A stretch of DNA of 37,187 bases from a virus (lineage: Duplodnaviria; Heunggongvirae; Uroviricota; Caudoviricetes): IMG/VR virus record IMGVR_UViG_3300014204_000132; one strand, given 5' to 3'. Shown one piece after another: positions 1-37,187 of this stretch. Numbering within the stretch: the stretch's first letter is position 1; every line of letters begins with the position of its first letter. Made by a program: the position numbers and the translations under genes. The notes beneath the pieces were generated by a model. It was given only the letters and a program-made list of their open reading frames with translations. It was not told the origin of the DNA and did not search any database.

Positions 1-2
1 AA

Positions 3-413
3 TTGATTCAAAAATGGAACAATGATATTGTAAATGGTTTAGGTAATCTGATTTCAAGATTATTACACTTAGTTGAATTAAAAAATGTGAATTTGGATGA
101 AAACCTTTTATCAGTCGATTCATTGAATAGAATACAACATAACACCGATGATATAAAAAGATGTTTTTTAGAATACAATTTTAAAGAACTTGGTAGCCTA
201 CTGAATGGGGTTGTATTTAATTTGAACAAGAGAATAACGATTGAAAAACCATTTGATAAAAATTGTAACAATTATTCTGAAATATTGAACGAATTATATT
301 TTGAACTAAAGGCAATCATTCCATATTATGTAATAATAATCAAGAAACATAAAGAACCACTTGAAAGAGCTTTTAATGATAATAAGAAAGTGATATTATT
401 TGAACGAATTTAA
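3..413 (+). CDS. metG: Methionyl-tRNA synthetase, C-terminal (anticodon-binding) part; 5'-truncated by the window edge
   Basis: NNDIVNGLGNLISR matches the MetRS N.LAN.LGNL..R helix, and the ORF ends LFERI like the LFPRI end of short MetRSs. The catalytic HIGH/KMSKS motifs lie outside the window. Confidence 0.72.
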   Translation: MIQKWNNDIVNGLGNLISRLLHLVELKNVNLDENLLSVDSLNRIQHNTDDIKRCFLEYNFKELGSLLNGVVFNLNKRITIEKPFDKNCNNYSEILNELYFELKAIIPYYVIIIKKHKEPLERAFNDNKKVILFERI

Positions 414-430
414 AAAATTTATTATTTACA

Positions 431-460
431 AATACTAATTTAAAATATGTAAACCCGAAT
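431..460 (+). repeat. 30-bp direct repeat, copy 1 (AATACTAATTTAAAATATGTAAACCCGAAT)
   Basis: Identical to 1134-1163 by direct comparison. Confidence 0.95.
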
Positions 461-478
461 GTAAATCATTCGGGTTTT
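451..478 (+). terminator. Intrinsic terminator hairpin after metG
   Basis: AAACCCGAATG-taaat-CATTCGGGTTT stem-loop running into a short T tract. Confidence 0.75.
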
Positions 479-541
479 GTTGTGATTTTTTTTATAATAT
501 TTTAATTGATAAATTTGTCCATAAACTAAAAATGTACAATT

Positions 542-1135
542 ATGGATAAAAATGAATTAAAACAGTTAAAAGACCTTTATATTGAAGGTTGCATGGAAGC
601 ATTAGAAGCTGGTGAATGTGATTTAAATACAATACCAGTAGAATTAAGAACACCTGATGTTTGTTTAAGAGCAGTTCAAATAGAAGGTCTTTTTCTTGAA
701 TTTGTAACAGAACAAACCACAGAAATATGTGTGGCAGCTATAAAAACTGATTCTGATTCTTTTAGATTTATTTTAAATCCATCTGAAGAAATATGTTTTT
801 TAGCATTGAAAAAGAGTCCTTATATAATAACTTATATTAAAAATCCATCTGAACAAATGTGTTTAATGGCTGTTAAAGAAAATGGTGATAATATTAAATA
901 TATTAAAAACCCTTCTGAGAATGTTTGTATTGCTGCTGTTACTGATATGCCGTCTTCGATTCAATTTATAAAAAAACAGAGTGAAAAAATTTGTTTAGCT
1001 GCTGTTAAAAAAGATGGTGAAGCATTAGAATTTGTTAAACATCAAACACCCGAAATTTGTTTGGCTGCTATTAAGAAATCTCCAAAATCGGCAACGTGGG
1101 TTAAAAAAGAAATTCTCATTCCAATAACTGGATAA
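542..1135 (+). CDS. DUF4116-like tandem repeat protein (7 x 22 aa)
   Basis: Seven units of [TS]xE(I/V/M)CxxA(V/I/L)xxxxxxLx(F/Y)(V/I)xx(Q/P), e.g. TPEICLAAIKKSP and SEKICLAAVKKDGEALEFVKHQ. Confidence 0.8.
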   Translation: MDKNELKQLKDLYIEGCMEALEAGECDLNTIPVELRTPDVCLRAVQIEGLFLEFVTEQTTEICVAAIKTDSDSFRFILNPSEEICFLALKKSPYIITYIKNPSEQMCLMAVKENGDNIKYIKNPSENVCIAAVTDMPSSIQFIKKQSEKICLAAVKKDGEALEFVKHQTPEICLAAIKKSPKSATWVKKEILIPITG

Positions 1136-1163
1136 TACTAATTTAAAATATGTAAACCCGAAT
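1134..1163 (+). repeat. 30-bp direct repeat, copy 2
   Basis: Identical to 431-460; overlaps the DUF4116 stop codon. Confidence 0.95.
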
Positions 1164-1183
1164 AATTCAAATTCGGGTTTTTT
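1154..1183 (+). terminator. Intrinsic terminator after the DUF4116 gene
   Basis: AAACCCGAAT-aattcaa-ATTCGGGTTT followed by TTT. Confidence 0.8.
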
Positions 1184-1195
1184 GTTTTTATAAAT

Positions 1196-1204
1196 TAATA
1201 TATA
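1196..1204 (+). promoter_or_regulatory. TAATATATA motif (putative late promoter)
   Basis: Exact motif 21 nt before the ATG at 1226, just after a terminator; recurs before other unit-leading genes. Confidence 0.6.
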
Positions 1205-1225
1205 AAGAAAAATAAATATCGATTA

Positions 1226-3094
1226 ATGTATATTCAAAATAGTTCATTCTTATCACCGACATACAAAGTCATTAGACCATATGATTGTTCTTTGGTCGCA
1301 ATTGATGGTGTGGATACAGCAGGTAAAATAACTTTACAAGGTCTCGAAATTCCTTATGATTCATTTTTTGTTTCTAAAATGACTCTAAATTCAGGTGTAA
1401 CTAATAAACCTGTTTTATATGGGTTCTTAGGAAATGATATTACTGTTTTGATAATTAAAGTTATTTATAATAATGGTGTAGACCCAAGATGCTGTGCCAC
1501 AGATGATGATGAAAATTATATTGAATATTATTTTGCAGACCAACCAAGTATTATAAGACCAGTGAGTCAATTAATGATTTTAACTGGTACTCAATCACAT
1601 AGAATACCACAGGTGTTTTTAAATAATCCACATAAGTATAATGTTATAGTTGAGATTATGGTGGCATCAATTGATGTTATGGAAGGAGTGAATATTGATA
1701 ATAATATAACACAAGCTGTAATAGATGGTTTGTATTATAATTCTATAATCACCGATGTTCTTTTAAGTGGTTGTACTCAATTTGAAGTTATAAATGAAAA
1801 TAATGCAACCGTATTAGTTCTTCCAATAGAGTTGTTTGACACGGATGCAAATATTCATAATATTGAACAAACAGGAAGTGTGTTAACTATCACTACTCAA
1901 AATATAGAAAAAACTATTCTTAAATTCTTATCTGTGTGGGATGCTAATCAAGCTCACAGTAGATTTGCTTGGATATTAGAAAATCCTGTTCATAGGTTTT
2001 TAACAAAAGATTCCCCAACACCAGATTTGTTAGCACCAGTTATTACAATGAATCCTTATGTAGATGGTATATTTAATATTACTGGAGCAACAAGTGATTT
2101 ACTAAGAAATTATTATGTAGAATCAGTAAATGATGATAGGGATGGTGAGATTGAAGTGAATGATGTCGGGATTATAATAAGAGAACATAATTCTATTTCA
2201 ACGTTAGATAACATCCCATATGAAGGAAGATTTGACATTTTATTCACAATAGCTGATATAGCTGGAAACGCTTCAACCTTGATGAGAACGGTATTGTTTG
2301 ATGCAACACCCCCAGTTATTACAATGACCCCTGCTGCATCTGGAAGTATTATACCGATGATTATTTCAAGTGATAGTCAATTAGTAATTTCTGAAGGGTT
2401 GACCGAAATGGATGTTATTCGTAAATGTATTAGTACTGTTGTAGATAATATTGATGGTAATATTCCGATAAGTGCAGTTACACTGGAAATTACAGGAACA
2501 ACATTTCCAATAACTGTTGGTGGGTTAATTCCTATAACTTTTTCAGCTCACGATTTTGCTTCTAATGTTACATTGATTACTGGAAAAACATTAAGCGTTA
2601 CTGATGATATACCACCAGTTTTAACCGAGGGTCTGATGTATTCTACACCAACTGGTATAACTGGAGATTTTGAAAATGAATATATATTTTATGTTGACGG
2701 TGGTTCTGGTACAACTTATAATTTACAATTTGTATCTGGAATAACAAAAGATAAAGATTTAGTAGTTGGACAATATTATCCATTTACTATTGTTAGTTTC
2801 GATTTACCATCTGGTAGTACATATCCAAGTTTAGACTCATATTTCTTAATGAATTTTGAAACGGGTACTACATTGGATTATTATGTTAATATGGCTAATG
2901 GTTTACAACCATTCTTTAATGTGAGTGGTGGTACAGTAGAACCTATGATTGACGGTTGTCTTGATACGATAGATTTGCAAATGCGTGGTGATTTTCCAAC
3001 TTGTACACTATATGTGAGTGGTGAAGTTATAGACCAACAAGGAAATATAAATTCTATAATGTTAACAATGAATGTGGTAAACCCATTTATTTAA
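1226..3094 (+). CDS. Putative virion structural protein with two Ig-like (DUF5011/HYR-type) domains
   Basis: LAPVIT...VNDDRDGEI...FTIADIAGN and DATPPVIT...VVDNIDGNI...FSAHDFASN are typical Ig-like repeat signatures. Confidence 0.6.
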   Translation: MYIQNSSFLSPTYKVIRPYDCSLVAIDGVDTAGKITLQGLEIPYDSFFVSKMTLNSGVTNKPVLYGFLGNDITVLIIKVIYNNGVDPRCCATDDDENYIEYYFADQPSIIRPVSQLMILTGTQSHRIPQVFLNNPHKYNVIVEIMVASIDVMEGVNIDNNITQAVIDGLYYNSIITDVLLSGCTQFEVINENNATVLVLPIELFDTDANIHNIEQTGSVLTITTQNIEKTILKFLSVWDANQAHSRFAWILENPVHRFLTKDSPTPDLLAPVITMNPYVDGIFNITGATSDLLRNYYVESVNDDRDGEIEVNDVGIIIREHNSISTLDNIPYEGRFDILFTIADIAGNASTLMRTVLFDATPPVITMTPAASGSIIPMIISSDSQLVISEGLTEMDVIRKCISTVVDNIDGNIPISAVTLEITGTTFPITVGGLIPITFSAHDFASNVTLITGKTLSVTDDIPPVLTEGLMYSTPTGITGDFENEYIFYVDGGSGTTYNLQFVSGITKDKDLVVGQYYPFTIVSFDLPSGSTYPSLDSYFLMNFETGTTLDYYVNMANGLQPFFNVSGGTVEPMIDGCLDTIDLQMRGDFPTCTLYVSGEVIDQQGNINSIMLTMNVVNPFI

Positions 3095-3120
3095 TAATAT
3101 AAACCCTACGAATATTGATA

Positions 3121-3150
3121 AAAAATCACCTAATTTATAGGTGATTTTTT
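3121..3150 (+). terminator. Intrinsic terminator
   Basis: AAAAATCACCTA-attta-TAGGTGATTTTT plus T. Confidence 0.8.
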
Positions 3151-3209
3151 ATTTAAATTGATAATTTTTTTAATTAAATCATTTTTTTTCATTTAGACCC
3201 GATTAATCT

Positions 3210-3218
3210 AAATATATA
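3210..3218 (+). promoter_or_regulatory. AAATATATA variant of the putative late promoter
   Basis: One mismatch to TAATATATA, 22 nt before the ATG at 3241. Confidence 0.45.
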
Positions 3219-3240
3219 GTTAAAAAAATTAGTATATAAT

Positions 3241-3708
3241 ATGAAAAATGTTGATTTATTTAGATTAAGAGAAGGATTAAATGACGTGTCAAATTTAAAA
3301 GGTGTTAAATTTGCATATGTTGTGTTAAAGAATAAAAAACTCATAGAGGAAGAAATAGAAACACTCCAAAAGTCTATTGAAATGTCATCCGAATTTCAAG
3401 AATTCGAAAGAAAAAGAATCAGTCTTTGTGAACAATTCTCTGATAAGAATAAAGATGGTTCACCTATTATTACTAATAATGCATATAGTATACCTAACAG
3501 AGAAGAATTTGAAGCAGAGGTAGCTGGACTAAAAAATCAGTATCTTGAATGTGTATCAGAAAGAGAAGAACAATTAAGAGATTATGATAAATTATTGAAA
3601 GAAGAATCTGATTTGTTAGATAAACTTGCTAAAGTTAAAATCACATATGTGCCAGATGATATATCAGCAACACAACTGGATAGCATCAAAGAAATAATTG
3701 AAGATTAA
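3241..3708 (+). CDS. Helical phage protein of the type often found beside tail/fibre genes (DUF1617-like)
   Basis: KFAYVVLKNKKLIEEE...DKNKDGSPI...EEFEAE pattern; family name recalled, not searched. Confidence 0.4.
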   Translation: MKNVDLFRLREGLNDVSNLKGVKFAYVVLKNKKLIEEEIETLQKSIEMSSEFQEFERKRISLCEQFSDKNKDGSPIITNNAYSIPNREEFEAEVAGLKNQYLECVSEREEQLRDYDKLLKEESDLLDKLAKVKITYVPDDISATQLDSIKEIIED

Positions 3709-3740
3709 ATCCTAATTTCTGTTAATCACATTTTTGAATT

Positions 3741-3771
3741 CCCAACTTAATATTTTTGAGTTGGGTTTTTT
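3741..3771 (+). terminator. Intrinsic terminator
   Basis: CCCAACTTAA-tattt-TTGAGTTGGG (one G-U pair) followed by T6. Confidence 0.75.
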
Positions 3772-3786
3772 ATTTGGTTAGAATTT

Positions 3787-3795
3787 TAATATATA
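3787..3795 (+). promoter_or_regulatory. TAATATATA motif (putative late promoter)
   Basis: Exact motif 23 nt before the ATG at 3819. Confidence 0.6.
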
Positions 3796-3818
3796 AAGAA
3801 AAATATTAAAACTAAAAT

Positions 3819-4400
3819 ATGGCAGCTTTTAATTATACATTGGATACTTTTTTGGCTACCCCAGCCCCGGGCGACACCCAACTGCGTGTTTATGATAAAA
3901 ACCGAGTATTAAAATATACTCTGAATCCAGACTTATCATCTTTCTTCGTTAAAAACAATTTAGTTATCATCAAAGTAGAAAATACTAATGATATTATTTT
4001 AAATTTTGAAACTACTCCGATAGCTGTTCAAGCATTATCTAAATTAAACTGGGCTAAGAAAGAAGTTTCTAAATCTCCCGTCATTGTTACTTCTACTGTG
4101 ACATTTTCTATGGCTAATCTACACATGGATGGTCAAGTTACCATAGCTGATGGTGATTTAGCATGTGACCAACCTATTGGTGATGAGCCACTTTCAAATG
4201 TGAGAGTTTTTATAAACGGTGTAGAAGTTCAGGTTGGGGCAGATTTAGATTGTTTCTTTTCACCAGACGGTGGTACAACAAAAAGAAACCCTGCTGAAGC
4301 TATAAGTGGTGATTTTTTACATTGGAACGGAGATTACATCGGGTTTCAATTAGATACTATTGATGAAATAGATTTTATTTATTTAATTAAAAAAGATTAA
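3819..4400 (+). CDS. Putative virion protein carrying the shared C-terminal domain
   Basis: C-terminus VFINGVEV...DCFFSPDGGTT...GDFLHW...GFQLDTIDEIDFIYL aligns with the ends of ORFs 7891, 13341 and 17499. Confidence 0.5.
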   Translation: MAAFNYTLDTFLATPAPGDTQLRVYDKNRVLKYTLNPDLSSFFVKNNLVIIKVENTNDIILNFETTPIAVQALSKLNWAKKEVSKSPVIVTSTVTFSMANLHMDGQVTIADGDLACDQPIGDEPLSNVRVFINGVEVQVGADLDCFFSPDGGTTKRNPAEAISGDFLHWNGDYIGFQLDTIDEIDFIYLIKKD

Positions 4401-4405
4401 AAATA

Positions 4406-5149
4406 ATGATTGTTAAATTCAATAATTTTATTCTTGAAAAAATAGATATTAGAAATGATATCGATTTACAAAAAGAATATGATGATATAAACAAAAGATG
4501 TTTCAATAATGAATTGATAAATGTCCCATTATTATGGGTTAAAACCAAATCAACAGGCGGTAGAACTATTGGTAAATATTATCGTGATACGAGAAAAGTT
4601 GAAATTGAGAAAGTTGAAATTTCATATTTTTATGAACTGGATTATGAAAGATTTAGAAATATTCTGGCACATGAAATGATTCATGTTTATGTTATGCAAA
4701 CACACGGAAAAGATTATGGTGGTTCACACGGTATACATTTTAATGAATGGATGAGAAAACTTAATAAAATGGGTTTCAATATTACAGTAAAAGATGATGT
4801 AACCGAAATAAAAATGTCAGATGAAAATGATTTATCAAAAGCATTATTTGTTGTATTAATACGTTCTGAACGTTCTAATGAAACCAGATTTTCAGTATCG
4901 TGTTATAATGAAAATGCTATTACTGATGAATTTAAAGAAAAAATAATGAATACATATAAAGGTGATGCAAAATATACTCATAAAAAATATTATATCACAT
5001 TTATAAAATCAAAAGATGCTATATTAAAAAAATATCCAGTTAAACGAAATGTTAAACGGTATGAAGGTGGATATCAAATATCAGAAGAATTATATAATAA
5101 GTTATTGGATAACAGTGATATAGTACAAGAAACTATGTTTTTCGAATAA
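4406..5149 (+). CDS. SprT-like zinc metalloprotease
   Basis: ILAHEMIH (HExxH), downstream HGIHF, and upstream YDDINKRCFNNEL, which follows the SprT layout. Confidence 0.8.
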   Translation: MIVKFNNFILEKIDIRNDIDLQKEYDDINKRCFNNELINVPLLWVKTKSTGGRTIGKYYRDTRKVEIEKVEISYFYELDYERFRNILAHEMIHVYVMQTHGKDYGGSHGIHFNEWMRKLNKMGFNITVKDDVTEIKMSDENDLSKALFVVLIRSERSNETRFSVSCYNENAITDEFKEKIMNTYKGDAKYTHKKYYITFIKSKDAILKKYPVKRNVKRYEGGYQISEELYNKLLDNSDIVQETMFFE

Positions 5150-5151
5150 TA

Positions 5152-5280
5152 TTATTTTCTTTTCTTAAATAATGATTCACATTGCCAACTACAAAATTTA
5201 TAACCTTTTGGAACTGGCATACAACACCGTTGACATATTTTCCAGTCTATTTCTTCTTTACTTTTTGGTAAATTTGACAT
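5152..5280 (-). CDS. 42-aa zinc-finger microprotein (CxxC-x10-CxxxC, DUF2116-like); absent from the ORF track
   Basis: Manual translation gives MSNLPKSKEEIDWKICQRCCMPVPKGYKFCSWQCESLFKKRK. It starts 3 nt after the stop of the 5284-5808 gene on the same strand. Confidence 0.75.
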   Translation of the reverse strand: MSNLPKSKEEIDWKICQRCCMPVPKGYKFCSWQCESLFKKRK

Positions 5281-5283
5281 AAT

Positions 5284-5808
5284 TTAAAAATCAAATATTG
5301 TTTCTAATTTAGCTTTCCTAACAAATAATTTCAATTCTCTATCAGTTTTAAATATTTTTTTTAATATATCTTCAGATACTATATTGAGAATATTAGCTTT
5401 AATCAATGGGAAGTCTTCCATATATAATCTGAATTCACCTGAAAAATTTTCACCACCATTAAAAGTTCCAGTATTAAACCCAAGTTGAGTACTAAAGCAA
5501 TCGGTTTCACTAAAAAAATTATTATTTAAATTCTTTTTTGGAAGTTTTGTCCATTTACCTTTAATCCAACCTCTGAAGCCTAAATAATTTTTATTTGTCT
5601 CTTTTGCTCTCCAATCATTTCTAATGCCGTTTAATGGGTTATCATGAGAATTATTTATATATTGAAAAGTAAAATTATCCCAATTTTCAAATTCAACAAT
5701 ACCACCATGTATCAACTTTATATTGCGAATATAATTTTTTTCTAATTCGTTTAAATCTTTTGAATTTAAACGAGCTTGATTTCTCAATATATTCATTTCT
5801 TCGTTCAT
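5284..5808 (-). CDS. Hypothetical protein
   Basis: 174-aa ORF filling the gap, with no competing + strand ORF; no motif recognised. Confidence 0.65.
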   Translation of the reverse strand: MNEEMNILRNQARLNSKDLNELEKNYIRNIKLIHGGIVEFENWDNFTFQYINNSHDNPLNGIRNDWRAKETNKNYLGFRGWIKGKWTKLPKKNLNNNFFSETDCFSTQLGFNTGTFNGGENFSGEFRLYMEDFPLIKANILNIVSEDILKKIFKTDRELKLFVRKAKLETIFDF

Positions 5809-5884
5809 CTAAATCATTTTAAACAAAAATAAGAAAAATAATTATTAATTTAATATGCGTATAAAATTATTTTGTTTTAAAAAT

Positions 5885-5893
5885 TAATATATA
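5885..5893 (+). promoter_or_regulatory. TAATATATA motif (putative late promoter)
   Basis: Exact motif 25 nt before the ATG at 5919. Confidence 0.6.
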
Positions 5894-5918
5894 AAACAAA
5901 AGTAATTTTCAAAATAAT

Positions 5919-7694
5919 ATGCCTAAAATACGTGGAAAGCAAATAAACGCTGATACTTTACCTGTAAATCCTAATGATGTGGTAAATAAAGCATATGCTG
6001 ATGGATTAGTTATATCAGGTGGTACGGGTGCGATATCAATTCAAGATGAAGGTGTACTTGTTAGTTCTGGGGCAACCGTATTAAATTTTATAGGTACATC
6101 GGTTTTAGCTCAACAAGGAATAGGTAGAGTTGATATTTTTATACCAGCACCAACATATTCTTCACATTTTAATACAAGTGACGGAACTACGGATGCCGTT
6201 TTAACAAGTATATCAACAACAAATCGTTATATCTCCAATCCAACAACTGAGGGTAACCCTTTTAAAATTGGAAGTTGGGTTGCTGGTTCAACACATCCTA
6301 CAATAAGAAATTCTGTTTCACCATCATATTCTACCCCACAAACTTTTTCTATTTTTAATAGTGCAACAACTTTAAGAACAAGATTATATGATGCTGATGG
6401 GACATCAGTTTTAGCTGAAAATCTTATTACATTAAATGCTGACGGTGTGTTTTCAACTGGTGGTATAATGTATACAGTTACGGGATGGAGTCCAGATGCT
6501 GATAGATTTAAGGCTACTGTTTCTATTAGTATACAAATACCTACTGGTGGAAGACGTAGTATTGAAATAATACATGATAATGGTGCTGATGGAACTTATA
6601 CTTTTACTCAAAATAATATATTCAAAGACTCTGAAACACTGAATGCTAACCTTGATACATCAGTATTAACAATAGCAGAAGGAACAAGTGTTGTTACTAA
6701 ACATATTAGTGGGGTGGAATTCTACACTTTAAATACACAATGGCATGTTCATGTTACTGATGTGAATAATTTAAACAGTATATCGTTTCCGATTACCCAA
6801 CAAATGGTATTAAGTGAAAGTAATTTATTTATTTCAACTGATTTAAACATACACGGTTTAGGTGGTTCTTATGATACATTTTCTGGTACTACATGGACTA
6901 ATTTACATTCTAATACAGGTGCTACTTATGATAAATTGAATTGGGTGACTAACCAAACTAATCAAACAAACTGGAACAATGGTACGGGTTCATTAAATTC
7001 AAATACAATTATAGCAAGTGTATATGACTGGGGTTTATCTGATACTGCAACATCATCAGGATATAATTATTTGATTGATACATTAGTAGATGGTTCAGAT
7101 AGAAATTCAGAAATGTTCAGAAGTGAAACCACTGTCGGATATCCAAGATTGCAATCTGATTTAACAACATCTTGGGATAGTACTATTAGTTTATTATCGC
7201 AAGATAGTGGAAATGGTTTACAATTATTAGGTGATAGATTGGTATATCCAAAGTATAATTTTACTGCTTATAATCCAAATATGAGTTCACAACCGAATTA
7301 TATTGCTGCATCTGGTGATAAATATTATTACAGAAGATTTGATACAAATGGTGCAAATGTGTCTAATGGTATCATTGTTTTCTCAGACCATAATTTAGTT
7401 GAATCCGATTTATCAGGGGGGACTATACGTTTTGATATTTCAATTGATAATGGGTCAAGTTGGTTTAGTTTAAATTCTCAATATATAGGTGGAGTATTGT
7501 CGAATGGTTCTGGATGTAGAATTGATGTTACTGAATTTGGACTTGGTGTTGGAACAACAAACAACAGTGCATTGAGATTTTCATTAGGACTTGGTGGTAC
7601 ATCAACATTTATTTATTTGAGAATAATATATAATTCATCTGCAATTAATAAATATATAGGTGGGATAGATATAACAGATGCTAATTGGATTTAA
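5919..7694 (+). CDS. Putative virion fibre/appendage protein, module A1 (paralog of 11642-13297)
   Basis: Starts MPKIRGKQI, has the fibre-type DVVNKAYAD motif, is G/S/T/N-rich and beta-rich, and its C-terminal third aligns with ORF 11642. Confidence 0.6.
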   Translation: MPKIRGKQINADTLPVNPNDVVNKAYADGLVISGGTGAISIQDEGVLVSSGATVLNFIGTSVLAQQGIGRVDIFIPAPTYSSHFNTSDGTTDAVLTSISTTNRYISNPTTEGNPFKIGSWVAGSTHPTIRNSVSPSYSTPQTFSIFNSATTLRTRLYDADGTSVLAENLITLNADGVFSTGGIMYTVTGWSPDADRFKATVSISIQIPTGGRRSIEIIHDNGADGTYTFTQNNIFKDSETLNANLDTSVLTIAEGTSVVTKHISGVEFYTLNTQWHVHVTDVNNLNSISFPITQQMVLSESNLFISTDLNIHGLGGSYDTFSGTTWTNLHSNTGATYDKLNWVTNQTNQTNWNNGTGSLNSNTIIASVYDWGLSDTATSSGYNYLIDTLVDGSDRNSEMFRSETTVGYPRLQSDLTTSWDSTISLLSQDSGNGLQLLGDRLVYPKYNFTAYNPNMSSQPNYIAASGDKYYYRRFDTNGANVSNGIIVFSDHNLVESDLSGGTIRFDISIDNGSSWFSLNSQYIGGVLSNGSGCRIDVTEFGLGVGTTNNSALRFSLGLGGTSTFIYLRIIYNSSAINKYIGGIDITDANWI

Positions 7695-7712
7695 AAAATA
7701 ATATTATAAATC

Positions 7713-7874
7713 ATGTCAGATTTTGAAATAAAAAAAATATCAGAGAATAAATACTACTTAAATTTAATTAAGGATGTTGATGGGGATATTTCTTCGAATG
7801 GATTGTCATTTGATAAGAATGAACTTTATAAATTGTATATGAAGTTGCGTGACATTTTCAGCAATGCTGAATAA
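7713..7874 (+). CDS. 53-aa hypothetical protein; absent from the ORF track
   Basis: Manual translation gives MSDFEIKKISENKYYLNLIKDVDGDISSNGLSFDKNELYKLYMKLRDIFSNAE; it fills the gap between ORFs 5919 and 7891. Confidence 0.65.
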   Translation: MSDFEIKKISENKYYLNLIKDVDGDISSNGLSFDKNELYKLYMKLRDIFSNAE

Positions 7875-7890
7875 AAATTAAAAAATTTAA

Positions 7891-9132
7891 ATGGGTTCAT
7901 TATCAACAAACGAACAAAGAAAACTGGCATATTTTCATGCATTAAGTAAAACAATGACTGAGGGTACACAAGAAGTGTATGAAACTCGCTATAAGTCATC
8001 TCACAATGTTACATTAAATGAAGTATGGGCAGATAATATATATTTTGCTGCTGATTATTCTACTGCTGTTGCAGAATCATTGGTTAATTCAGCAGTAACA
8101 CTATTTGAACAAGTAGAAATGGATATGATTTACGGTTCAAATGGTCAAGCTTATTCTTATATTTCAGGTGGTACATACAAAGATTCATCTTATCCTTTAT
8201 TAGAACGTGGACAATTAACATCAGGTGCTACCTATATAAGACCTTGGATTGCACCAACTGATATACCAAACCCAACTACAAATGACCCAAGTAATGGTTA
8301 TACTGTTCGACTTTTTAGGGGTAACAGTACTGAAATATACTTGACAGAAGGTGCATGGGCGGTTGATTATTATGCAGGTGTTATTCACTTTGCACAAGGA
8401 TATACACCATCTGATATGGGATGGGGTGCTATAAAGGCTACATTTTTCCAATATTCAGGGAATTATGGTGCTTCTACTGATGCATTTACATCAGCACAAT
8501 TTAATTCTGGAACAAGTCAATTGGTTTTTAATTCAGGTGAAACAACTCAGACAATATTAGATTTAAGTTCGCTGAGTAATTTAAGTGGGTTTACAACTGC
8601 AATATTTGATAATTTAACAAATCATTTAATTTTTAATTCTGGTGGAACTAACCAAACTATTGTTGATTTAAGTTGGTTAAAAGATAATAGTGGATTTACA
8701 TCAGTTGAATTCAATTCTGGTAGTAATTATTTGATTTTTAATTCTGGTGGAACTAACCAACAGATAGTTGATTTAACAAGTTTAAAAAGTATTACTGGAT
8801 TAACCAGTTTGTTATCCAATTTTAATATTGATATGCCAGCCAATACCACAGATTCTGGTTCTACTTTAGCTTGTGGTGTAACATTATTAAATAATTCCAT
8901 AACCAATTCATATGTATCAGTTTATGTAAATGGTATACAAGTTACGGTTGGTGATAGTGTCAAAACGAAAGATTGTTATTTTAGTTCTGATGGTGGCACA
9001 ACAGCTAAACCATCTGATAACGTTACAATTGGAGATTCATTATATTGGAGTTATATTGGTAATAGTCCTGTTTCAGGTTTCGATTTAAATGCACTTACTG
9101 ATAAAATAACTTTTATATATTTGACATTATAA
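7891..9132 (+). CDS. Putative virion fibre protein, module B1 (paralog of 13341-15446)
   Basis: N-terminal ~195 aa align with ORF 13341 (EGAWAVDYYAGVIHF vs QGDWLVDNEAGVLTF); three 35-aa repeats; shared C-terminal domain. Confidence 0.6.
   Translation: MGSLSTNEQRKLAYFHALSKTMTEGTQEVYETRYKSSHNVTLNEVWADNIYFAADYSTAVAESLVNSAVTLFEQVEMDMIYGSNGQAYSYISGGTYKDSSYPLLERGQLTSGATYIRPWIAPTDIPNPTTNDPSNGYTVRLFRGNSTEIYLTEGAWAVDYYAGVIHFAQGYTPSDMGWGAIKATFFQYSGNYGASTDAFTSAQFNSGTSQLVFNSGETTQTILDLSSLSNLSGFTTAIFDNLTNHLIFNSGGTNQTIVDLSWLKDNSGFTSVEFNSGSNYLIFNSGGTNQQIVDLTSLKSITGLTSLLSNFNIDMPANTTDSGSTLACGVTLLNNSITNSYVSVYVNGIQVTVGDSVKTKDCYFSSDGGTTAKPSDNVTIGDSLYWSYIGNSPVSGFDLNALTDKITFIYLTL
8485..8799 (+). repeat. Three in-frame 105-bp (35-aa) repeats
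   Basis: FTSAQFNSG..LVFNSG...ILDLSSL / FTTAIFDN..LIFNSGGTNQTIVDLSWL / FTSVEFNSG..LIFNSGGTNQQIVDLTSL, starting at 8485, 8590 and 8695. Confidence 0.85.
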
Positions 9133-9650
9133 TGAAAAACTTCAATCAATACATCAATTATTTAACTGAGAATAAAACTAAAAAAGTTTTTTTAAATCAG
9201 CAATTTATAAAAGATTTTGAAGGGAGTAAAGTTGTTGATACACTTGGAAACCCAATATTAATGCATCATGGTGGTTCATATAGTAATGGTGATTTTAAAG
9301 GAACTGGTTGGTTTACAAGAAGTAAAAATGATGCTAAATATTATGCTAAACAAAATTTTGGGAATATAACTTCCGCTTATATAGTAATAAAAAACCCACT
9401 TTTTTCTGGTAATATAGCACATTTAGGTTTTAAAATGACAAAAGAAATAAAAGATTCTTGTGAAAAGAGGAATCTAAATAATGCTATAAAAGTTGAAAAC
9501 AGTATTATTCAATTTATTGAAACAAATGGCGCAGTATTAATAGCAAAGGATATTTTATGTGATGGTGTGATTGATTTACACGATGAACAAATAATTGATG
9601 TTGTTATTTTTGAAAGTAGTCAGATATTACAACCAGTAAAATATTTATAA
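9132..9650 (+). CDS. ADP-ribosyltransferase-like protein (ART-PolyVal type)
   Basis: SKVVDTLGNPILMHHGG, GWFT...AKYYA, AYIVIKNP, DGVI and VVIFESSQI follow the SKVVD..G.P..YHG / G.YFT / YL...NP / YDG / VVF...QI pattern. Confidence 0.65.
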   Translation: MKNFNQYINYLTENKTKKVFLNQQFIKDFEGSKVVDTLGNPILMHHGGSYSNGDFKGTGWFTRSKNDAKYYAKQNFGNITSAYIVIKNPLFSGNIAHLGFKMTKEIKDSCEKRNLNNAIKVENSIIQFIETNGAVLIAKDILCDGVIDLHDEQIIDVVIFESSQILQPVKYL

Positions 9651-9653
9651 ATA

Positions 9654-10721
9654 ATGATAACTAAATTTCACACTTTTATAAATGAGGCTGTCGATAATAA
9701 AATTATATTATATCGAGGTGATTCCACCTATATCGATAATTTTAACTATGAAAAATTTGAAGCTACTGCTATCTATGGTCTTGGTTTATATCTAACAGAT
9801 AATAAGCGAGTAGCATATACCTATACATTAAAAGGTGATAATTCTTCGGTTGTCACAGAGGTTTTTCCAAGTTCGGAAAAACAAAGGGATGCTGAATTAT
9901 GTTTTGTCATAGAAAAACTTCTAAATGAAGTCAATGGTACAAATATATCCGATGATGAATTATATGATATTTTTAAGACATTAAGTATTTATGAATTTGG
10001 TTATGGAAAAGAATTAATAGAAAGATATAAACAGGGTGATAAATTATTTTGGATGAGAAAAGACCTTGCTGATAAATTAACACCTGAAGAACGTGAAGAA
10101 AAAATTAAGGATGGTGGTTATATTTCAAATTCCAATATGGAAGAACGAATTAAAAAATTAGAAGATGTTCATAAAAAATATGATATTTTAATAAATAAAG
10201 CGTTGACTTATTATAAAACAGTTAGAAAAAATTACGATTTCTTATATGATGGTAATGAAGGCTGGAGAGTGGTCAGTAAAGAAAAAAACGTTGGACATAT
10301 TAGTGAGTTCTCGGTTAATCCAGAAGTAATAAATAATTGTTACAATGCAAACACACCTATGTCAGATGAAATAATTAGCATTTTAAGAAAAATGGTTAAT
10401 CGTTATTTGAAAAGTGAAAAAATGAAAAATTATTTAAAAAAACATTATTACTATAAATATAATTTTAAATATTTTATGTCATATATTACTGACCATCAAA
10501 ATAAAAATAATATAACTCTGGCTAATTTTTTATATGAAAATAGTGTTTTTAGAAATAAAGATACTCATTTTGAACCAAAAGATTGGAATTATTTCATTTC
10601 TGAAATGAAAAATTTAGGATATAAAGGTATTGTATACGATGGTGGAGAACATTTAAATTCACCAATAAAACATAAAGCATATGTTATGTGGAATTTGAAT
10701 GATGTGGAAAGAATAAAATAA
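9654..10721 (+). CDS. ADP-ribosyltransferase-like protein with a large internal insertion
   Basis: ILYRGD, YGLGLYLTDN..VA..Y, and C-terminal GYKGIVYDG...AYVMWN. Confidence 0.55.
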   Translation: MITKFHTFINEAVDNKIILYRGDSTYIDNFNYEKFEATAIYGLGLYLTDNKRVAYTYTLKGDNSSVVTEVFPSSEKQRDAELCFVIEKLLNEVNGTNISDDELYDIFKTLSIYEFGYGKELIERYKQGDKLFWMRKDLADKLTPEEREEKIKDGGYISNSNMEERIKKLEDVHKKYDILINKALTYYKTVRKNYDFLYDGNEGWRVVSKEKNVGHISEFSVNPEVINNCYNANTPMSDEIISILRKMVNRYLKSEKMKNYLKKHYYYKYNFKYFMSYITDHQNKNNITLANFLYENSVFRNKDTHFEPKDWNYFISEMKNLGYKGIVYDGGEHLNSPIKHKAYVMWNLNDVERIK

Positions 10722-10743
10722 ATATAACATAAATAAAAATCTT

Positions 10744-10775
10744 AAAGGGGTGCTGGAAACAGCATCCCTTTTTTT
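10744..10775 (+). terminator. Intrinsic terminator with GAAA tetraloop
   Basis: AAAGGGGTGCTG-gaaa-CAGCATCCCTTT plus T tract. Confidence 0.9.
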
Positions 10776-10786
10776 ATTTTTTTAAT

Positions 10787-10795
10787 TAATATATA
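10787..10795 (+). promoter_or_regulatory. TAATATATA motif (putative late promoter)
   Basis: Exact motif 18 nt before the TTG start at 10814. Confidence 0.6.
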
Positions 10796-10813
10796 AAAAG
10801 AAAAATATTCTCA

Positions 10814-11548
10814 TTGAAATATCTCAAAACATTTGAACAATATGATAGCGAAGAATTGAGAGGAAAGATTGGCGATACTTTCAATAAAGATGCTTTAAAA
10901 GATTTGGTTAAATTAGAACCATATAAAAATAAATTTAATTATGGTTCATATCATGGTAAGGATTCTGGGTATTTAAATGATTTAATTTACAATGCCATGC
11001 ACGGAAAAATAGATACCACTGGTATGATTGAAGAAATATACAAATTATTATTAAAAGAAATTCCAGAATTTAGAACATATAAAATAGAAAAAGAACATTT
11101 TGAAGATAATAATTTCTTTTTGAATCTTAAAAAAGAAATTCCTATAAAAAAATCCAAGTTGGATGATGAATATTCAATAAAAATAAATTTATGGATTAAA
11201 TATCACACTAAAAATGATGATATTTTCTCATATGAAGAAGATAAAATTCTTGTGTTATTTGTACCAGATATAACAGTTACAAGAACTTCTTACCCTTTAT
11301 ATAAAAATGATAAAAATAACGATTTAGGTGAAATAGAATCTGATAATGGTATGGATAATTTCATAAATAAATTACAAAAAAAACTGTATGGTAAACCAGA
11401 TAAAGAAGATATGGAATTTATTAAAAAGTTTGAAATTAATAAAGATAATTTAACGTTAGGAAATTTTTTAAAATTGTTACCAACTATAAAAAACAATTTA
11501 AAAGACTTCAGTCATTACGTAAATTATAAATATGATATTTTGATTTGA
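10814..11548 (+). CDS. Hypothetical protein with capsid-targeting-like N-terminus (TTG start)
   Basis: 244-aa ORF starting KYLKTFEQYDSE; no domain recognised. Confidence 0.65.
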   Translation: MKYLKTFEQYDSEELRGKIGDTFNKDALKDLVKLEPYKNKFNYGSYHGKDSGYLNDLIYNAMHGKIDTTGMIEEIYKLLLKEIPEFRTYKIEKEHFEDNNFFLNLKKEIPIKKSKLDDEYSIKINLWIKYHTKNDDIFSYEEDKILVLFVPDITVTRTSYPLYKNDKNNDLGEIESDNGMDNFINKLQKKLYGKPDKEDMEFIKKFEINKDNLTLGNFLKLLPTIKNNLKDFSHYVNYKYDILI

Positions 11549-11584
11549 AAAAATAAAAATGGTAAAAAAAATAAAAATTTAGTT

Positions 11585-11593
11585 TAATATATA
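11585..11593 (+). promoter_or_regulatory. TAATATATA motif (putative late promoter)
   Basis: Exact motif 48 nt before the ATG at 11642. Confidence 0.5.
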
Positions 11594-11641
11594 CAGTCAA
11601 GAATGTAAATTTTATAAAGTATAAAAAATAAAAATATAAAA

Positions 11642-13297
11642 ATGCCTAAAATTCAAGGAAAACAATTAGCTGAAAGTACGATAACACAAGATTTATTGAA
11701 TTTATCTACTCCATTATCTGGTGACACACTATCTGGTGCAACAGTGGAATATGTTAATAACGCACTAACATCTGTGAGTGGTTCTACTGTTATTGGTCAA
11801 GCTGAAGACGGTGCTTATACTGATGGTATATTCACAGACTTCACTCCCAATACTCCTGTTGGAACTGCTGTTGATAGATTTAACGAAGTGTTATTACTAT
11901 TAGCACCAACTCCACCTTCTAATAGCTGGGATAATGTTTTTTCAAGTTTAACATTAAGTGGAACTTTATATTCAGCAAGGGCTTTAACAACAGGTAGTGC
12001 GGTTTCCAATATTACAGTGGTATCAACACCAACAATTAGTTTAACAAACAATGTTGGTATATCTGATGCTGCTAAAGCATTACCAACTGGTATAAACACT
12101 TTAACTTTCATATTAAGTGATAGTGTAAATGGAACACTTGAAACAGAAGTTATAAATTCTGGTAGTACAGGTAATGCATCTGGATATATACAATATACAG
12201 TTGCTGACCCATATGATGGTCAATCTGGAAAACAAGGATTCTGGACTGGTGTGACAGCATTTTCAGTTGCTGGTGATAATACTCCAGCTTTATCAACAAG
12301 TGCTACACAACACACATTAACTTATACACACCCGGGCTCGGATTCACCCGAAACATTTAATTATTATTATGATACACCTGCAACTGTTACTATTGGAACT
12401 ATTTCTGCTACTATTCCTACTATGACAAGATATATTAGTGGTGTTCCATCTTTAGCAACTGGTGATGTTGTTACAGATATCGGTTTTGATATCAATAACG
12501 TTGCAAGTTATTTTTATGCTGCAACTTCAGTATGGCAATTAAATGCTGGGATAGTTGGTGGTTCAACTGGTGACCCAGATTCTACACCAACAACAAATGG
12601 TGAAACAGGAGTTGTAACGAACAAAACTGCAACAGTTTTAACTTCTCAATATAGCGATACATCTTTCAGTTTTACTGTAAGAGGTAGAAACTTTGCTGGT
12701 ACTTATGGTGGTACTACTACATATTCAAATAGTGCATATAGAGTTGATACAGTTTCAGTTGAAACTGCTCGTAAAATTTCTGGTTCGGGTTCTTACCCTG
12801 CTGGTGGATGGGGTGGTACTTTTGATTCTACTCAATCATTGGTTGATACATATCTCGATGAATTGATGTTGAAAAATAATATTTATCAATATCCTTCTGT
12901 GGATTATACTGCATTCGGTGGCCCGAATTATGATACTGCTACTGGAACACGTTGGGTAACTTTCAATCTTGGTACATTCACAAACAATGCTGCATTTACA
13001 TTGAACTTTATTGGGTCAACTGGTATTTCAGTTATTTATGGTCAAGCTAACTTATTAGTTGAAGTAAAAATATCAGGTGCTACATCTTGGGTTGATGGTG
13101 ATGCTGCTTATAGTGGTAGTGGCAACCCGGGTTCAGGTGCTGATGGTGTAGCTGCTGTCGTAGTTGGTACTTCAACTGCTACTGAAAGAAGAATAACCTT
13201 TGGTTCAATAACATATTCTGGAGCAATTATAGTTAGAATAGGTTTAACTGGTTCAGGAGTAACTTTTACTGGTTTAACAGCAACAAGCTTAGTATAA
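11642..13297 (+). CDS. Putative virion fibre/appendage protein, module A2
   Basis: Starts MPKIQGKQL, is T/S/G-rich, and its C-terminus (FDSTQSL...YP..DYTAF..PNY...GTRW..F) aligns with ORF 5919 (WDSTISL...YP..NFTAY...PNY...GDKY..F). Confidence 0.6.
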   Translation: MPKIQGKQLAESTITQDLLNLSTPLSGDTLSGATVEYVNNALTSVSGSTVIGQAEDGAYTDGIFTDFTPNTPVGTAVDRFNEVLLLLAPTPPSNSWDNVFSSLTLSGTLYSARALTTGSAVSNITVVSTPTISLTNNVGISDAAKALPTGINTLTFILSDSVNGTLETEVINSGSTGNASGYIQYTVADPYDGQSGKQGFWTGVTAFSVAGDNTPALSTSATQHTLTYTHPGSDSPETFNYYYDTPATVTIGTISATIPTMTRYISGVPSLATGDVVTDIGFDINNVASYFYAATSVWQLNAGIVGGSTGDPDSTPTTNGETGVVTNKTATVLTSQYSDTSFSFTVRGRNFAGTYGGTTTYSNSAYRVDTVSVETARKISGSGSYPAGGWGGTFDSTQSLVDTYLDELMLKNNIYQYPSVDYTAFGGPNYDTATGTRWVTFNLGTFTNNAAFTLNFIGSTGISVIYGQANLLVEVKISGATSWVDGDAAYSGSGNPGSGADGVAAVVVGTSTATERRITFGSITYSGAIIVRIGLTGSGVTFTGLTATSLV

Positions 13298-13340
13298 AAA
13301 TTTATTATAAAGATAAAACAAAAAATAATATAGATTAAAA

Positions 13341-15446
13341 ATGGCTTTAACAACCGACCAAAAATCAAGTAGGCTCTTTAAAAAGTCGTTGGGTGCATCA
13401 GAAACATTAACAACGAGGGACTTTTTTGAAGAACCCAGATTAGGGAAATCATCAATATTACCAACTCAAATATGGGCAGAAGCGAGTCAAATACCAATAC
13501 CTGCCCCTACACTTACCAACGCACAGATAGACGGTGTTGTTCAATATTTTGAAAAACTCGCACTATCACATGTATCAGGTTCTGCTGGTAAAGCGTTTTA
13601 TCACGCATCATTAAAAGATAGTATAACCTTCAATTTTGATACAGGTGGTACATATAACTATTCTTTATATAAAAGTGATGGTACAACTGTTATTCCATTT
13701 GGGCAAGGTGATTGGTTAGTAGATAATGAAGCTGGCGTTCTAACGTTTTATGGTACATTACCATCGGCTGTTACAGACGTTTTACCTCCACAAATAACCT
13801 TTTATAAATATGTTGGTGCATTGGGTTTACCATCTGGCTCAACGGCAGGGTTAAATGTCCATGAAGCTGTTAAATTTGCTACAACAGGTCAAACTGATGC
13901 AACATATTCAACTGCAACGTCTGGATTTACAACTTTACCATCAGATGTAGATGGTGCAATATCATTTAACGAAGGTGATAGATTATTAATAAAAAATCAA
14001 GCCGTAGAATATGAAAACGGTGTTTATGTAGTAAGTGGTACTACACTTGTAAGGGCTGAAGATTCTAATGGACAACCATTTGGTGAAGTATCATTGAACG
14101 ATTATGTTTTTGTAACATCGGGTGAAACTAATGTTGCGACATCTTGGGTTATTAGTAATTCAAGTTCATTAAATTCACAAGGTTATATTACTGTTGGTGT
14201 TGATAGTCAGGTTTGGACAATTTTTGCTACAAGTAAAGCTTATACTGCTGATGGAAATGCACTTAAATTAAATGGTGATATTTTTTCTGTTGAATTAAAT
14301 GAAACTGAATTTAGTGGTACTACTTTTCATAATTATAATTCTGGTTTATATCAGAGTGTTGATGGTTTAAGACTTGCAACACCAGTGGTTACAGATATTT
14401 TTGCGTTGAGTGCTACAACTGAATCCTTAACAAGTAGTATTTCATCTTTAGAAACTGAAATTAGTACTGGTGTTTCTTCATTAACAACTGCTATAAGCAA
14501 TTCTATAACAGGTTTAACATCATTAGAAACAGAATTATCAAATTTCATTACAGGTAATACCTATGATGATACTTCTTTGTCTACTGCAATTTCAACTGAA
14601 TCATCAACAAGAGCTGGTGGTGATACATCGTTAGAAACAGTAATTAACAATCTAAGTGGTGTTACTGCTCAGACTGCTGGTTCTGGTTTAACTTATAATG
14701 ATAATGGTAATCAGGAATTAAACGTTAGTGTTGATGGTGTGACTATCGAAATTTCGACTAACACTTTACAAATTACAACTGGTTATACAACATCATTAGA
14801 AACATCAATTGGGAACGCTGTAACAGGATTAACATCTTTAGAAACTGTAATATCAACAAATAGTTCGACTATTACGGTATTAAGTAGTGAAACTACTTCG
14901 TTATCTACTGCATTATCAAATGTAATAACAGGTAATACTTATGATGATACTTCTTTATCTACTGCTATTTCAACTGAAATATCAAATAGATTATCTGGTG
15001 ATACATCATTAGAAACTGTAATTAACAATTTAAGTGGTGTTACTGCTCAGACTGCTGGTTCTGGTTTAACATATAATGATAATGGCAATCAGGAATTAAA
15101 CGTAAATGTTGATAACTATACATTAAAAATAGTTAATGATGAGTTGAGAGGTTCACAAATCTGGATTCAATCAACATATTCAGCAACAATAGTTACTGGT
15201 ACAACTGGCTCAACTGGTTTAGTTTTAACATACGAACCAATAACTCCAGTACAAGCAAGTATTAACGGTGTTGAATATTTAATAAGTATGTCAACTTCAA
15301 GCCAAACTAACATGCCATTTTATTTTAATGCTTTCCCTGCCGTCCAAGGTTCAACCTTATTTTATGATGCAACGGAAGGTGGGTTTGGAATAGAATCGGG
15401 TATTGATTTAATTGTAATTAAATACTCATATATCTCATTGGTTTAG
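13341..15446 (+). CDS. Putative virion fibre protein, module B2, with SLST-type coiled-coil segments
   Basis: N-domain shared with ORF 7891. GDRLLIKNQ...ENGVYVV...YVFV domain shared with ORF 17499. TSLSTAISTE repeats and the shared C-terminal domain. Confidence 0.65.
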   Translation: MALTTDQKSSRLFKKSLGASETLTTRDFFEEPRLGKSSILPTQIWAEASQIPIPAPTLTNAQIDGVVQYFEKLALSHVSGSAGKAFYHASLKDSITFNFDTGGTYNYSLYKSDGTTVIPFGQGDWLVDNEAGVLTFYGTLPSAVTDVLPPQITFYKYVGALGLPSGSTAGLNVHEAVKFATTGQTDATYSTATSGFTTLPSDVDGAISFNEGDRLLIKNQAVEYENGVYVVSGTTLVRAEDSNGQPFGEVSLNDYVFVTSGETNVATSWVISNSSSLNSQGYITVGVDSQVWTIFATSKAYTADGNALKLNGDIFSVELNETEFSGTTFHNYNSGLYQSVDGLRLATPVVTDIFALSATTESLTSSISSLETEISTGVSSLTTAISNSITGLTSLETELSNFITGNTYDDTSLSTAISTESSTRAGGDTSLETVINNLSGVTAQTAGSGLTYNDNGNQELNVSVDGVTIEISTNTLQITTGYTTSLETSIGNAVTGLTSLETVISTNSSTITVLSSETTSLSTALSNVITGNTYDDTSLSTAISTEISNRLSGDTSLETVINNLSGVTAQTAGSGLTYNDNGNQELNVNVDNYTLKIVNDELRGSQIWIQSTYSATIVTGTTGSTGLVLTYEPITPVQASINGVEYLISMSTSSQTNMPFYFNAFPAVQGSTLFYDATEGGFGIESGIDLIVIKYSYISLV
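14550..15113 (+). repeat. Internal ~186-bp duplication (14550-14735 and 14928-15113; offset 378 bp)
   Basis: GNTYDDTSLSTAISTE...DTSLETVINNLSGVTAQTAGSGLTYNDNGNQELNV occurs twice, with near-identical DNA. Confidence 0.9.
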
Positions 15447-15470
15447 ACCAAGTTAAGCTCAATACACATA

Positions 15471-15499
15471 AAAAAAGAGGGATTATTTCCCTCTTTTTT
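15471..15499. terminator. Bidirectional intrinsic terminator between convergent genes
   Basis: AAAAAAGAGGGA-ttatt-TCCCTCTTTTTT, with an A tract on one side and a T tract on the other. Confidence 0.9.
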
Positions 15500-15531
15500 C
15501 ATTTAAAGCTTACACTTAACATAATTAAAAA

Positions 15532-15885
15532 TTAACCCTTACTCCCCAAATTATTATACATATCGTTAATATTCATTTCCAATATAATATTATCACATTC
15601 GTTAAATATTAATCTGACATCTTCATATACCATTTGTGTATCAAGTGATATTTCGATATCATCTAATAAAAATTTACGAATTATCGTTTTATTATCAGTG
15701 GTATCTGAAGGTATAAAATGTGTTTTAATACTTTCATGTGATAGATTTTCAAATCCAGATACCACCTTGTTATTAGTTACTATATTATTTATTTGTGGAT
15801 TTTGAATTTTTATAATTCGTATTTCTTGTATTAGAAAATCTAATGCTTCATTCTTATTCTGAATATCGAGAGTAATTGTGTCCAT
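15532..15885 (-). CDS. Hypothetical protein
   Basis: 117-aa ORF ending near the bidirectional terminator; no motif recognised. Confidence 0.6.
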   Translation of the reverse strand: MDTITLDIQNKNEALDFLIQEIRIIKIQNPQINNIVTNNKVVSGFENLSHESIKTHFIPSDTTDNKTIIRKFLLDDIEISLDTQMVYEDVRLIFNECDNIILEMNINDMYNNLGSKG

Positions 15886-15960
15886 TATTCAAACCTTTTT
15901 TATTGATTATAGTTGATAAATATAAAATTGTTTTATTTTTTATAGGAAACCGATGTAATA

Positions 15961-15969
15961 AAATATATA
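15961..15969 (+). promoter_or_regulatory. AAATATATA variant of the putative late promoter
   Basis: 19 nt before the ATG at 15989. Confidence 0.45.
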
Positions 15970-15988
15970 GAAGAAAAAATATTTAAAT

Positions 15989-17110
15989 ATGAATATCGGT
16001 ATTTCTTTCGGAGTCAATGATAATAAATTTAATATATGGTCAGATGGTGAAATTCAAAAAATTTTTTTTCTCTATTTTCTATTAAAAAAAATACCAGATG
16101 TAAATACATATATTGTAAATTTTGGTGTGCCAATTGATACTTTGGATACTGACATTCCAGATTTATTTAAAAATGTTGAGTTTGTAGACCCAGTAAATGA
16201 TATACATTTTGATTTGTTCATAGAAATGGGTAAAAAATTATCTAATGAGTATTTTACCGTATTAAAATTATGTAAAACAAAAATTGTATTATTTAAAATT
16301 GAAAATGCTTTTATTTCTGATTCGGAAGACATTCTTTTTGAGAATAAAAAAAGTATTATAGCATACGATGATTATGACGAAATATGGTCGTTCTCTAATA
16401 ATGAAAAATTAAATAAATATTATTTAGAAAATCTTTATAAAAAGGAAGTTAAATTCTTGCCTTATATATGGGATAATTTTTTCATTAAGAAATATGAAGA
16501 AAGTATGATTGATAATGATGTCAAACTACAATATAGTGATGTCAAATATAATAGGAAAAATAGAGGGGGTGTCGATATAACCATATTCGAAGAAAATAAT
16601 ACTATTTTAAAAAATTCACTTCATTCTATATTATTGGTTGAGAAGTTATACAATTTAAGACCCGAACTTATAGATAAGGTCAGAGTATTAAATTCTTATA
16701 AATTTTATAAAAATCCAAGATTTTTATCATTTGTTAACACATTAAAATTAAAACAGGATAATAAAATAACATTTGAAGAAAGATATACAACACCATTTAT
16801 TCTGAGTAATTATACAGATATAGTTGTATCTAATCAATTTGAAAATGATTTAAGTAATACATATTTTGATTGTTTATATACTAAATTCCCGTTAGTACAT
16901 AATTCTCCTAAAATAAACACTTTATATTATTATCCAGAATTTAATTTATCTGAGGGAAGTAATAAATTATTACAGGCCATAACAAAACATCAAAGTTTTG
17001 TCAATAAATACAATGACCAATGTGATAACATATTAAATATTTACTCTATTGATAATGAAAACATTATTGAAGAATATGAAAAGTGTATATTTAATATAAT
17101 TAAATCCTAA
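15989..17110 (+). CDS. DUF2827-like protein, divergent copy (putative GT-B fold)
   Basis: IWSDGEIQ, LPYIWD, IFEENN and DIVVSNQFENDL..TYFDCLY..FPLVHNS align with ORFs 19554 and 21199. Confidence 0.65.
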   Translation: MNIGISFGVNDNKFNIWSDGEIQKIFFLYFLLKKIPDVNTYIVNFGVPIDTLDTDIPDLFKNVEFVDPVNDIHFDLFIEMGKKLSNEYFTVLKLCKTKIVLFKIENAFISDSEDILFENKKSIIAYDDYDEIWSFSNNEKLNKYYLENLYKKEVKFLPYIWDNFFIKKYEESMIDNDVKLQYSDVKYNRKNRGGVDITIFEENNTILKNSLHSILLVEKLYNLRPELIDKVRVLNSYKFYKNPRFLSFVNTLKLKQDNKITFEERYTTPFILSNYTDIVVSNQFENDLSNTYFDCLYTKFPLVHNSPKINTLYYYPEFNLSEGSNKLLQAITKHQSFVNKYNDQCDNILNIYSIDNENIIEEYEKCIFNIIKS

Positions 17111-17114
17111 AAAC

Positions 17115-17381
17115 ATGAAAAAAATATCTGATAATACATATTTAATAGAAGGTAATCTTTATGCAAAAAGTGATGTTAGAATATATCCTTCTTTAGTAGA
17201 AAAAAATATACTCCATGTTAAGGGTGACGTGATAGCTTATGCTAATAAACCAAATAATATGAAACCTGAAGATGTGTGGGTTGATGATTTAGACGAAATT
17301 GATTTAAAATTTTATGATATTGTAGCTTTCAGTGATTTCATAATCCGACCACCCAAATTATCAGTTTTTACTCCTTTATAA
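17115..17381 (+). CDS. Small hypothetical protein
   Basis: 88-aa ORF 4 nt after the preceding stop; function unclear. Confidence 0.6.
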   Translation: MKKISDNTYLIEGNLYAKSDVRIYPSLVEKNILHVKGDVIAYANKPNNMKPEDVWVDDLDEIDLKFYDIVAFSDFIIRPPKLSVFTPL

Positions 17382-17442
17382 TCATATTTCTGAATATTAT
17401 TTTTTATACACATTTTATAAAAAAAAAATCTATTTTTTTATT

Positions 17443-17451
17443 TAATATATA
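17443..17451 (+). promoter_or_regulatory. TAATATATA motif (putative late promoter)
   Basis: Exact motif 47 nt before the ATG at 17499. Confidence 0.5.
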
Positions 17452-17498
17452 ATATCAAATTATGTAATAAATAATACAAAAAATAATATGATTTTAAT

Positions 17499-19439
17499 AT
17501 GGCTCAATTATTAAAAGGAAAACAAATCGCACAACAAACAGTTACTATAAAAGGTGCAACTGGTAATGTTGTAGTTCAAGGTGATTTGGATATGTCAACA
17601 TATAATGTGATAATATCTGGTTCACCAACGGCTGACAATCAAGCTGTTAACAAAGCTTACGTTGATGCAGTTGCAGGTGGATTAGTACCCCATTTACCAG
17701 TTCATGCTGTGGCTACTGGTACAACAGTATTAACTGGTACAACAACTATTGATGATTTTTTATTATCAGTAGATGATAGAGTACTTTTAACAAATCAAGG
17801 TGGTGCAGGTGCAACTGACCAAAACCCATCTAATGGTGTATGGCAGGTTAAGGCTGGTGCTTGGATAAGACCATTTGATTTTGATGGTACTCCAACTAAC
17901 GAAGTTTCTACTGGTGACTTTGTATTTGTTGAAAATGGAACAGTTAATGGAAAAACTGGTTGGGTTTTAGCTACTACTGATGCTGTACCAGAAACAGAAA
18001 TTGTAGTTAACGTTGATACACAAGGATGGGTAAAGATTTCTTCGCCTGGTACATATAGTACAGACGGTGAAGGATTAGACCTTACTGGTACTGTTTTCTC
18101 ACTTGAATTAGATGGTGGTACTCTAAGTAAAACTTCTTCTGGTGTAAGGGTTGCTTCATCTGTTATCACTCAAATATCAAATAATCAGGGTAATGTAACA
18201 TCATTGTCAACTGCGTTATCATCTGAAATATCATCAAATAATTCATCAGATACATCATTATCAACAGCTATTTCAACTGAAGCATCAACAAGAGGTACTG
18301 CTGACACATCATTATCAACAGCTATTTCTGGTAACGCATCTGCTACTACTTCATTAAGTACTGCTGTTTCAACCGAAACATCTACAAGAGGCAGTGCTGA
18401 TACATCATTAGCAACTGCTATTTCTGGTAATACATCTGCTGCTACTTCATTAAGTACTGCTGTTTCAACCGAAGCATCAACAAGAGGTACTGCTGACACT
18501 TCATTATCAACAGCTATTTCAACTGAAACATCAACAAGAGGTACTGCTGATACATCATTATCAACTGCTGTTTCAACTGAAACATCAACAAGAGGTAGTG
18601 CTGACACGTCATTATCAACTGCTATTTCAGCTAATAACTCATCAGATACATCGTTATCAACTGCCTTATCATCTGAAACATCTACAAGAGGGTCTGCTGA
18701 CACATCATTATCAACAGCTATTTCAACTGAAGCATCAACAAGAGGGTCTGCTGACACATCAATAACAACTGCTATTTCTGGTGAAGCTTCAATAAGAAGT
18801 TCAGCCGACACATCGTTAAGTACACAAATAGCTTCTTTGACATCTGGTTCAACTGCTGGCGTAGATTCATTATCAACCGCTTTATCAGGTGAAATTTCTT
18901 CAAGAGGCAGTGCTGACACTTCATTAGCAACTGGTATTTCAACTGCTGTTTCAACTGAAGCATCAACAAGAGGTACTGCTGACACATCATTATCAACAGC
19001 TATTTCAACTGAGGCATCAACAAGAGGCAGTGCTGACACTTCATTAGCAACTGGTATTTCAACTGCTGTTTCAACTGAAGCATCAACAAGAGGTACTGCT
19101 GACACATCTTTAGAAACTGCAATCAGTAATATTCAAGCTCCAAGTTATTTTGAACAGTTATTATCACCAGCAATTAGTGGTTCTACAACTGCTGTAAATA
19201 TTGGTACTGCTTTTGCACATGGTGTAACTGGGGGTGTAATTGATGAATCTACTGTTATAGTATTTTTAAACGGTATCGAATATACATTCGAATATGCACA
19301 AGGTTCACCTGCTGTATTCCATACAAACGGTGTTACTCCAACATCTGCTGGTACACCATTATATTTTGATGGTGTAGAAGCTGGATTCGCAATCGAAACA
19401 ACTGATGACGTTAAAATTAAATATGTAGTAACTACATAA
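17499..19439 (+). CDS. Ser/Thr-rich coiled-coil virion fibre protein (SLST repeats)
   Basis: Starts MAQLLKGKQI; AVNKAYVD motif; DRVLLTNQ..SNGVWQV..FVFVENG domain; 310-aa TSLSTAISTEASTRGTAD array; shared C-terminal domain. Confidence 0.75.
   Translation: MAQLLKGKQIAQQTVTIKGATGNVVVQGDLDMSTYNVIISGSPTADNQAVNKAYVDAVAGGLVPHLPVHAVATGTTVLTGTTTIDDFLLSVDDRVLLTNQGGAGATDQNPSNGVWQVKAGAWIRPFDFDGTPTNEVSTGDFVFVENGTVNGKTGWVLATTDAVPETEIVVNVDTQGWVKISSPGTYSTDGEGLDLTGTVFSLELDGGTLSKTSSGVRVASSVITQISNNQGNVTSLSTALSSEISSNNSSDTSLSTAISTEASTRGTADTSLSTAISGNASATTSLSTAVSTETSTRGSADTSLATAISGNTSAATSLSTAVSTEASTRGTADTSLSTAISTETSTRGTADTSLSTAVSTETSTRGSADTSLSTAISANNSSDTSLSTALSSETSTRGSADTSLSTAISTEASTRGSADTSITTAISGEASIRSSADTSLSTQIASLTSGSTAGVDSLSTALSGEISSRGSADTSLATGISTAVSTEASTRGTADTSLSTAISTEASTRGSADTSLATGISTAVSTEASTRGTADTSLETAISNIQAPSYFEQLLSPAISGSTTAVNIGTAFAHGVTGGVIDESTVIVFLNGIEYTFEYAQGSPAVFHTNGVTPTSAGTPLYFDGVEAGFAIETTDDVKIKYVVTT
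18198..19127 (+). repeat. Coding tandem array of 17 units of 14, 18 or 22 aa, including an exact 88-bp duplication (18901-18988 = 19021-19108)
   Basis: Manual parse: twelve 18-aa, three 14-aa and two 22-aa units plus an 8-aa tail, 310 aa in total. Confidence 0.95.
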
Positions 19440-19456
19440 TATTAAGTTAGGTCAAT

Positions 19457-19490
19457 AAAAAAAGAGTGTTCGAAAGGACACTCTTTTTTT
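19457..19490 (+). terminator. Intrinsic terminator with GAAA tetraloop
   Basis: A7-GAGTGTTC-gaaa-GGACACTC-T7. Confidence 0.9.
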
Positions 19491-19521
19491 GTTTAAATAT
19501 TAGAAGAAACCCAATTCATTT

Positions 19522-19530
19522 TGATATATA
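19522..19530 (+). promoter_or_regulatory. TGATATATA variant of the putative late promoter, ahead of the glycan cluster
   Basis: One mismatch to TAATATATA, 23 nt before the ATG at 19554. Confidence 0.4.
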
Positions 19531-19553
19531 TCTAAAAATATAGTTTTTTATTT

Positions 19554-21185
19554 ATGAATTCAAAATTAAATATTGGGATAACAATTTTTTTACATGAAGA
19601 AAATCAAAGTGTATGGACTAATGGTATATTACAGAATGCGATTTTTTTGGCAAAAACGTTTCAAAATTCTACTCAAAATTATAACGTATATCTTGTCAAC
19701 ACGAGTAATATTAATATTACAAATATATTGGGGTGGGATTTGATAGAATATAAAACAGTCCAATTTAATGATATAAAAGATAAATTAGATATTATATTTC
19801 CTTTAGGTGGTTCAATCGATAAACCAACAACAGAATATTTAAGAAATAGAGGATGTAAAGTAGTTCCATATAAATGTGGTAACGAATATGTGATTAGTAT
19901 GGAAAATATCATATTTAATCGCCAAGATATTGTAAAAGATTACCCAGAGGTAGACCAAATATGGAATATACCTCAAATGGAAAATACAAACCATCATTAC
20001 TGGAGAGTTTTACACAATGCTGAGACAATCACTATACCTTTTGTGTGGAATCCTTTATTTTTAAATAGCCATATAGATGAATTAAAAAAACAGGGAAAAA
20101 ATCCTTATTACATACCGAGTAAACTAAGTAAAAAAATTTCAATATTCGAACCCAATATAAATGTTTATAAATTTTTAATGTATCCGATGTTAATTATAGA
20201 AGATGCATATAGGGAACACCCAGAACTATTTCATAGTGTTAAAGTAACAAACACCCAAAAAGTTAGATTGACTAAAGAATTAACTTCTATTATGAATCAT
20301 TTGACAATAGTTCAAGATAAAAAGACCACATTTGAAAATAGATTCCCAATTACATGGTTTTTAACTGAACATACTGATGTAGTGGTATCTCATCAATGGG
20401 AAAATGCTTTAAATTATGCCTATCTGGATGCTATATATTTAGGTTATCCATTAGTACATAATGCTCATTTATGTAAAGATTGTGGATATTACTATGAAGG
20501 GTTTAATGTGACAGAAGGAAAAAAACAATTATTATATGCTTTAACCGAACACGATAATCATCTTGAAGAATATGATGAAAAAAATCAAAAAGTATTAGAT
20601 AGATATTCTACCGATAATATTGATGTTATAAAAAAATATGATGAACTAATATGTAATCTGGTTAATACTAAATCCATAGCATCGAATTTTGTTCCTACAA
20701 GTTTTGGTGCTTTTAAGTCAGAAATAAAGGATTATATATTAAGTAATTTTAACACTGGTGTTACCATATTAGATGTTGGTGCTGGTTGTGGGACGTATTC
20801 TAATATTCTTAGTGAATATGAAAATATCGATGCTGTTGAAATTTATGAACCATACATAAAAAAATATAAATTAAAAACAAAATATAGAAAAGTTTATACA
20901 ACAAATATAATAGATTTTAATTTCGATTATTATGATATAATCATAATGGGTGATATTTTAGAACATTTGACTATTGAAGATGCACAAAATCTCATAAACA
21001 AATTATATGATAAATGTAAACAACTAATAATTAGTGTACCATTTCTTATGAAACAATTCGGTCTCGAAAATAAAAACGAAGACCACATTCAAGATGATTT
21101 AACAGAAGAAATAATGGTTAGAAGGTATCCGAATTTACAAAAAAATTGGAGCAATAATACTATTGGTGTTTATTTTAAAAAATAA
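19554..21185 (+). CDS. DUF2827-like putative GT-B glycosyltransferase fused to a class I SAM methyltransferase
   Basis: VWTNGILQN, IFEPN and VVSHQWENALNYAYLDAIYLGYPLVHNA; C-terminal ~170 aa carry ILDVGAGCG, AVEIY and GDILEHL. Confidence 0.75.
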   Translation: MNSKLNIGITIFLHEENQSVWTNGILQNAIFLAKTFQNSTQNYNVYLVNTSNINITNILGWDLIEYKTVQFNDIKDKLDIIFPLGGSIDKPTTEYLRNRGCKVVPYKCGNEYVISMENIIFNRQDIVKDYPEVDQIWNIPQMENTNHHYWRVLHNAETITIPFVWNPLFLNSHIDELKKQGKNPYYIPSKLSKKISIFEPNINVYKFLMYPMLIIEDAYREHPELFHSVKVTNTQKVRLTKELTSIMNHLTIVQDKKTTFENRFPITWFLTEHTDVVVSHQWENALNYAYLDAIYLGYPLVHNAHLCKDCGYYYEGFNVTEGKKQLLYALTEHDNHLEEYDEKNQKVLDRYSTDNIDVIKKYDELICNLVNTKSIASNFVPTSFGAFKSEIKDYILSNFNTGVTILDVGAGCGTYSNILSEYENIDAVEIYEPYIKKYKLKTKYRKVYTTNIIDFNFDYYDIIIMGDILEHLTIEDAQNLINKLYDKCKQLIISVPFLMKQFGLENKNEDHIQDDLTEEIMVRRYPNLQKNWSNNTIGVYFKK

Positions 21186-21198
21186 AAATATTATTTGA

Positions 21199-22323
21199 AT
21201 GGCAACTGCAACAATGAAGAATATTGCTATCACATTAGGTGTTAGAAGTAATAATGAAGGTTTATGGATAAATGGCATCAAACTAAATGGTTTATATTTA
21301 GCTAAACTTCTTAAAAACATTGGGAAATATAACGTATTTTTCGCTAATACAACAAGTAAAGAATTTACTCAATTCGCATTTGATACAAAAGAATTTCCAG
21401 TACATCATATTTCGGATGTAAAAGATGATATTGATATATTAATATCTCTCGGTGGACAGATTGACCAATCTATGACTACATACTTAAAGAAAAGAAAAAC
21501 AAAAATAGTTTCGTACAAATGTGGTAATGAATATGTTATTAGAATGGAAAATGTTTTATTTAATCAAGATGTTGGAAGTTCTATAATATGGTGTAATCCA
21601 GATTACGATGAAATATGGTGTGTACCACAGGTTTTTGAACAAAATAAATATTATTTCAATAGATTTCATAAAAATAAAAATGTAAAATCTGTTCCGTTTA
21701 TATGGGATTCTTTTTTAATTGATGAATTAGCATCATCATTAAAAAATAACCCTCGTTACACACCAAAAAACACACCTAAATCCATAGCAATACTTGAACC
21801 TAATCAAGATGTTTTGAAGTATGCTATGTATCCGATTTTGATTGTTGATGATGTATATGAACAAAGACCAGAATTAATAGAGAAATTATTTGTTACTAAT
21901 ACATTTAATATTCGAAAACATAAAGTTTTTGTGGAATACATGAATCATTTAAGTATTGTTAAAGACCATAAGGCAACATTCGAGGATAGATTTTCAACCG
22001 TTGAATTTTTAGCCGATTATGCTGATATAGTCGTCAGTCACCAATGGGATAATCCTTTGAATTATTTTTATTTGGATGTGGCTTACCTTGGACACGCTAT
22101 ATTACATAACGCCCACATGTGTAAAAATGTTGGATATTATTATGAGGGGTTTAATGGTAAAAATGCTACTGATAAATTAATATGGATTTTGGAAAATCAC
22201 GACAAGAATCTGGAAGAATATAATGAAAGAAATAAAAAAACAATTTTCTCTTATGATGCTGATAATGAAATAAATATAAGCATATATAATAATTTGTTAA
22301 AAACACTAATAAAAAAATATTAG
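21199..22323 (+). CDS. DUF2827-like putative GT-B glycosyltransferase
   Basis: LWINGIKLN, SYKCGNEYVI, ILEPN and VVSHQWDNPLNYFYLDVAYLGHAILHNA. Confidence 0.75.
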   Translation: MATATMKNIAITLGVRSNNEGLWINGIKLNGLYLAKLLKNIGKYNVFFANTTSKEFTQFAFDTKEFPVHHISDVKDDIDILISLGGQIDQSMTTYLKKRKTKIVSYKCGNEYVIRMENVLFNQDVGSSIIWCNPDYDEIWCVPQVFEQNKYYFNRFHKNKNVKSVPFIWDSFLIDELASSLKNNPRYTPKNTPKSIAILEPNQDVLKYAMYPILIVDDVYEQRPELIEKLFVTNTFNIRKHKVFVEYMNHLSIVKDHKATFEDRFSTVEFLADYADIVVSHQWDNPLNYFYLDVAYLGHAILHNAHMCKNVGYYYEGFNGKNATDKLIWILENHDKNLEEYNERNKKTIFSYDADNEINISIYNNLLKTLIKKY

Positions 22324-22325
22324 AA

Positions 22326-23138
22326 ATGAAAAATATTGATGGTATATCAATAGTTATGGCATATCATAACAGGAGAGAGCAATTAATTAGAACTTTAAAT
22401 TCTATTAACGAAACTAAATATGATAGGTCGAAATTAGAAATTGTTATCATTAATGATAATAGTTTAGAACAACATTCAATAGACGATTTACCATCTTTAT
22501 TTAATAAACTGAAGTTTCGTATTTTTAATATTAAAAAAGAACAGAAGAAATGGACTTGTTCATGTGTCCCATATAATATAGGATTTAATCATGTGCAATA
22601 TAATAAAATTCTTTTCCAGAATCCAGAATGTTATCACATGGGTGATGTATTATCCGATGTTGATATAAATTTAACTGATGAAAATTATATACCATATGCA
22701 TGTTATTCTATTGGAGAAAAAGAATATAATGTTAATAATTATAACAAATTAGTGTATAATAATTGTCAGCCACCACATGCATGTTCTAATGGTTGGTATA
22801 ATCATTCTGTAATAAATCCAAAAGGGTATCACTTTGCTGCTGCAATAACTACCAATAATTTATATAAAATTGGTGGATTTGATGAAGAATATAAAGATGG
22901 GGTTGCGTTCGATGATAATGAAATATTAAGAAGAATCAGATTATTGGATTTAAATATAATAATTATAAATTCACCATATGTTATTCACCAGTGGCACGAT
23001 AGTGTTTATCATTTTAATGCATTAACACCCGAAGATGAAAAAAAACACACTTTAGAGTTATTTTATAAAAATCAAGCTATTTTTGACAGAGGTGTGTCAG
23101 ATTATAAAGTCTATAATAATTTTTACTTTAAAACATGA
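22326..23138 (+). CDS. GT-A glycosyltransferase (GT2-type N-terminus, GT7-like C-terminal motif)
   Basis: SIVMAYHNR, IVIINDNS, QNPEC and GGFDEEY..G.AFDDNE. Confidence 0.85.
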   Translation: MKNIDGISIVMAYHNRREQLIRTLNSINETKYDRSKLEIVIINDNSLEQHSIDDLPSLFNKLKFRIFNIKKEQKKWTCSCVPYNIGFNHVQYNKILFQNPECYHMGDVLSDVDINLTDENYIPYACYSIGEKEYNVNNYNKLVYNNCQPPHACSNGWYNHSVINPKGYHFAAAITTNNLYKIGGFDEEYKDGVAFDDNEILRRIRLLDLNIIIINSPYVIHQWHDSVYHFNALTPEDEKKHTLELFYKNQAIFDRGVSDYKVYNNFYFKT

Positions 23139-23815
23139 ATAAGCAAAAAATAAAATATATTCAACTTTATGCCGAGCGACACACTGGTTCAAAATGGTTC
23201 GAAGAATCGATTAAACAATATTTAGTCATTAATCAGTATGTGTTTACATTAGGTTGGAAACATTTTTTCCCGAACATTTATAGTATTGATACAGCTAATT
23301 TAAATGAATATCTTTTTATTGTATTAAGTAGGAATCCGTATGACTGGGTTAAGTCTATGCAAGAAAACCCACATCATGCTCACATTTCATTAATGAATAA
23401 ATCTTTAAATGAATTTATTAAATTGCCTTGGGTAAGTATGCATGATAAAATCTTAAATAAAGAAAACGGATTATATCAAAAAAAAGAAATGTTTTTTGAA
23501 AGGAATCCTCATACATTATTAAACATATCCAATGTAATTGAATTGAGAAATTTAAAGAATCAATATTTTATTAATTTAAAAAACATTGTTCCCAATATTA
23601 AATATATTAGATATGAAGATATATGTTCAGATTTAATTGAGGTGATGAACACTATATCAGAAGAATATTTAATATACAAAACTAATAGAAGAACCTCTTA
23701 TAGTTCTATTCCAAAATTTGAAAAACAAATTGATGATGAATCATTGAAATTTATAAATGAAAACATTAACTGGGAATTGGAAGAATTCTTAGGTTATCAA
23801 AAAAGATTATTATGA
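23135..23815 (+). CDS. Sulfotransferase-like protein
   Basis: ERHTGSKW (5'-phosphosulfate-binding loop-like), RNPYDWVKS (3'-phosphate-binding-like) and RYED. Confidence 0.65.
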   Translation: MNKQKIKYIQLYAERHTGSKWFEESIKQYLVINQYVFTLGWKHFFPNIYSIDTANLNEYLFIVLSRNPYDWVKSMQENPHHAHISLMNKSLNEFIKLPWVSMHDKILNKENGLYQKKEMFFERNPHTLLNISNVIELRNLKNQYFINLKNIVPNIKYIRYEDICSDLIEVMNTISEEYLIYKTNRRTSYSSIPKFEKQIDDESLKFINENINWELEEFLGYQKRLL

Positions 23816-24456
23816 ATACATTTAAAAAATATCCAAAATCTAAAAAAAATGGATTTATTGTACAAAAGAGATTTTTTAGGTTGTTTAAGTTGTTTAAAAC
23901 CGACTTAAAAATAAATAAATCATCTATTAAGGAAGATATAGAAGACCATTTTGATTTTAGAATTGGGCAACTAATAAATGGAAGTAAAAGAATTGAAAAA
24001 ATTGAAGTAAAATCGATAAAAGGTATAACAAGAAAGGGTGGGATATCATTTGATTATACATGGATTGAATTTTATAATGTGAATGGTAATATAGGCTGGA
24101 TTAATGGAAAATCTGATAAGATTGCATTTGAAATAATAGATGGTTTTTTAATGGTTGGTAGAGCTGATGTTAAAAAACTTGTAGAAGATATGATTAAAGA
24201 TAATGATGTGGATATAAATGATTTTTATGGTTTTAGTGACAGTGAATATGATATAATTAAAAATAAAACAGCTTTAGAAAGAATATATAAATGGTATCGA
24301 AGACGTGGTAGAATAGATGTTATTGTATTAGTTCCAATTGAAGATATAAAAACTTTAAAACATGAAATTATACATGATGACCTCATTAAAATTGCAGAAG
24401 ATAAATATAAACAAAAACAAAAATGTTTGAAGCAGAAAAACGAGCTGGTGAATTAG
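23812..24456 (+). CDS. PD-(D/E)XK nuclease-fold protein, copy 1
   Basis: EDHFDF...KIEVKS; TWIEF..V.G..GWI.G..D.IAFE; paralog of ORF 24423. Confidence 0.6.
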   Translation: MNTFKKYPKSKKNGFIVQKRFFRLFKLFKTDLKINKSSIKEDIEDHFDFRIGQLINGSKRIEKIEVKSIKGITRKGGISFDYTWIEFYNVNGNIGWINGKSDKIAFEIIDGFLMVGRADVKKLVEDMIKDNDVDINDFYGFSDSEYDIIKNKTALERIYKWYRRRGRIDVIVLVPIEDIKTLKHEIIHDDLIKIAEDKYKQKQKCLKQKNELVN

Positions 24457-24896
24457 CAGAAGAAAAATTTGTACAATTATTTAAAAATAATGGTTTTACG
24501 GTAAATAAGACTGATTATAAAGATGATAAATATAATCATTTCGATTATACTGTCGAAAAAGATGGTGATATTAAAAAAATTGAGGTAAAAGCTGCCAAGA
24601 AAGATGATAGAAATGATGCTAAACCTTCATTTGAAATAACATGGATTGAATTAAAAGGTATTAAAGGTTATTCTGGGTGGTTATATGGCAAAGCAGATTA
24701 TTTTGCCTTTGAACAAAAAGATGGTTTTATTTTATCAACACGAAAAGATATAGTTGAGTTAATTTTAAGAAAATTAGTTGATAATAACTTCGAACGTGGT
24801 AAGAGTGTATATCAAATTTATAATAGAGAAGGTCGTGAAGACATATTGGTTAAAATATTATTTGACGACTTAGAAAATAAAATATATGTTAAATAA
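24423..24896 (+). CDS. PD-(D/E)XK nuclease-fold protein, copy 2
   Basis: GELAEEKF, NHFDY...KIEVKA and TWIEL..GWLYGKADYFAFE. Confidence 0.6.
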   Translation: MFEAEKRAGELAEEKFVQLFKNNGFTVNKTDYKDDKYNHFDYTVEKDGDIKKIEVKAAKKDDRNDAKPSFEITWIELKGIKGYSGWLYGKADYFAFEQKDGFILSTRKDIVELILRKLVDNNFERGKSVYQIYNREGREDILVKILFDDLENKIYVK

Positions 24897-26554
24897 TGGA
24901 TAAAAAATTAACTAAAATATCTAATGAAGTAGGATTTTCTTATATAATATCATATAGAGAAAATGATGGATATAGAAAAAAAGACTTAGAAGCAGTTATT
25001 GATTATGTTTTAAATTTTGGTTTTGAAAAATTTGAAATAATATTAATAGAACAAGATATAGAGGAACGTGTTAAAATTAAAAAAAATAAAAATATAAAGA
25101 AATTATTTCTTTATAATGATGGAGTTTTCAATAAAGGACTTGGTTATAATATCGGAGCTTTAAATGCTAAATATGAAGTTTTGGTTTTTTGTGATGCTGA
25201 CATCATCTTACCAAAAGATTTCTTTTTAAACGCATTAAACGTTAAAGATTTTGATGTAATTGACCCATATAAAAAGATTTATTATTATGATGAAATGGAA
25301 ACCGACAGAATGATAGAAGAAGGTTTCGAACGGTTGAGTGATAATATTGAAAAAGAAGTTCAATCATATGTTGTAACTGGTGGTGTATTTTTAATGAAAC
25401 GTGACAAATTTATTGAAATTAAAGGCTATGATGAGGAATGTTTTGGGTATGGACATGAAGATGATATTTTAGATAGTAAAATAAAAATACTGGGATATAA
25501 CACAATAAGAATGGATAACCAATATTGCATTCATTTATATCACCCACTATCATCTCCAGATTATTATGACCACGTTAAAACAAATAGAATGATGGCTAAC
25601 AACTATCGACAATTTACAAAAGAAAAGTTAATAGATAAAATAAATTCTACAAATACATTTGGTGAAGGAATTATAAAAGACACAACTGAAAATAATTATA
25701 GAGTTGAAATAAATAATGTAGTTAAAAATGTTGAAGAAAATGTTGAAGAAAATATAAATTATAAAGATGATATATTAGTAAAAGAAGAAAATTTTTTAAC
25801 TAAATCAAAAAAGATTTTCAATAATTTTTTCAATATAAATTCTAAAAAACCATTATCAATTATTATAACAGCATACCAAACACAAGATTATATTGAAGAA
25901 TGTTTGGATTCTATTGAAAACCAAACATATTTTAATGACCATAATAATTATGAAATTTTAGTTGGGTTTGATGATTGTCATGCAACTTTGAAAAAATTAA
26001 TAGATATTAGGCCATATTATAGAAATTTGAGAATATTTATGATGAATAGTAATATGGGTACATATATTACTTCAAATACTTTAATACGTATGGCAAAATT
26101 TGATAATATTATTCGATTTGATAGTGATGATGTTATGATGCCGAATATGATAAAAGAGATTGTCGAAAAATCTAATGATTGTGATTTGTTAAGATTCTCA
26201 TGTTACAATTTCACAACGAATATTAATGAAAAGATTAGTAATGTTGATAAATTGAAATATCCAGATGGTGTGGTTTTTTATAGAAAAAAAGTATTTAATA
26301 TAGCTGGTGGATATAAAGGTTGGAAGTGTGCAGCCGATACAGAACTCTTAAAAAGAATACAGAATTTTGTTAGAATAAAAGAAACTGGAACTTATTTATT
26401 TTATAGAAGAATTCATAATAATAGTCTAACAAAAAGAAAAGAAACCAATTTTAATAGTGAATTAAGAAACAATTATAAATCTCAAATTAGAGTTTATAAT
26501 ACAAATGAAAATATAAAAATTGATATAGAAACAAACTCATATATCGAATTTTAA
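24896..26554 (+). CDS. Two-domain GT-A glycosyltransferase (GT2 + GT2)
   Basis: Domain 1: YNIGA, VFCDADII, GYDE..GYGHEDD. Domain 2: SIIITAY, ILVGFDD, RFDSDDVM. Confidence 0.85.
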   Translation: MDKKLTKISNEVGFSYIISYRENDGYRKKDLEAVIDYVLNFGFEKFEIILIEQDIEERVKIKKNKNIKKLFLYNDGVFNKGLGYNIGALNAKYEVLVFCDADIILPKDFFLNALNVKDFDVIDPYKKIYYYDEMETDRMIEEGFERLSDNIEKEVQSYVVTGGVFLMKRDKFIEIKGYDEECFGYGHEDDILDSKIKILGYNTIRMDNQYCIHLYHPLSSPDYYDHVKTNRMMANNYRQFTKEKLIDKINSTNTFGEGIIKDTTENNYRVEINNVVKNVEENVEENINYKDDILVKEENFLTKSKKIFNNFFNINSKKPLSIIITAYQTQDYIEECLDSIENQTYFNDHNNYEILVGFDDCHATLKKLIDIRPYYRNLRIFMMNSNMGTYITSNTLIRMAKFDNIIRFDSDDVMMPNMIKEIVEKSNDCDLLRFSCYNFTTNINEKISNVDKLKYPDGVVFYRKKVFNIAGGYKGWKCAADTELLKRIQNFVRIKETGTYLFYRRIHNNSLTKRKETNFNSELRNNYKSQIRVYNTNENIKIDIETNSYIEF

Positions 26555-26570
26555 AAAAGAATTTTTTAAT

Positions 26571-27224
26571 ATGAATTTTACACATTTAATAGTAAGCAGA
26601 ATAAATATCCGATGGACTGAACATTCTAAAGATGAAAAATGGTTAAATAACCGTAAAACCATTCTTAATAATACATTAAGAGCATCAATTCAGGCTCAAA
26701 CAAATAAGAATTTTAAATTTGTAACTCTCTGGGGTTATGAACCCGAAGGTATGATTGAAAATGAATATACTATAAAGACTGAAGAAGTTGGATTAGAAAA
26801 TATTTTCAATGATATTGTACCTGAATTATATAAATTAATCGATGAAGATTATGTTTTAGTTACAAGAATAGATAGTGATAATTGTTTAAGTGATGATTTT
26901 GTTGATATACTTCAAAAAAATATTATAGAAGAAGCACCATATTATTATGATATTAAAAAAATGAATATATTTAATTTACTGACTAATGAAAAAAGAATTT
27001 GGAATGTTTCTAAAACCAGTGGATTTATTTCTGTTATGGAGAAAAAAGAGGATTTCATTTGTATACCATATAAATATAATCACTCAAAACTTGGTGAAGT
27101 TTATAGTGGTGTGGTTATTGACGATTTAAAAGTGTTGCTGAACGTCCACGAGGATAATGTAAAAGTTAAAATGATTGGTATACCAGCTAATTATGATATT
27201 GATAAATTTAATTTAAAACTATAA
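26571..27224 (+). CDS. Putative rhamnosyltransferase-family glycosyltransferase
   Basis: WL..R......TL.ASI.AQTNKNF and TRIDSD pattern. Confidence 0.65.
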   Translation: MNFTHLIVSRINIRWTEHSKDEKWLNNRKTILNNTLRASIQAQTNKNFKFVTLWGYEPEGMIENEYTIKTEEVGLENIFNDIVPELYKLIDEDYVLVTRIDSDNCLSDDFVDILQKNIIEEAPYYYDIKKMNIFNLLTNEKRIWNVSKTSGFISVMEKKEDFICIPYKYNHSKLGEVYSGVVIDDLKVLLNVHEDNVKVKMIGIPANYDIDKFNLKL

Positions 27225-27324
27225 AAAATTTTATTCGATTATTAAACAAAAATTATCATATTAACTATATATTTTATCACAGAACTCGGTTGTGTGAATA
27301 AATAATAAAAATTTAAGTTCAATA

Positions 27325-28122
27325 ATGAAAATATCATTAGTTACTGCTTATTATAATAGGAAACAATTATTCTTCAACACATTAAAATCTATTGAAAAAT
27401 CATCATTGAAGAAGGATTTAGAACTTATAGTAGTTGATGATGCATCAACAGATGACCAAAGGATTGAAGATTTTATCGATAAATTTGATTTAGATATAAA
27501 ATTATTAAGGATAGAAAAAAAAGATAAATGGTGGACAAATCCAAGTCTTCCATTTAATAAAGGATTTAAATTGGTTACTGGTGAAGTTGTTATCATACAG
27601 AATCCAGAATGTGTCCACATGGGTGACCTATTAAAAAATATTACTGAAAATATTAAAGATAATGTTTATTTAAATTTCGGGTGTTATTCTGTTGATGAAA
27701 AACTAACTTCTAAAATTAGTTATGTTTCTAAAAATGAATTTAATATACTTAAAATAAAATATTATATTGAACCTATGATTAATAGAGGTATAAATAGAGA
27801 CGGAGAAACAGCGTGGTATAATCATTCAAAGTATAGACCTCATCAGTTGCATTTTTGTTCAGCTATAACTAAAAAAGATTTATTTGATTTGGGTGGATTT
27901 GATGAACGATTTGCAAATGGAATAGCTTTCGATGATAATGAATTTTTGGTTCGAATAAAAAGAAAAAAAATGAATATAAAAATGGTTGATGAACCATTCG
28001 TCATTCATCAATATCATGGTAATACTAATTATAGTTCTAAGATAAATTTATTCAATAAAAATCGAGATATTTTTATCAACTATACATTGAAAGAAAATAA
28101 AATTAAAATACAGGATTTATAA
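27325..28122 (+). CDS. GT-A glycosyltransferase (paralog of 22326)
   Basis: AYYNR, IVVDDAS, QNPECVHMGD and GGFDERF..GIAFDDNE. Confidence 0.85.
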   Translation: MKISLVTAYYNRKQLFFNTLKSIEKSSLKKDLELIVVDDASTDDQRIEDFIDKFDLDIKLLRIEKKDKWWTNPSLPFNKGFKLVTGEVVIIQNPECVHMGDLLKNITENIKDNVYLNFGCYSVDEKLTSKISYVSKNEFNILKIKYYIEPMINRGINRDGETAWYNHSKYRPHQLHFCSAITKKDLFDLGGFDERFANGIAFDDNEFLVRIKRKKMNIKMVDEPFVIHQYHGNTNYSSKINLFNKNRDIFINYTLKENKIKIQDL

Positions 28123-28973
28123 TGATACCTAAAAGAATTTTTTTTTATTGGTCGGGTTCTGATTTATCTTGGATGAGATATATGACACTGTTTTCATTTA
28201 GACAATTTAACCCAGATTGGGACATAACTCTTTATATTTCCGACAATAAGAATAAGAATAAGTGGTACGGTAGAGAAGAACAAGATTTCTCTAATTATAA
28301 AGGGGTAAACTATTTATCACAGGTTGAAGAATTAAACATAAAAGTTCAAAAAATAAATTTACCAGATGATGTTAAAAACAAGGTTAAGGATTTATCACCT
28401 GTACATGAGAGTGATATATTCAGATATTATGAATTATTTTCTAATGGTGGAATATATGCCGATATGGACATTTTATTCTTTAGGCCAATTGATAAATTTT
28501 ATAAACAATTAATAGAAAATAATACTGATACACTAATTCATCAAGACACAGGGTTTATTACTATCGGATTCTTGGGTGCGGAAAGTGGTAATTCTTTTTA
28601 TAAGGATATATTAGACCATGCTTTAGACATAGAAAAGTATGATAACTATCAATCATTTGGTGTTGATTTAATTTATAGTATATACGGAACTAATCGTCAG
28701 AACCCATACATCATAGATAAAATACTACAAAAACATCCAGAATTAAATATTTTCAATTTAAAAAATGAAACTGTCTACAATTTCGACTGGACGATGATAG
28801 AATATAATAATCAATATGGGGTTGATATCAATAAATTTTCAAAAGAATCTATCGGGTATCATTGGTTTGGTGGGCATCCAATGTCACAGATGTTTAATAA
28901 TACTCTGAATGAAAAAAATTATGTGGATTATAATACAACGTTTTGTAAGTTGTGTAAAAATATTTTAAAATAA
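28122..28973 (+). CDS. DXD-motif glycosyltransferase (GT32/Gb3 synthase/OCH1-like)
   Basis: [10 protein letters not shown] and SDIFRY..L...GGIYADMD. Confidence 0.85.
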
Positions 28974-28974
28974 A

Positions 28975-29718
28975 ATGAAAAATAAATTTATTGTAATAGT
29001 ACCTGTTTATAATGCTGAACCATTCATTGAAAAATGTTTAAAATCTATACTAAATCAAACTTACAAAAATTTTGAATTGGTTGTAATAGATGATTGTTCA
29101 ACTGATAAAACCTATGAAGTAATTAATAAAGTTCATGCTGAATTTGGTAATTCTTTTAATGTATGTCAGAATCATATCAGAGTCGGTTCACCTCTGGCAA
29201 CTTTTATAAAAGGTATTGAATTCTTTTCTTTTAATAAAGAAGATATTTTAGTTACTGTCGATGGGGACGATTTTTTGTATGATAATTCAGTTTTCGAATA
29301 TCTGAATAACTCTTACCAAAATGAAAATATTTATATGACATATGGAAATTTTATTCCTTTCAGTGGAACATACGGTAAATTTTGTAAACCGATACCAGAT
29401 ACACAAACATATAGAAGAAGTGGTGCTTGGTATGCATCCCATCTTCGAACAGTTAAAAAGAAATTATTCGATTTAATAAACAAAGATGATTTAAGGGATT
29501 TTAATGGAGAATATTATAAGATGGCTGGTGATGCTGCATATATGTATCCTATAATTGAAATGGCTGGTAAGAATCATCTTTTATTTATTGATAAAGTGTT
29601 GTATGTGTATAATGACATGAATATTTTAAATGAGATGCATGTAAATACTAATTTACAATTAGAAATTGCAGCAGAAATAAGAAGTAAGACTCCGTACACT
29701 GAAATAAATAAAATATAA
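28975..29718 (+). CDS. GT2 glycosyltransferase
   Basis: [30 protein letters not shown] and VDGDD. Confidence 0.9.
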
Positions 29719-30527
29719 TGAATATTATAGTTTTTAGTAAAGATAGAGCAATGCAATTGGAGTTATTCATTAGAAGCTTCAATATATATGTTAAAAATCC
29801 AGATAAATATTGGATAAAAATTTTATACACATATTCTGATGATAAATTTAAAAACGGTTACGAAAAATTAATAAGTGAATCAAACGGAGATATATTGTGG
29901 AAAAAAGAAGAAAATTTCAAATCAGATTTAATAAATTTAATAAATCAATATGATGCATTCACTGTATTTTTTGTTGATGATATAATATTTAAAAACACGA
30001 TAGATTTTGATGATAAACAAAAAGAAATATTTGAACAAGATAATGAAATATTATGTAGAAGTTTAAGATTACAACCAGATTTAACACATTCATATGCATC
30101 TAAAACAAATATGGTTAATCCAATGTTCTTAGATAATAATATTTATTTGTGGAAAGGTGAAAGTGGAGATTATGGTTATCCAATGTCCGTAGATGGACAT
30201 ATTTTCAGAACGAATCAGATATTTCCCTATGTATTAAATTTACCTTATACAAACCCTAATTCATTTGAAGGTAATATGGCTATTAGACCAATAAATTTAC
30301 CAAAAATGATTTGTTATGATAAATCGATAATTATAAATAACCCTTGTAATAAAGTTCAAACAAATAATCCAAACTATCATGGTATTATTGATGTGAGAGA
30401 ACTTAATAAAAAGTTTTTAGACGGATTTATTATTAGTTTAGAAAATATTGATGGTTTAAAAAATAATGCATGTCATCAGGAAATAGATTTGATTTTTAAA
30501 AATAAAAATAAAAAAAATGTTACTTAA
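29718..30527 (+). CDS. GT-A-like glycosyltransferase
   Basis: IIVFSKDRAMQL N-terminus and FFVDDIIF (DD motif); cluster context. Confidence 0.55.
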   Translation: MNIIVFSKDRAMQLELFIRSFNIYVKNPDKYWIKILYTYSDDKFKNGYEKLISESNGDILWKKEENFKSDLINLINQYDAFTVFFVDDIIFKNTIDFDDKQKEIFEQDNEILCRSLRLQPDLTHSYASKTNMVNPMFLDNNIYLWKGESGDYGYPMSVDGHIFRTNQIFPYVLNLPYTNPNSFEGNMAIRPINLPKMICYDKSIIINNPCNKVQTNNPNYHGIIDVRELNKKFLDGFIISLENIDGLKNNACHQEIDLIFKNKNKKNVT

Positions 30528-31137
30528 TCTTGAAAATTTAATAAAAAAATATAATCTGAATTTAAAAGGTGTTCTTCATATTGGCGCACACTTTGGTAGG
30601 GAAATGGATGCTTATAAAAAAGCTAATATTAAAAATGTTATGTTTTTTGAGCCTTTACCTCATACATTTGAAAAATTAAAACAATATGTTGGTGAAAATA
30701 ATGCAATATTTGTCAATAAAGCACTTGGTAATAAAATTGGAAAAGCTGATATGTATGTTGAATATGATAATGAAAGCCAATCATCATCTTTATTAGAACC
30801 CATGTTACATGTAACACAATACCCAAATATTAAATTTAATGATAAAATTGAAGTTGAAATTGATAAACTGGATAATATACCATACAATCGAAATGATTTT
30901 AATTTTATTAATATTGATGTTCAAGGATATGAATTAGAAGTTTTTAAAGGTGCTATAAAATCATTGAATACAATAGATATTATAATGACTGAAATAAATA
31001 GAGCTAACTTATATAAAGATTGTGTATTAGAAGATGAATTGGATGAATTTCTATTAAAACATTACAACTTCAAAAGAGTTGAAACATTTTGGGCTGGTGG
31101 TACTTGGGGTGATGCACTTTATATTAAAAATAAATAA
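30517..31137 (+). CDS. FkbM-family methyltransferase
   Basis: LHIGAHFG.E, FFEP, NKALG and INIDVQGYELEV..GA. Confidence 0.9.
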   Translation: MLLNLENLIKKYNLNLKGVLHIGAHFGREMDAYKKANIKNVMFFEPLPHTFEKLKQYVGENNAIFVNKALGNKIGKADMYVEYDNESQSSSLLEPMLHVTQYPNIKFNDKIEVEIDKLDNIPYNRNDFNFINIDVQGYELEVFKGAIKSLNTIDIIMTEINRANLYKDCVLEDELDEFLLKHYNFKRVETFWAGGTWGDALYIKNK

Positions 31138-31143
31138 AAGATT

Positions 31144-31866
31144 ATGATATCATTAGCAATACCAACATATAATAGACATTTATTAACATTAGAATCTTTT
31201 AACCAAGTGTTAGATAACGATTTTATTGAAGAAATTGTAATTATAGATGATAATTCTATTCAAACTTATTATGATACTCTTAAAAATGAAATTGATAAAT
31301 TAAACAATACGAAAATTAAAATATTTCGAAACGAAAGAAATTTTAAGCCATTATTAAATAAAACAATAACAGTAGAACATTGTAAAAATGATTGGGTCAT
31401 TTTATTGGATTCAGATAACATTATTGATGATTCTTATATTAATATTATTAAAAGAATAGATGCGAAAGATGATATATTATATTGTCCAGAAATCTTATAT
31501 CAAAACACAGCTAAAAATACAATTTCTCTTAATTATAAAAACTTCACTGGATTAGATATAAATAAAAATACCTTGAAGAATTTTATACATATAGAATTAT
31601 TCGATGCACTTTTAAATACTGGAAATTATTTTGTCAATAGAAATAATTATTTAAAAATTTTAAAAAATAAAGAAATCGATAATGAACTGAGCATTAATGA
31701 TGCTTTATATTTTTCATATCTGTGGTTAATGGAGGGATTTAAAATTGAGGTAGTACCCGATTTATCATATATTCATCGTGTCCACAATAATAGTTGGTAT
31801 ATAACTCACACTAATGAATGTCAATTATCAACAACAAAAATATTTGAAAAAATAAGAAATATGTAA
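31144..31866 (+). CDS. GT2 glycosyltransferase
   Basis: ISLAIPTYNR, IVIIDDNS, RNERN and LLDSDN. Confidence 0.85.
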   Translation: MISLAIPTYNRHLLTLESFNQVLDNDFIEEIVIIDDNSIQTYYDTLKNEIDKLNNTKIKIFRNERNFKPLLNKTITVEHCKNDWVILLDSDNIIDDSYINIIKRIDAKDDILYCPEILYQNTAKNTISLNYKNFTGLDINKNTLKNFIHIELFDALLNTGNYFVNRNNYLKILKNKEIDNELSINDALYFSYLWLMEGFKIEVVPDLSYIHRVHNNSWYITHTNECQLSTTKIFEKIRNM

Positions 31867-32723
31867 TGAATATAGTTGATGTTCCATCAAAGTTTATAGT
31901 TAAAACAAATCATGAATATCCACCATATAATAAAAAGGTATTTGAAGAATATTTTTTAGATTATTTTATAAAAAACAAAATAGAAACTGAATATTTTTAT
32001 TTACCGATTCTTTGGACGAATTTGTATATCAGTCGGGATTATGGTAATACTGATATGAACGATATTCAATTGTTTTTAAATAGTCTTGATACATCTAAAA
32101 AATATTTTACCATTGTTCAATATGATGATGGTATTCTTCAAAATATAGAACATGTGGATTTATTTGTATTTGGTCAGGGCGGTGGTGGTAAAAAAGTCGT
32201 ACCAGAAAAAAACATTGGTTATCCAATACCGTTGAATTGTAATGTCAATCCTCATATAAATAAAAATAGAGAGCGTGATATTTTTTGCAGTTTTGTCGGA
32301 GTGATTAATGGTAGACATTTTATTCGGGAAAAAATAAAATTTTTATATGAAAATGAATTCATATTAAAAGAAAGGGTCGGATATAATGTTTTCATTGATA
32401 TATTAGAAAGAAGTGTTTTTTCATTATGTCCGAGGGGGTATGGTGCAACATCATTTAGAATTTGTGAATCACTACAACATGGTTCAATTCCAGTTTATGT
32501 ATATGATAAACCTTGGATACCTTGGATTGGTGAATTCGATTTTAATGATATTGGAATATTAATTTCTGAAAATGAAATCGAAAATATTAAAACAATACTT
32601 TGTTCTAAAACAGAAAATGATATAAAAAAATATAGAACCAATGGTGAAATAATATATAAAGAATACTTTAGTTTCGCTGGGTGTTCAAATCAAATAATAA
32701 ATAAATTAAATAAATTATGTTAA
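31866..32723 (+). CDS. Exostosin-like (GT47) glycosyltransferase
   Basis: RDIFCSFVG and SVFSLCPRGYGATSFRICESLQHGSIPV, typical of the exostosin C-terminal motif. Confidence 0.8.
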   Translation: MNIVDVPSKFIVKTNHEYPPYNKKVFEEYFLDYFIKNKIETEYFYLPILWTNLYISRDYGNTDMNDIQLFLNSLDTSKKYFTIVQYDDGILQNIEHVDLFVFGQGGGGKKVVPEKNIGYPIPLNCNVNPHINKNRERDIFCSFVGVINGRHFIREKIKFLYENEFILKERVGYNVFIDILERSVFSLCPRGYGATSFRICESLQHGSIPVYVYDKPWIPWIGEFDFNDIGILISENEIENIKTILCSKTENDIKKYRTNGEIIYKEYFSFAGCSNQIINKLNKLC

Positions 32724-33403
32724 GTAATAATGATATTAATGATATTTATAACAACTATGTTAAAATAAATTACACAATAGAATATACTAATAAATACGTT
32801 CCTCTACCACTTCAATATAATAATAAACAATGGAAATGGGAAGGGAAAGATTTTCCCCGAATCATAGCTTTGCTCGAATTTAGAGAATATATGTTAGAAT
32901 ATAATAAAACTTTTAATGATGTTTTATCATTCAACGGAGATAGCGACCCAGAATATGAATATATGAAATATAATAATCTTCATAATTTTAATTATGAAGA
33001 AAATGAAAAATATGATTTACATAAAATTGATTTAGACAAAAAAGATTTTGATTTTGCAATGACGAATCAAACAATTGAACATTTATATAATCCTATTTTA
33101 GCCATAAAAAATATTTATAATCATTTGAAAATTGGTGGAATTTTTTATACAAATGTTCCAGCAGACAATGTGCCACATTCAACACCATTTCATTTTTATA
33201 CTGGTATTACACCTGTTGGTTTAGGCGCAATGGTTAAATTGGCTGGATTTGATATACTTAAAATTGGACAATGGGGTAATAAGGAGTATTTTAGACAAAT
33301 GCACGATAAATTATGGTCAGATTATACTTATTCTACTCGTGCTGGATATAATGACGTGAAATGCCCTATTATAACTTGGTGTTTAGCTATAAAAAATAAA
33401 TAA
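32717..33403 (+). CDS. Class I SAM-dependent methyltransferase
   Basis: FDFAMTNQTIEHLYNP..AIKNIYNHLKIGG; motif I is degenerate (VLSFNG). Confidence 0.7.
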   Translation: MLSNNDINDIYNNYVKINYTIEYTNKYVPLPLQYNNKQWKWEGKDFPRIIALLEFREYMLEYNKTFNDVLSFNGDSDPEYEYMKYNNLHNFNYEENEKYDLHKIDLDKKDFDFAMTNQTIEHLYNPILAIKNIYNHLKIGGIFYTNVPADNVPHSTPFHFYTGITPVGLGAMVKLAGFDILKIGQWGNKEYFRQMHDKLWSDYTYSTRAGYNDVKCPIITWCLAIKNK

Positions 33404-33408
33404 TTTGA

Positions 33409-34086
33409 ATGAAAATAATAGTATTAGTTTTATCTTCTAATAATACCAAATATAATATTTTAAATGAAACGATAAAAAAAACTTGTTTTTCTGAAAATGA
33501 TAACGACATTGAAATATTTTATTATTACGGAAATTCTGATAAATTATATCAAGAAAATGAAAATATATATTGTCCTGTTGAAGAAACTGTATCTAATATT
33601 GGGAGGAAAACAGTTTCTGTGTTTGAATGGGTGTTGAATAATAAAACATTTGATTATATATTTAGAACAAATGAGTCGTCATATATTGATTTATATAATC
33701 TGAAAAAGTTTATAGAAAATAAACCGAGAACTAATTTTTATTGTGCCAACCCCATATTTGTTAATGGGTTGTGGGTAGGTGCTGGGGTATATTTTTTATC
33801 AAAAGACGTTGTTGAAATGGTTTCAAAATATAAACAAAATATACATCATGAATTACCTGACGATGTTGCATTAGGTTTTTTAATGCACGATTTAAAAATA
33901 TCCTTATTTGAAATGACAAAAGAAACATTGGGTACTTGGGATAATATTGATTTTTTTAATTTAACAGAAGATAAAATAGATTTTACACAATTTTATTATA
34001 GATGCCGTTGTCATGATAGAATGGATGATATTAGAATAATGAAAAAACTTCATGAAATGATAAAAAGAAAACACACACATGAGTGA
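33409..34086 (+). CDS. GT31/fringe-like glycosyltransferase
   Basis: FDYIFRTNESSYI, GAGVYFLSKDVV and PDDVALG. Confidence 0.65.
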   Translation: MKIIVLVLSSNNTKYNILNETIKKTCFSENDNDIEIFYYYGNSDKLYQENENIYCPVEETVSNIGRKTVSVFEWVLNNKTFDYIFRTNESSYIDLYNLKKFIENKPRTNFYCANPIFVNGLWVGAGVYFLSKDVVEMVSKYKQNIHHELPDDVALGFLMHDLKISLFEMTKETLGTWDNIDFFNLTEDKIDFTQFYYRCRCHDRMDDIRIMKKLHEMIKRKHTHE

Positions 34087-34855
34087 TTATTGTATTATAT
34101 TAATGACTAATAAGCCGTATTTAGAAAAAGCTTTAGATACGATAAATCAAATCAGGAAAATAGGACTGTATGAAAAAGATGTGGTATTATTAATTGGTGA
34201 TGATTTGAAAGATGATAATAATATTAAGAATGTAGAAAATTATAATACAATTATAAAATATTTTCCAGAATTTGATAGAAGTGATATAATCAAAGAATTA
34301 AGATATAAACCCATAAGCCTTGATGGTAGAGAGGTAAATAAAATATTTCAATGGCATAAAATTCATTGTTTTGACGTATATTTTAAACAGTGGAAAAAAT
34401 GTTTATATGTAGATAGTGGTATGAAAATTTTTAAACCTATTGATAAAATAATATCATTAGATTGTACAAATGTTTTATTGGCACATTCTGATGCGTATCC
34501 TATGTATGATTGGAAATTAAATGTGCAATTTGATTATTTTTATTTTAAAGATTTATATAATGAATTAAATGAAGAATATGATTTAAATATAGATTATTTC
34601 CAATCTGGTATCTTATTATATGATACTAATATAATAACTGACAATACTAAAACAGATTTGATAGAATTATCTTATAAATATATCAATTCAAAAACAAACG
34701 AACAGGGGGTATTAAATATATATTTTAATTGTATTAAAAAAATTTGGAAACAAATAAAAATAAAAGATGATGAAACCCATTACTACGATTATTGGGAAAG
34801 GTATAATTTGAAATGTAGTGATTATATTATGTTAAAGTATCCAAAAACAATTTGA
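34079..34855 (+). CDS. GT8-like glycosyltransferase
   Basis: KLH-like HKIHCF, CLYVDSG, FQSGILLYD and NEQGVLN. Confidence 0.7.
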   Translation: MSDYCIILMTNKPYLEKALDTINQIRKIGLYEKDVVLLIGDDLKDDNNIKNVENYNTIIKYFPEFDRSDIIKELRYKPISLDGREVNKIFQWHKIHCFDVYFKQWKKCLYVDSGMKIFKPIDKIISLDCTNVLLAHSDAYPMYDWKLNVQFDYFYFKDLYNELNEEYDLNIDYFQSGILLYDTNIITDNTKTDLIELSYKYINSKTNEQGVLNIYFNCIKKIWKQIKIKDDETHYYDYWERYNLKCSDYIMLKYPKTI

Positions 34856-34860
34856 TAATT

Positions 34861-35463
34861 ATGGAGCATTTTATAAAAAATTTATTTAAATACATAAACC
34901 ACAGAGACGGATTCTATATAGAATGTGGTGCAAATGATGGTGTATTTTATAGTTATACATATGAATTGGAAAAATTAAATTGGAATGGAATATTAATAGA
35001 ACCATCAATAAAAGCTTTTGATGAATGTATTAAGAATCGTTCTAAAAATAATTTTTTTTATAATTGTGCTTTAGTTTCTTCTGATAATATTAAAGAAATA
35101 TACGGAGATTTTGATGGTTCATGTATGTCAAGTGTTAATGGTGACAGATTAAAAAGACAGCCCCAGACAAAAGTGGAATGTAGAACATTGACATCTATAT
35201 TGAAAGAGTTAAATATAAGTAACATAGATTTATTTAGTTTAGATGTGGAAGGGTATGAGATGGAAGTCTTAAAAGGACTGAATTTTAATATTTATAGTCC
35301 TCAATATATTTTAATAGAAGTGTATGAAAATAATAAAAATGAAATTTTTTCTTTCATGACTAAAAATAATTATGATTATGTAGATAATATAACAGGTTAT
35401 AATATTACAGATTTTCCATATTGGGATGGTACACACAACGATTTACTGTTCGTTAAAAAATAA
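34861..35463 (+). CDS. FkbM-family methyltransferase (ATG 34861 preferred over TTG 34852)
   Basis: YIECGANDG, GILIEP and IDLFSLDVEGYEMEVLKG. Confidence 0.9.
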   Translation: MEHFIKNLFKYINHRDGFYIECGANDGVFYSYTYELEKLNWNGILIEPSIKAFDECIKNRSKNNFFYNCALVSSDNIKEIYGDFDGSCMSSVNGDRLKRQPQTKVECRTLTSILKELNISNIDLFSLDVEGYEMEVLKGLNFNIYSPQYILIEVYENNKNEIFSFMTKNNYDYVDNITGYNITDFPYWDGTHNDLLFVKK

Positions 35464-35473
35464 TAAATATAGG

Positions 35474-36718
35474 ATGAGTGAATACAAGAAAAGAACTAAA
35501 TGTGCAATTTGTGGTGGAGAAGAATTTGTTACGGTATTAAATTATGGTGAAGTTTCATTAGCAGGTTTTTTTCCTAAAGAAGACCAATTAAATAATATAA
35601 AAACCTATGAGCTTAGTTTATTATATTGTCCTACTTGTCATTTACTTCAATCTAATAGTATTGTCGAAGCTGATTATTTGTTTAAAGATTATAGGTATTT
35701 ATCATCAGTTTCTTTACAGAAACATTTTAATGAATATTCTAAATATTTAATAGAATATTTTAATTTAAACTCTAATTCCAAAGTATTGGAAATAGGTTCT
35801 AATGATGGTGTTTTATTAAAACCACTTAATGATTCTGGAATACTTGCTAAAGGATTTGAACCATCAGACAATGTTTCTAAGATAGCAATAGACAGAGGGT
35901 GTGATATAATACATGACTATTTCAATTTTGAAAATGCTCAAAAATATTGTGTAAAAAATAGTTTTGATTTAATTACAGCTTCAAATACTTTCGCTCATGT
36001 TGATGATATACAATCAGTTGTTAAAGGTATTCATTATGCATTGAAAGAAGATGGATGTTTTATTTTTGAAGTTCATTATGGTAAAAATATAATTGAGGAA
36101 TTACAATATGATAATGTTTATCATGAACATATTTATTATTATACAGTGACAGCTCTGAAATATTTATTTGATATGAATAATATGACTATTGTTAATGTTG
36201 ATGAAATACCATTACATTCTGGTAGTATCAGGGTTATTGTATTTAATAAAGTTGAGCCTGTAAATGAAAAAATAGTTCAAGTTTTAGAAAAAGAAAAATT
36301 ATTGGGTGTTGATACACCAAAATATTACGATGATTTTAAAAATAGAGTGCTAATTCACCAACACGAATTATATAAATGTTTGATTGGTATTAAAAATAAA
36401 GGTTATAACATTGCTGGATATGGAGCATCTGGTCGTGCAAATATGTTATGTAATTTCAATAATATTGACAATACTCTTATTGATTATATAATTGATGAAT
36501 CACCTGAAAGATATGGTAGGTATATAAATAATATCCCCATACTTAGTAGCGATAAATTAAATATTAATACAGATTATATAGTCATATTTGCGTGGAACTA
36601 TTCAAAAATGATAATTTCTAAACTTATAAATAATTATGATTTTACTTATATCATACCTTTTCCAGATATAAGAATTATTAATCGTATAGATGAGATAGAA
36701 GATATAAATACGTTATAA
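35474..36718 (+). CDS. NDP-hexose C-methyltransferase (Zn-binding N-domain, SAM domain, C-terminal domain); ATG 35474 preferred
   Basis: CAICG...CPTC, VLEIGSNDG, HEHIYYY and GYGASGRAN match the EryBIII/TcaB9-type layout. Confidence 0.85.
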   Translation: MSEYKKRTKCAICGGEEFVTVLNYGEVSLAGFFPKEDQLNNIKTYELSLLYCPTCHLLQSNSIVEADYLFKDYRYLSSVSLQKHFNEYSKYLIEYFNLNSNSKVLEIGSNDGVLLKPLNDSGILAKGFEPSDNVSKIAIDRGCDIIHDYFNFENAQKYCVKNSFDLITASNTFAHVDDIQSVVKGIHYALKEDGCFIFEVHYGKNIIEELQYDNVYHEHIYYYTVTALKYLFDMNNMTIVNVDEIPLHSGSIRVIVFNKVEPVNEKIVQVLEKEKLLGVDTPKYYDDFKNRVLIHQHELYKCLIGIKNKGYNIAGYGASGRANMLCNFNNIDNTLIDYIIDESPERYGRYINNIPILSSDKLNINTDYIVIFAWNYSKMIISKLINNYDFTYIIPFPDIRIINRIDEIEDINTL

Positions 36719-36756
36719 AAATGACAAAAGAAGAATTTTTTAATGTGTTAAAAACA

Positions 36757-36787
36757 TTGACATTGATTATGAAAAATATATTATAAT
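36757..36787 (+). promoter_or_regulatory. Possible sigma70 promoter (TTGACA-19 nt-TATAAT)
   Basis: Both hexamers match consensus, but the spacer is long and the DNA is very AT-rich. Confidence 0.3.
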
Positions 36788-36790
36788 ATT

Positions 36791-36799
36791 TAATATATA
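36791..36799 (+). promoter_or_regulatory. TAATATATA motif (putative late promoter)
   Basis: Exact motif 22 nt before the ATG at 36822. Confidence 0.6.
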
Positions 36800-36821
36800 A
36801 AATAAAATCAATATTAATATT

Positions 36822-37091
36822 ATGAAAATATTATCTTATACTAAATTTAATGAATCTGAAGATTCAACCAGATATACATATATGATGCTTAGTAGGCTTC
36901 AACAAGACTGTGATTATTTCCTTGGTCATGGTAATGGTGCTGAAAAACATTTATGGGCTGGTTCAGTTGAAGGTCAAATATCTGAAATGAGAAAACTCTG
37001 GAATGAACTTGAAATAAAACCAGAATGGATATCAAAAGAAAATATTGATGAATACGAAAAGAAAATGTTACAAGTAAAAGCTGGTGAATAA
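36822..37091 (+). CDS. LPD11 (large polyvalent protein-associated domain 11) protein
   Basis: YMMLSRLQQDCDYFLG...HLWAGSV..QI.EM..LW...KPEWIS.E.I..YE..M follows the LPD11 pattern. Confidence 0.8.
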   Translation: MKILSYTKFNESEDSTRYTYMMLSRLQQDCDYFLGHGNGAEKHLWAGSVEGQISEMRKLWNELEIKPEWISKENIDEYEKKMLQVKAGE

Positions 37092-37187
37092 TTATTATTT
37101 TTTCTTATTAAAAACAATATAAAATATCATTATTAATAAATTAAACTTTTCATTCGAACTTTTCTATAAATAGAAAGACTTTATTCG

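Follow-up and report, generated by a model that had tools for sequence, protein, structure and literature searches.

Genes at the Locus

The window, i.e., the whole stretch of 37,187 nucleotides that was analysed, belongs to the 676-kb genome of an uncultured phage and carries five genes whose products begin with a similar short peptide, here called the tag (Table 1). The five N-termini named in an initial annotation of this DNA were all found where it had placed them, and its assignment of SprT-like, ART and LPD11 domains held, the Pfam matches lying above the cut-offs. In line with its reading, the motif is absent from the fibre and glycosyltransferase genes of the window.

Table 1. Tagged genes and promoter-like motifs of the window
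Feature	Coordinates	Strand	Basis or context
TAATATATA promoter-like motif	3787..3795	+	heads unit 3819-4400 plus 4406-5149
SprT-like zinc metallopeptidase, 247 aa	4406..5149	+	Pfam SprT-like 8e-14
TAATATATA motif	5885..5893	+	heads unit from fibre-like gene 5919 to 9132 and 9654
ART-PolyVal ADP-ribosyltransferase domain protein, 172 aa	9132..9650	+	Pfam ART-PolyVal 7e-10
355-aa ART-fold protein with large helical insertion	9654..10721	+	structure model; no Pfam match
TAATATATA motif	10787..10795	+	motif end 19 nt from TTG start of 10814
244-aa protein, second tag type, TTG start	10814..11548	+	tag and homologues; no Pfam or PHROG match
TAATATATA motif	36791..36799	+	motif end 23 nt from start of 36822
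Stand-alone LPD11 domain protein, 89 aa, degenerate tag	36822..37091	+	Pfam LPD11 3e-31

The N-termini were scored with a PSSM built from the tagged genes outside the window (leave-out PSSM) and compared with internal control windows. The fit to one motif that had been proposed for all five stood for four of them (4406, 9132, 9654 and 10814), whose scores were seen in just 0.01-0.08% of the controls, whereas an ungapped alignment of the N-terminus of the LPD11 gene (36822) gave a score no better than chance. The peptidase gene (4406), which encodes an HExxH motif (HEMIH) at residue 89, has the tag MIVKFNNFILE (4406-4438), with a leave-out score of 8.7, matched by 0.08% of controls; its orthologue in the relative L001 begins MIKKFEDFLFE, with F, F and E retained and the other tag residues different. 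Gene 9132 has the tag MKNFNQYINYLTE (9132-9170), which scores 16.5 within the PSSM set and 9.9 when left out (matched by 0.06% of controls), and gene 9654 has the tag MITKFHTFINE (9654-9686). These three tags end in [IL]-x-E (ILE, LTE and INE, respectively), an ending that is not present in the other two.

Gene 10814 starts with TTG rather than ATG, and its tag, (L)KYLKTFEQYDSE (10814-10852), ends in DSE. It represents the second form of the tag: its homologues begin MKYLK.FE.FD and retain the pattern MKY[LI]K.FE.FD[ST]. The structure model of this 244-aa protein is weak (pLDDT 64.8), with generic structural matches only (Z <= 8.3). The tag of the LPD11 gene, MKILSYTKFNESE (36822-36860), ends in NESE, and the gene is counted among the tagged set only because homologues (P0004-P0008) bear canonical tags (MKNLKTFENFSNE, MKHVKLFEDFLNE) ahead of the same domain; other homologues begin with the domain itself. 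Judged from these homologues, the LPD11 N-terminus is a decayed copy of the tag.

The 355-aa protein encoded by gene 9654 gave an AlphaFold2 model with a pLDDT of 86.9, for which Foldseek returned nothing from the PDB at E <= 0.001. An exhaustive VIA-align search gave a best Z of 11.9, to chain 9k3a_B of the cyanophage A4 pre-ejectosome, a capsid-internal ejection protein, followed by diphtheria toxin, ParT, cholix toxin and PARPs (Z 5-7.2 over 104-130 aligned residues). On this model, the protein is predicted to fold as an ADP-ribosyltransferase. In the 14 homologues that include the N-terminus, the tag varies, and its hydrophobic-x-E end is retained just ahead of a conserved LYRGDS, in which Arg21 is nearly invariant. 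The family also conserves YLT and an invariant GG; the Glu that follows the latter (GGEH) is replaced in two homologues. These residues were considered as candidates for the catalytic R/H, S/T/Y and E of the ART fold.

The tagged genes lie in units led by TAATATATA, as the initial annotation had noticed, the motif being located 27-34 nt upstream of 3819, 5919, 10814 and 36822. Gene 4406 begins 6 nt past the stop of gene 3819, and gene 5919 is followed by a tight series of genes (7713, 7891, 9132 and 9654). Throughout the genome, the distance of TAATATATA from start codons peaks at 20-40 nt, where it stands upstream of 126 genes, fibre-like genes included, and it is associated with tagged genes (20 of 56; odds ratio 5.1, p 5e-7).

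The Tag Across the Genome and in Relatives

The consensus of the tag in the 676-kb genome is M-(x)-K-x-[FY]-x-x-[FY]-[IL]-N-E, with a second form, MKYLK.FE.[FY]..E. The tag reaches well outside the window, since K-x-[FY]-x-x-[FY]-[IL]-N-E stands at the N-terminus of about 50 of roughly 1,100 genes, and about 10-18 genes other than 10814 start with MKYLK.FE.[FY], counts that are approximate because the gene calls follow a crude longest-ORF model. The loose pattern [FY]..[FY]..E, beginning at residue offsets 2-9, was found in 58 genes vs about 11 expected from the internal rate; PSSM matches at N-termini exceeded those in internal windows by about 40-50 genes; and at a strict PSSM threshold, 38 N-termini matched vs 0.4 false hits expected. 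An [IL]-x-E end, the type of site cut by gp21, is present in 32 of these 38 strict tags. The residue preceding the tag Glu is mostly Asn and those following it are mostly Asn, Asp or Ser. When 59 tagged proteins were aligned, the only common part was M...K.F..F.NE and the rest was unrelated. Within tagged proteins there is no enrichment of internal matches, the tag occurring once, at the extreme N-terminus.

The window gave no match to GenBank phages by megablast, and relatives were obtained by tblastn with the portal protein. In the first 210 kb of one of these, LR756501, there are 20 tagged N-termini vs 0.5 expected, and orthologues retain the tag pattern with changes in its other residues. 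To our knowledge, there is no cultured member of this megaphage clade. An origin in a giant eukaryotic virus, considered in view of the AT-rich composition, an aaRS-like ORF and DUF4116, was rejected, there being no NCLDV capsid and instead a T4-type portal and capsid protein and phage-type relatives. An alternative genetic code was likewise rejected, as coverage by long ORFs reaches 94% with the standard code.

The codons of the tag indicate what is being conserved. The Glu anchor is encoded by GAA and GAG in a ratio of 27/10, the aliphatic position by TTA, ATT, ATA, ATC and CTT, and synonymous codons are used at the anchors at or above genome proportions; F and Y, and I and L, replace each other. 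The mean pairwise nucleotide identity of the tag core is 61%. Thus, synonymous codon use at the anchors, together with the F/Y and I/L interchange, shows that selection is on the tag peptide and not on its DNA. These observations bear on the view that the shared start is a nucleotide element (the border of a recombination cassette, a translation enhancer or the downstream part of the promoter), with the peptide as a by-product. In T-even phages, the CTS-coding stretch and a promoter do flank hypervariable internal-protein genes; here, many tagged genes lie directly behind TAATATATA, and tagged genes vary between relatives, the ART-PolyVal gene (9132) being absent from the syntenic place in L001 and the type-2 gene likewise missing there. 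However, the anchors persist although their codons change, either synonymously or within a residue class, the nucleotide identity of the tag core is just 61%, and the peptide pattern is met again within the scaffold gene described below, far from start codons, and in the distant T4. We consider a nucleotide element highly improbable as the explanation.

The Head Module

The initial annotation had suggested a search for a gp21-like protease and a scaffold, and both were found, between a T4-type portal gene (PF07230, 5e-68) and the gene for a T4-type major capsid protein, Gp23 (PF07068, 3.5e-27), by way of which they were located. They are joined in one protein of 801 aa, a gp21-like protease with a scaffold-like tail fused to it. 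Its residues 5-251 match head maturation proteases (phrog_207, 1e-26; Pfam Peptidase_S80, 27.4 bits, cut-off 23.4), and BLASTP of this domain against T4 gp21 gave an E of 1e-4, with GE..HP, VSSR.G and DAV aligned. The catalytic triad of gp21 is His-Ser-Asp (PMC5694885), and the positions aligned with it are, by our count, His77, Ser133 and Asp154. Pfam Peptidase_S77, the family of T4 gp21, had no match in a six-frame search of the genome; the assignment of the protease rests on PHROGs, S80 and the pairwise alignment. Searches of the genome for Pfam Peptidase_S78, Phage_capsid (HK97) and Capsid_NCLDV returned nothing, and no meaningful match to the protease domain was obtained from PDB sequences with phmmer.

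The scaffold-like tail repeats the tag motif. Of the 60 internal matches to [FYW]..[FYW][ILV].E in the whole proteome, 14 are in the 801-aa protein (0.2 expected, Poisson p 2e-21), which is the sole internal concentration of the motif, and 13 of these 14 form a run of mostly 14-residue repeats (residues 261-470; unit YSEYLAE-NVDNSIA). The tail has 40 [ILV]-x-E sites vs 13 expected. The repeat array is retained in relatives, with 14 motifs in LR756501 and 11 in LR756504. The N-terminal region of the capsid protein has no full tag motif, only a partial conserved A-W-[LM]-S-E in which K replaces E in LR756500.

A PSSM made from megaphage tags only, when applied to the 268 ORFs of T4, ranked gp61.1, IPIII, IPII and IPI as the top four, with a large gap to the fifth. 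The sequence FGSFLTE/A of T4 gp23 also matches the tag motif, at what we take to be the maturation cleavage point of that protein. These results can be set against the view that the peptide is a signal for some process outside the head (chaperone docking, another compartment, stability or a degron) and that its likeness to the T4 CTS is convergent through AT-rich codon usage. The genome has a GC content of 27%, and F, Y, N, K, I and E, the residues of which the tag is largely made, are its commonest; moreover, no binding was predicted between the protease with its repeats (residues 1-480) and the tagged ART-PolyVal protein, although the score of 0.00 was obtained without controls and is no evidence either way. 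On the other side, composition is already contained in the null model (about 11 expected vs 58 loose matches, 0.4 vs 38 for the PSSM), inside proteins the motif is concentrated nowhere but in the head protease-scaffold protein, the tag model, when applied to T4, singles out precisely the CTS proteins there, and the head module is homologous to that of T4. A signal unrelated to the head is in our judgement quite unlikely. The shared peptide is probably a capsid-targeting and cleavage tag of the T4 type, a reading for which the T4-type head module, the scaffold repeats and the transfer of the PSSM to T4 CTS proteins are strong sequence evidence.

Tagged Proteins as Probable Cargo

As the phage's own protease-scaffold protein repeats the tag peptide 13 times, the five tagged proteins of the window are probably packed into the virion. 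Genome-wide, Pfam recognised LPD11, SprT-like and ART-PolyVal domains and one weak match among the 59 tagged proteins, and nothing else, in contrast to 17 families, including NUDIX, HSP20, an exonuclease and a cytidylyltransferase, among 56 length-matched untagged proteins. Thus, the tag was not found to be equally common on replication or metabolic proteins, and housekeeping domains are absent from the tagged set. The initial annotation saw the cargo as stand-alone polyvalent-type domains, each with a tag. This is true of the window, where such domains are separate ORFs of 89-355 aa, each with its own start and tag and not joined in one large polypeptide; it does not extend to the genome, where about 55 of the 59 have no known domain and polyvalent-type Pfam domains occur in 3 of 59, all in the window, plus the 355-aa ART-fold protein by structure. 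Outside the window, the tag is missing from at least one ART-PolyVal gene of the genome.

Mature tagged proteins are acidic, with a median pI of 5.4 vs 6.6 for other proteins, whereas the internal proteins of T4 are highly basic, cut once and kept (PMC8442874); their state in the head may therefore differ. Acidity is also a property of scaffold proteins, and it is one of several points in favour of a different fate, in which the motif would serve only to let the head protease recognise and cut structural core proteins, and the tagged proteins, after helping to build the prohead core, would be degraded or expelled like scaffold and neither retained nor injected. The motif is the repeat unit of the scaffold, most tagged proteins are small ORFans without an enzyme domain, and the small core proteins gp67 and gp68 of T4 are cleaved to fragments (PMC5694885). 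However, at least four of the window proteins are folded enzyme-type domains (the HExxH peptidase, two ART folds and LPD11), which would be senseless as scaffold filler, and the occurrence of the motif once, at the extreme N-terminus and without internal enrichment, is as in the T4 internal proteins that are kept. We regard loss with the scaffold as rather unlikely, and prefer the reading that the tagged proteins are retained cargo.

Relation to Known Systems

The closest parallel is the CTS of T4, MKTYQEFIAE, the capsid-targeting role of which has been described (PMC8442874, PMC3012670, PMC5694885). In both phages, an N-terminal peptide of 10-13 residues with the spacing M-K-x-[FY]-x-x-F-[IL]-x-E is found on unrelated proteins and in most cases ends in the [IL]-x-E type of site cut by gp21, and the portal, capsid protein and protease are homologous. 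There are also differences: the megaphage has about 50 or more tagged genes (4-5% of genes) vs 3-4 in T4; in T4 there is Ala on both sides of the Glu, whereas the megaphage has the Asn-rich context given above; the megaphage cargo is acidic; and its tag motif is the repeat unit of a protease-fused scaffold, whereas T4 gp21 and gp22 are separate. T4 gp22 has short [ILV]-x-E sites only, and in T4 IPI the I-T-E site is further downstream than the tag end.

In phiKZ, 201phi2-1 and SPN3US, head and ejection proteins are processed at S/A/G-x-E by S80 prohead proteases (gp175, gp245) (PMC5694885). These are likewise giant phages with a gp21-related protease that has a C-terminal extension and cleaves after Glu (here predicted), and many of their head-internal proteins enter the host. 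In contrast to the megaphage, their propeptides are long, differ from one protein to the next and have a small residue at P3, the relationship in capsid and portal genes is more remote, and neither a common short N-terminal address peptide nor a tandem scaffold array is described in that account (PMC5694885).

Polyvalent proteins have been predicted to be packaged in capsids and delivered with DNA (Iyer et al. 2017, PMC5512222). The window genes share domain types with them (ART-PolyVal, LPD11 and a zincin-type peptidase), with the difference that polyvalent proteins combine 2-15 domains in one polypeptide, whereas here there is one small tagged gene per domain, and the great majority of megaphage tagged genes lack a polyvalent-type domain. 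Finally, the ADP-ribosyltransferase Alt of T4 is packaged and cut by gp21 (PMC5694885, PMC5512222), being trimmed at I-T-E near its N-terminus (PMC5694885). As an ART enzyme in a T4-type head it parallels genes 9132 and 9654; it differs in that it is 682 aa long and begins MELITELFDE, without the aromatic CTS pattern, and the window genes belong to the ART-PolyVal family or have an unclassified ART fold, not to the Alt family. We found no paper that describes this megaphage tag system.

Proposed Mechanism and Significance

From the above, we infer a pathway in which the tagged proteins would be packaged, cleaved after Glu and injected, with a role in host takeover or anti-defence. The tagged genes would be expressed together with virion genes from TAATATATA-type promoters, and their products would join the prohead core, presumably by docking, as the tag resembles one unit of the 14-residue repeat of the scaffold. 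The scaffold-fused gp21-like protease would cut after the Glu of every repeat and every tag; these cuts would dissolve the scaffold, and the mature cargo would stay in the head, to be ejected later with the DNA. In the window, this putative cargo comprises a zinc peptidase, two ART-fold enzymes, an LPD11 protein and one protein of unknown fold. A more specific version, in which the tag is a single scaffold-repeat unit and cargo is loaded by co-assembly with the repeat array and released by the cuts that dissolve the scaffold, is put forward tentatively and may well not hold; the loading rule that it suggests is mimicry of the scaffold repeat.

The tag could serve as a portable handle for placing foreign proteins in large capsids, a use to which the T4 CTS has already been put. 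If the tag works as in T4, the head-assembly logic of that phage (protease, scaffold and CTS) would extend to genomes four times larger, the proteins packaged in the head and injected would be predictable from sequence, and there would be about 50 candidate first-minute effectors per genome, including peptidases and ADP-ribosyltransferases, most of them without a known fold. If the more specific version is true, the packaged proteome of the whole clade of 0.4-0.74-Mb phages would be readable directly from sequence, and each phage would carry 50 or more different packaged proteins, about 5% of its genes and mostly of unknown function, an arsenal larger than any that a phage virion is known to deliver.

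Genome and relatives of the phage

The window corresponds to the minus strand of nucleotides 294,298-331,484 in one IMG/VR virus record of 675,678 bp, which has a GC content of 27.4% and 40 tRNA genes, and in which the standard genetic code gives a coverage of 94% by ORFs of at least 100 aa. ARAGORN reported one tRNA with the anticodon TTA, which would decode TAA, a stop codon; the genome overall fits the standard code. In tblastn searches, the portal protein matched the huge uncultured phage LR756501 (735 kb) at 62% identity, LR756504, LR756502 and LR745206 at about 51% and LR756500 at 36%, followed by Lak megaphages (about 31%) and then T4-like phages. The source is a megaphage of the LR756501-type huge-phage clade; a giant eukaryotic virus was ruled out, because an NCLDV capsid is absent.

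Tagged genes of the window

The initial annotation had described five genes whose products share an N-terminal peptide (the tag), at 4406, 9132, 9654, 10814 (start codon TTG) and 36822, and all five positions are correct, as are the domains it had assigned by eye to three of them: SprT-like (4406; Pfam 8e-14), ART-PolyVal (9132; 7e-10) and LPD11 (36822; 3e-31). The promoter-like motif TAATATATA lies 27-34 nt upstream of the starts of genes 3819, 5919, 10814 and 36822; gene 4406 begins 6 nt after gene 3819, and genes 9132 and 9654 close a tight gene series opened by 5919. Thus, each tagged gene belongs to a TAATATATA-led unit, either directly (10814, 36822) or via 3819 (4406) or 5919 (9132, 9654). 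The tag is absent from every fibre and glycosyltransferase gene in the window, and from the roughly 20 co-directional genes that follow the fibre genes, many of them glycosyltransferase-like by their N-termini. One neighbouring gene, matching DUF2827 (1e-74), is likewise untagged. Elsewhere in the window, a 197-aa protein made of DUF4116 repeats (8e-19) matched several PHROGs of unknown function.

Frequency and forms of the tag

Among about 1,136 ORFs, defined by a simple longest-ORF rule that makes the counts approximate, the loose pattern [FY]..[FY]..E begins at residue offsets 2-9 in 58 genes, compared with about 11 expected from the internal rate of 0.0012 per position. These matches gave the tighter consensus K-x-[FY]-x-x-[FY]-[IL]-N-E, followed by N, D or S, and a motif model (PSSM) iterated on it chose 38 genes, with 0.4 false positives expected at the threshold used; by this model, N-termini exceed internal windows by 40-50 genes. 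A second form of the tag, MKYLK.FE.[FY]..E, adds another 10-18 genes, among them 10814, and the two forms are bridged by LPD11 homologues bearing MKNLKTFENFSNE.

When the window genes were left out of the model, the scores of 4406, 9132, 9654 and 10814 were reached by only 0.01-0.08% of control windows, and that of 36822 was at chance level. The LPD11 tag thus qualifies as no more than a decayed copy; some LPD11 homologues have canonical tags at the same place, and in others the domain lies directly at the start.

That the signal is a nucleotide-level element, rather than a peptide, seems very improbable. The anchor positions use synonymous codons as often as, or more often than, the genome as a whole, the aliphatic position is encoded by TTA, ATT, ATA, ATC or CTT, F and Y are exchanged, and mean nucleotide identity of the tag core is 61%. 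The terminal Glu is encoded by GAA in 27 tags and by GAG in 10 of 37 (27%), compared with 89 and 11% genome-wide. The orthologue of the 4406 protein in L001, a 422-kb relative, has F, F and E unchanged and differs at other positions of the tag (MIVKFNNFILE vs MIKKFEDFLFE), and the anchors are likewise kept, with the rest varying, in 14 homologues of the 355-aa protein (9654) and 5 of the 244-aa protein (10814). Selection thus acts on the peptide.

A gp21-like protease fused to a scaffold-like region that repeats the tag motif

The genome has head genes of the T4 type (Pfam Gp23, 3.5e-27; Portal_T4, 5e-68), and one ORF encoding 801 aa occupies the position that genes 21 and 22 have in T4, whose gene order was confirmed. 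Residues 5-251 matched the 'head maturation protease' phrog_207 (1e-26) and, above cut-off, Pfam Peptidase_S80; this domain aligns with T4 gp21 (E 1e-4), with GE..HP, VSSR.G and DAV conserved at the positions of the gp21 His-Ser-Asp triad (described in PMC5694885). On these grounds, the gp21-like protease and gp22-like scaffold for which the initial annotation had advised a search are both present, fused in one protein.

Within residues 261-470, a repeat of about 14 residues that carries the motif occurs 13 times; it reads YSEYLAE-NVDNSIA, and its variants include FSEYIAEH and YSQYIAET. The repeat has the tag pattern [FY]..[FY][IL].E and comes close to YQEFIAE, the core of the T4 capsid targeting sequence (CTS). 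Across the whole proteome, 14 of the 60 occurrences of [FYW]..[FYW][ILV].E beyond residue 20 belong to the 801-aa protein (0.2 expected, p 2e-21). The array is kept in LR756501 (807 aa, 14 motifs, 14-residue spacing) and LR756504 (11 motifs); LR756500 has 2.

Two further ORFs outside the window bear such sequences. One of 77 aa opens directly with two scaffold-type repeats (MTYSEYIVEHLDNSIAYAEYITEQL) and may represent either an additional small core protein or a double tag. The other, of 155 aa, combines a canonical tag (MFIKTNFNDFLNE) with a TAATATATA motif of its own. It follows the major capsid gene at a short distance downstream and in the same orientation, with two small opposite-strand ORFs between; Pfam and PHROG searches gave no match for it.

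Coordinates of features in the phage genome (G000), the window and other phages
Feature	Sequence	Position	Strand	Remark
801-aa protease-scaffold ORF	G000	545023-547428	minus	between portal and capsid genes
77-aa ORF	G000	415016-415249	plus	
155-aa gene	G000	542406-542873	minus	
125-aa ORF	G000	552781-553158	minus	upstream of portal
tRNA (TTA)	G000	37754-37827	minus	
DUF4116-repeat protein	window	542-1135		
DUF2827 gene	window	15989-17110		
Co-directional genes	window	19554-36718		
Paralogous ORFs replacing tagged genes	L001	8154-9746 and 11076-12800	minus	530 and 574 aa
gp61.1	T4 AF158101	18966-19130	minus	54 aa
417-aa ORF	Prevotella phage Lak-A2	11501-12754		after portal and a 209-aa ORF

Comparison with T4 and Lak phages

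[quoted passage not shown] When a model built from megaphage tags only was run on all 268 T4 ORFs, the top four were gp61.1 (MKTFKEFIKE), IPIII and IPII (both MKTYQEFIAE) and IPI (MKTFKEF...), with a wide gap to the fifth. Beside this result, an N-terminal signal unrelated to the CTS is improbable. The protein that outscores IPI-IPIII, gp61.1, is annotated as a 'hypothetical protein' and starts MKTFKEFIKE/D, which makes it a candidate for a fourth T4 protein with a CTS.

Like the megaphage scaffold region, gp22 of T4 is rich in [ILV]-x-E sites (20 vs 3.5 expected), and the full tag motif is matched in T4 gp23 by the stretch FGSFLTE/A, which we take to be its maturation cleavage point. The tag could be no more than a cleavage site carried by expendable core proteins, which we regard as rather unlikely. 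Probably, the peptide is a capsid-targeting and cleavage tag of the T4 type, present in far greater numbers, whose sequence copies the repeat unit of the protease-fused scaffold; tagged proteins would dock on the scaffold, be cut after the Glu, be retained and be injected. In their mature form, the tagged proteins of this phage have an acidic median pI of 5.4, whereas the T4 internal proteins are basic. In Lak-A2, a 417-aa ORF starts MRTFINDILNE/A, which hints at a related signal in Lak phages. A full-text literature search found no paper tying the capsid targeting sequence to megaphages or huge phages.

Cargo

Pfam searches of 59 tagged proteins found only LPD11, SprT-like and ART-PolyVal, all three in the window, and one weak match, whereas 56 length-matched untagged proteins gave 17 families, including NUDIX, HSP20, PolB-type exonuclease, cytidylyltransferase and an untagged ART-PolyVal. 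Thus, the tag does not occur equally often on proteins of replication or metabolism, the finding that would have counted against the initial annotation. The proposal that the cargo consists of polyvalent-type domains holds for this window but not for the tag set as a whole.

In the SprT-like protein, HEMIH is intact. The 355-aa protein is predicted, by a confident model (pLDDT 86.9), to have an ART fold; the model agrees best with chain B of the pre-ejectosome that lies inside the capsid of cyanophage A4 (Z 11.9), and diphtheria toxin, ParT, cholix toxin and PARPs come next at Z 5-7. The chains of the pre-ejectosome are described in the cyanophage A4 paper as ejection proteins inside the capsid.

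Expression, turnover and significance

The TAATATATA motif precedes 126 start codons, with a peak at 20-40 nt upstream, among them those of fibre-like genes and of 20 out of 56 tagged genes (OR 5.1, p 5e-7). Two fibre-like genes of the window matched the PHROGs 'head decoration' and 'virion structural protein'. The pattern fits co-expression of tagged genes with virion genes. A 125-aa ORF weakly matches Sigma70 region 2 (E 4e-4, below cut-off) and is a candidate for a gp55-like late sigma factor recognizing TAATATATA.

The first 210 kb of LR756501 have 20 tagged N-termini, compared with 0.5 expected. In L001, two large ORFs on the opposite strand, which look like mobile insertions, take the places of the ART-PolyVal gene and of the gene with the second tag form, and this replacement indicates that the tagged genes turn over quickly. 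For uncultured megaphages, the tag, if it works as in T4, would make the cargo of the virion predictable and testable.

Follow-up and report, generated by a model that had tools for sequence, protein, structure and literature searches.

The window, by which we mean the whole stretch of 37,187 nucleotides that was analysed (IMG/VR virus record IMGVR_UViG_3300014204_000132), is part of a megaphage genome of 675,678 bp. This genome is that of a tailed phage, because it encodes a terminase and has no match to an NCLDV capsid protein. The window carries three genes for proteins of the family DUF2827, two for fibres with SLST-type repeats, and a block of glycosyltransferase and methyltransferase genes:

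13341..15446, + strand: second SLST-repeat fibre paralogue, 701 aa, 28% Ser+Thr, four SLST units
15989..17110, + strand: DUF2827 copy 1, 373 aa (PF10933, E 1.4e-74, residues 3-366)
17115..17381, + strand: orphan ORF of 88 aa between DUF2827 copy 1 and the fibre (no Pfam or PHROG match and no homologue among the fetched loci)
17499..19439, + strand: SLST-repeat fibre, 646 aa, 34% Ser+Thr (phrog_2647, E 2e-18, residues 29-239)
18198..19127, + strand: repeat array within this fibre, candidate acceptor surface, 17 units of 14, 18 or 22 residues
19554..21185, + strand: DUF2827 copy 2, 543 aa (PF10933, E 7e-118, residues 7-366)
21199..22323, + strand: DUF2827 copy 3, 374 aa (PF10933, E 1e-105)
22326..23138, + strand: GT2-like glycosyltransferase (PF00535, E 2e-7)
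24896..26554, + strand: two-domain GT2/GT7C-like glycosyltransferase (PF00535, two stretches, E 1e-20; PF02709, E 5e-10)
26571..29718, + strand: four glycosyltransferase genes, namely rhamnosyltransferase-like (PF11316, E 6e-9), GT2 (PF00535, E 4e-11), GT32 with DXD (PF04488, E 3e-8) and GT2 (PF00535, E 3e-21)
30517..36718, + strand: FkbM methyltransferase, GT2 (PF00535, E 2e-15), GT47 exostosin-like (PF03016, E 7e-13), SAM-methyltransferase (PF13489, E 3e-8), galactosyltransferase-like (PF01762, E 6e-8), one ORF without assignment, second FkbM methyltransferase (PF05050, E 2e-18 and 6e-20 for the FkbM pair) and sugar C-methyltransferase (PF08484, PF13489, PF08421, E 2e-32)

The glycosyltransferase block reaches the window end and continues past it, where genes for a UDP-GlcNAc 2-epimerase, a 4,6-dehydratase and an RmlD-like reductase are found. 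The island comprises ~25 genes in all, with ~20 predicted soluble glycosyltransferases or methyltransferases alongside the UDP-sugar genes. Five ORFs in the entire genome have at least three SLST-type motifs; all of them flank this one island, within ~41 kb of the DUF2827 genes, and two are inside the window. Such proximity of the genome's only five SLST ORFs is not expected by chance, but it does not count as independent evidence of a link because phage fibre genes cluster anyway. The original prediction described a candidate phage system for O-glycosylating a Ser/Thr-rich fibre, with one DUF2827-like gene upstream and two downstream. The ORFs lie where it placed them and the family assignment is confirmed (PF10933, E 1e-74 to 7e-118), although it understated the context, with regard both to the second SLST paralogue upstream and to the length of the glycosyltransferase block.

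With a full-length match counted as membership and a PF10933 gathering score of 25 bits, the three genes (251.6, 394.0 and 353.9 bits, with profile positions 1-361/362 aligned in each) are all assigned by profile to DUF2827 as full-length members. Copy 2 has in addition a weak C-terminal SAM-methyltransferase domain (residues 393-496; families score 19-24 bits, below the Pfam cut-offs), and an unrelated DUF2827 representative carries a fusion of this kind whose methyltransferase part scores higher. This copy is kept in two kin megaphages, and the gene order common to the kin is fibre, DUF2827-methyltransferase, DUF2827 and glycosyltransferase block. Copy 1 is divergent, with a very long branch in the tree, and is specific to the 675-kb genome; a complete kin genome of 640 kb has just two DUF2827 copies and lacks this one. 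In the tree the phage copies form their own clade, with one bacterial paralogue class as its sister, and are not orthologues of the trio of paralogues usual in bacteria.

At the level of sequence, DUF2827 stands apart: no other Pfam family matches at E ≤0.01 (Glycos_transf_1 included), and no solved enzyme could be linked to it even by searching with the family profile against the PDB. The predicted structure of copy 3 (pLDDT 95.6) has the GT-B fold that had been proposed, with two Rossmann-like domains and an inter-domain cleft. Among the best 50 matches listed by Foldseek and VIA, the closest solved structures to this model are retaining GT4 enzymes, SdgB included. Of the bacterial autotransporter heptosyltransferases (TibC/Aah, BAHT), TibC is absent from those 50 matches, and kinship of DUF2827 with that family may lie beyond the listing. 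W140, N202 and H303 are invariant across 81 DUF2827 sequences and present in all three phage copies, which also retain E200, K207, R264, D276, N285, D293, N304, Y313 and Y315. K207 and R264 lie where the C-terminal Rossmann domain begins, followed by a further conserved N285-x7-D293...H303-N304 stretch (E293 in bacterial classes A and C), in which N-x7-D/E is the candidate counterpart of the canonical GT4 E-x7-E. The DAIYLGYPLVHN...GYYY segment that was originally likened to a GT-B motif is present in the ORF at 19554. Copy 1 differs at four other positions (P201E, H281N, W283F and N288S).

The strong divergence of copy 1 in the tree, the asparagine at the candidate first position of E-x7-E and the fact that DUF2827 activity is so far only predicted would all suit the notion that these proteins have the GT-B fold but no catalysis, and serve Ser/Thr-rich coiled-coil fibres as chaperones or in assembly, in the manner of a GtfB lacking its GtfA. 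We regard this as very improbable, in that polar and charged residues are invariant at the expected cleft positions in >200 sequences and in every paralogue class, and that fusions of DUF2827 to active-looking GT2, GT9-like, GT32, PLOD-GT, GT25 and methyltransferase domains are better suited to an enzyme. Nor does the GtfA/GtfB scheme of two subunits, one of them dead, hold up as an analogy: phage copies and bacterial classes alike, three of each, keep the conserved polar cleft residues, and the kin megaphage has two copies without the divergent one.

The fibre encoded between copies 1 and 2 has a tail-fibre-like N-terminal domain, a coiled-coil rod and a C-terminal knob. It matches phage tail-fibre and head-decoration proteins, the Atlas structures nearest to it are tail fibres (TM 0.64-0.67), and it has no match to YadA or any other Pfam family at E ≤0.01. 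From its sequence it is not a trimeric autotransporter, having no ESPR, YadA head, stalk or anchor, and by homology it is probably incorporated into the virion. Its repeat units are anchored on TS[LI]xT at spacings of 14, 18 or 22 residues, and the main unit, TSLSTAISTEASTRGSAD, contains nine Ser/Thr in 18 residues, as originally counted. The upstream paralogue is 36% identical to it over 357 aa (BLASTP, E 2e-38), has PHROG matches to head-decoration and virion proteins, and carries SLST motifs at residues 379, 411, 519 and 537, with a 54-bp tandem repeat at 14894-15011. When modelled as a trimer, the 17499..19439 fibre gave an ipSAE of 0.65, against 0.00 for the best control, a mark that was calibrated on dimers and that 21 of 30 solved homomers, but none of 23 monomers, attain (partner pLDDT at least 87; contact agreement 93%). 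The model is a parallel, in-register homotrimer whose chains touch every 3-4 residues between 386 and 548. Within this stretch 60 of 74 Ser/Thr residues are outside every inter-chain contact, and they make up 60 of the 68 non-contact positions of the rod. The model supports a trimeric coiled-coil fibre, and the phrog_2647 match and the tail-fibre structural neighbours fit a phage fibre N-terminal domain.

DUF2827 is associated with SLST-rich proteins in bacteria as well. A giant protein of this sort (22-55% Ser+Thr and at least five SLST-type motifs) is encoded no more than 3 kb from the DUF2827 genes, usually three paralogues, at 56 of 80 bacterial loci; all six of these neighbours that were sampled are trimeric autotransporters with autotransporter domains. 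At a further ~15 of the 80 there is no Ser/Thr-rich protein within 10 kb. That DUF2827 proteins glycosylate autotransporters is not a new idea, as a preprint of January 2026 has proposed them as putative cytoplasmic autotransporter glycosyltransferases adjoining trimeric autotransporter adhesins in Burkholderia, Veillonellales and Pasteurellales (bioRxiv 10.64898/2026.01.22.700529); the linkage is independently reproduced in our loci. The phage resembles that system in the Pfam family, in the tandem arrangement of 2-3 copies adjoining a fibrous surface protein and in the putative cytoplasmic glycosyltransferase activity. However, the phage partner is a fibre without ESPR, YadA head, stalk or anchor, the phage copies form a separate clade, and ~20 more glycan genes follow them. 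The sole feature common to phage fibre and bacterial adhesins is the SLST-type rod with its 14/18-residue periodicity, which the preprint does not pick out as a common element.

In other viruses the link to SLST repeats is weaker. Across 64 non-redundant viral loci a Ser/Thr-rich protein lies within about 1-3 kb in 18, against 7.8 expected, a modest enrichment, and immediate Ser/Thr-rich neighbours (10 against 7.4 expected) are not significantly enriched. The neighbours in other viral contigs are LRR, collagen-like, DUF285 or Laminin_G proteins and not SLST rods, and it follows that SLST specificity is not general. Of the three outcomes that the original prediction named as refuting it, two were examined, a non-GT-B fold and a lack of co-occurrence, and both results favour the prediction, the co-occurrence holding for bacteria and for the phage's own genome. 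The proposal of a glycosylating system is supported in part, its SLST specificity and the dead-partner analogy being among its weaker elements.

These non-SLST neighbours also suit the alternative that DUF2827 proteins extend glycans rather than initiate them, the first fibre sugar coming from a GT-A protein of the island or from a host enzyme. Frequent fusion to other glycosyltransferase domains, the presence of 3-4 paralogues per locus and a GT60-like polypeptide GlcNAc-transferase family gene (PF11397) beside two DUF2827 genes in one viral locus point the same way. We nevertheless consider an extending role unlikely. Some giant Ser/Thr-rich proteins have class-A DUF2827 as their sole DUF2827 neighbour. 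At 27 bacterial autotransporter loci there is no second recurrent glycosyltransferase family, only two of 82 other neighbours matching GT34. If these loci do glycosylate their adhesins, DUF2827 must begin the chain, and since there is no other recurrent family the original label of initiating enzymes is a reasonable one.

On a slightly less probable view, the product of the island is a polysaccharide, either free or cell-associated, or a remodelled host envelope (as in superinfection exclusion or the masking of receptors); the fibres would then not be the acceptor and would be nearby simply as part of the structural module. GT2, GT32, GT47 and rhamnosyltransferase-like enzymes, FkbM methyltransferases and UDP-sugar genes are a typical polysaccharide-locus set, and fibre genes would cluster in any case. 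However, no membrane segment is predicted across the 23 island proteins (no hydrophobic 19-residue segment >1.6), none of them is assigned by Pfam to a flippase, polymerase, exporter or priming phosphoglycosyltransferase family, and bacterial DUF2827 tracks an autotransporter protein, not polysaccharide loci. That same linkage makes little sense if the transferases glycosylate phage DNA as a base hypermodification against restriction. This we hold to be highly unlikely, given that the DUF2827 genes are embedded in the fibre block, that the sole thymidylate-synthase-family gene, at a distance of ~100 kb, has the score of a normal ThyA (E 4e-94), and that T4 AGT ranks beneath many non-DNA GT4 enzymes.

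The best reading, to which we give a little better than an even chance, is that the phage DUF2827 enzymes O-glycosylate the phage's own fibres in the cytoplasm. The three proteins would be soluble glycosyltransferases with a GT-B fold, structurally of the retaining GT4 kind, acting in the host cytoplasm during infection to move sugar from a nucleotide sugar to the outward Ser/Thr hydroxyls of trimeric SLST coiled-coil rods. Their acceptors would be the five SLST fibre proteins of the genome, two of which are in the window. The GT-A transferases and O- and C-methyltransferases encoded downstream, using phage-made UDP-sugars, would then extend and decorate the glycans, and the end product would be virion fibres coated with glycan. 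What the analysis establishes is the family, the fold, the retained residues, the neighbourhoods and, in a model, the outward position of the Ser/Thr; enzyme activity, the fibre as acceptor, a first transfer by DUF2827 and the glycan's chemistry are inferred from these.

SdgB O-glycosylates adhesins with Ser-Asp repeats. Neither SdgA/SdgB of Staphylococcus nor GtfA/GtfB of the streptococcal serine-rich repeat adhesins has detectable sequence kinship to DUF2827, and their acceptors are SD or SRR dipeptide repeats, whereas the phage candidate is a folded or folding coiled coil. Unlike in the GtfA/GtfB system, there is no evident inactive partner subunit or accessory Sec system in the phage, and the product would be part of a virion. 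Mycobacteriophages encode glycosyltransferases that act on structural proteins of their own virions (Freeman et al. 2023, Cell Host Microbe, as cited in PMC12619734). The acceptors there are reportedly C-terminal extensions of capsid and tail-tube subunits, with only one or two transferases involved, whereas in the megaphage the candidate acceptors are repeat rods in five fibre proteins, the enzymes belong to another family and the island has ~25 genes.

If correct, our reading would give a function to DUF2827, a family with >1,000 clusters at 50% identity, define a new class of protein O-glycosyltransferase with a short acceptor module, and extend virion glycosylation from mycobacteriophage capsids to megaphage fibres, with bearing on host recognition, fibre protection and glyco-engineering. 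Its value is lowered by the enzyme-adhesin link being already in the preprint and by our case being built from sequence, models and neighbourhoods.

Mimivirus-type glycosylated fibrils are made by a virus-encoded cytoplasmic glycosylation machinery. More tentatively, the 18-residue SLST coiled-coil unit may be a portable glycosylation scaffold read by DUF2827 in bacterial autotransporters and phage fibres alike; the megaphage would use it on five fibre proteins, building complex methylated heteroglycans wholly in the cytoplasm with ~25 enzymes of its own, and its fibres would parallel, among phages, the glycosylated fibrils that giant eukaryotic viruses bear. The megaphage differs from those viruses in being a tailed phage, as its terminase and the lack of an NCLDV capsid match attest. 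It is like them in being a very large virus with nucleotide-sugar synthesis genes and many soluble glycosyltransferases adjoining fibre genes, and DUF2827, which ranges from Burkholderiales adhesin loci to megaphages, is also found on giant-virus-like contigs.

The original prediction placed three DUF2827-like genes around an SLST-repeat fibre, and Pfam matches (PF10933) bear this out, all three genes being full-length.

Genes of the fibre block (window positions)
13341-15446: fibre paralogue with four SLST units, 36% identical to the fibre over 357 aa
15532-15885, minus strand: 117-aa orphan ORF on the other flank of DUF2827 copy 1
15989-17110: DUF2827 copy 1, E 1.4e-74
17115-17381, plus strand: 88-aa orphan ORF between DUF2827 copies 1 and 2
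17499-19439: the fibre
19554-21185: DUF2827 copy 2, E 7e-118, ending in a weakly scoring SAM-methyltransferase domain
21199-22323: DUF2827 copy 3, E 1e-105

Neither orphan ORF has a homologue in any fetched locus, and since both of them and copy 1 are missing from the kin megaphages (L004 and L005), the three together look as if they had recently been inserted among the fibre genes.

Pfam's description greatly understates the size of the DUF2827 family: 1,037 clusters at 50% identity match it at E ≤1e-3. Sequence searches of solved structures returned nothing meaningful, either with copy 3 alone or with an 81-sequence profile. An AlphaFold2 model of copy 3, built from the 81-sequence alignment (mean pLDDT 95.6, pTM 0.93), has the two-Rossmann-domain GT-B fold that had been expected of the family. 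Foldseek matched this model to BshA (E 6e-12), and nearly all of the top structural matches listed are retaining GT4 enzymes. One of the close matches is SdgB, with which staphylococci O-GlcNAcylate Ser-Asp repeats in their surface adhesins, so the close structural neighbours of DUF2827 include a protein O-glycosyltransferase of a repeat adhesin. Residues near-invariant in the 81 sequences include E200-P-N202...K207, just past the first strand of the C-terminal domain, together with R264, D276, N285-x7-D/E293 and H303-N304. The last of these blocks is the DAIYLGYPLVHN stretch singled out originally, and by position it is a putative counterpart of the GT4 E-x7-E and the G-x-P-V helix that follows. 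The near-invariant residues are retained in all three window copies; copy 1 differs only at P201E, H281N, W283F and N288S, and there is thus no basis for regarding it as a dead GtfB-like partner. Fusions of the domain known from other organisms, to GT2, GT9-like, GT32, PLOD-GT, GT25 and methyltransferase domains, fit an enzyme of multi-step glycan assembly. A non-enzymatic chaperone role is a rival reading; the predicted glycosyltransferase role of DUF2827 proteins is very likely.

The fibre itself is 34% Ser+Thr over its 646 aa. As originally described, it is built from repeats (residues 234-543, comprising 17 units of 14, 18 or 22 residues), and its main unit, TSLSTAISTEASTRGSAD, has Ser or Thr at 9 of 18 positions. 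Over its first 230 residues the fibre is similar to tail-fibre and head-decoration proteins of phages, and Pfam finds no autotransporter domain in it. When three copies of residues 384-646 were modelled together, the ipSAE was 0.65 as against 0.00 for the best control, with partner pLDDT of at least 87 and contact agreement of 93%. The ipSAE pass mark, met by 21 of 30 solved homomers and by none of 23 monomers, was calibrated on dimers, and the model is therefore support for trimerisation of the fibre and not proof of it. The modelled trimer is a parallel, in-register coiled coil over residues 386-548, where 60 of the 74 Ser and Thr residues lie outside every inter-chain contact and 60 of the 68 non-contact positions are Ser or Thr. 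The exterior of the predicted rod would essentially be a sheet of hydroxyl groups. Its core consists of Leu, Ile and Val together with Glu and Arg; the latter two, from a recurring E-x-x-x-R pair, are counted as core contacts alongside the aliphatic residues, which suggests polar or ionic layers within the coiled coil.

Co-occurrence of DUF2827 with Ser/Thr-repeat proteins, on which the original prediction also depended, is borne out in bacteria. With each species represented by one genome, a scan using an alignment smaller than the 81-sequence one brought up 120 relatives; the 80 loci retained are mainly from Burkholderiales with some from Acidithiobacillus and Azonexaceae. In 56 of these 80 loci a motif-rich ORF (at least five [ST][ST][LIVM][STA]T motifs, Ser+Thr content 22-55%) is found no more than 3 kb away, and usually no more than 700 bp away; some 15 loci whose flanks are long enough show no Ser/Thr-rich protein close by. 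All six motif-rich neighbours that were sampled have ESPR, YadA head, stalk or anchor domains, and their repeats are of the form (T/S)G(I/V/F)SSLSTG... with periods of 7, 11, 14 and 18. SLST repeats are documented in the Burkholderia adhesins BoaA and BoaB (PMC2955633). When the bacterial loci are combined with five viral ones, tandem DUF2827 genes number three in 55 loci, four in eight, two in five and one in 17. A January 2026 preprint (bioRxiv 10.64898/2026.01.22.700529) reports two or three DUF2827 copies adjoining trimeric autotransporters and proposes a glycosyltransferase role, so neither the adhesin link nor that proposal is new; the present scan reproduces the linkage independently and sharpens it. 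No glycosyltransferase family recurs among 82 other neighbour genes from 27 loci (GT34 matches two). DUF2827 could be purely glycan-extending; the predicted initiation on SLST Ser/Thr is plausible, mainly because bacterial loci are without another transferase. Another conserved gene lies between the DUF2827 paralogues of many autotransporter loci (for example L012:9379-9978, L015:9317-9895, L017:8220-8828 and L042:8903-9463; 50-75% identity between genera). Its product, about 190 aa long, begins with a signal-peptide-like stretch, matches no Pfam family and has no counterpart in the window.

Among viruses, relatives are encoded in 231 IMG/VR stretches. Two close megaphage relatives, which are not independent of the window, share the order SLST fibre, DUF2827-methyltransferase, DUF2827, glycosyltransferase block. 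Of 64 non-redundant viral loci, 18 have a Ser/Thr-rich gene (at least 200 aa and at least 25% Ser+Thr) no more than 1 kb away, against 7.8 expected (P ~1e-4). Immediate neighbours are Ser/Thr-rich in 10 against 7.4 expected (P 0.16), so a general association at that distance is not significant and the wider windows alone are enriched. Other viral neighbours are LRR, DUF285 and Laminin_G_3 proteins and a GT60-like PF11397 gene. On other viral contigs (L155:3628-12625 and L161/L162:11907-21079) a lone DUF2827 gene precedes a 907-aa collagen-triple-helix protein, after which come two proteins of roughly 1,000 aa that are 53-60% Ser+Thr; in other places the family is joined to a PLOD-type collagen glycosyltransferase domain. 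The viral theme is thus a position beside fibrous or repeat surface proteins, not strictly beside SLST. On contigs with the look of giant eukaryotic viruses (L093, from Logan, and L006, a GVMAG) DUF2827, in one case as a GT32 fusion, occurs along with RING-finger and DUF5899 genes, and on this evidence the family spans bacteria, phages and probably NCLDV.

In the tree the bacterial trio forms three old paralogue classes, one of which, class A, also occurs as the sole DUF2827 gene next to giant Ser/Thr-rich proteins. The sister group of class A (99/98 support) is a clade (96/86) of all viral copies except window copy 1, an unplaced long branch. This topology rejects orthology of the three phage copies with the bacterial trio and identifies them as phage-lineage duplicates. 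The complete 640-kb relative has the DUF2827-methyltransferase fusion and the next copy and no others, which marks that pair as the conserved core.

The window is the minus strand, 294,298-331,484, of a 675,678-bp IMG/VR virus record with ~26% G+C. A giant virus origin, prompted by the GVMAG label of one related contig, was rejected: a phage large terminase (Terminase_6N) is present and no NCLDV capsid was matched, the latter a weak absence in that the same search matched no control genome. With direct terminal repeats in the complete 640-kb relative, this gene content makes the record a megaphage, although it is labelled 'provirus'. From 22326 to the window end, at least 13 more genes have glycosyltransferase or methyltransferase domains, among them several GT2, rhamnosyltransferase-like, GT32, GT47 and galactosyltransferase-like domains, two FkbM, one SAM-methyltransferase and one sugar C-methyltransferase. 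Further genes lie just past the window end, in locus L091 (genome 274298-294297).

Genes beyond the window end (L091 or genome positions)
L091 13805-14638, minus strand: RmlD-like reductase
L091 14665-15687, minus strand: Polysacc_synt_2 4,6-dehydratase
L091 18914-19999, minus strand: UDP-GlcNAc 2-epimerase
Genome 274157-276007: structural-looking SLST-repeat protein, 616 aa
Genome 277206-279512: structural-looking SLST-repeat protein, 768 aa
Genome 281850-286544: structural-looking SLST-repeat protein, 1564 aa

Since the enzyme set resembles UDP-2-acetamido-2,6-dideoxy-L-hexose pathways, a rare sugar donor is probably supplied by the phage itself. The three SLST proteins share the unit DTSLSTAISTExSTRGSA within different architectures, and only five ORFs in the whole genome, two of them in the window, have at least three SLST-type motifs; all five flank the island. 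In a rival reading the island might build a polysaccharide or modify the host envelope. No hydrophobic segment suggestive of a membrane span occurs in any of its 23 proteins within the window, and Pfam gives no match among them to a flippase, polymerase, exporter or priming transferase. DNA glycosylation is a further rival; against it, the genome's single ThyA-family gene lies some 100 kb off and looks ordinary.

Dedicated cytoplasmic O-glycosylation of SLST rods is the best explanation, held at slightly better than even odds. DUF2827 enzymes would be the first transferases onto the rods, after which the glycan would be built up, from phage-made UDP-sugars, by the block of GT-A and methyltransferase genes; the fibres are the likely acceptor. 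Glycosylation of phage virions is known from mycobacteriophages (Freeman et al., 2023, as cited in PMC12619734). New here are phage-side evidence for the SLST rod as the only element common to two unrelated partner architectures, an island with five fibres and some 25 genes, the surface-exposure model of the rod and the DUF2827 paralogue phylogeny.

Sulfotransferase-like and nuclease-fold genes suggested earlier for the window have no Pfam match. Among the fibre genes upstream of the island are four DUF4116 repeats (window 542-1135), a SprT-like metalloprotease domain (4406-5149) and an ART-PolyVal ADP-ribosyltransferase domain (9132-9650).

Follow-up and report, generated by a model that had tools for sequence, protein, structure and literature searches.

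What does a phage do with a long run of genes for building a glycan? The genome considered here, 676 kb in size, is that of a tailed megaphage, and it encodes about two dozen soluble sugar-adding or sugar-modifying enzymes between its most serine/threonine-rich fibre genes. Given this placement and solubility, the likeliest reading is that the phage, inside the host cell, covers its own fibres with a glycan that is complex and strain-specific. Positions refer to the window, i.e. the whole stretch of 37,187 nucleotides that was analysed, and in it the genes described from 11642 onward are on the + strand.

Gene content of the island

The island at 19554-36718 consists of 20 ORFs with inter-ORF gaps of -38 to +100 nt; the co-oriented, abutting ORFs described in a first-pass annotation are all in place. 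ORFs were assigned by Pfam matches above the curated cut-off, and the five that lack a Pfam match (29718-30527, 34079-34855, 23135-23815, 23812-24456 and 24423-24896) by structure, motif or paralogy. With these five resolved, the earlier tally of 11 glycosyltransferase (GT) genes, two DUF2827 genes, five methyltransferase domains, one sulfotransferase-like gene and two nuclease-fold genes is reproduced. The island was also compared with two related megaphages, G001 and G002.

The first island gene (19554..21185; PF10933, 394 bits) joins a DUF2827 domain (residues 7-366) to a class I SAM methyltransferase (residues about 393-496), whose matches to Methyltransf_12, 23, 25 and 11 are concordant though below the cut-off; G001 and G002 have the fusion as well. 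It is followed by a second DUF2827 enzyme (21199..22323; PF10933, 354 bits). GT2 matches above the cut-off were obtained for five ORFs: 22326..23138 (GT-A) and its paralog 27325..28122, 28975..29718, 31144..31866, and 24896..26554, a two-domain GT-A enzyme (two GT2 matches and Glyco_transf_7C; DxD at residues 100 and 409) with no counterpart in G002. Other Pfam families identify a rhamnosyltransferase-like enzyme (26571..27224; Rhamno_transf, PF11316), found in this phage only among the three compared, a GT32-type enzyme with a DXD sugar-binding region (28122..28973; Gly_transf_sug), an exostosin-like GT47 enzyme (31866..32723) and a GT31-like enzyme that matches the C-terminal motif only (33409..34086; Galactosyl_T). 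The 100-nt gap before 27325 is the sole sizeable one inside the island and may mark the beginning of a second transcription unit. Atlas comparisons point to two further GTs. The model of 29718..30527 has a GT-A fold (TM 0.9 to GT clusters; DFD at residue 96). It also matches a portion of a Bacillota protein of 563 aa (TM 0.88), in which a GT-D (PF08759) domain is present too. The product of 34079..34855 is a lead only, a possible GT8-like nucleotide-diphospho-sugar transferase (Atlas feature score 0.99) with one neighbouring Atlas cluster in which 41% of members carry PF01501; a search of this ORF for a DxD motif found none.

Tailoring enzymes are similarly abundant. FkbM-family methyltransferases are encoded at 30517..31137 and 34852..35463 (TTG start, alternative ATG at 34861), and a class I SAM methyltransferase (Methyltransf_23) at 32717..33403 opens the phage-specific 3' cassette seen in the comparison with G001 and G002. 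The fifth methyltransferase of the earlier tally (35426..36718) is indeed a methyltransferase; its substrate, rather than the finished glycan, is a nucleotide-sugar. Its three-domain architecture (Methyltransf_13, 23 and 14) and full-length PDB matches to the mycarose 3-C-methyltransferase 4rv9 (E 4e-54), TcaB9 and 5t64 assign it to the NDP-hexose 3-C-methyltransferases of TylCIII/TcaB9 type, and it is predicted from sequence to make a branched-chain deoxysugar donor. The 226-aa product of 23135..23815, an Atlas lead, is sulfotransferase-like: the motifs ERHTGSKW, SRNPYDWxxS and RYED are conserved, a PDB profile search returned sulfotransferases only, with a weak match (E 0.5), and the best 50 rows of a PDB fold search were all sulfotransferases (best E 2.5e-3, TM about 0.4). 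The two nuclease-fold genes, 23812..24456 and 24423..24896, are paralogs (30% identity) with the D...E-V-K motif of the PD-(D/E)xK fold, the second also giving weak YraN/PDDEXK_5 matches. The first was not found in G001 and is probably a mobile passenger rather than a glycan enzyme; the second is present in G002 and absent from G001.

Fibre genes, sugar supply and membrane proteins around the island

Among the 301 genome ORFs of at least 200 aa, the six with the highest Ser+Thr content (27-36%; the median is 11%) all flank the island, at distances of up to 8 kb on its upstream and 21 kb on its downstream side (hypergeometric P 9e-7, paralogy ignored). Four of the six proteins contain a DTSLSTAISTE.STRG repeat, and one has at its C-terminus a Peptidase_S74 chaperone domain, which is typical of trimeric phage fibres. 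Upstream of the island, 11642..13297 encodes a 551-aa fibre-like virion protein, Ser/Thr-rich (27%), that is conserved in G001 and G002 (80-82% identity) and has the N-terminus MPKIQGKQ in common with the protein of 5919-7694. The 701-aa fibre or decoration protein of 13341..15446, with DTSL[ES]T repeats and a match to PHROG 2647 ('head decoration' / virion structural), ranks fourth in Ser/Thr content among large genome ORFs and is a candidate glycan acceptor. The prime candidate, by repeats and composition, is the 646-aa fibre of 17499..19439, with 34% Ser+Thr and about 13-20 copies of the 18-residue repeat STAISTE.STRGxADTSL. By their N-terminal domain the flanking proteins match proteins of cultured phages that are annotated as tail fibre, head decoration or capsid decoration. 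Since the stalks of phage fibres can be built from Ser/Thr-rich 18-residue repeats as well, Ser/Thr richness alone is no proof of acceptor function. A strict promoter-like motif precedes the terminase and fibre genes and is degenerate before the first island gene.

On the other side, a three-enzyme pathway from UDP-GlcNAc to 6-deoxy-L-HexNAc begins 98 bases past the window end. It comprises an inverting 4,6-dehydratase/5-epimerase, an RmlD-like reductase and a WecB-like 2-epimerase, with matches to PseB/FnlA/CapE and, for the dehydratase, to Megavirus Mg534 (4tqg; E 6e-53). The first-pass annotation had suggested a genome-wide search for nucleotide-sugar genes; no NTP_transferase (sugar nucleotidyltransferase) was found in the genome. 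The island limits drawn there enclose their ORFs correctly and are too narrow, leaving out the trio and a third DUF2827 gene, of GT-B type, at 15989..17110 (PF10933, 252 bits).

The absence of export machinery from the island, also noted previously, extends further. No island ORF reaches a Kyte-Doolittle mean of 1.6 over 19 residues, i.e. the hydropathy scan detects no membrane span, and hence no multi-pass protein, in the 20 ORFs. Family searches of the whole genome found no Bac_transf and no Glycos_transf_4 (WecA/MraY-type primer). Only two polytopic membrane ORFs occur genome-wide, at some 200-320 kb distance: the first is of ABC permease type, the other belongs to no family, and neither is recognisable as Wzx/Wzy. 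Even genome-wide, therefore, no exporter, polymerase or priming phosphoglycosyltransferase is recognisable.

The order of fibre genes, island and UDP-sugar genes is syntenic in G001 and G002. The 5' part of the island is conserved, and the 3' cassette is replaced in both by other glyco-genes, including GT10, GT32/TcdA-like, split transketolase, SDR and FkbM genes.

DUF2827 enzymes and the proposed fibre glycosylation

The DUF2827 enzymes are the proposed link between the island and the fibres. The AF2 model of 21199..22323 (pLDDT 91) matches MshA, BshA, PglA and WclY in Foldseek (E about 1e-11), and DUF2827 is thus modelled as a GT-B enzyme similar to GT4. Alignment A1 has 22 invariant columns; each of the three phage copies keeps all of them, including 15989..17110, which has a very long branch in the DUF2827 tree. 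In bacteria, an SLST-repeat ORF (5 to 155 SL[ST]T motifs) was present within 10 kb in 59 of 80 DUF2827 loci, at most 1 kb from a DUF2827 copy in 53 of these 59 (median gap 283 bp), and 49 of the 80 loci contain three copies, the phage copy number. No SLST ORF was found within 10 kb in the other 21 bacterial loci or in three more distant phage loci (L019-L021), one of which, L020, has other adhesin-like neighbours.

We propose that the island serves virion-fibre glycosylation, a cytoplasmic O-glycosylation primed by DUF2827, and consider this reading probable, with a fair measure of doubt. The soluble phage enzymes would act in the host cytoplasm, where the trio would turn host UDP-GlcNAc into a UDP-6-deoxy-L-HexNAc (RhaNAc/QuiNAc/FucNAc type) and the TylCIII-type enzyme would C-methylate an NDP-4-keto-6-deoxyhexose. 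The three DUF2827 enzymes would place the first sugars on serines or threonines within the 18-residue SLST-type repeats of fibres encoded on either side of the island, about 11 GT-A/GT47 enzymes would lengthen these primers, and the FkbM and class I methyltransferases, together with the sulfotransferase-like enzyme, would cap the chains. Decorated fibres would then join virions that are released by lysis, so that lipid carrier, flippase, polymerase and exporter would be unneeded. The 3' third of the island would act as an exchangeable cassette, giving each related phage a different glycan. Judged by enzyme content, a methylated and possibly sulfated glycan is plausible, and the product could be several shorter glycans rather than one long one. 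The acceptor, the O-linkage, the order and timing of the steps and the role of the glycan, whether masking, stability or adhesion, are what we infer.

The assembly on virion proteins without carrier or export that the first-pass annotation had envisaged is favoured by the lack of a primer and of a recognisable exporter, by the fibre flanks and by the DUF2827/SLST loci; it has a standing rival in remodelling of the host surface, which we regard as unlikely, yet worth serious attention. Here the soluble GTs would act on host-primed, undecaprenyl-linked intermediates at the inner membrane face, and host Wzx/Wzy or ABC systems would export an altered O-antigen or capsule, for instance to block superinfection. 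Membrane spans are usually absent from the GTs of O-antigen loci, as they are from peripheral GTs of capsule loci, and such enzymes could work on lipid-linked acceptors made by the host and rely on its exporters; the solubility of the island therefore only weakens this rival. Cassette variation in G001 and G002 equally fits serotype-like diversification. The 15-gene sugar/GT clusters of P-SSM2-type jumbo cyanophages, polymorphic among relatives, have been read as outer-polysaccharide diversification (Iyer et al. 2021, PMC7824862). Against it stand the lack of any recognisable priming enzyme, flippase, polymerase or Gtr-type gene in the genome, the fibre genes on both flanks, and the three DUF2827 genes heading the island, whose bacterial homologues adjoin SLST adhesins and not LPS or capsule loci.

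Glycosylation could instead fall on capsid, decoration or tail-tube subunits, fibre adjacency merely reflecting placement within the structural module. The 'head decoration' matches of the flanking N-terminal domains fit this, as do the mycobacteriophage glycans, which capsid and tail-tube subunits bear at their C-termini (Freeman et al. 2023, as far as described in PMC12619734). The DUF2827/SLST adjacency in bacterial loci speaks against it, no capsid genes were located here, and the terminase is about 265 kb away, which makes it improbable. A free or small-molecule-linked oligosaccharide, e.g. a glycosylated secondary metabolite or signalling glycan, would account for the predicted 3-C-methyl branched deoxysugar, of a kind typical of antibiotic glycosides, and for the split transketolase in the G002 cassette. 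We hold this very improbable given the fibre context, the absence of polyketide, NRPS and aglycone genes from the 56 kb examined, and fourteen GT genes, far more than such pathways use. Phage GTs that add diverse glycans to DNA are known (bioRxiv 2023.12.21.572611), and two nuclease-fold genes in the island and T4 alpha-glucosyltransferase among the distant GT-B fold matches of DUF2827 (Foldseek rank 43) could likewise point to glycans built on modified bases against restriction. Such DNA hypermodification has hardly any probability in our estimate: no Tet/JBP dioxygenase was found genome-wide and no DNA-modifying gene inside or adjoining the island, the nuclease-fold genes vary in presence and are probably passengers, and the GT-B match is generic.

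Comparison with known glycosylation systems

Wzx/Wzy- or ABC-dependent O-antigen and capsule loci resemble the island in their many co-oriented GTs, sugar-nucleotide genes and variable cassettes; the megaphage differs in having no recognisable priming phosphoglycosyltransferase, flippase, polymerase or exporter. P-SSM2-type cyanophages share large (about 15-gene) polymorphic clusters with SDR sugar enzymes and several GT families (PMC7824862), but these hold sugar kinases and nucleotidyltransferases, whereas the megaphage lacks a nucleotidyltransferase and has fibres and DUF2827.

Mycobacteriophage GTs add glycans to structural proteins of the phage itself while these are still in the cytoplasm, and the virion is shielded by them (Freeman et al. 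2023, to the extent reported in PMC12619734). Phage-encoded GTs, virion proteins as acceptors and a cytoplasmic site, as proposed for the megaphage, are common to both; the megaphage adds tailoring enzymes and a UDP-sugar pathway to about 14 GT genes. Mycobacteriophages reportedly have few GTs each and lack both a sugar pathway and tailoring by methyl or sulfo groups.

O-glycosylation of serine-rich repeat adhesins is initiated by the paralogous GT-B (GT4-like) enzymes GtfA and GtfB, encoded beside the Ser-rich fibre; GT-A enzymes then lengthen the glycan step by step in the cytoplasm, and it undergoes further modification (PMC7661464, PMC5578698). Paralogous GT4-like GT-B genes likewise adjoin a Ser-rich repeat fibre in the megaphage, and 29718-30527 resembles part of a GT-D-carrying protein. 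However, DUF2827 is not a member of the GtfA/B family at sequence level, accessory Sec export is absent from the megaphage, and none of the three DUF2827 copies resembles a degenerate GtfB-like partner, since all keep the invariant residues. In loci of Burkholderiales, two to three DUF2827 copies have independently been reported to adjoin trimeric autotransporter adhesins, and cytoplasmic glycosylation has been proposed (bioRxiv 10.64898/2026.01.22.700529). PF10933 (252-394 bits), copy number and the adjoining SLST-repeat fibre are shared, while in the megaphage a 17-kb extension and tailoring island follows the DUF2827 genes. Of the three paralog groups of bacteria, a single one takes in all phage copies (100/100 split), and the phage triplet is therefore no one-to-one copy of the bacterial triplet.

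The fibril clusters of Megavirinae (Mimivirus, Megavirus, Moumouvirus) comprise 6-33 genes with nucleotide-sugar pathways and many GTs, are clade-specific in content, and specify rare, bacteria-like, often methylated sugars, some supplied by an Mg534/535/536-type trio (Notaro et al. 2022, PMC10117803). This UDP-GlcNAc to L-RhaNAc/L-QuiNAc trio (324/270/376 aa in Moumouvirus australiensis) is similar in its protein sizes to the phage trio (340/277/361 aa). The phage differs in being tailed, in its bacterial host, and in its candidate DUF2827 initiators and SLST-repeat acceptors. If our proposal is true, phage self-glycosylation resembles that of the giant viruses of amoebae.

Genome, source and gene content of the island

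The window lies on the minus strand of the virus record G000 (G000:C1:294298-331484), which spans 675,678 bp at 27% G+C. Its 40 tRNA genes and a large terminase of the Terminase_6N family identify G000 as a tailed megaphage rather than a nucleocytoplasmic giant virus. A sequencing-run search listed the phage in only two DNA datasets, a landfill and a groundwater metagenome, and in no RNA dataset, and a megablast search with 20 kb of it gave zero matches among cultured and deposited phages. A landfill megaphage, 'SO_2017_megaphage_1', has been assigned to the Mahaphage clade and predicted to infect Bacteroidetes (PMC12607003); in the main text of that paper 'glycos' occurs only in glycoside hydrolase and the island is not mentioned. 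Outside the window, G000 also encodes a TAA-reading suppressor tRNA (anticodon TTA; G000:C1:37754-37827), and TAA is the stop codon of 827 of its 1,049 ORFs; this tRNA may serve stage-specific stop-codon read-through or recoding.

The 20 ORFs of the island (19554-36718) are real and co-oriented, and nearly all abut or overlap. Pfam assigned nine ORFs to classical glycosyltransferase (GT) families, with ten GT domains between them, and two to DUF2827; four further genes are stand-alone methyltransferases, a fifth methyltransferase domain is joined to the first DUF2827 (19554-21185), and five ORFs were left without a family. Together with structure and motif work on these five, this reproduced exactly the first-pass inventory of glycosyltransferase, DUF2827-like, methyltransferase, sulfotransferase-like and nuclease-fold genes. 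Structure comparison placed 29718-30527 (+) confidently in the GT-A fold, and the GT8-like assignment of 34079-34855 (+) is a lead only. The extent first proposed stands in its 20 genes and not in its boundaries, as a third DUF2827 copy lies upstream at 15989-17110 and three UDP-sugar genes lie beyond the end of the window.

The sulfotransferase-like ORF (23135-23815, +) and 11 homologues conserve RNPxDxxxS and RYED, and a P-loop-like ERHTGS is present in atypical form. Sulfotransferases were its sole matches in a PDB profile search, weakly (E 0.5), and filled all of the top 50 Foldseek rows (best E 2.5e-3, TM about 0.4); the ORF is thus likely to encode a putative PAPS-dependent sulfotransferase. 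Next to it lie two paralogs with a PD-(D/E)xK signature (23812-24456 and 24423-24896, both +), which look like mobile passengers because they are absent in one related megaphage and single-copy in another.

Fibre genes and the DUF2827 family

The island is located inside a fibre module. The six ORFs with the highest Ser+Thr content, out of 301 of at least 200 aa, all lie on its flanks. An 18-residue repeat, STAISTE.STRGxADTSL, is common to 13341-15446, 17499-19439 and two proteins encoded downstream (768 and 616 aa). The shorter of these two carries at its C-terminus a Peptidase_S74 intramolecular chaperone domain, which is characteristic of trimeric phage fibres, and the N-terminal domain of the flanking fibre proteins matches proteins of cultured phages named 'tail fiber', 'head decoration' and 'capsid decoration'; the only match of a fibre protein in a PDB sequence search was a designed repeat protein. 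The DUF2827 copy at 15989-17110 sits between two fibre genes, and a hairpin followed by a T-run (about 19465-19495), read by eye, lies after the fibre gene. The order of fibre genes, island and UDP-sugar genes is kept in two other megaphages, one of 640 kb with terminal repeats and the other a 422-kb contig. The 5' two-thirds of the island is 53-91% identical to these relatives and comprises the DUF2827 pair, a GT2 gene, the sulfotransferase-like gene, further GT2 genes, GT32, GT-A and FkbM.

The three phage DUF2827 copies (19554-21185, 21199-22323 and 15989-17110, in this order) score 394, 354 and 252 bits against PF10933 (cut-off 25), over profile positions 1-362. A PDB sequence search with DUF2827 found nothing. 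Its AlphaFold (AF2) model (pLDDT 91) has a GT-B two-Rossmann fold and most resembles retaining enzymes of family GT4; Foldseek matched it to MshA, BshA, PglA and WclY of that family at E about 1e-11. A 2026 preprint (10.64898/2026.01.22.700529) reported that two or three DUF2827 copies adjoin trimeric autotransporter adhesins and suggested cytoplasmic glycosylation. Our survey covered 80 bacterial DUF2827 loci, each from a different species and most of them from Burkholderiales. An ORF with 5-155 SL[ST]T motifs was found within 10 kb in 59 of the 80; its distance to a DUF2827 copy is at most 1 kb in 53 of the 59 (median gap 283 bp), and 49 of the 80 loci hold three DUF2827 copies. At a Variovorax locus, 163 SLST motifs were counted over the 2,899 residues of the adjacent ORF. 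The same module was found in the phage, where three copies stand around the SLST-repeat fibres (17499-19439). The Burkholderia seminalis locus showed no SLST neighbour within the 14 kb examined.

In a midpoint-rooted DUF2827 tree, in which copy A sits on a long branch, composition is biased and neither donor nor direction can be read, the bacterial sequences form three old paralog groups, and every phage copy groups with one and the same of them; the phage triplet therefore arose separately. One-to-one orthology of the triplet with the three bacterial paralogs is thereby ruled out.

Several observations concern the family and its neighbours more widely. In a Variovorax boronicumulans locus (L027:1-8700), a giant SLST-repeat ORF with 163 SLST motifs and 61% Ser+Thr runs on the minus strand, and the called plus-strand gene (5,526 aa, no Pfam family) is its antisense, so the public annotation is likely a strand mis-call. 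A more distant phage DUF2827, on a 232-kb contig (L020:4001-18590), lies among DUF285/BspA-type LRR, Laminin_G_3 (two copies) and Calx-beta proteins without adjoining SLST fibres, and may act on other surface proteins. A contig binned as a giant-virus MAG (IMGVR GVMAG-M-3300009149-7) encodes a DUF2827 60% identical to that of the phage, and Nucleocytoviricota is the main label of the Atlas clusters nearest to the GT8-like ORF and to the sulfotransferase-like one; either megaphage contigs were mis-binned as giant viruses, or glyco-genes are shared between the groups.

Sugar donors, the 3' cassette and transcription signals

A search for nucleotide-sugar genes, proposed with the first-pass annotation, recovered a UDP-sugar trio just past the window (window-oriented 37189-43383, G000:288102-294296) and no nucleotidyltransferase. 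The WecB-type UDP-GlcNAc 2-epimerase (361 aa) starts 98 bases past the LPD11 ORF that ends the window and scores 250 bits against wecB TIGR00236 (cut-off 210). The dehydratase (340 aa) matches Polysacc_synt_2 at 343 bits, PseB and FnlA models below their equivalog cut-offs, and in the PDB 2gn4 (E 8e-78) and Megavirus Mg534 (4tqg, E 6e-53); the reductase (277 aa) matches RmlD_sub_bind at 69 bits. By sequence, the three belong to the UDP-6-deoxy-L-HexNAc pathway (FnlA/B/C, CapE/F/G, Mg534/535/536), with the sugar product predicted as a class only; the same enzyme trio makes UDP-L-RhaNAc/QuiNAc in Megavirinae (PMC10117803), or FucNAc in bacteria. A MazG/dATP-dGTP pyrophosphohydrolase-like gene, conserved in both relatives, lies between the 2-epimerase and dehydratase genes (window-oriented 39527-40042; L009:15944-16459, minus strand of L009).

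The last island gene (35426-36718) combines PF08421, PF13489 and PF08484 and matches 4rv9 over residues 23-399 (E 4e-54), thus holding the three domains of an NDP-hexose 3-C-methyltransferase (TylCIII/TcaB9): a Zn-binding N-domain, a SAM domain and, at the C-terminus, one that binds sugar. All methyltransferase domains first noticed are present, and this last one, predicted to be a full-length enzyme of that type, would tailor the sugar donor and not the finished glycan. A distant NDP-sugar 4,6-dehydratase of 660 aa, split by an intein that bears a LAGLIDADG endonuclease (G000:C1:633578-635560, minus strand; L013:79-2061), is a candidate source of its 4-keto-6-deoxy substrate. In one relative, G002, the WecB-like epimerase and RmlD-like reductase are 819 and 701 aa long, against 361 and 277 aa in G000, and may also contain inteins. 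Genome searches for a sugar nucleotidyltransferase (NTP_transferase) and for an APS kinase were negative, and therefore primary NDP-sugars and activated precursors must be supplied by the host.

The 3' end of the island is a cassette (32717-36718, +) of methyltransferase, GT31-like, GT8-like, FkbM and C-methyltransferase genes. One relative has GT10 and FkbM in its place, and the other a GT32/TcdA-like gene, a split transketolase, GT10, SDR and FkbM, so that gene content here is specific to each of the three lineages (G000, G001 and G002). Such variation is the pattern of lineage-specific glycans, as in Megavirinae (PMC10117803) and O-antigen loci.

The genome has 145 copies of a promoter-like motif, T[TA]AATATATA[AGT], of which 90 lie within 90 nt upstream of an ORF (sharp mode at 30-33 nt). 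It precedes the terminase and several fibre genes, with examples in the window upstream of 1226, 3819, 5919, 10814 and 36822, and is a candidate late promoter; before the island, a search for the strict motif found only a degenerate form. A sigma-70/terminator consensus scan gave fewer promoter-like sites than shuffled sequence and no usable signal. The window also holds stand-alone small genes with polyvalent-type domains, DUF4116, SprT-like, ART-PolyVal and LPD11 (542-1135, 4406-5149, 9132-9650 and 36822-37091); several genes of this kind begin with an MK..F..F-type sequence, as do none of the 20 island ORFs.

Proposed site of glycan assembly and comparison with known systems

The best-supported model, which we regard as reasonably probable, is that the phage O-glycosylates its own fibres step by step in the cytoplasm. 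The DUF2827 enzymes would prime the fibres, GT-A and GT47 enzymes would then lengthen the glycan, methyl and probably sulfate groups would tailor it, and the particles would leave the host by lysis. The main rival is remodelling of the host surface polysaccharide via the host's carrier and export machinery. That the cluster lacks export, polymerase and lipid-carrier genes, as first noted, was borne out: none of the 20 island ORFs has a hydrophobic span, and no Bac_transf or WecA/MraY-type primer was matched genome-wide at E up to 0.1, with working positive controls. When all 1,252 ORFs were scanned for hydropathy, only two proteins showed at least eight membrane spans, a binding-protein-type ABC permease (BPD_transp_1) and an 826-aa ORF with 14 predicted spans (G000:C1:523380-525860) that matches neither Pfam nor PDB sequences, and both lie about 200-320 kb from the island. 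The 826-aa ORF is the genome's only large polytopic orphan. Unlike a Wzx/Wzy or ABC-dependent polysaccharide locus, therefore, the phage has no detected priming phosphoglycosyltransferase and, judged by hydropathy, no polytopic flippase, polymerase or exporter of its own. Peripheral glycosyltransferases require no membrane span, which leaves room for host remodelling, but the fibre context and the DUF2827 evidence speak against it and it is weakened. Glycans on other virion proteins, or a product in the form of a free glycoside, are less likely than fibre glycosylation, and DNA glycosylation is also unlikely, as Tet/JBP was not found in the genome.

More tentatively, with the chances slightly against it, we propose that DUF2827 is an undescribed family of protein O-glycosyltransferases recognising the SLST repeats of trimeric fibres, in Burkholderiales adhesins and megaphages alike, and that it primes a 'glyco-serotype' system of giant-virus scale in the Mahaphage clade: about 22 glyco-genes with their own UDP-6-deoxy-L-HexNAc pathway, a 3-C-methyl branched sugar, O-methylation, sulfation and a swappable terminal cassette. 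If so, related phages would show different fibre glycans, in convergence with the fibril glycosylation of Megavirinae. Through its link with SLST fibres, the uncharacterised DUF2827 family becomes open to test as a protein glycosyltransferase with the 18-residue SLST repeat as candidate substrate, a question that also bears on the Burkholderiales adhesins. The phage's likeness to GtfA/GtfB glycosylation of SRRPs lies in mechanism and in a GT4-like resemblance of fold, and falls short of showing membership of those families.

Self-glycosylation of virions is established on a small scale in mycobacteriophages. Large sugar clusters are known in jumbo cyanophages, where they were read as host polysaccharide modification (PMC7824862), and virion glycosylation by viral enzymes is established in giant eukaryotic viruses (PMC10117803). 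New here are the scale reached in a phage, with some 22 glyco-genes spread over 27 kb, a rare-sugar pathway encoded by the phage itself, an exchangeable cassette, the predicted branched-sugar and sulfation tailoring, and the tested DUF2827/SLST link. If the proposed reading is true, the largest phages coat their fibres with bacteria-like, lineage-specific glycans as giant viruses do, which would bear on host recognition, on the stability of the particles and on how recognition is evaded. The phage has, as known from its genes, the make-up of a Megavirinae-type fibril glycosylation cluster, namely glycosyltransferases together with the virus's own nucleotide-sugar pathway.
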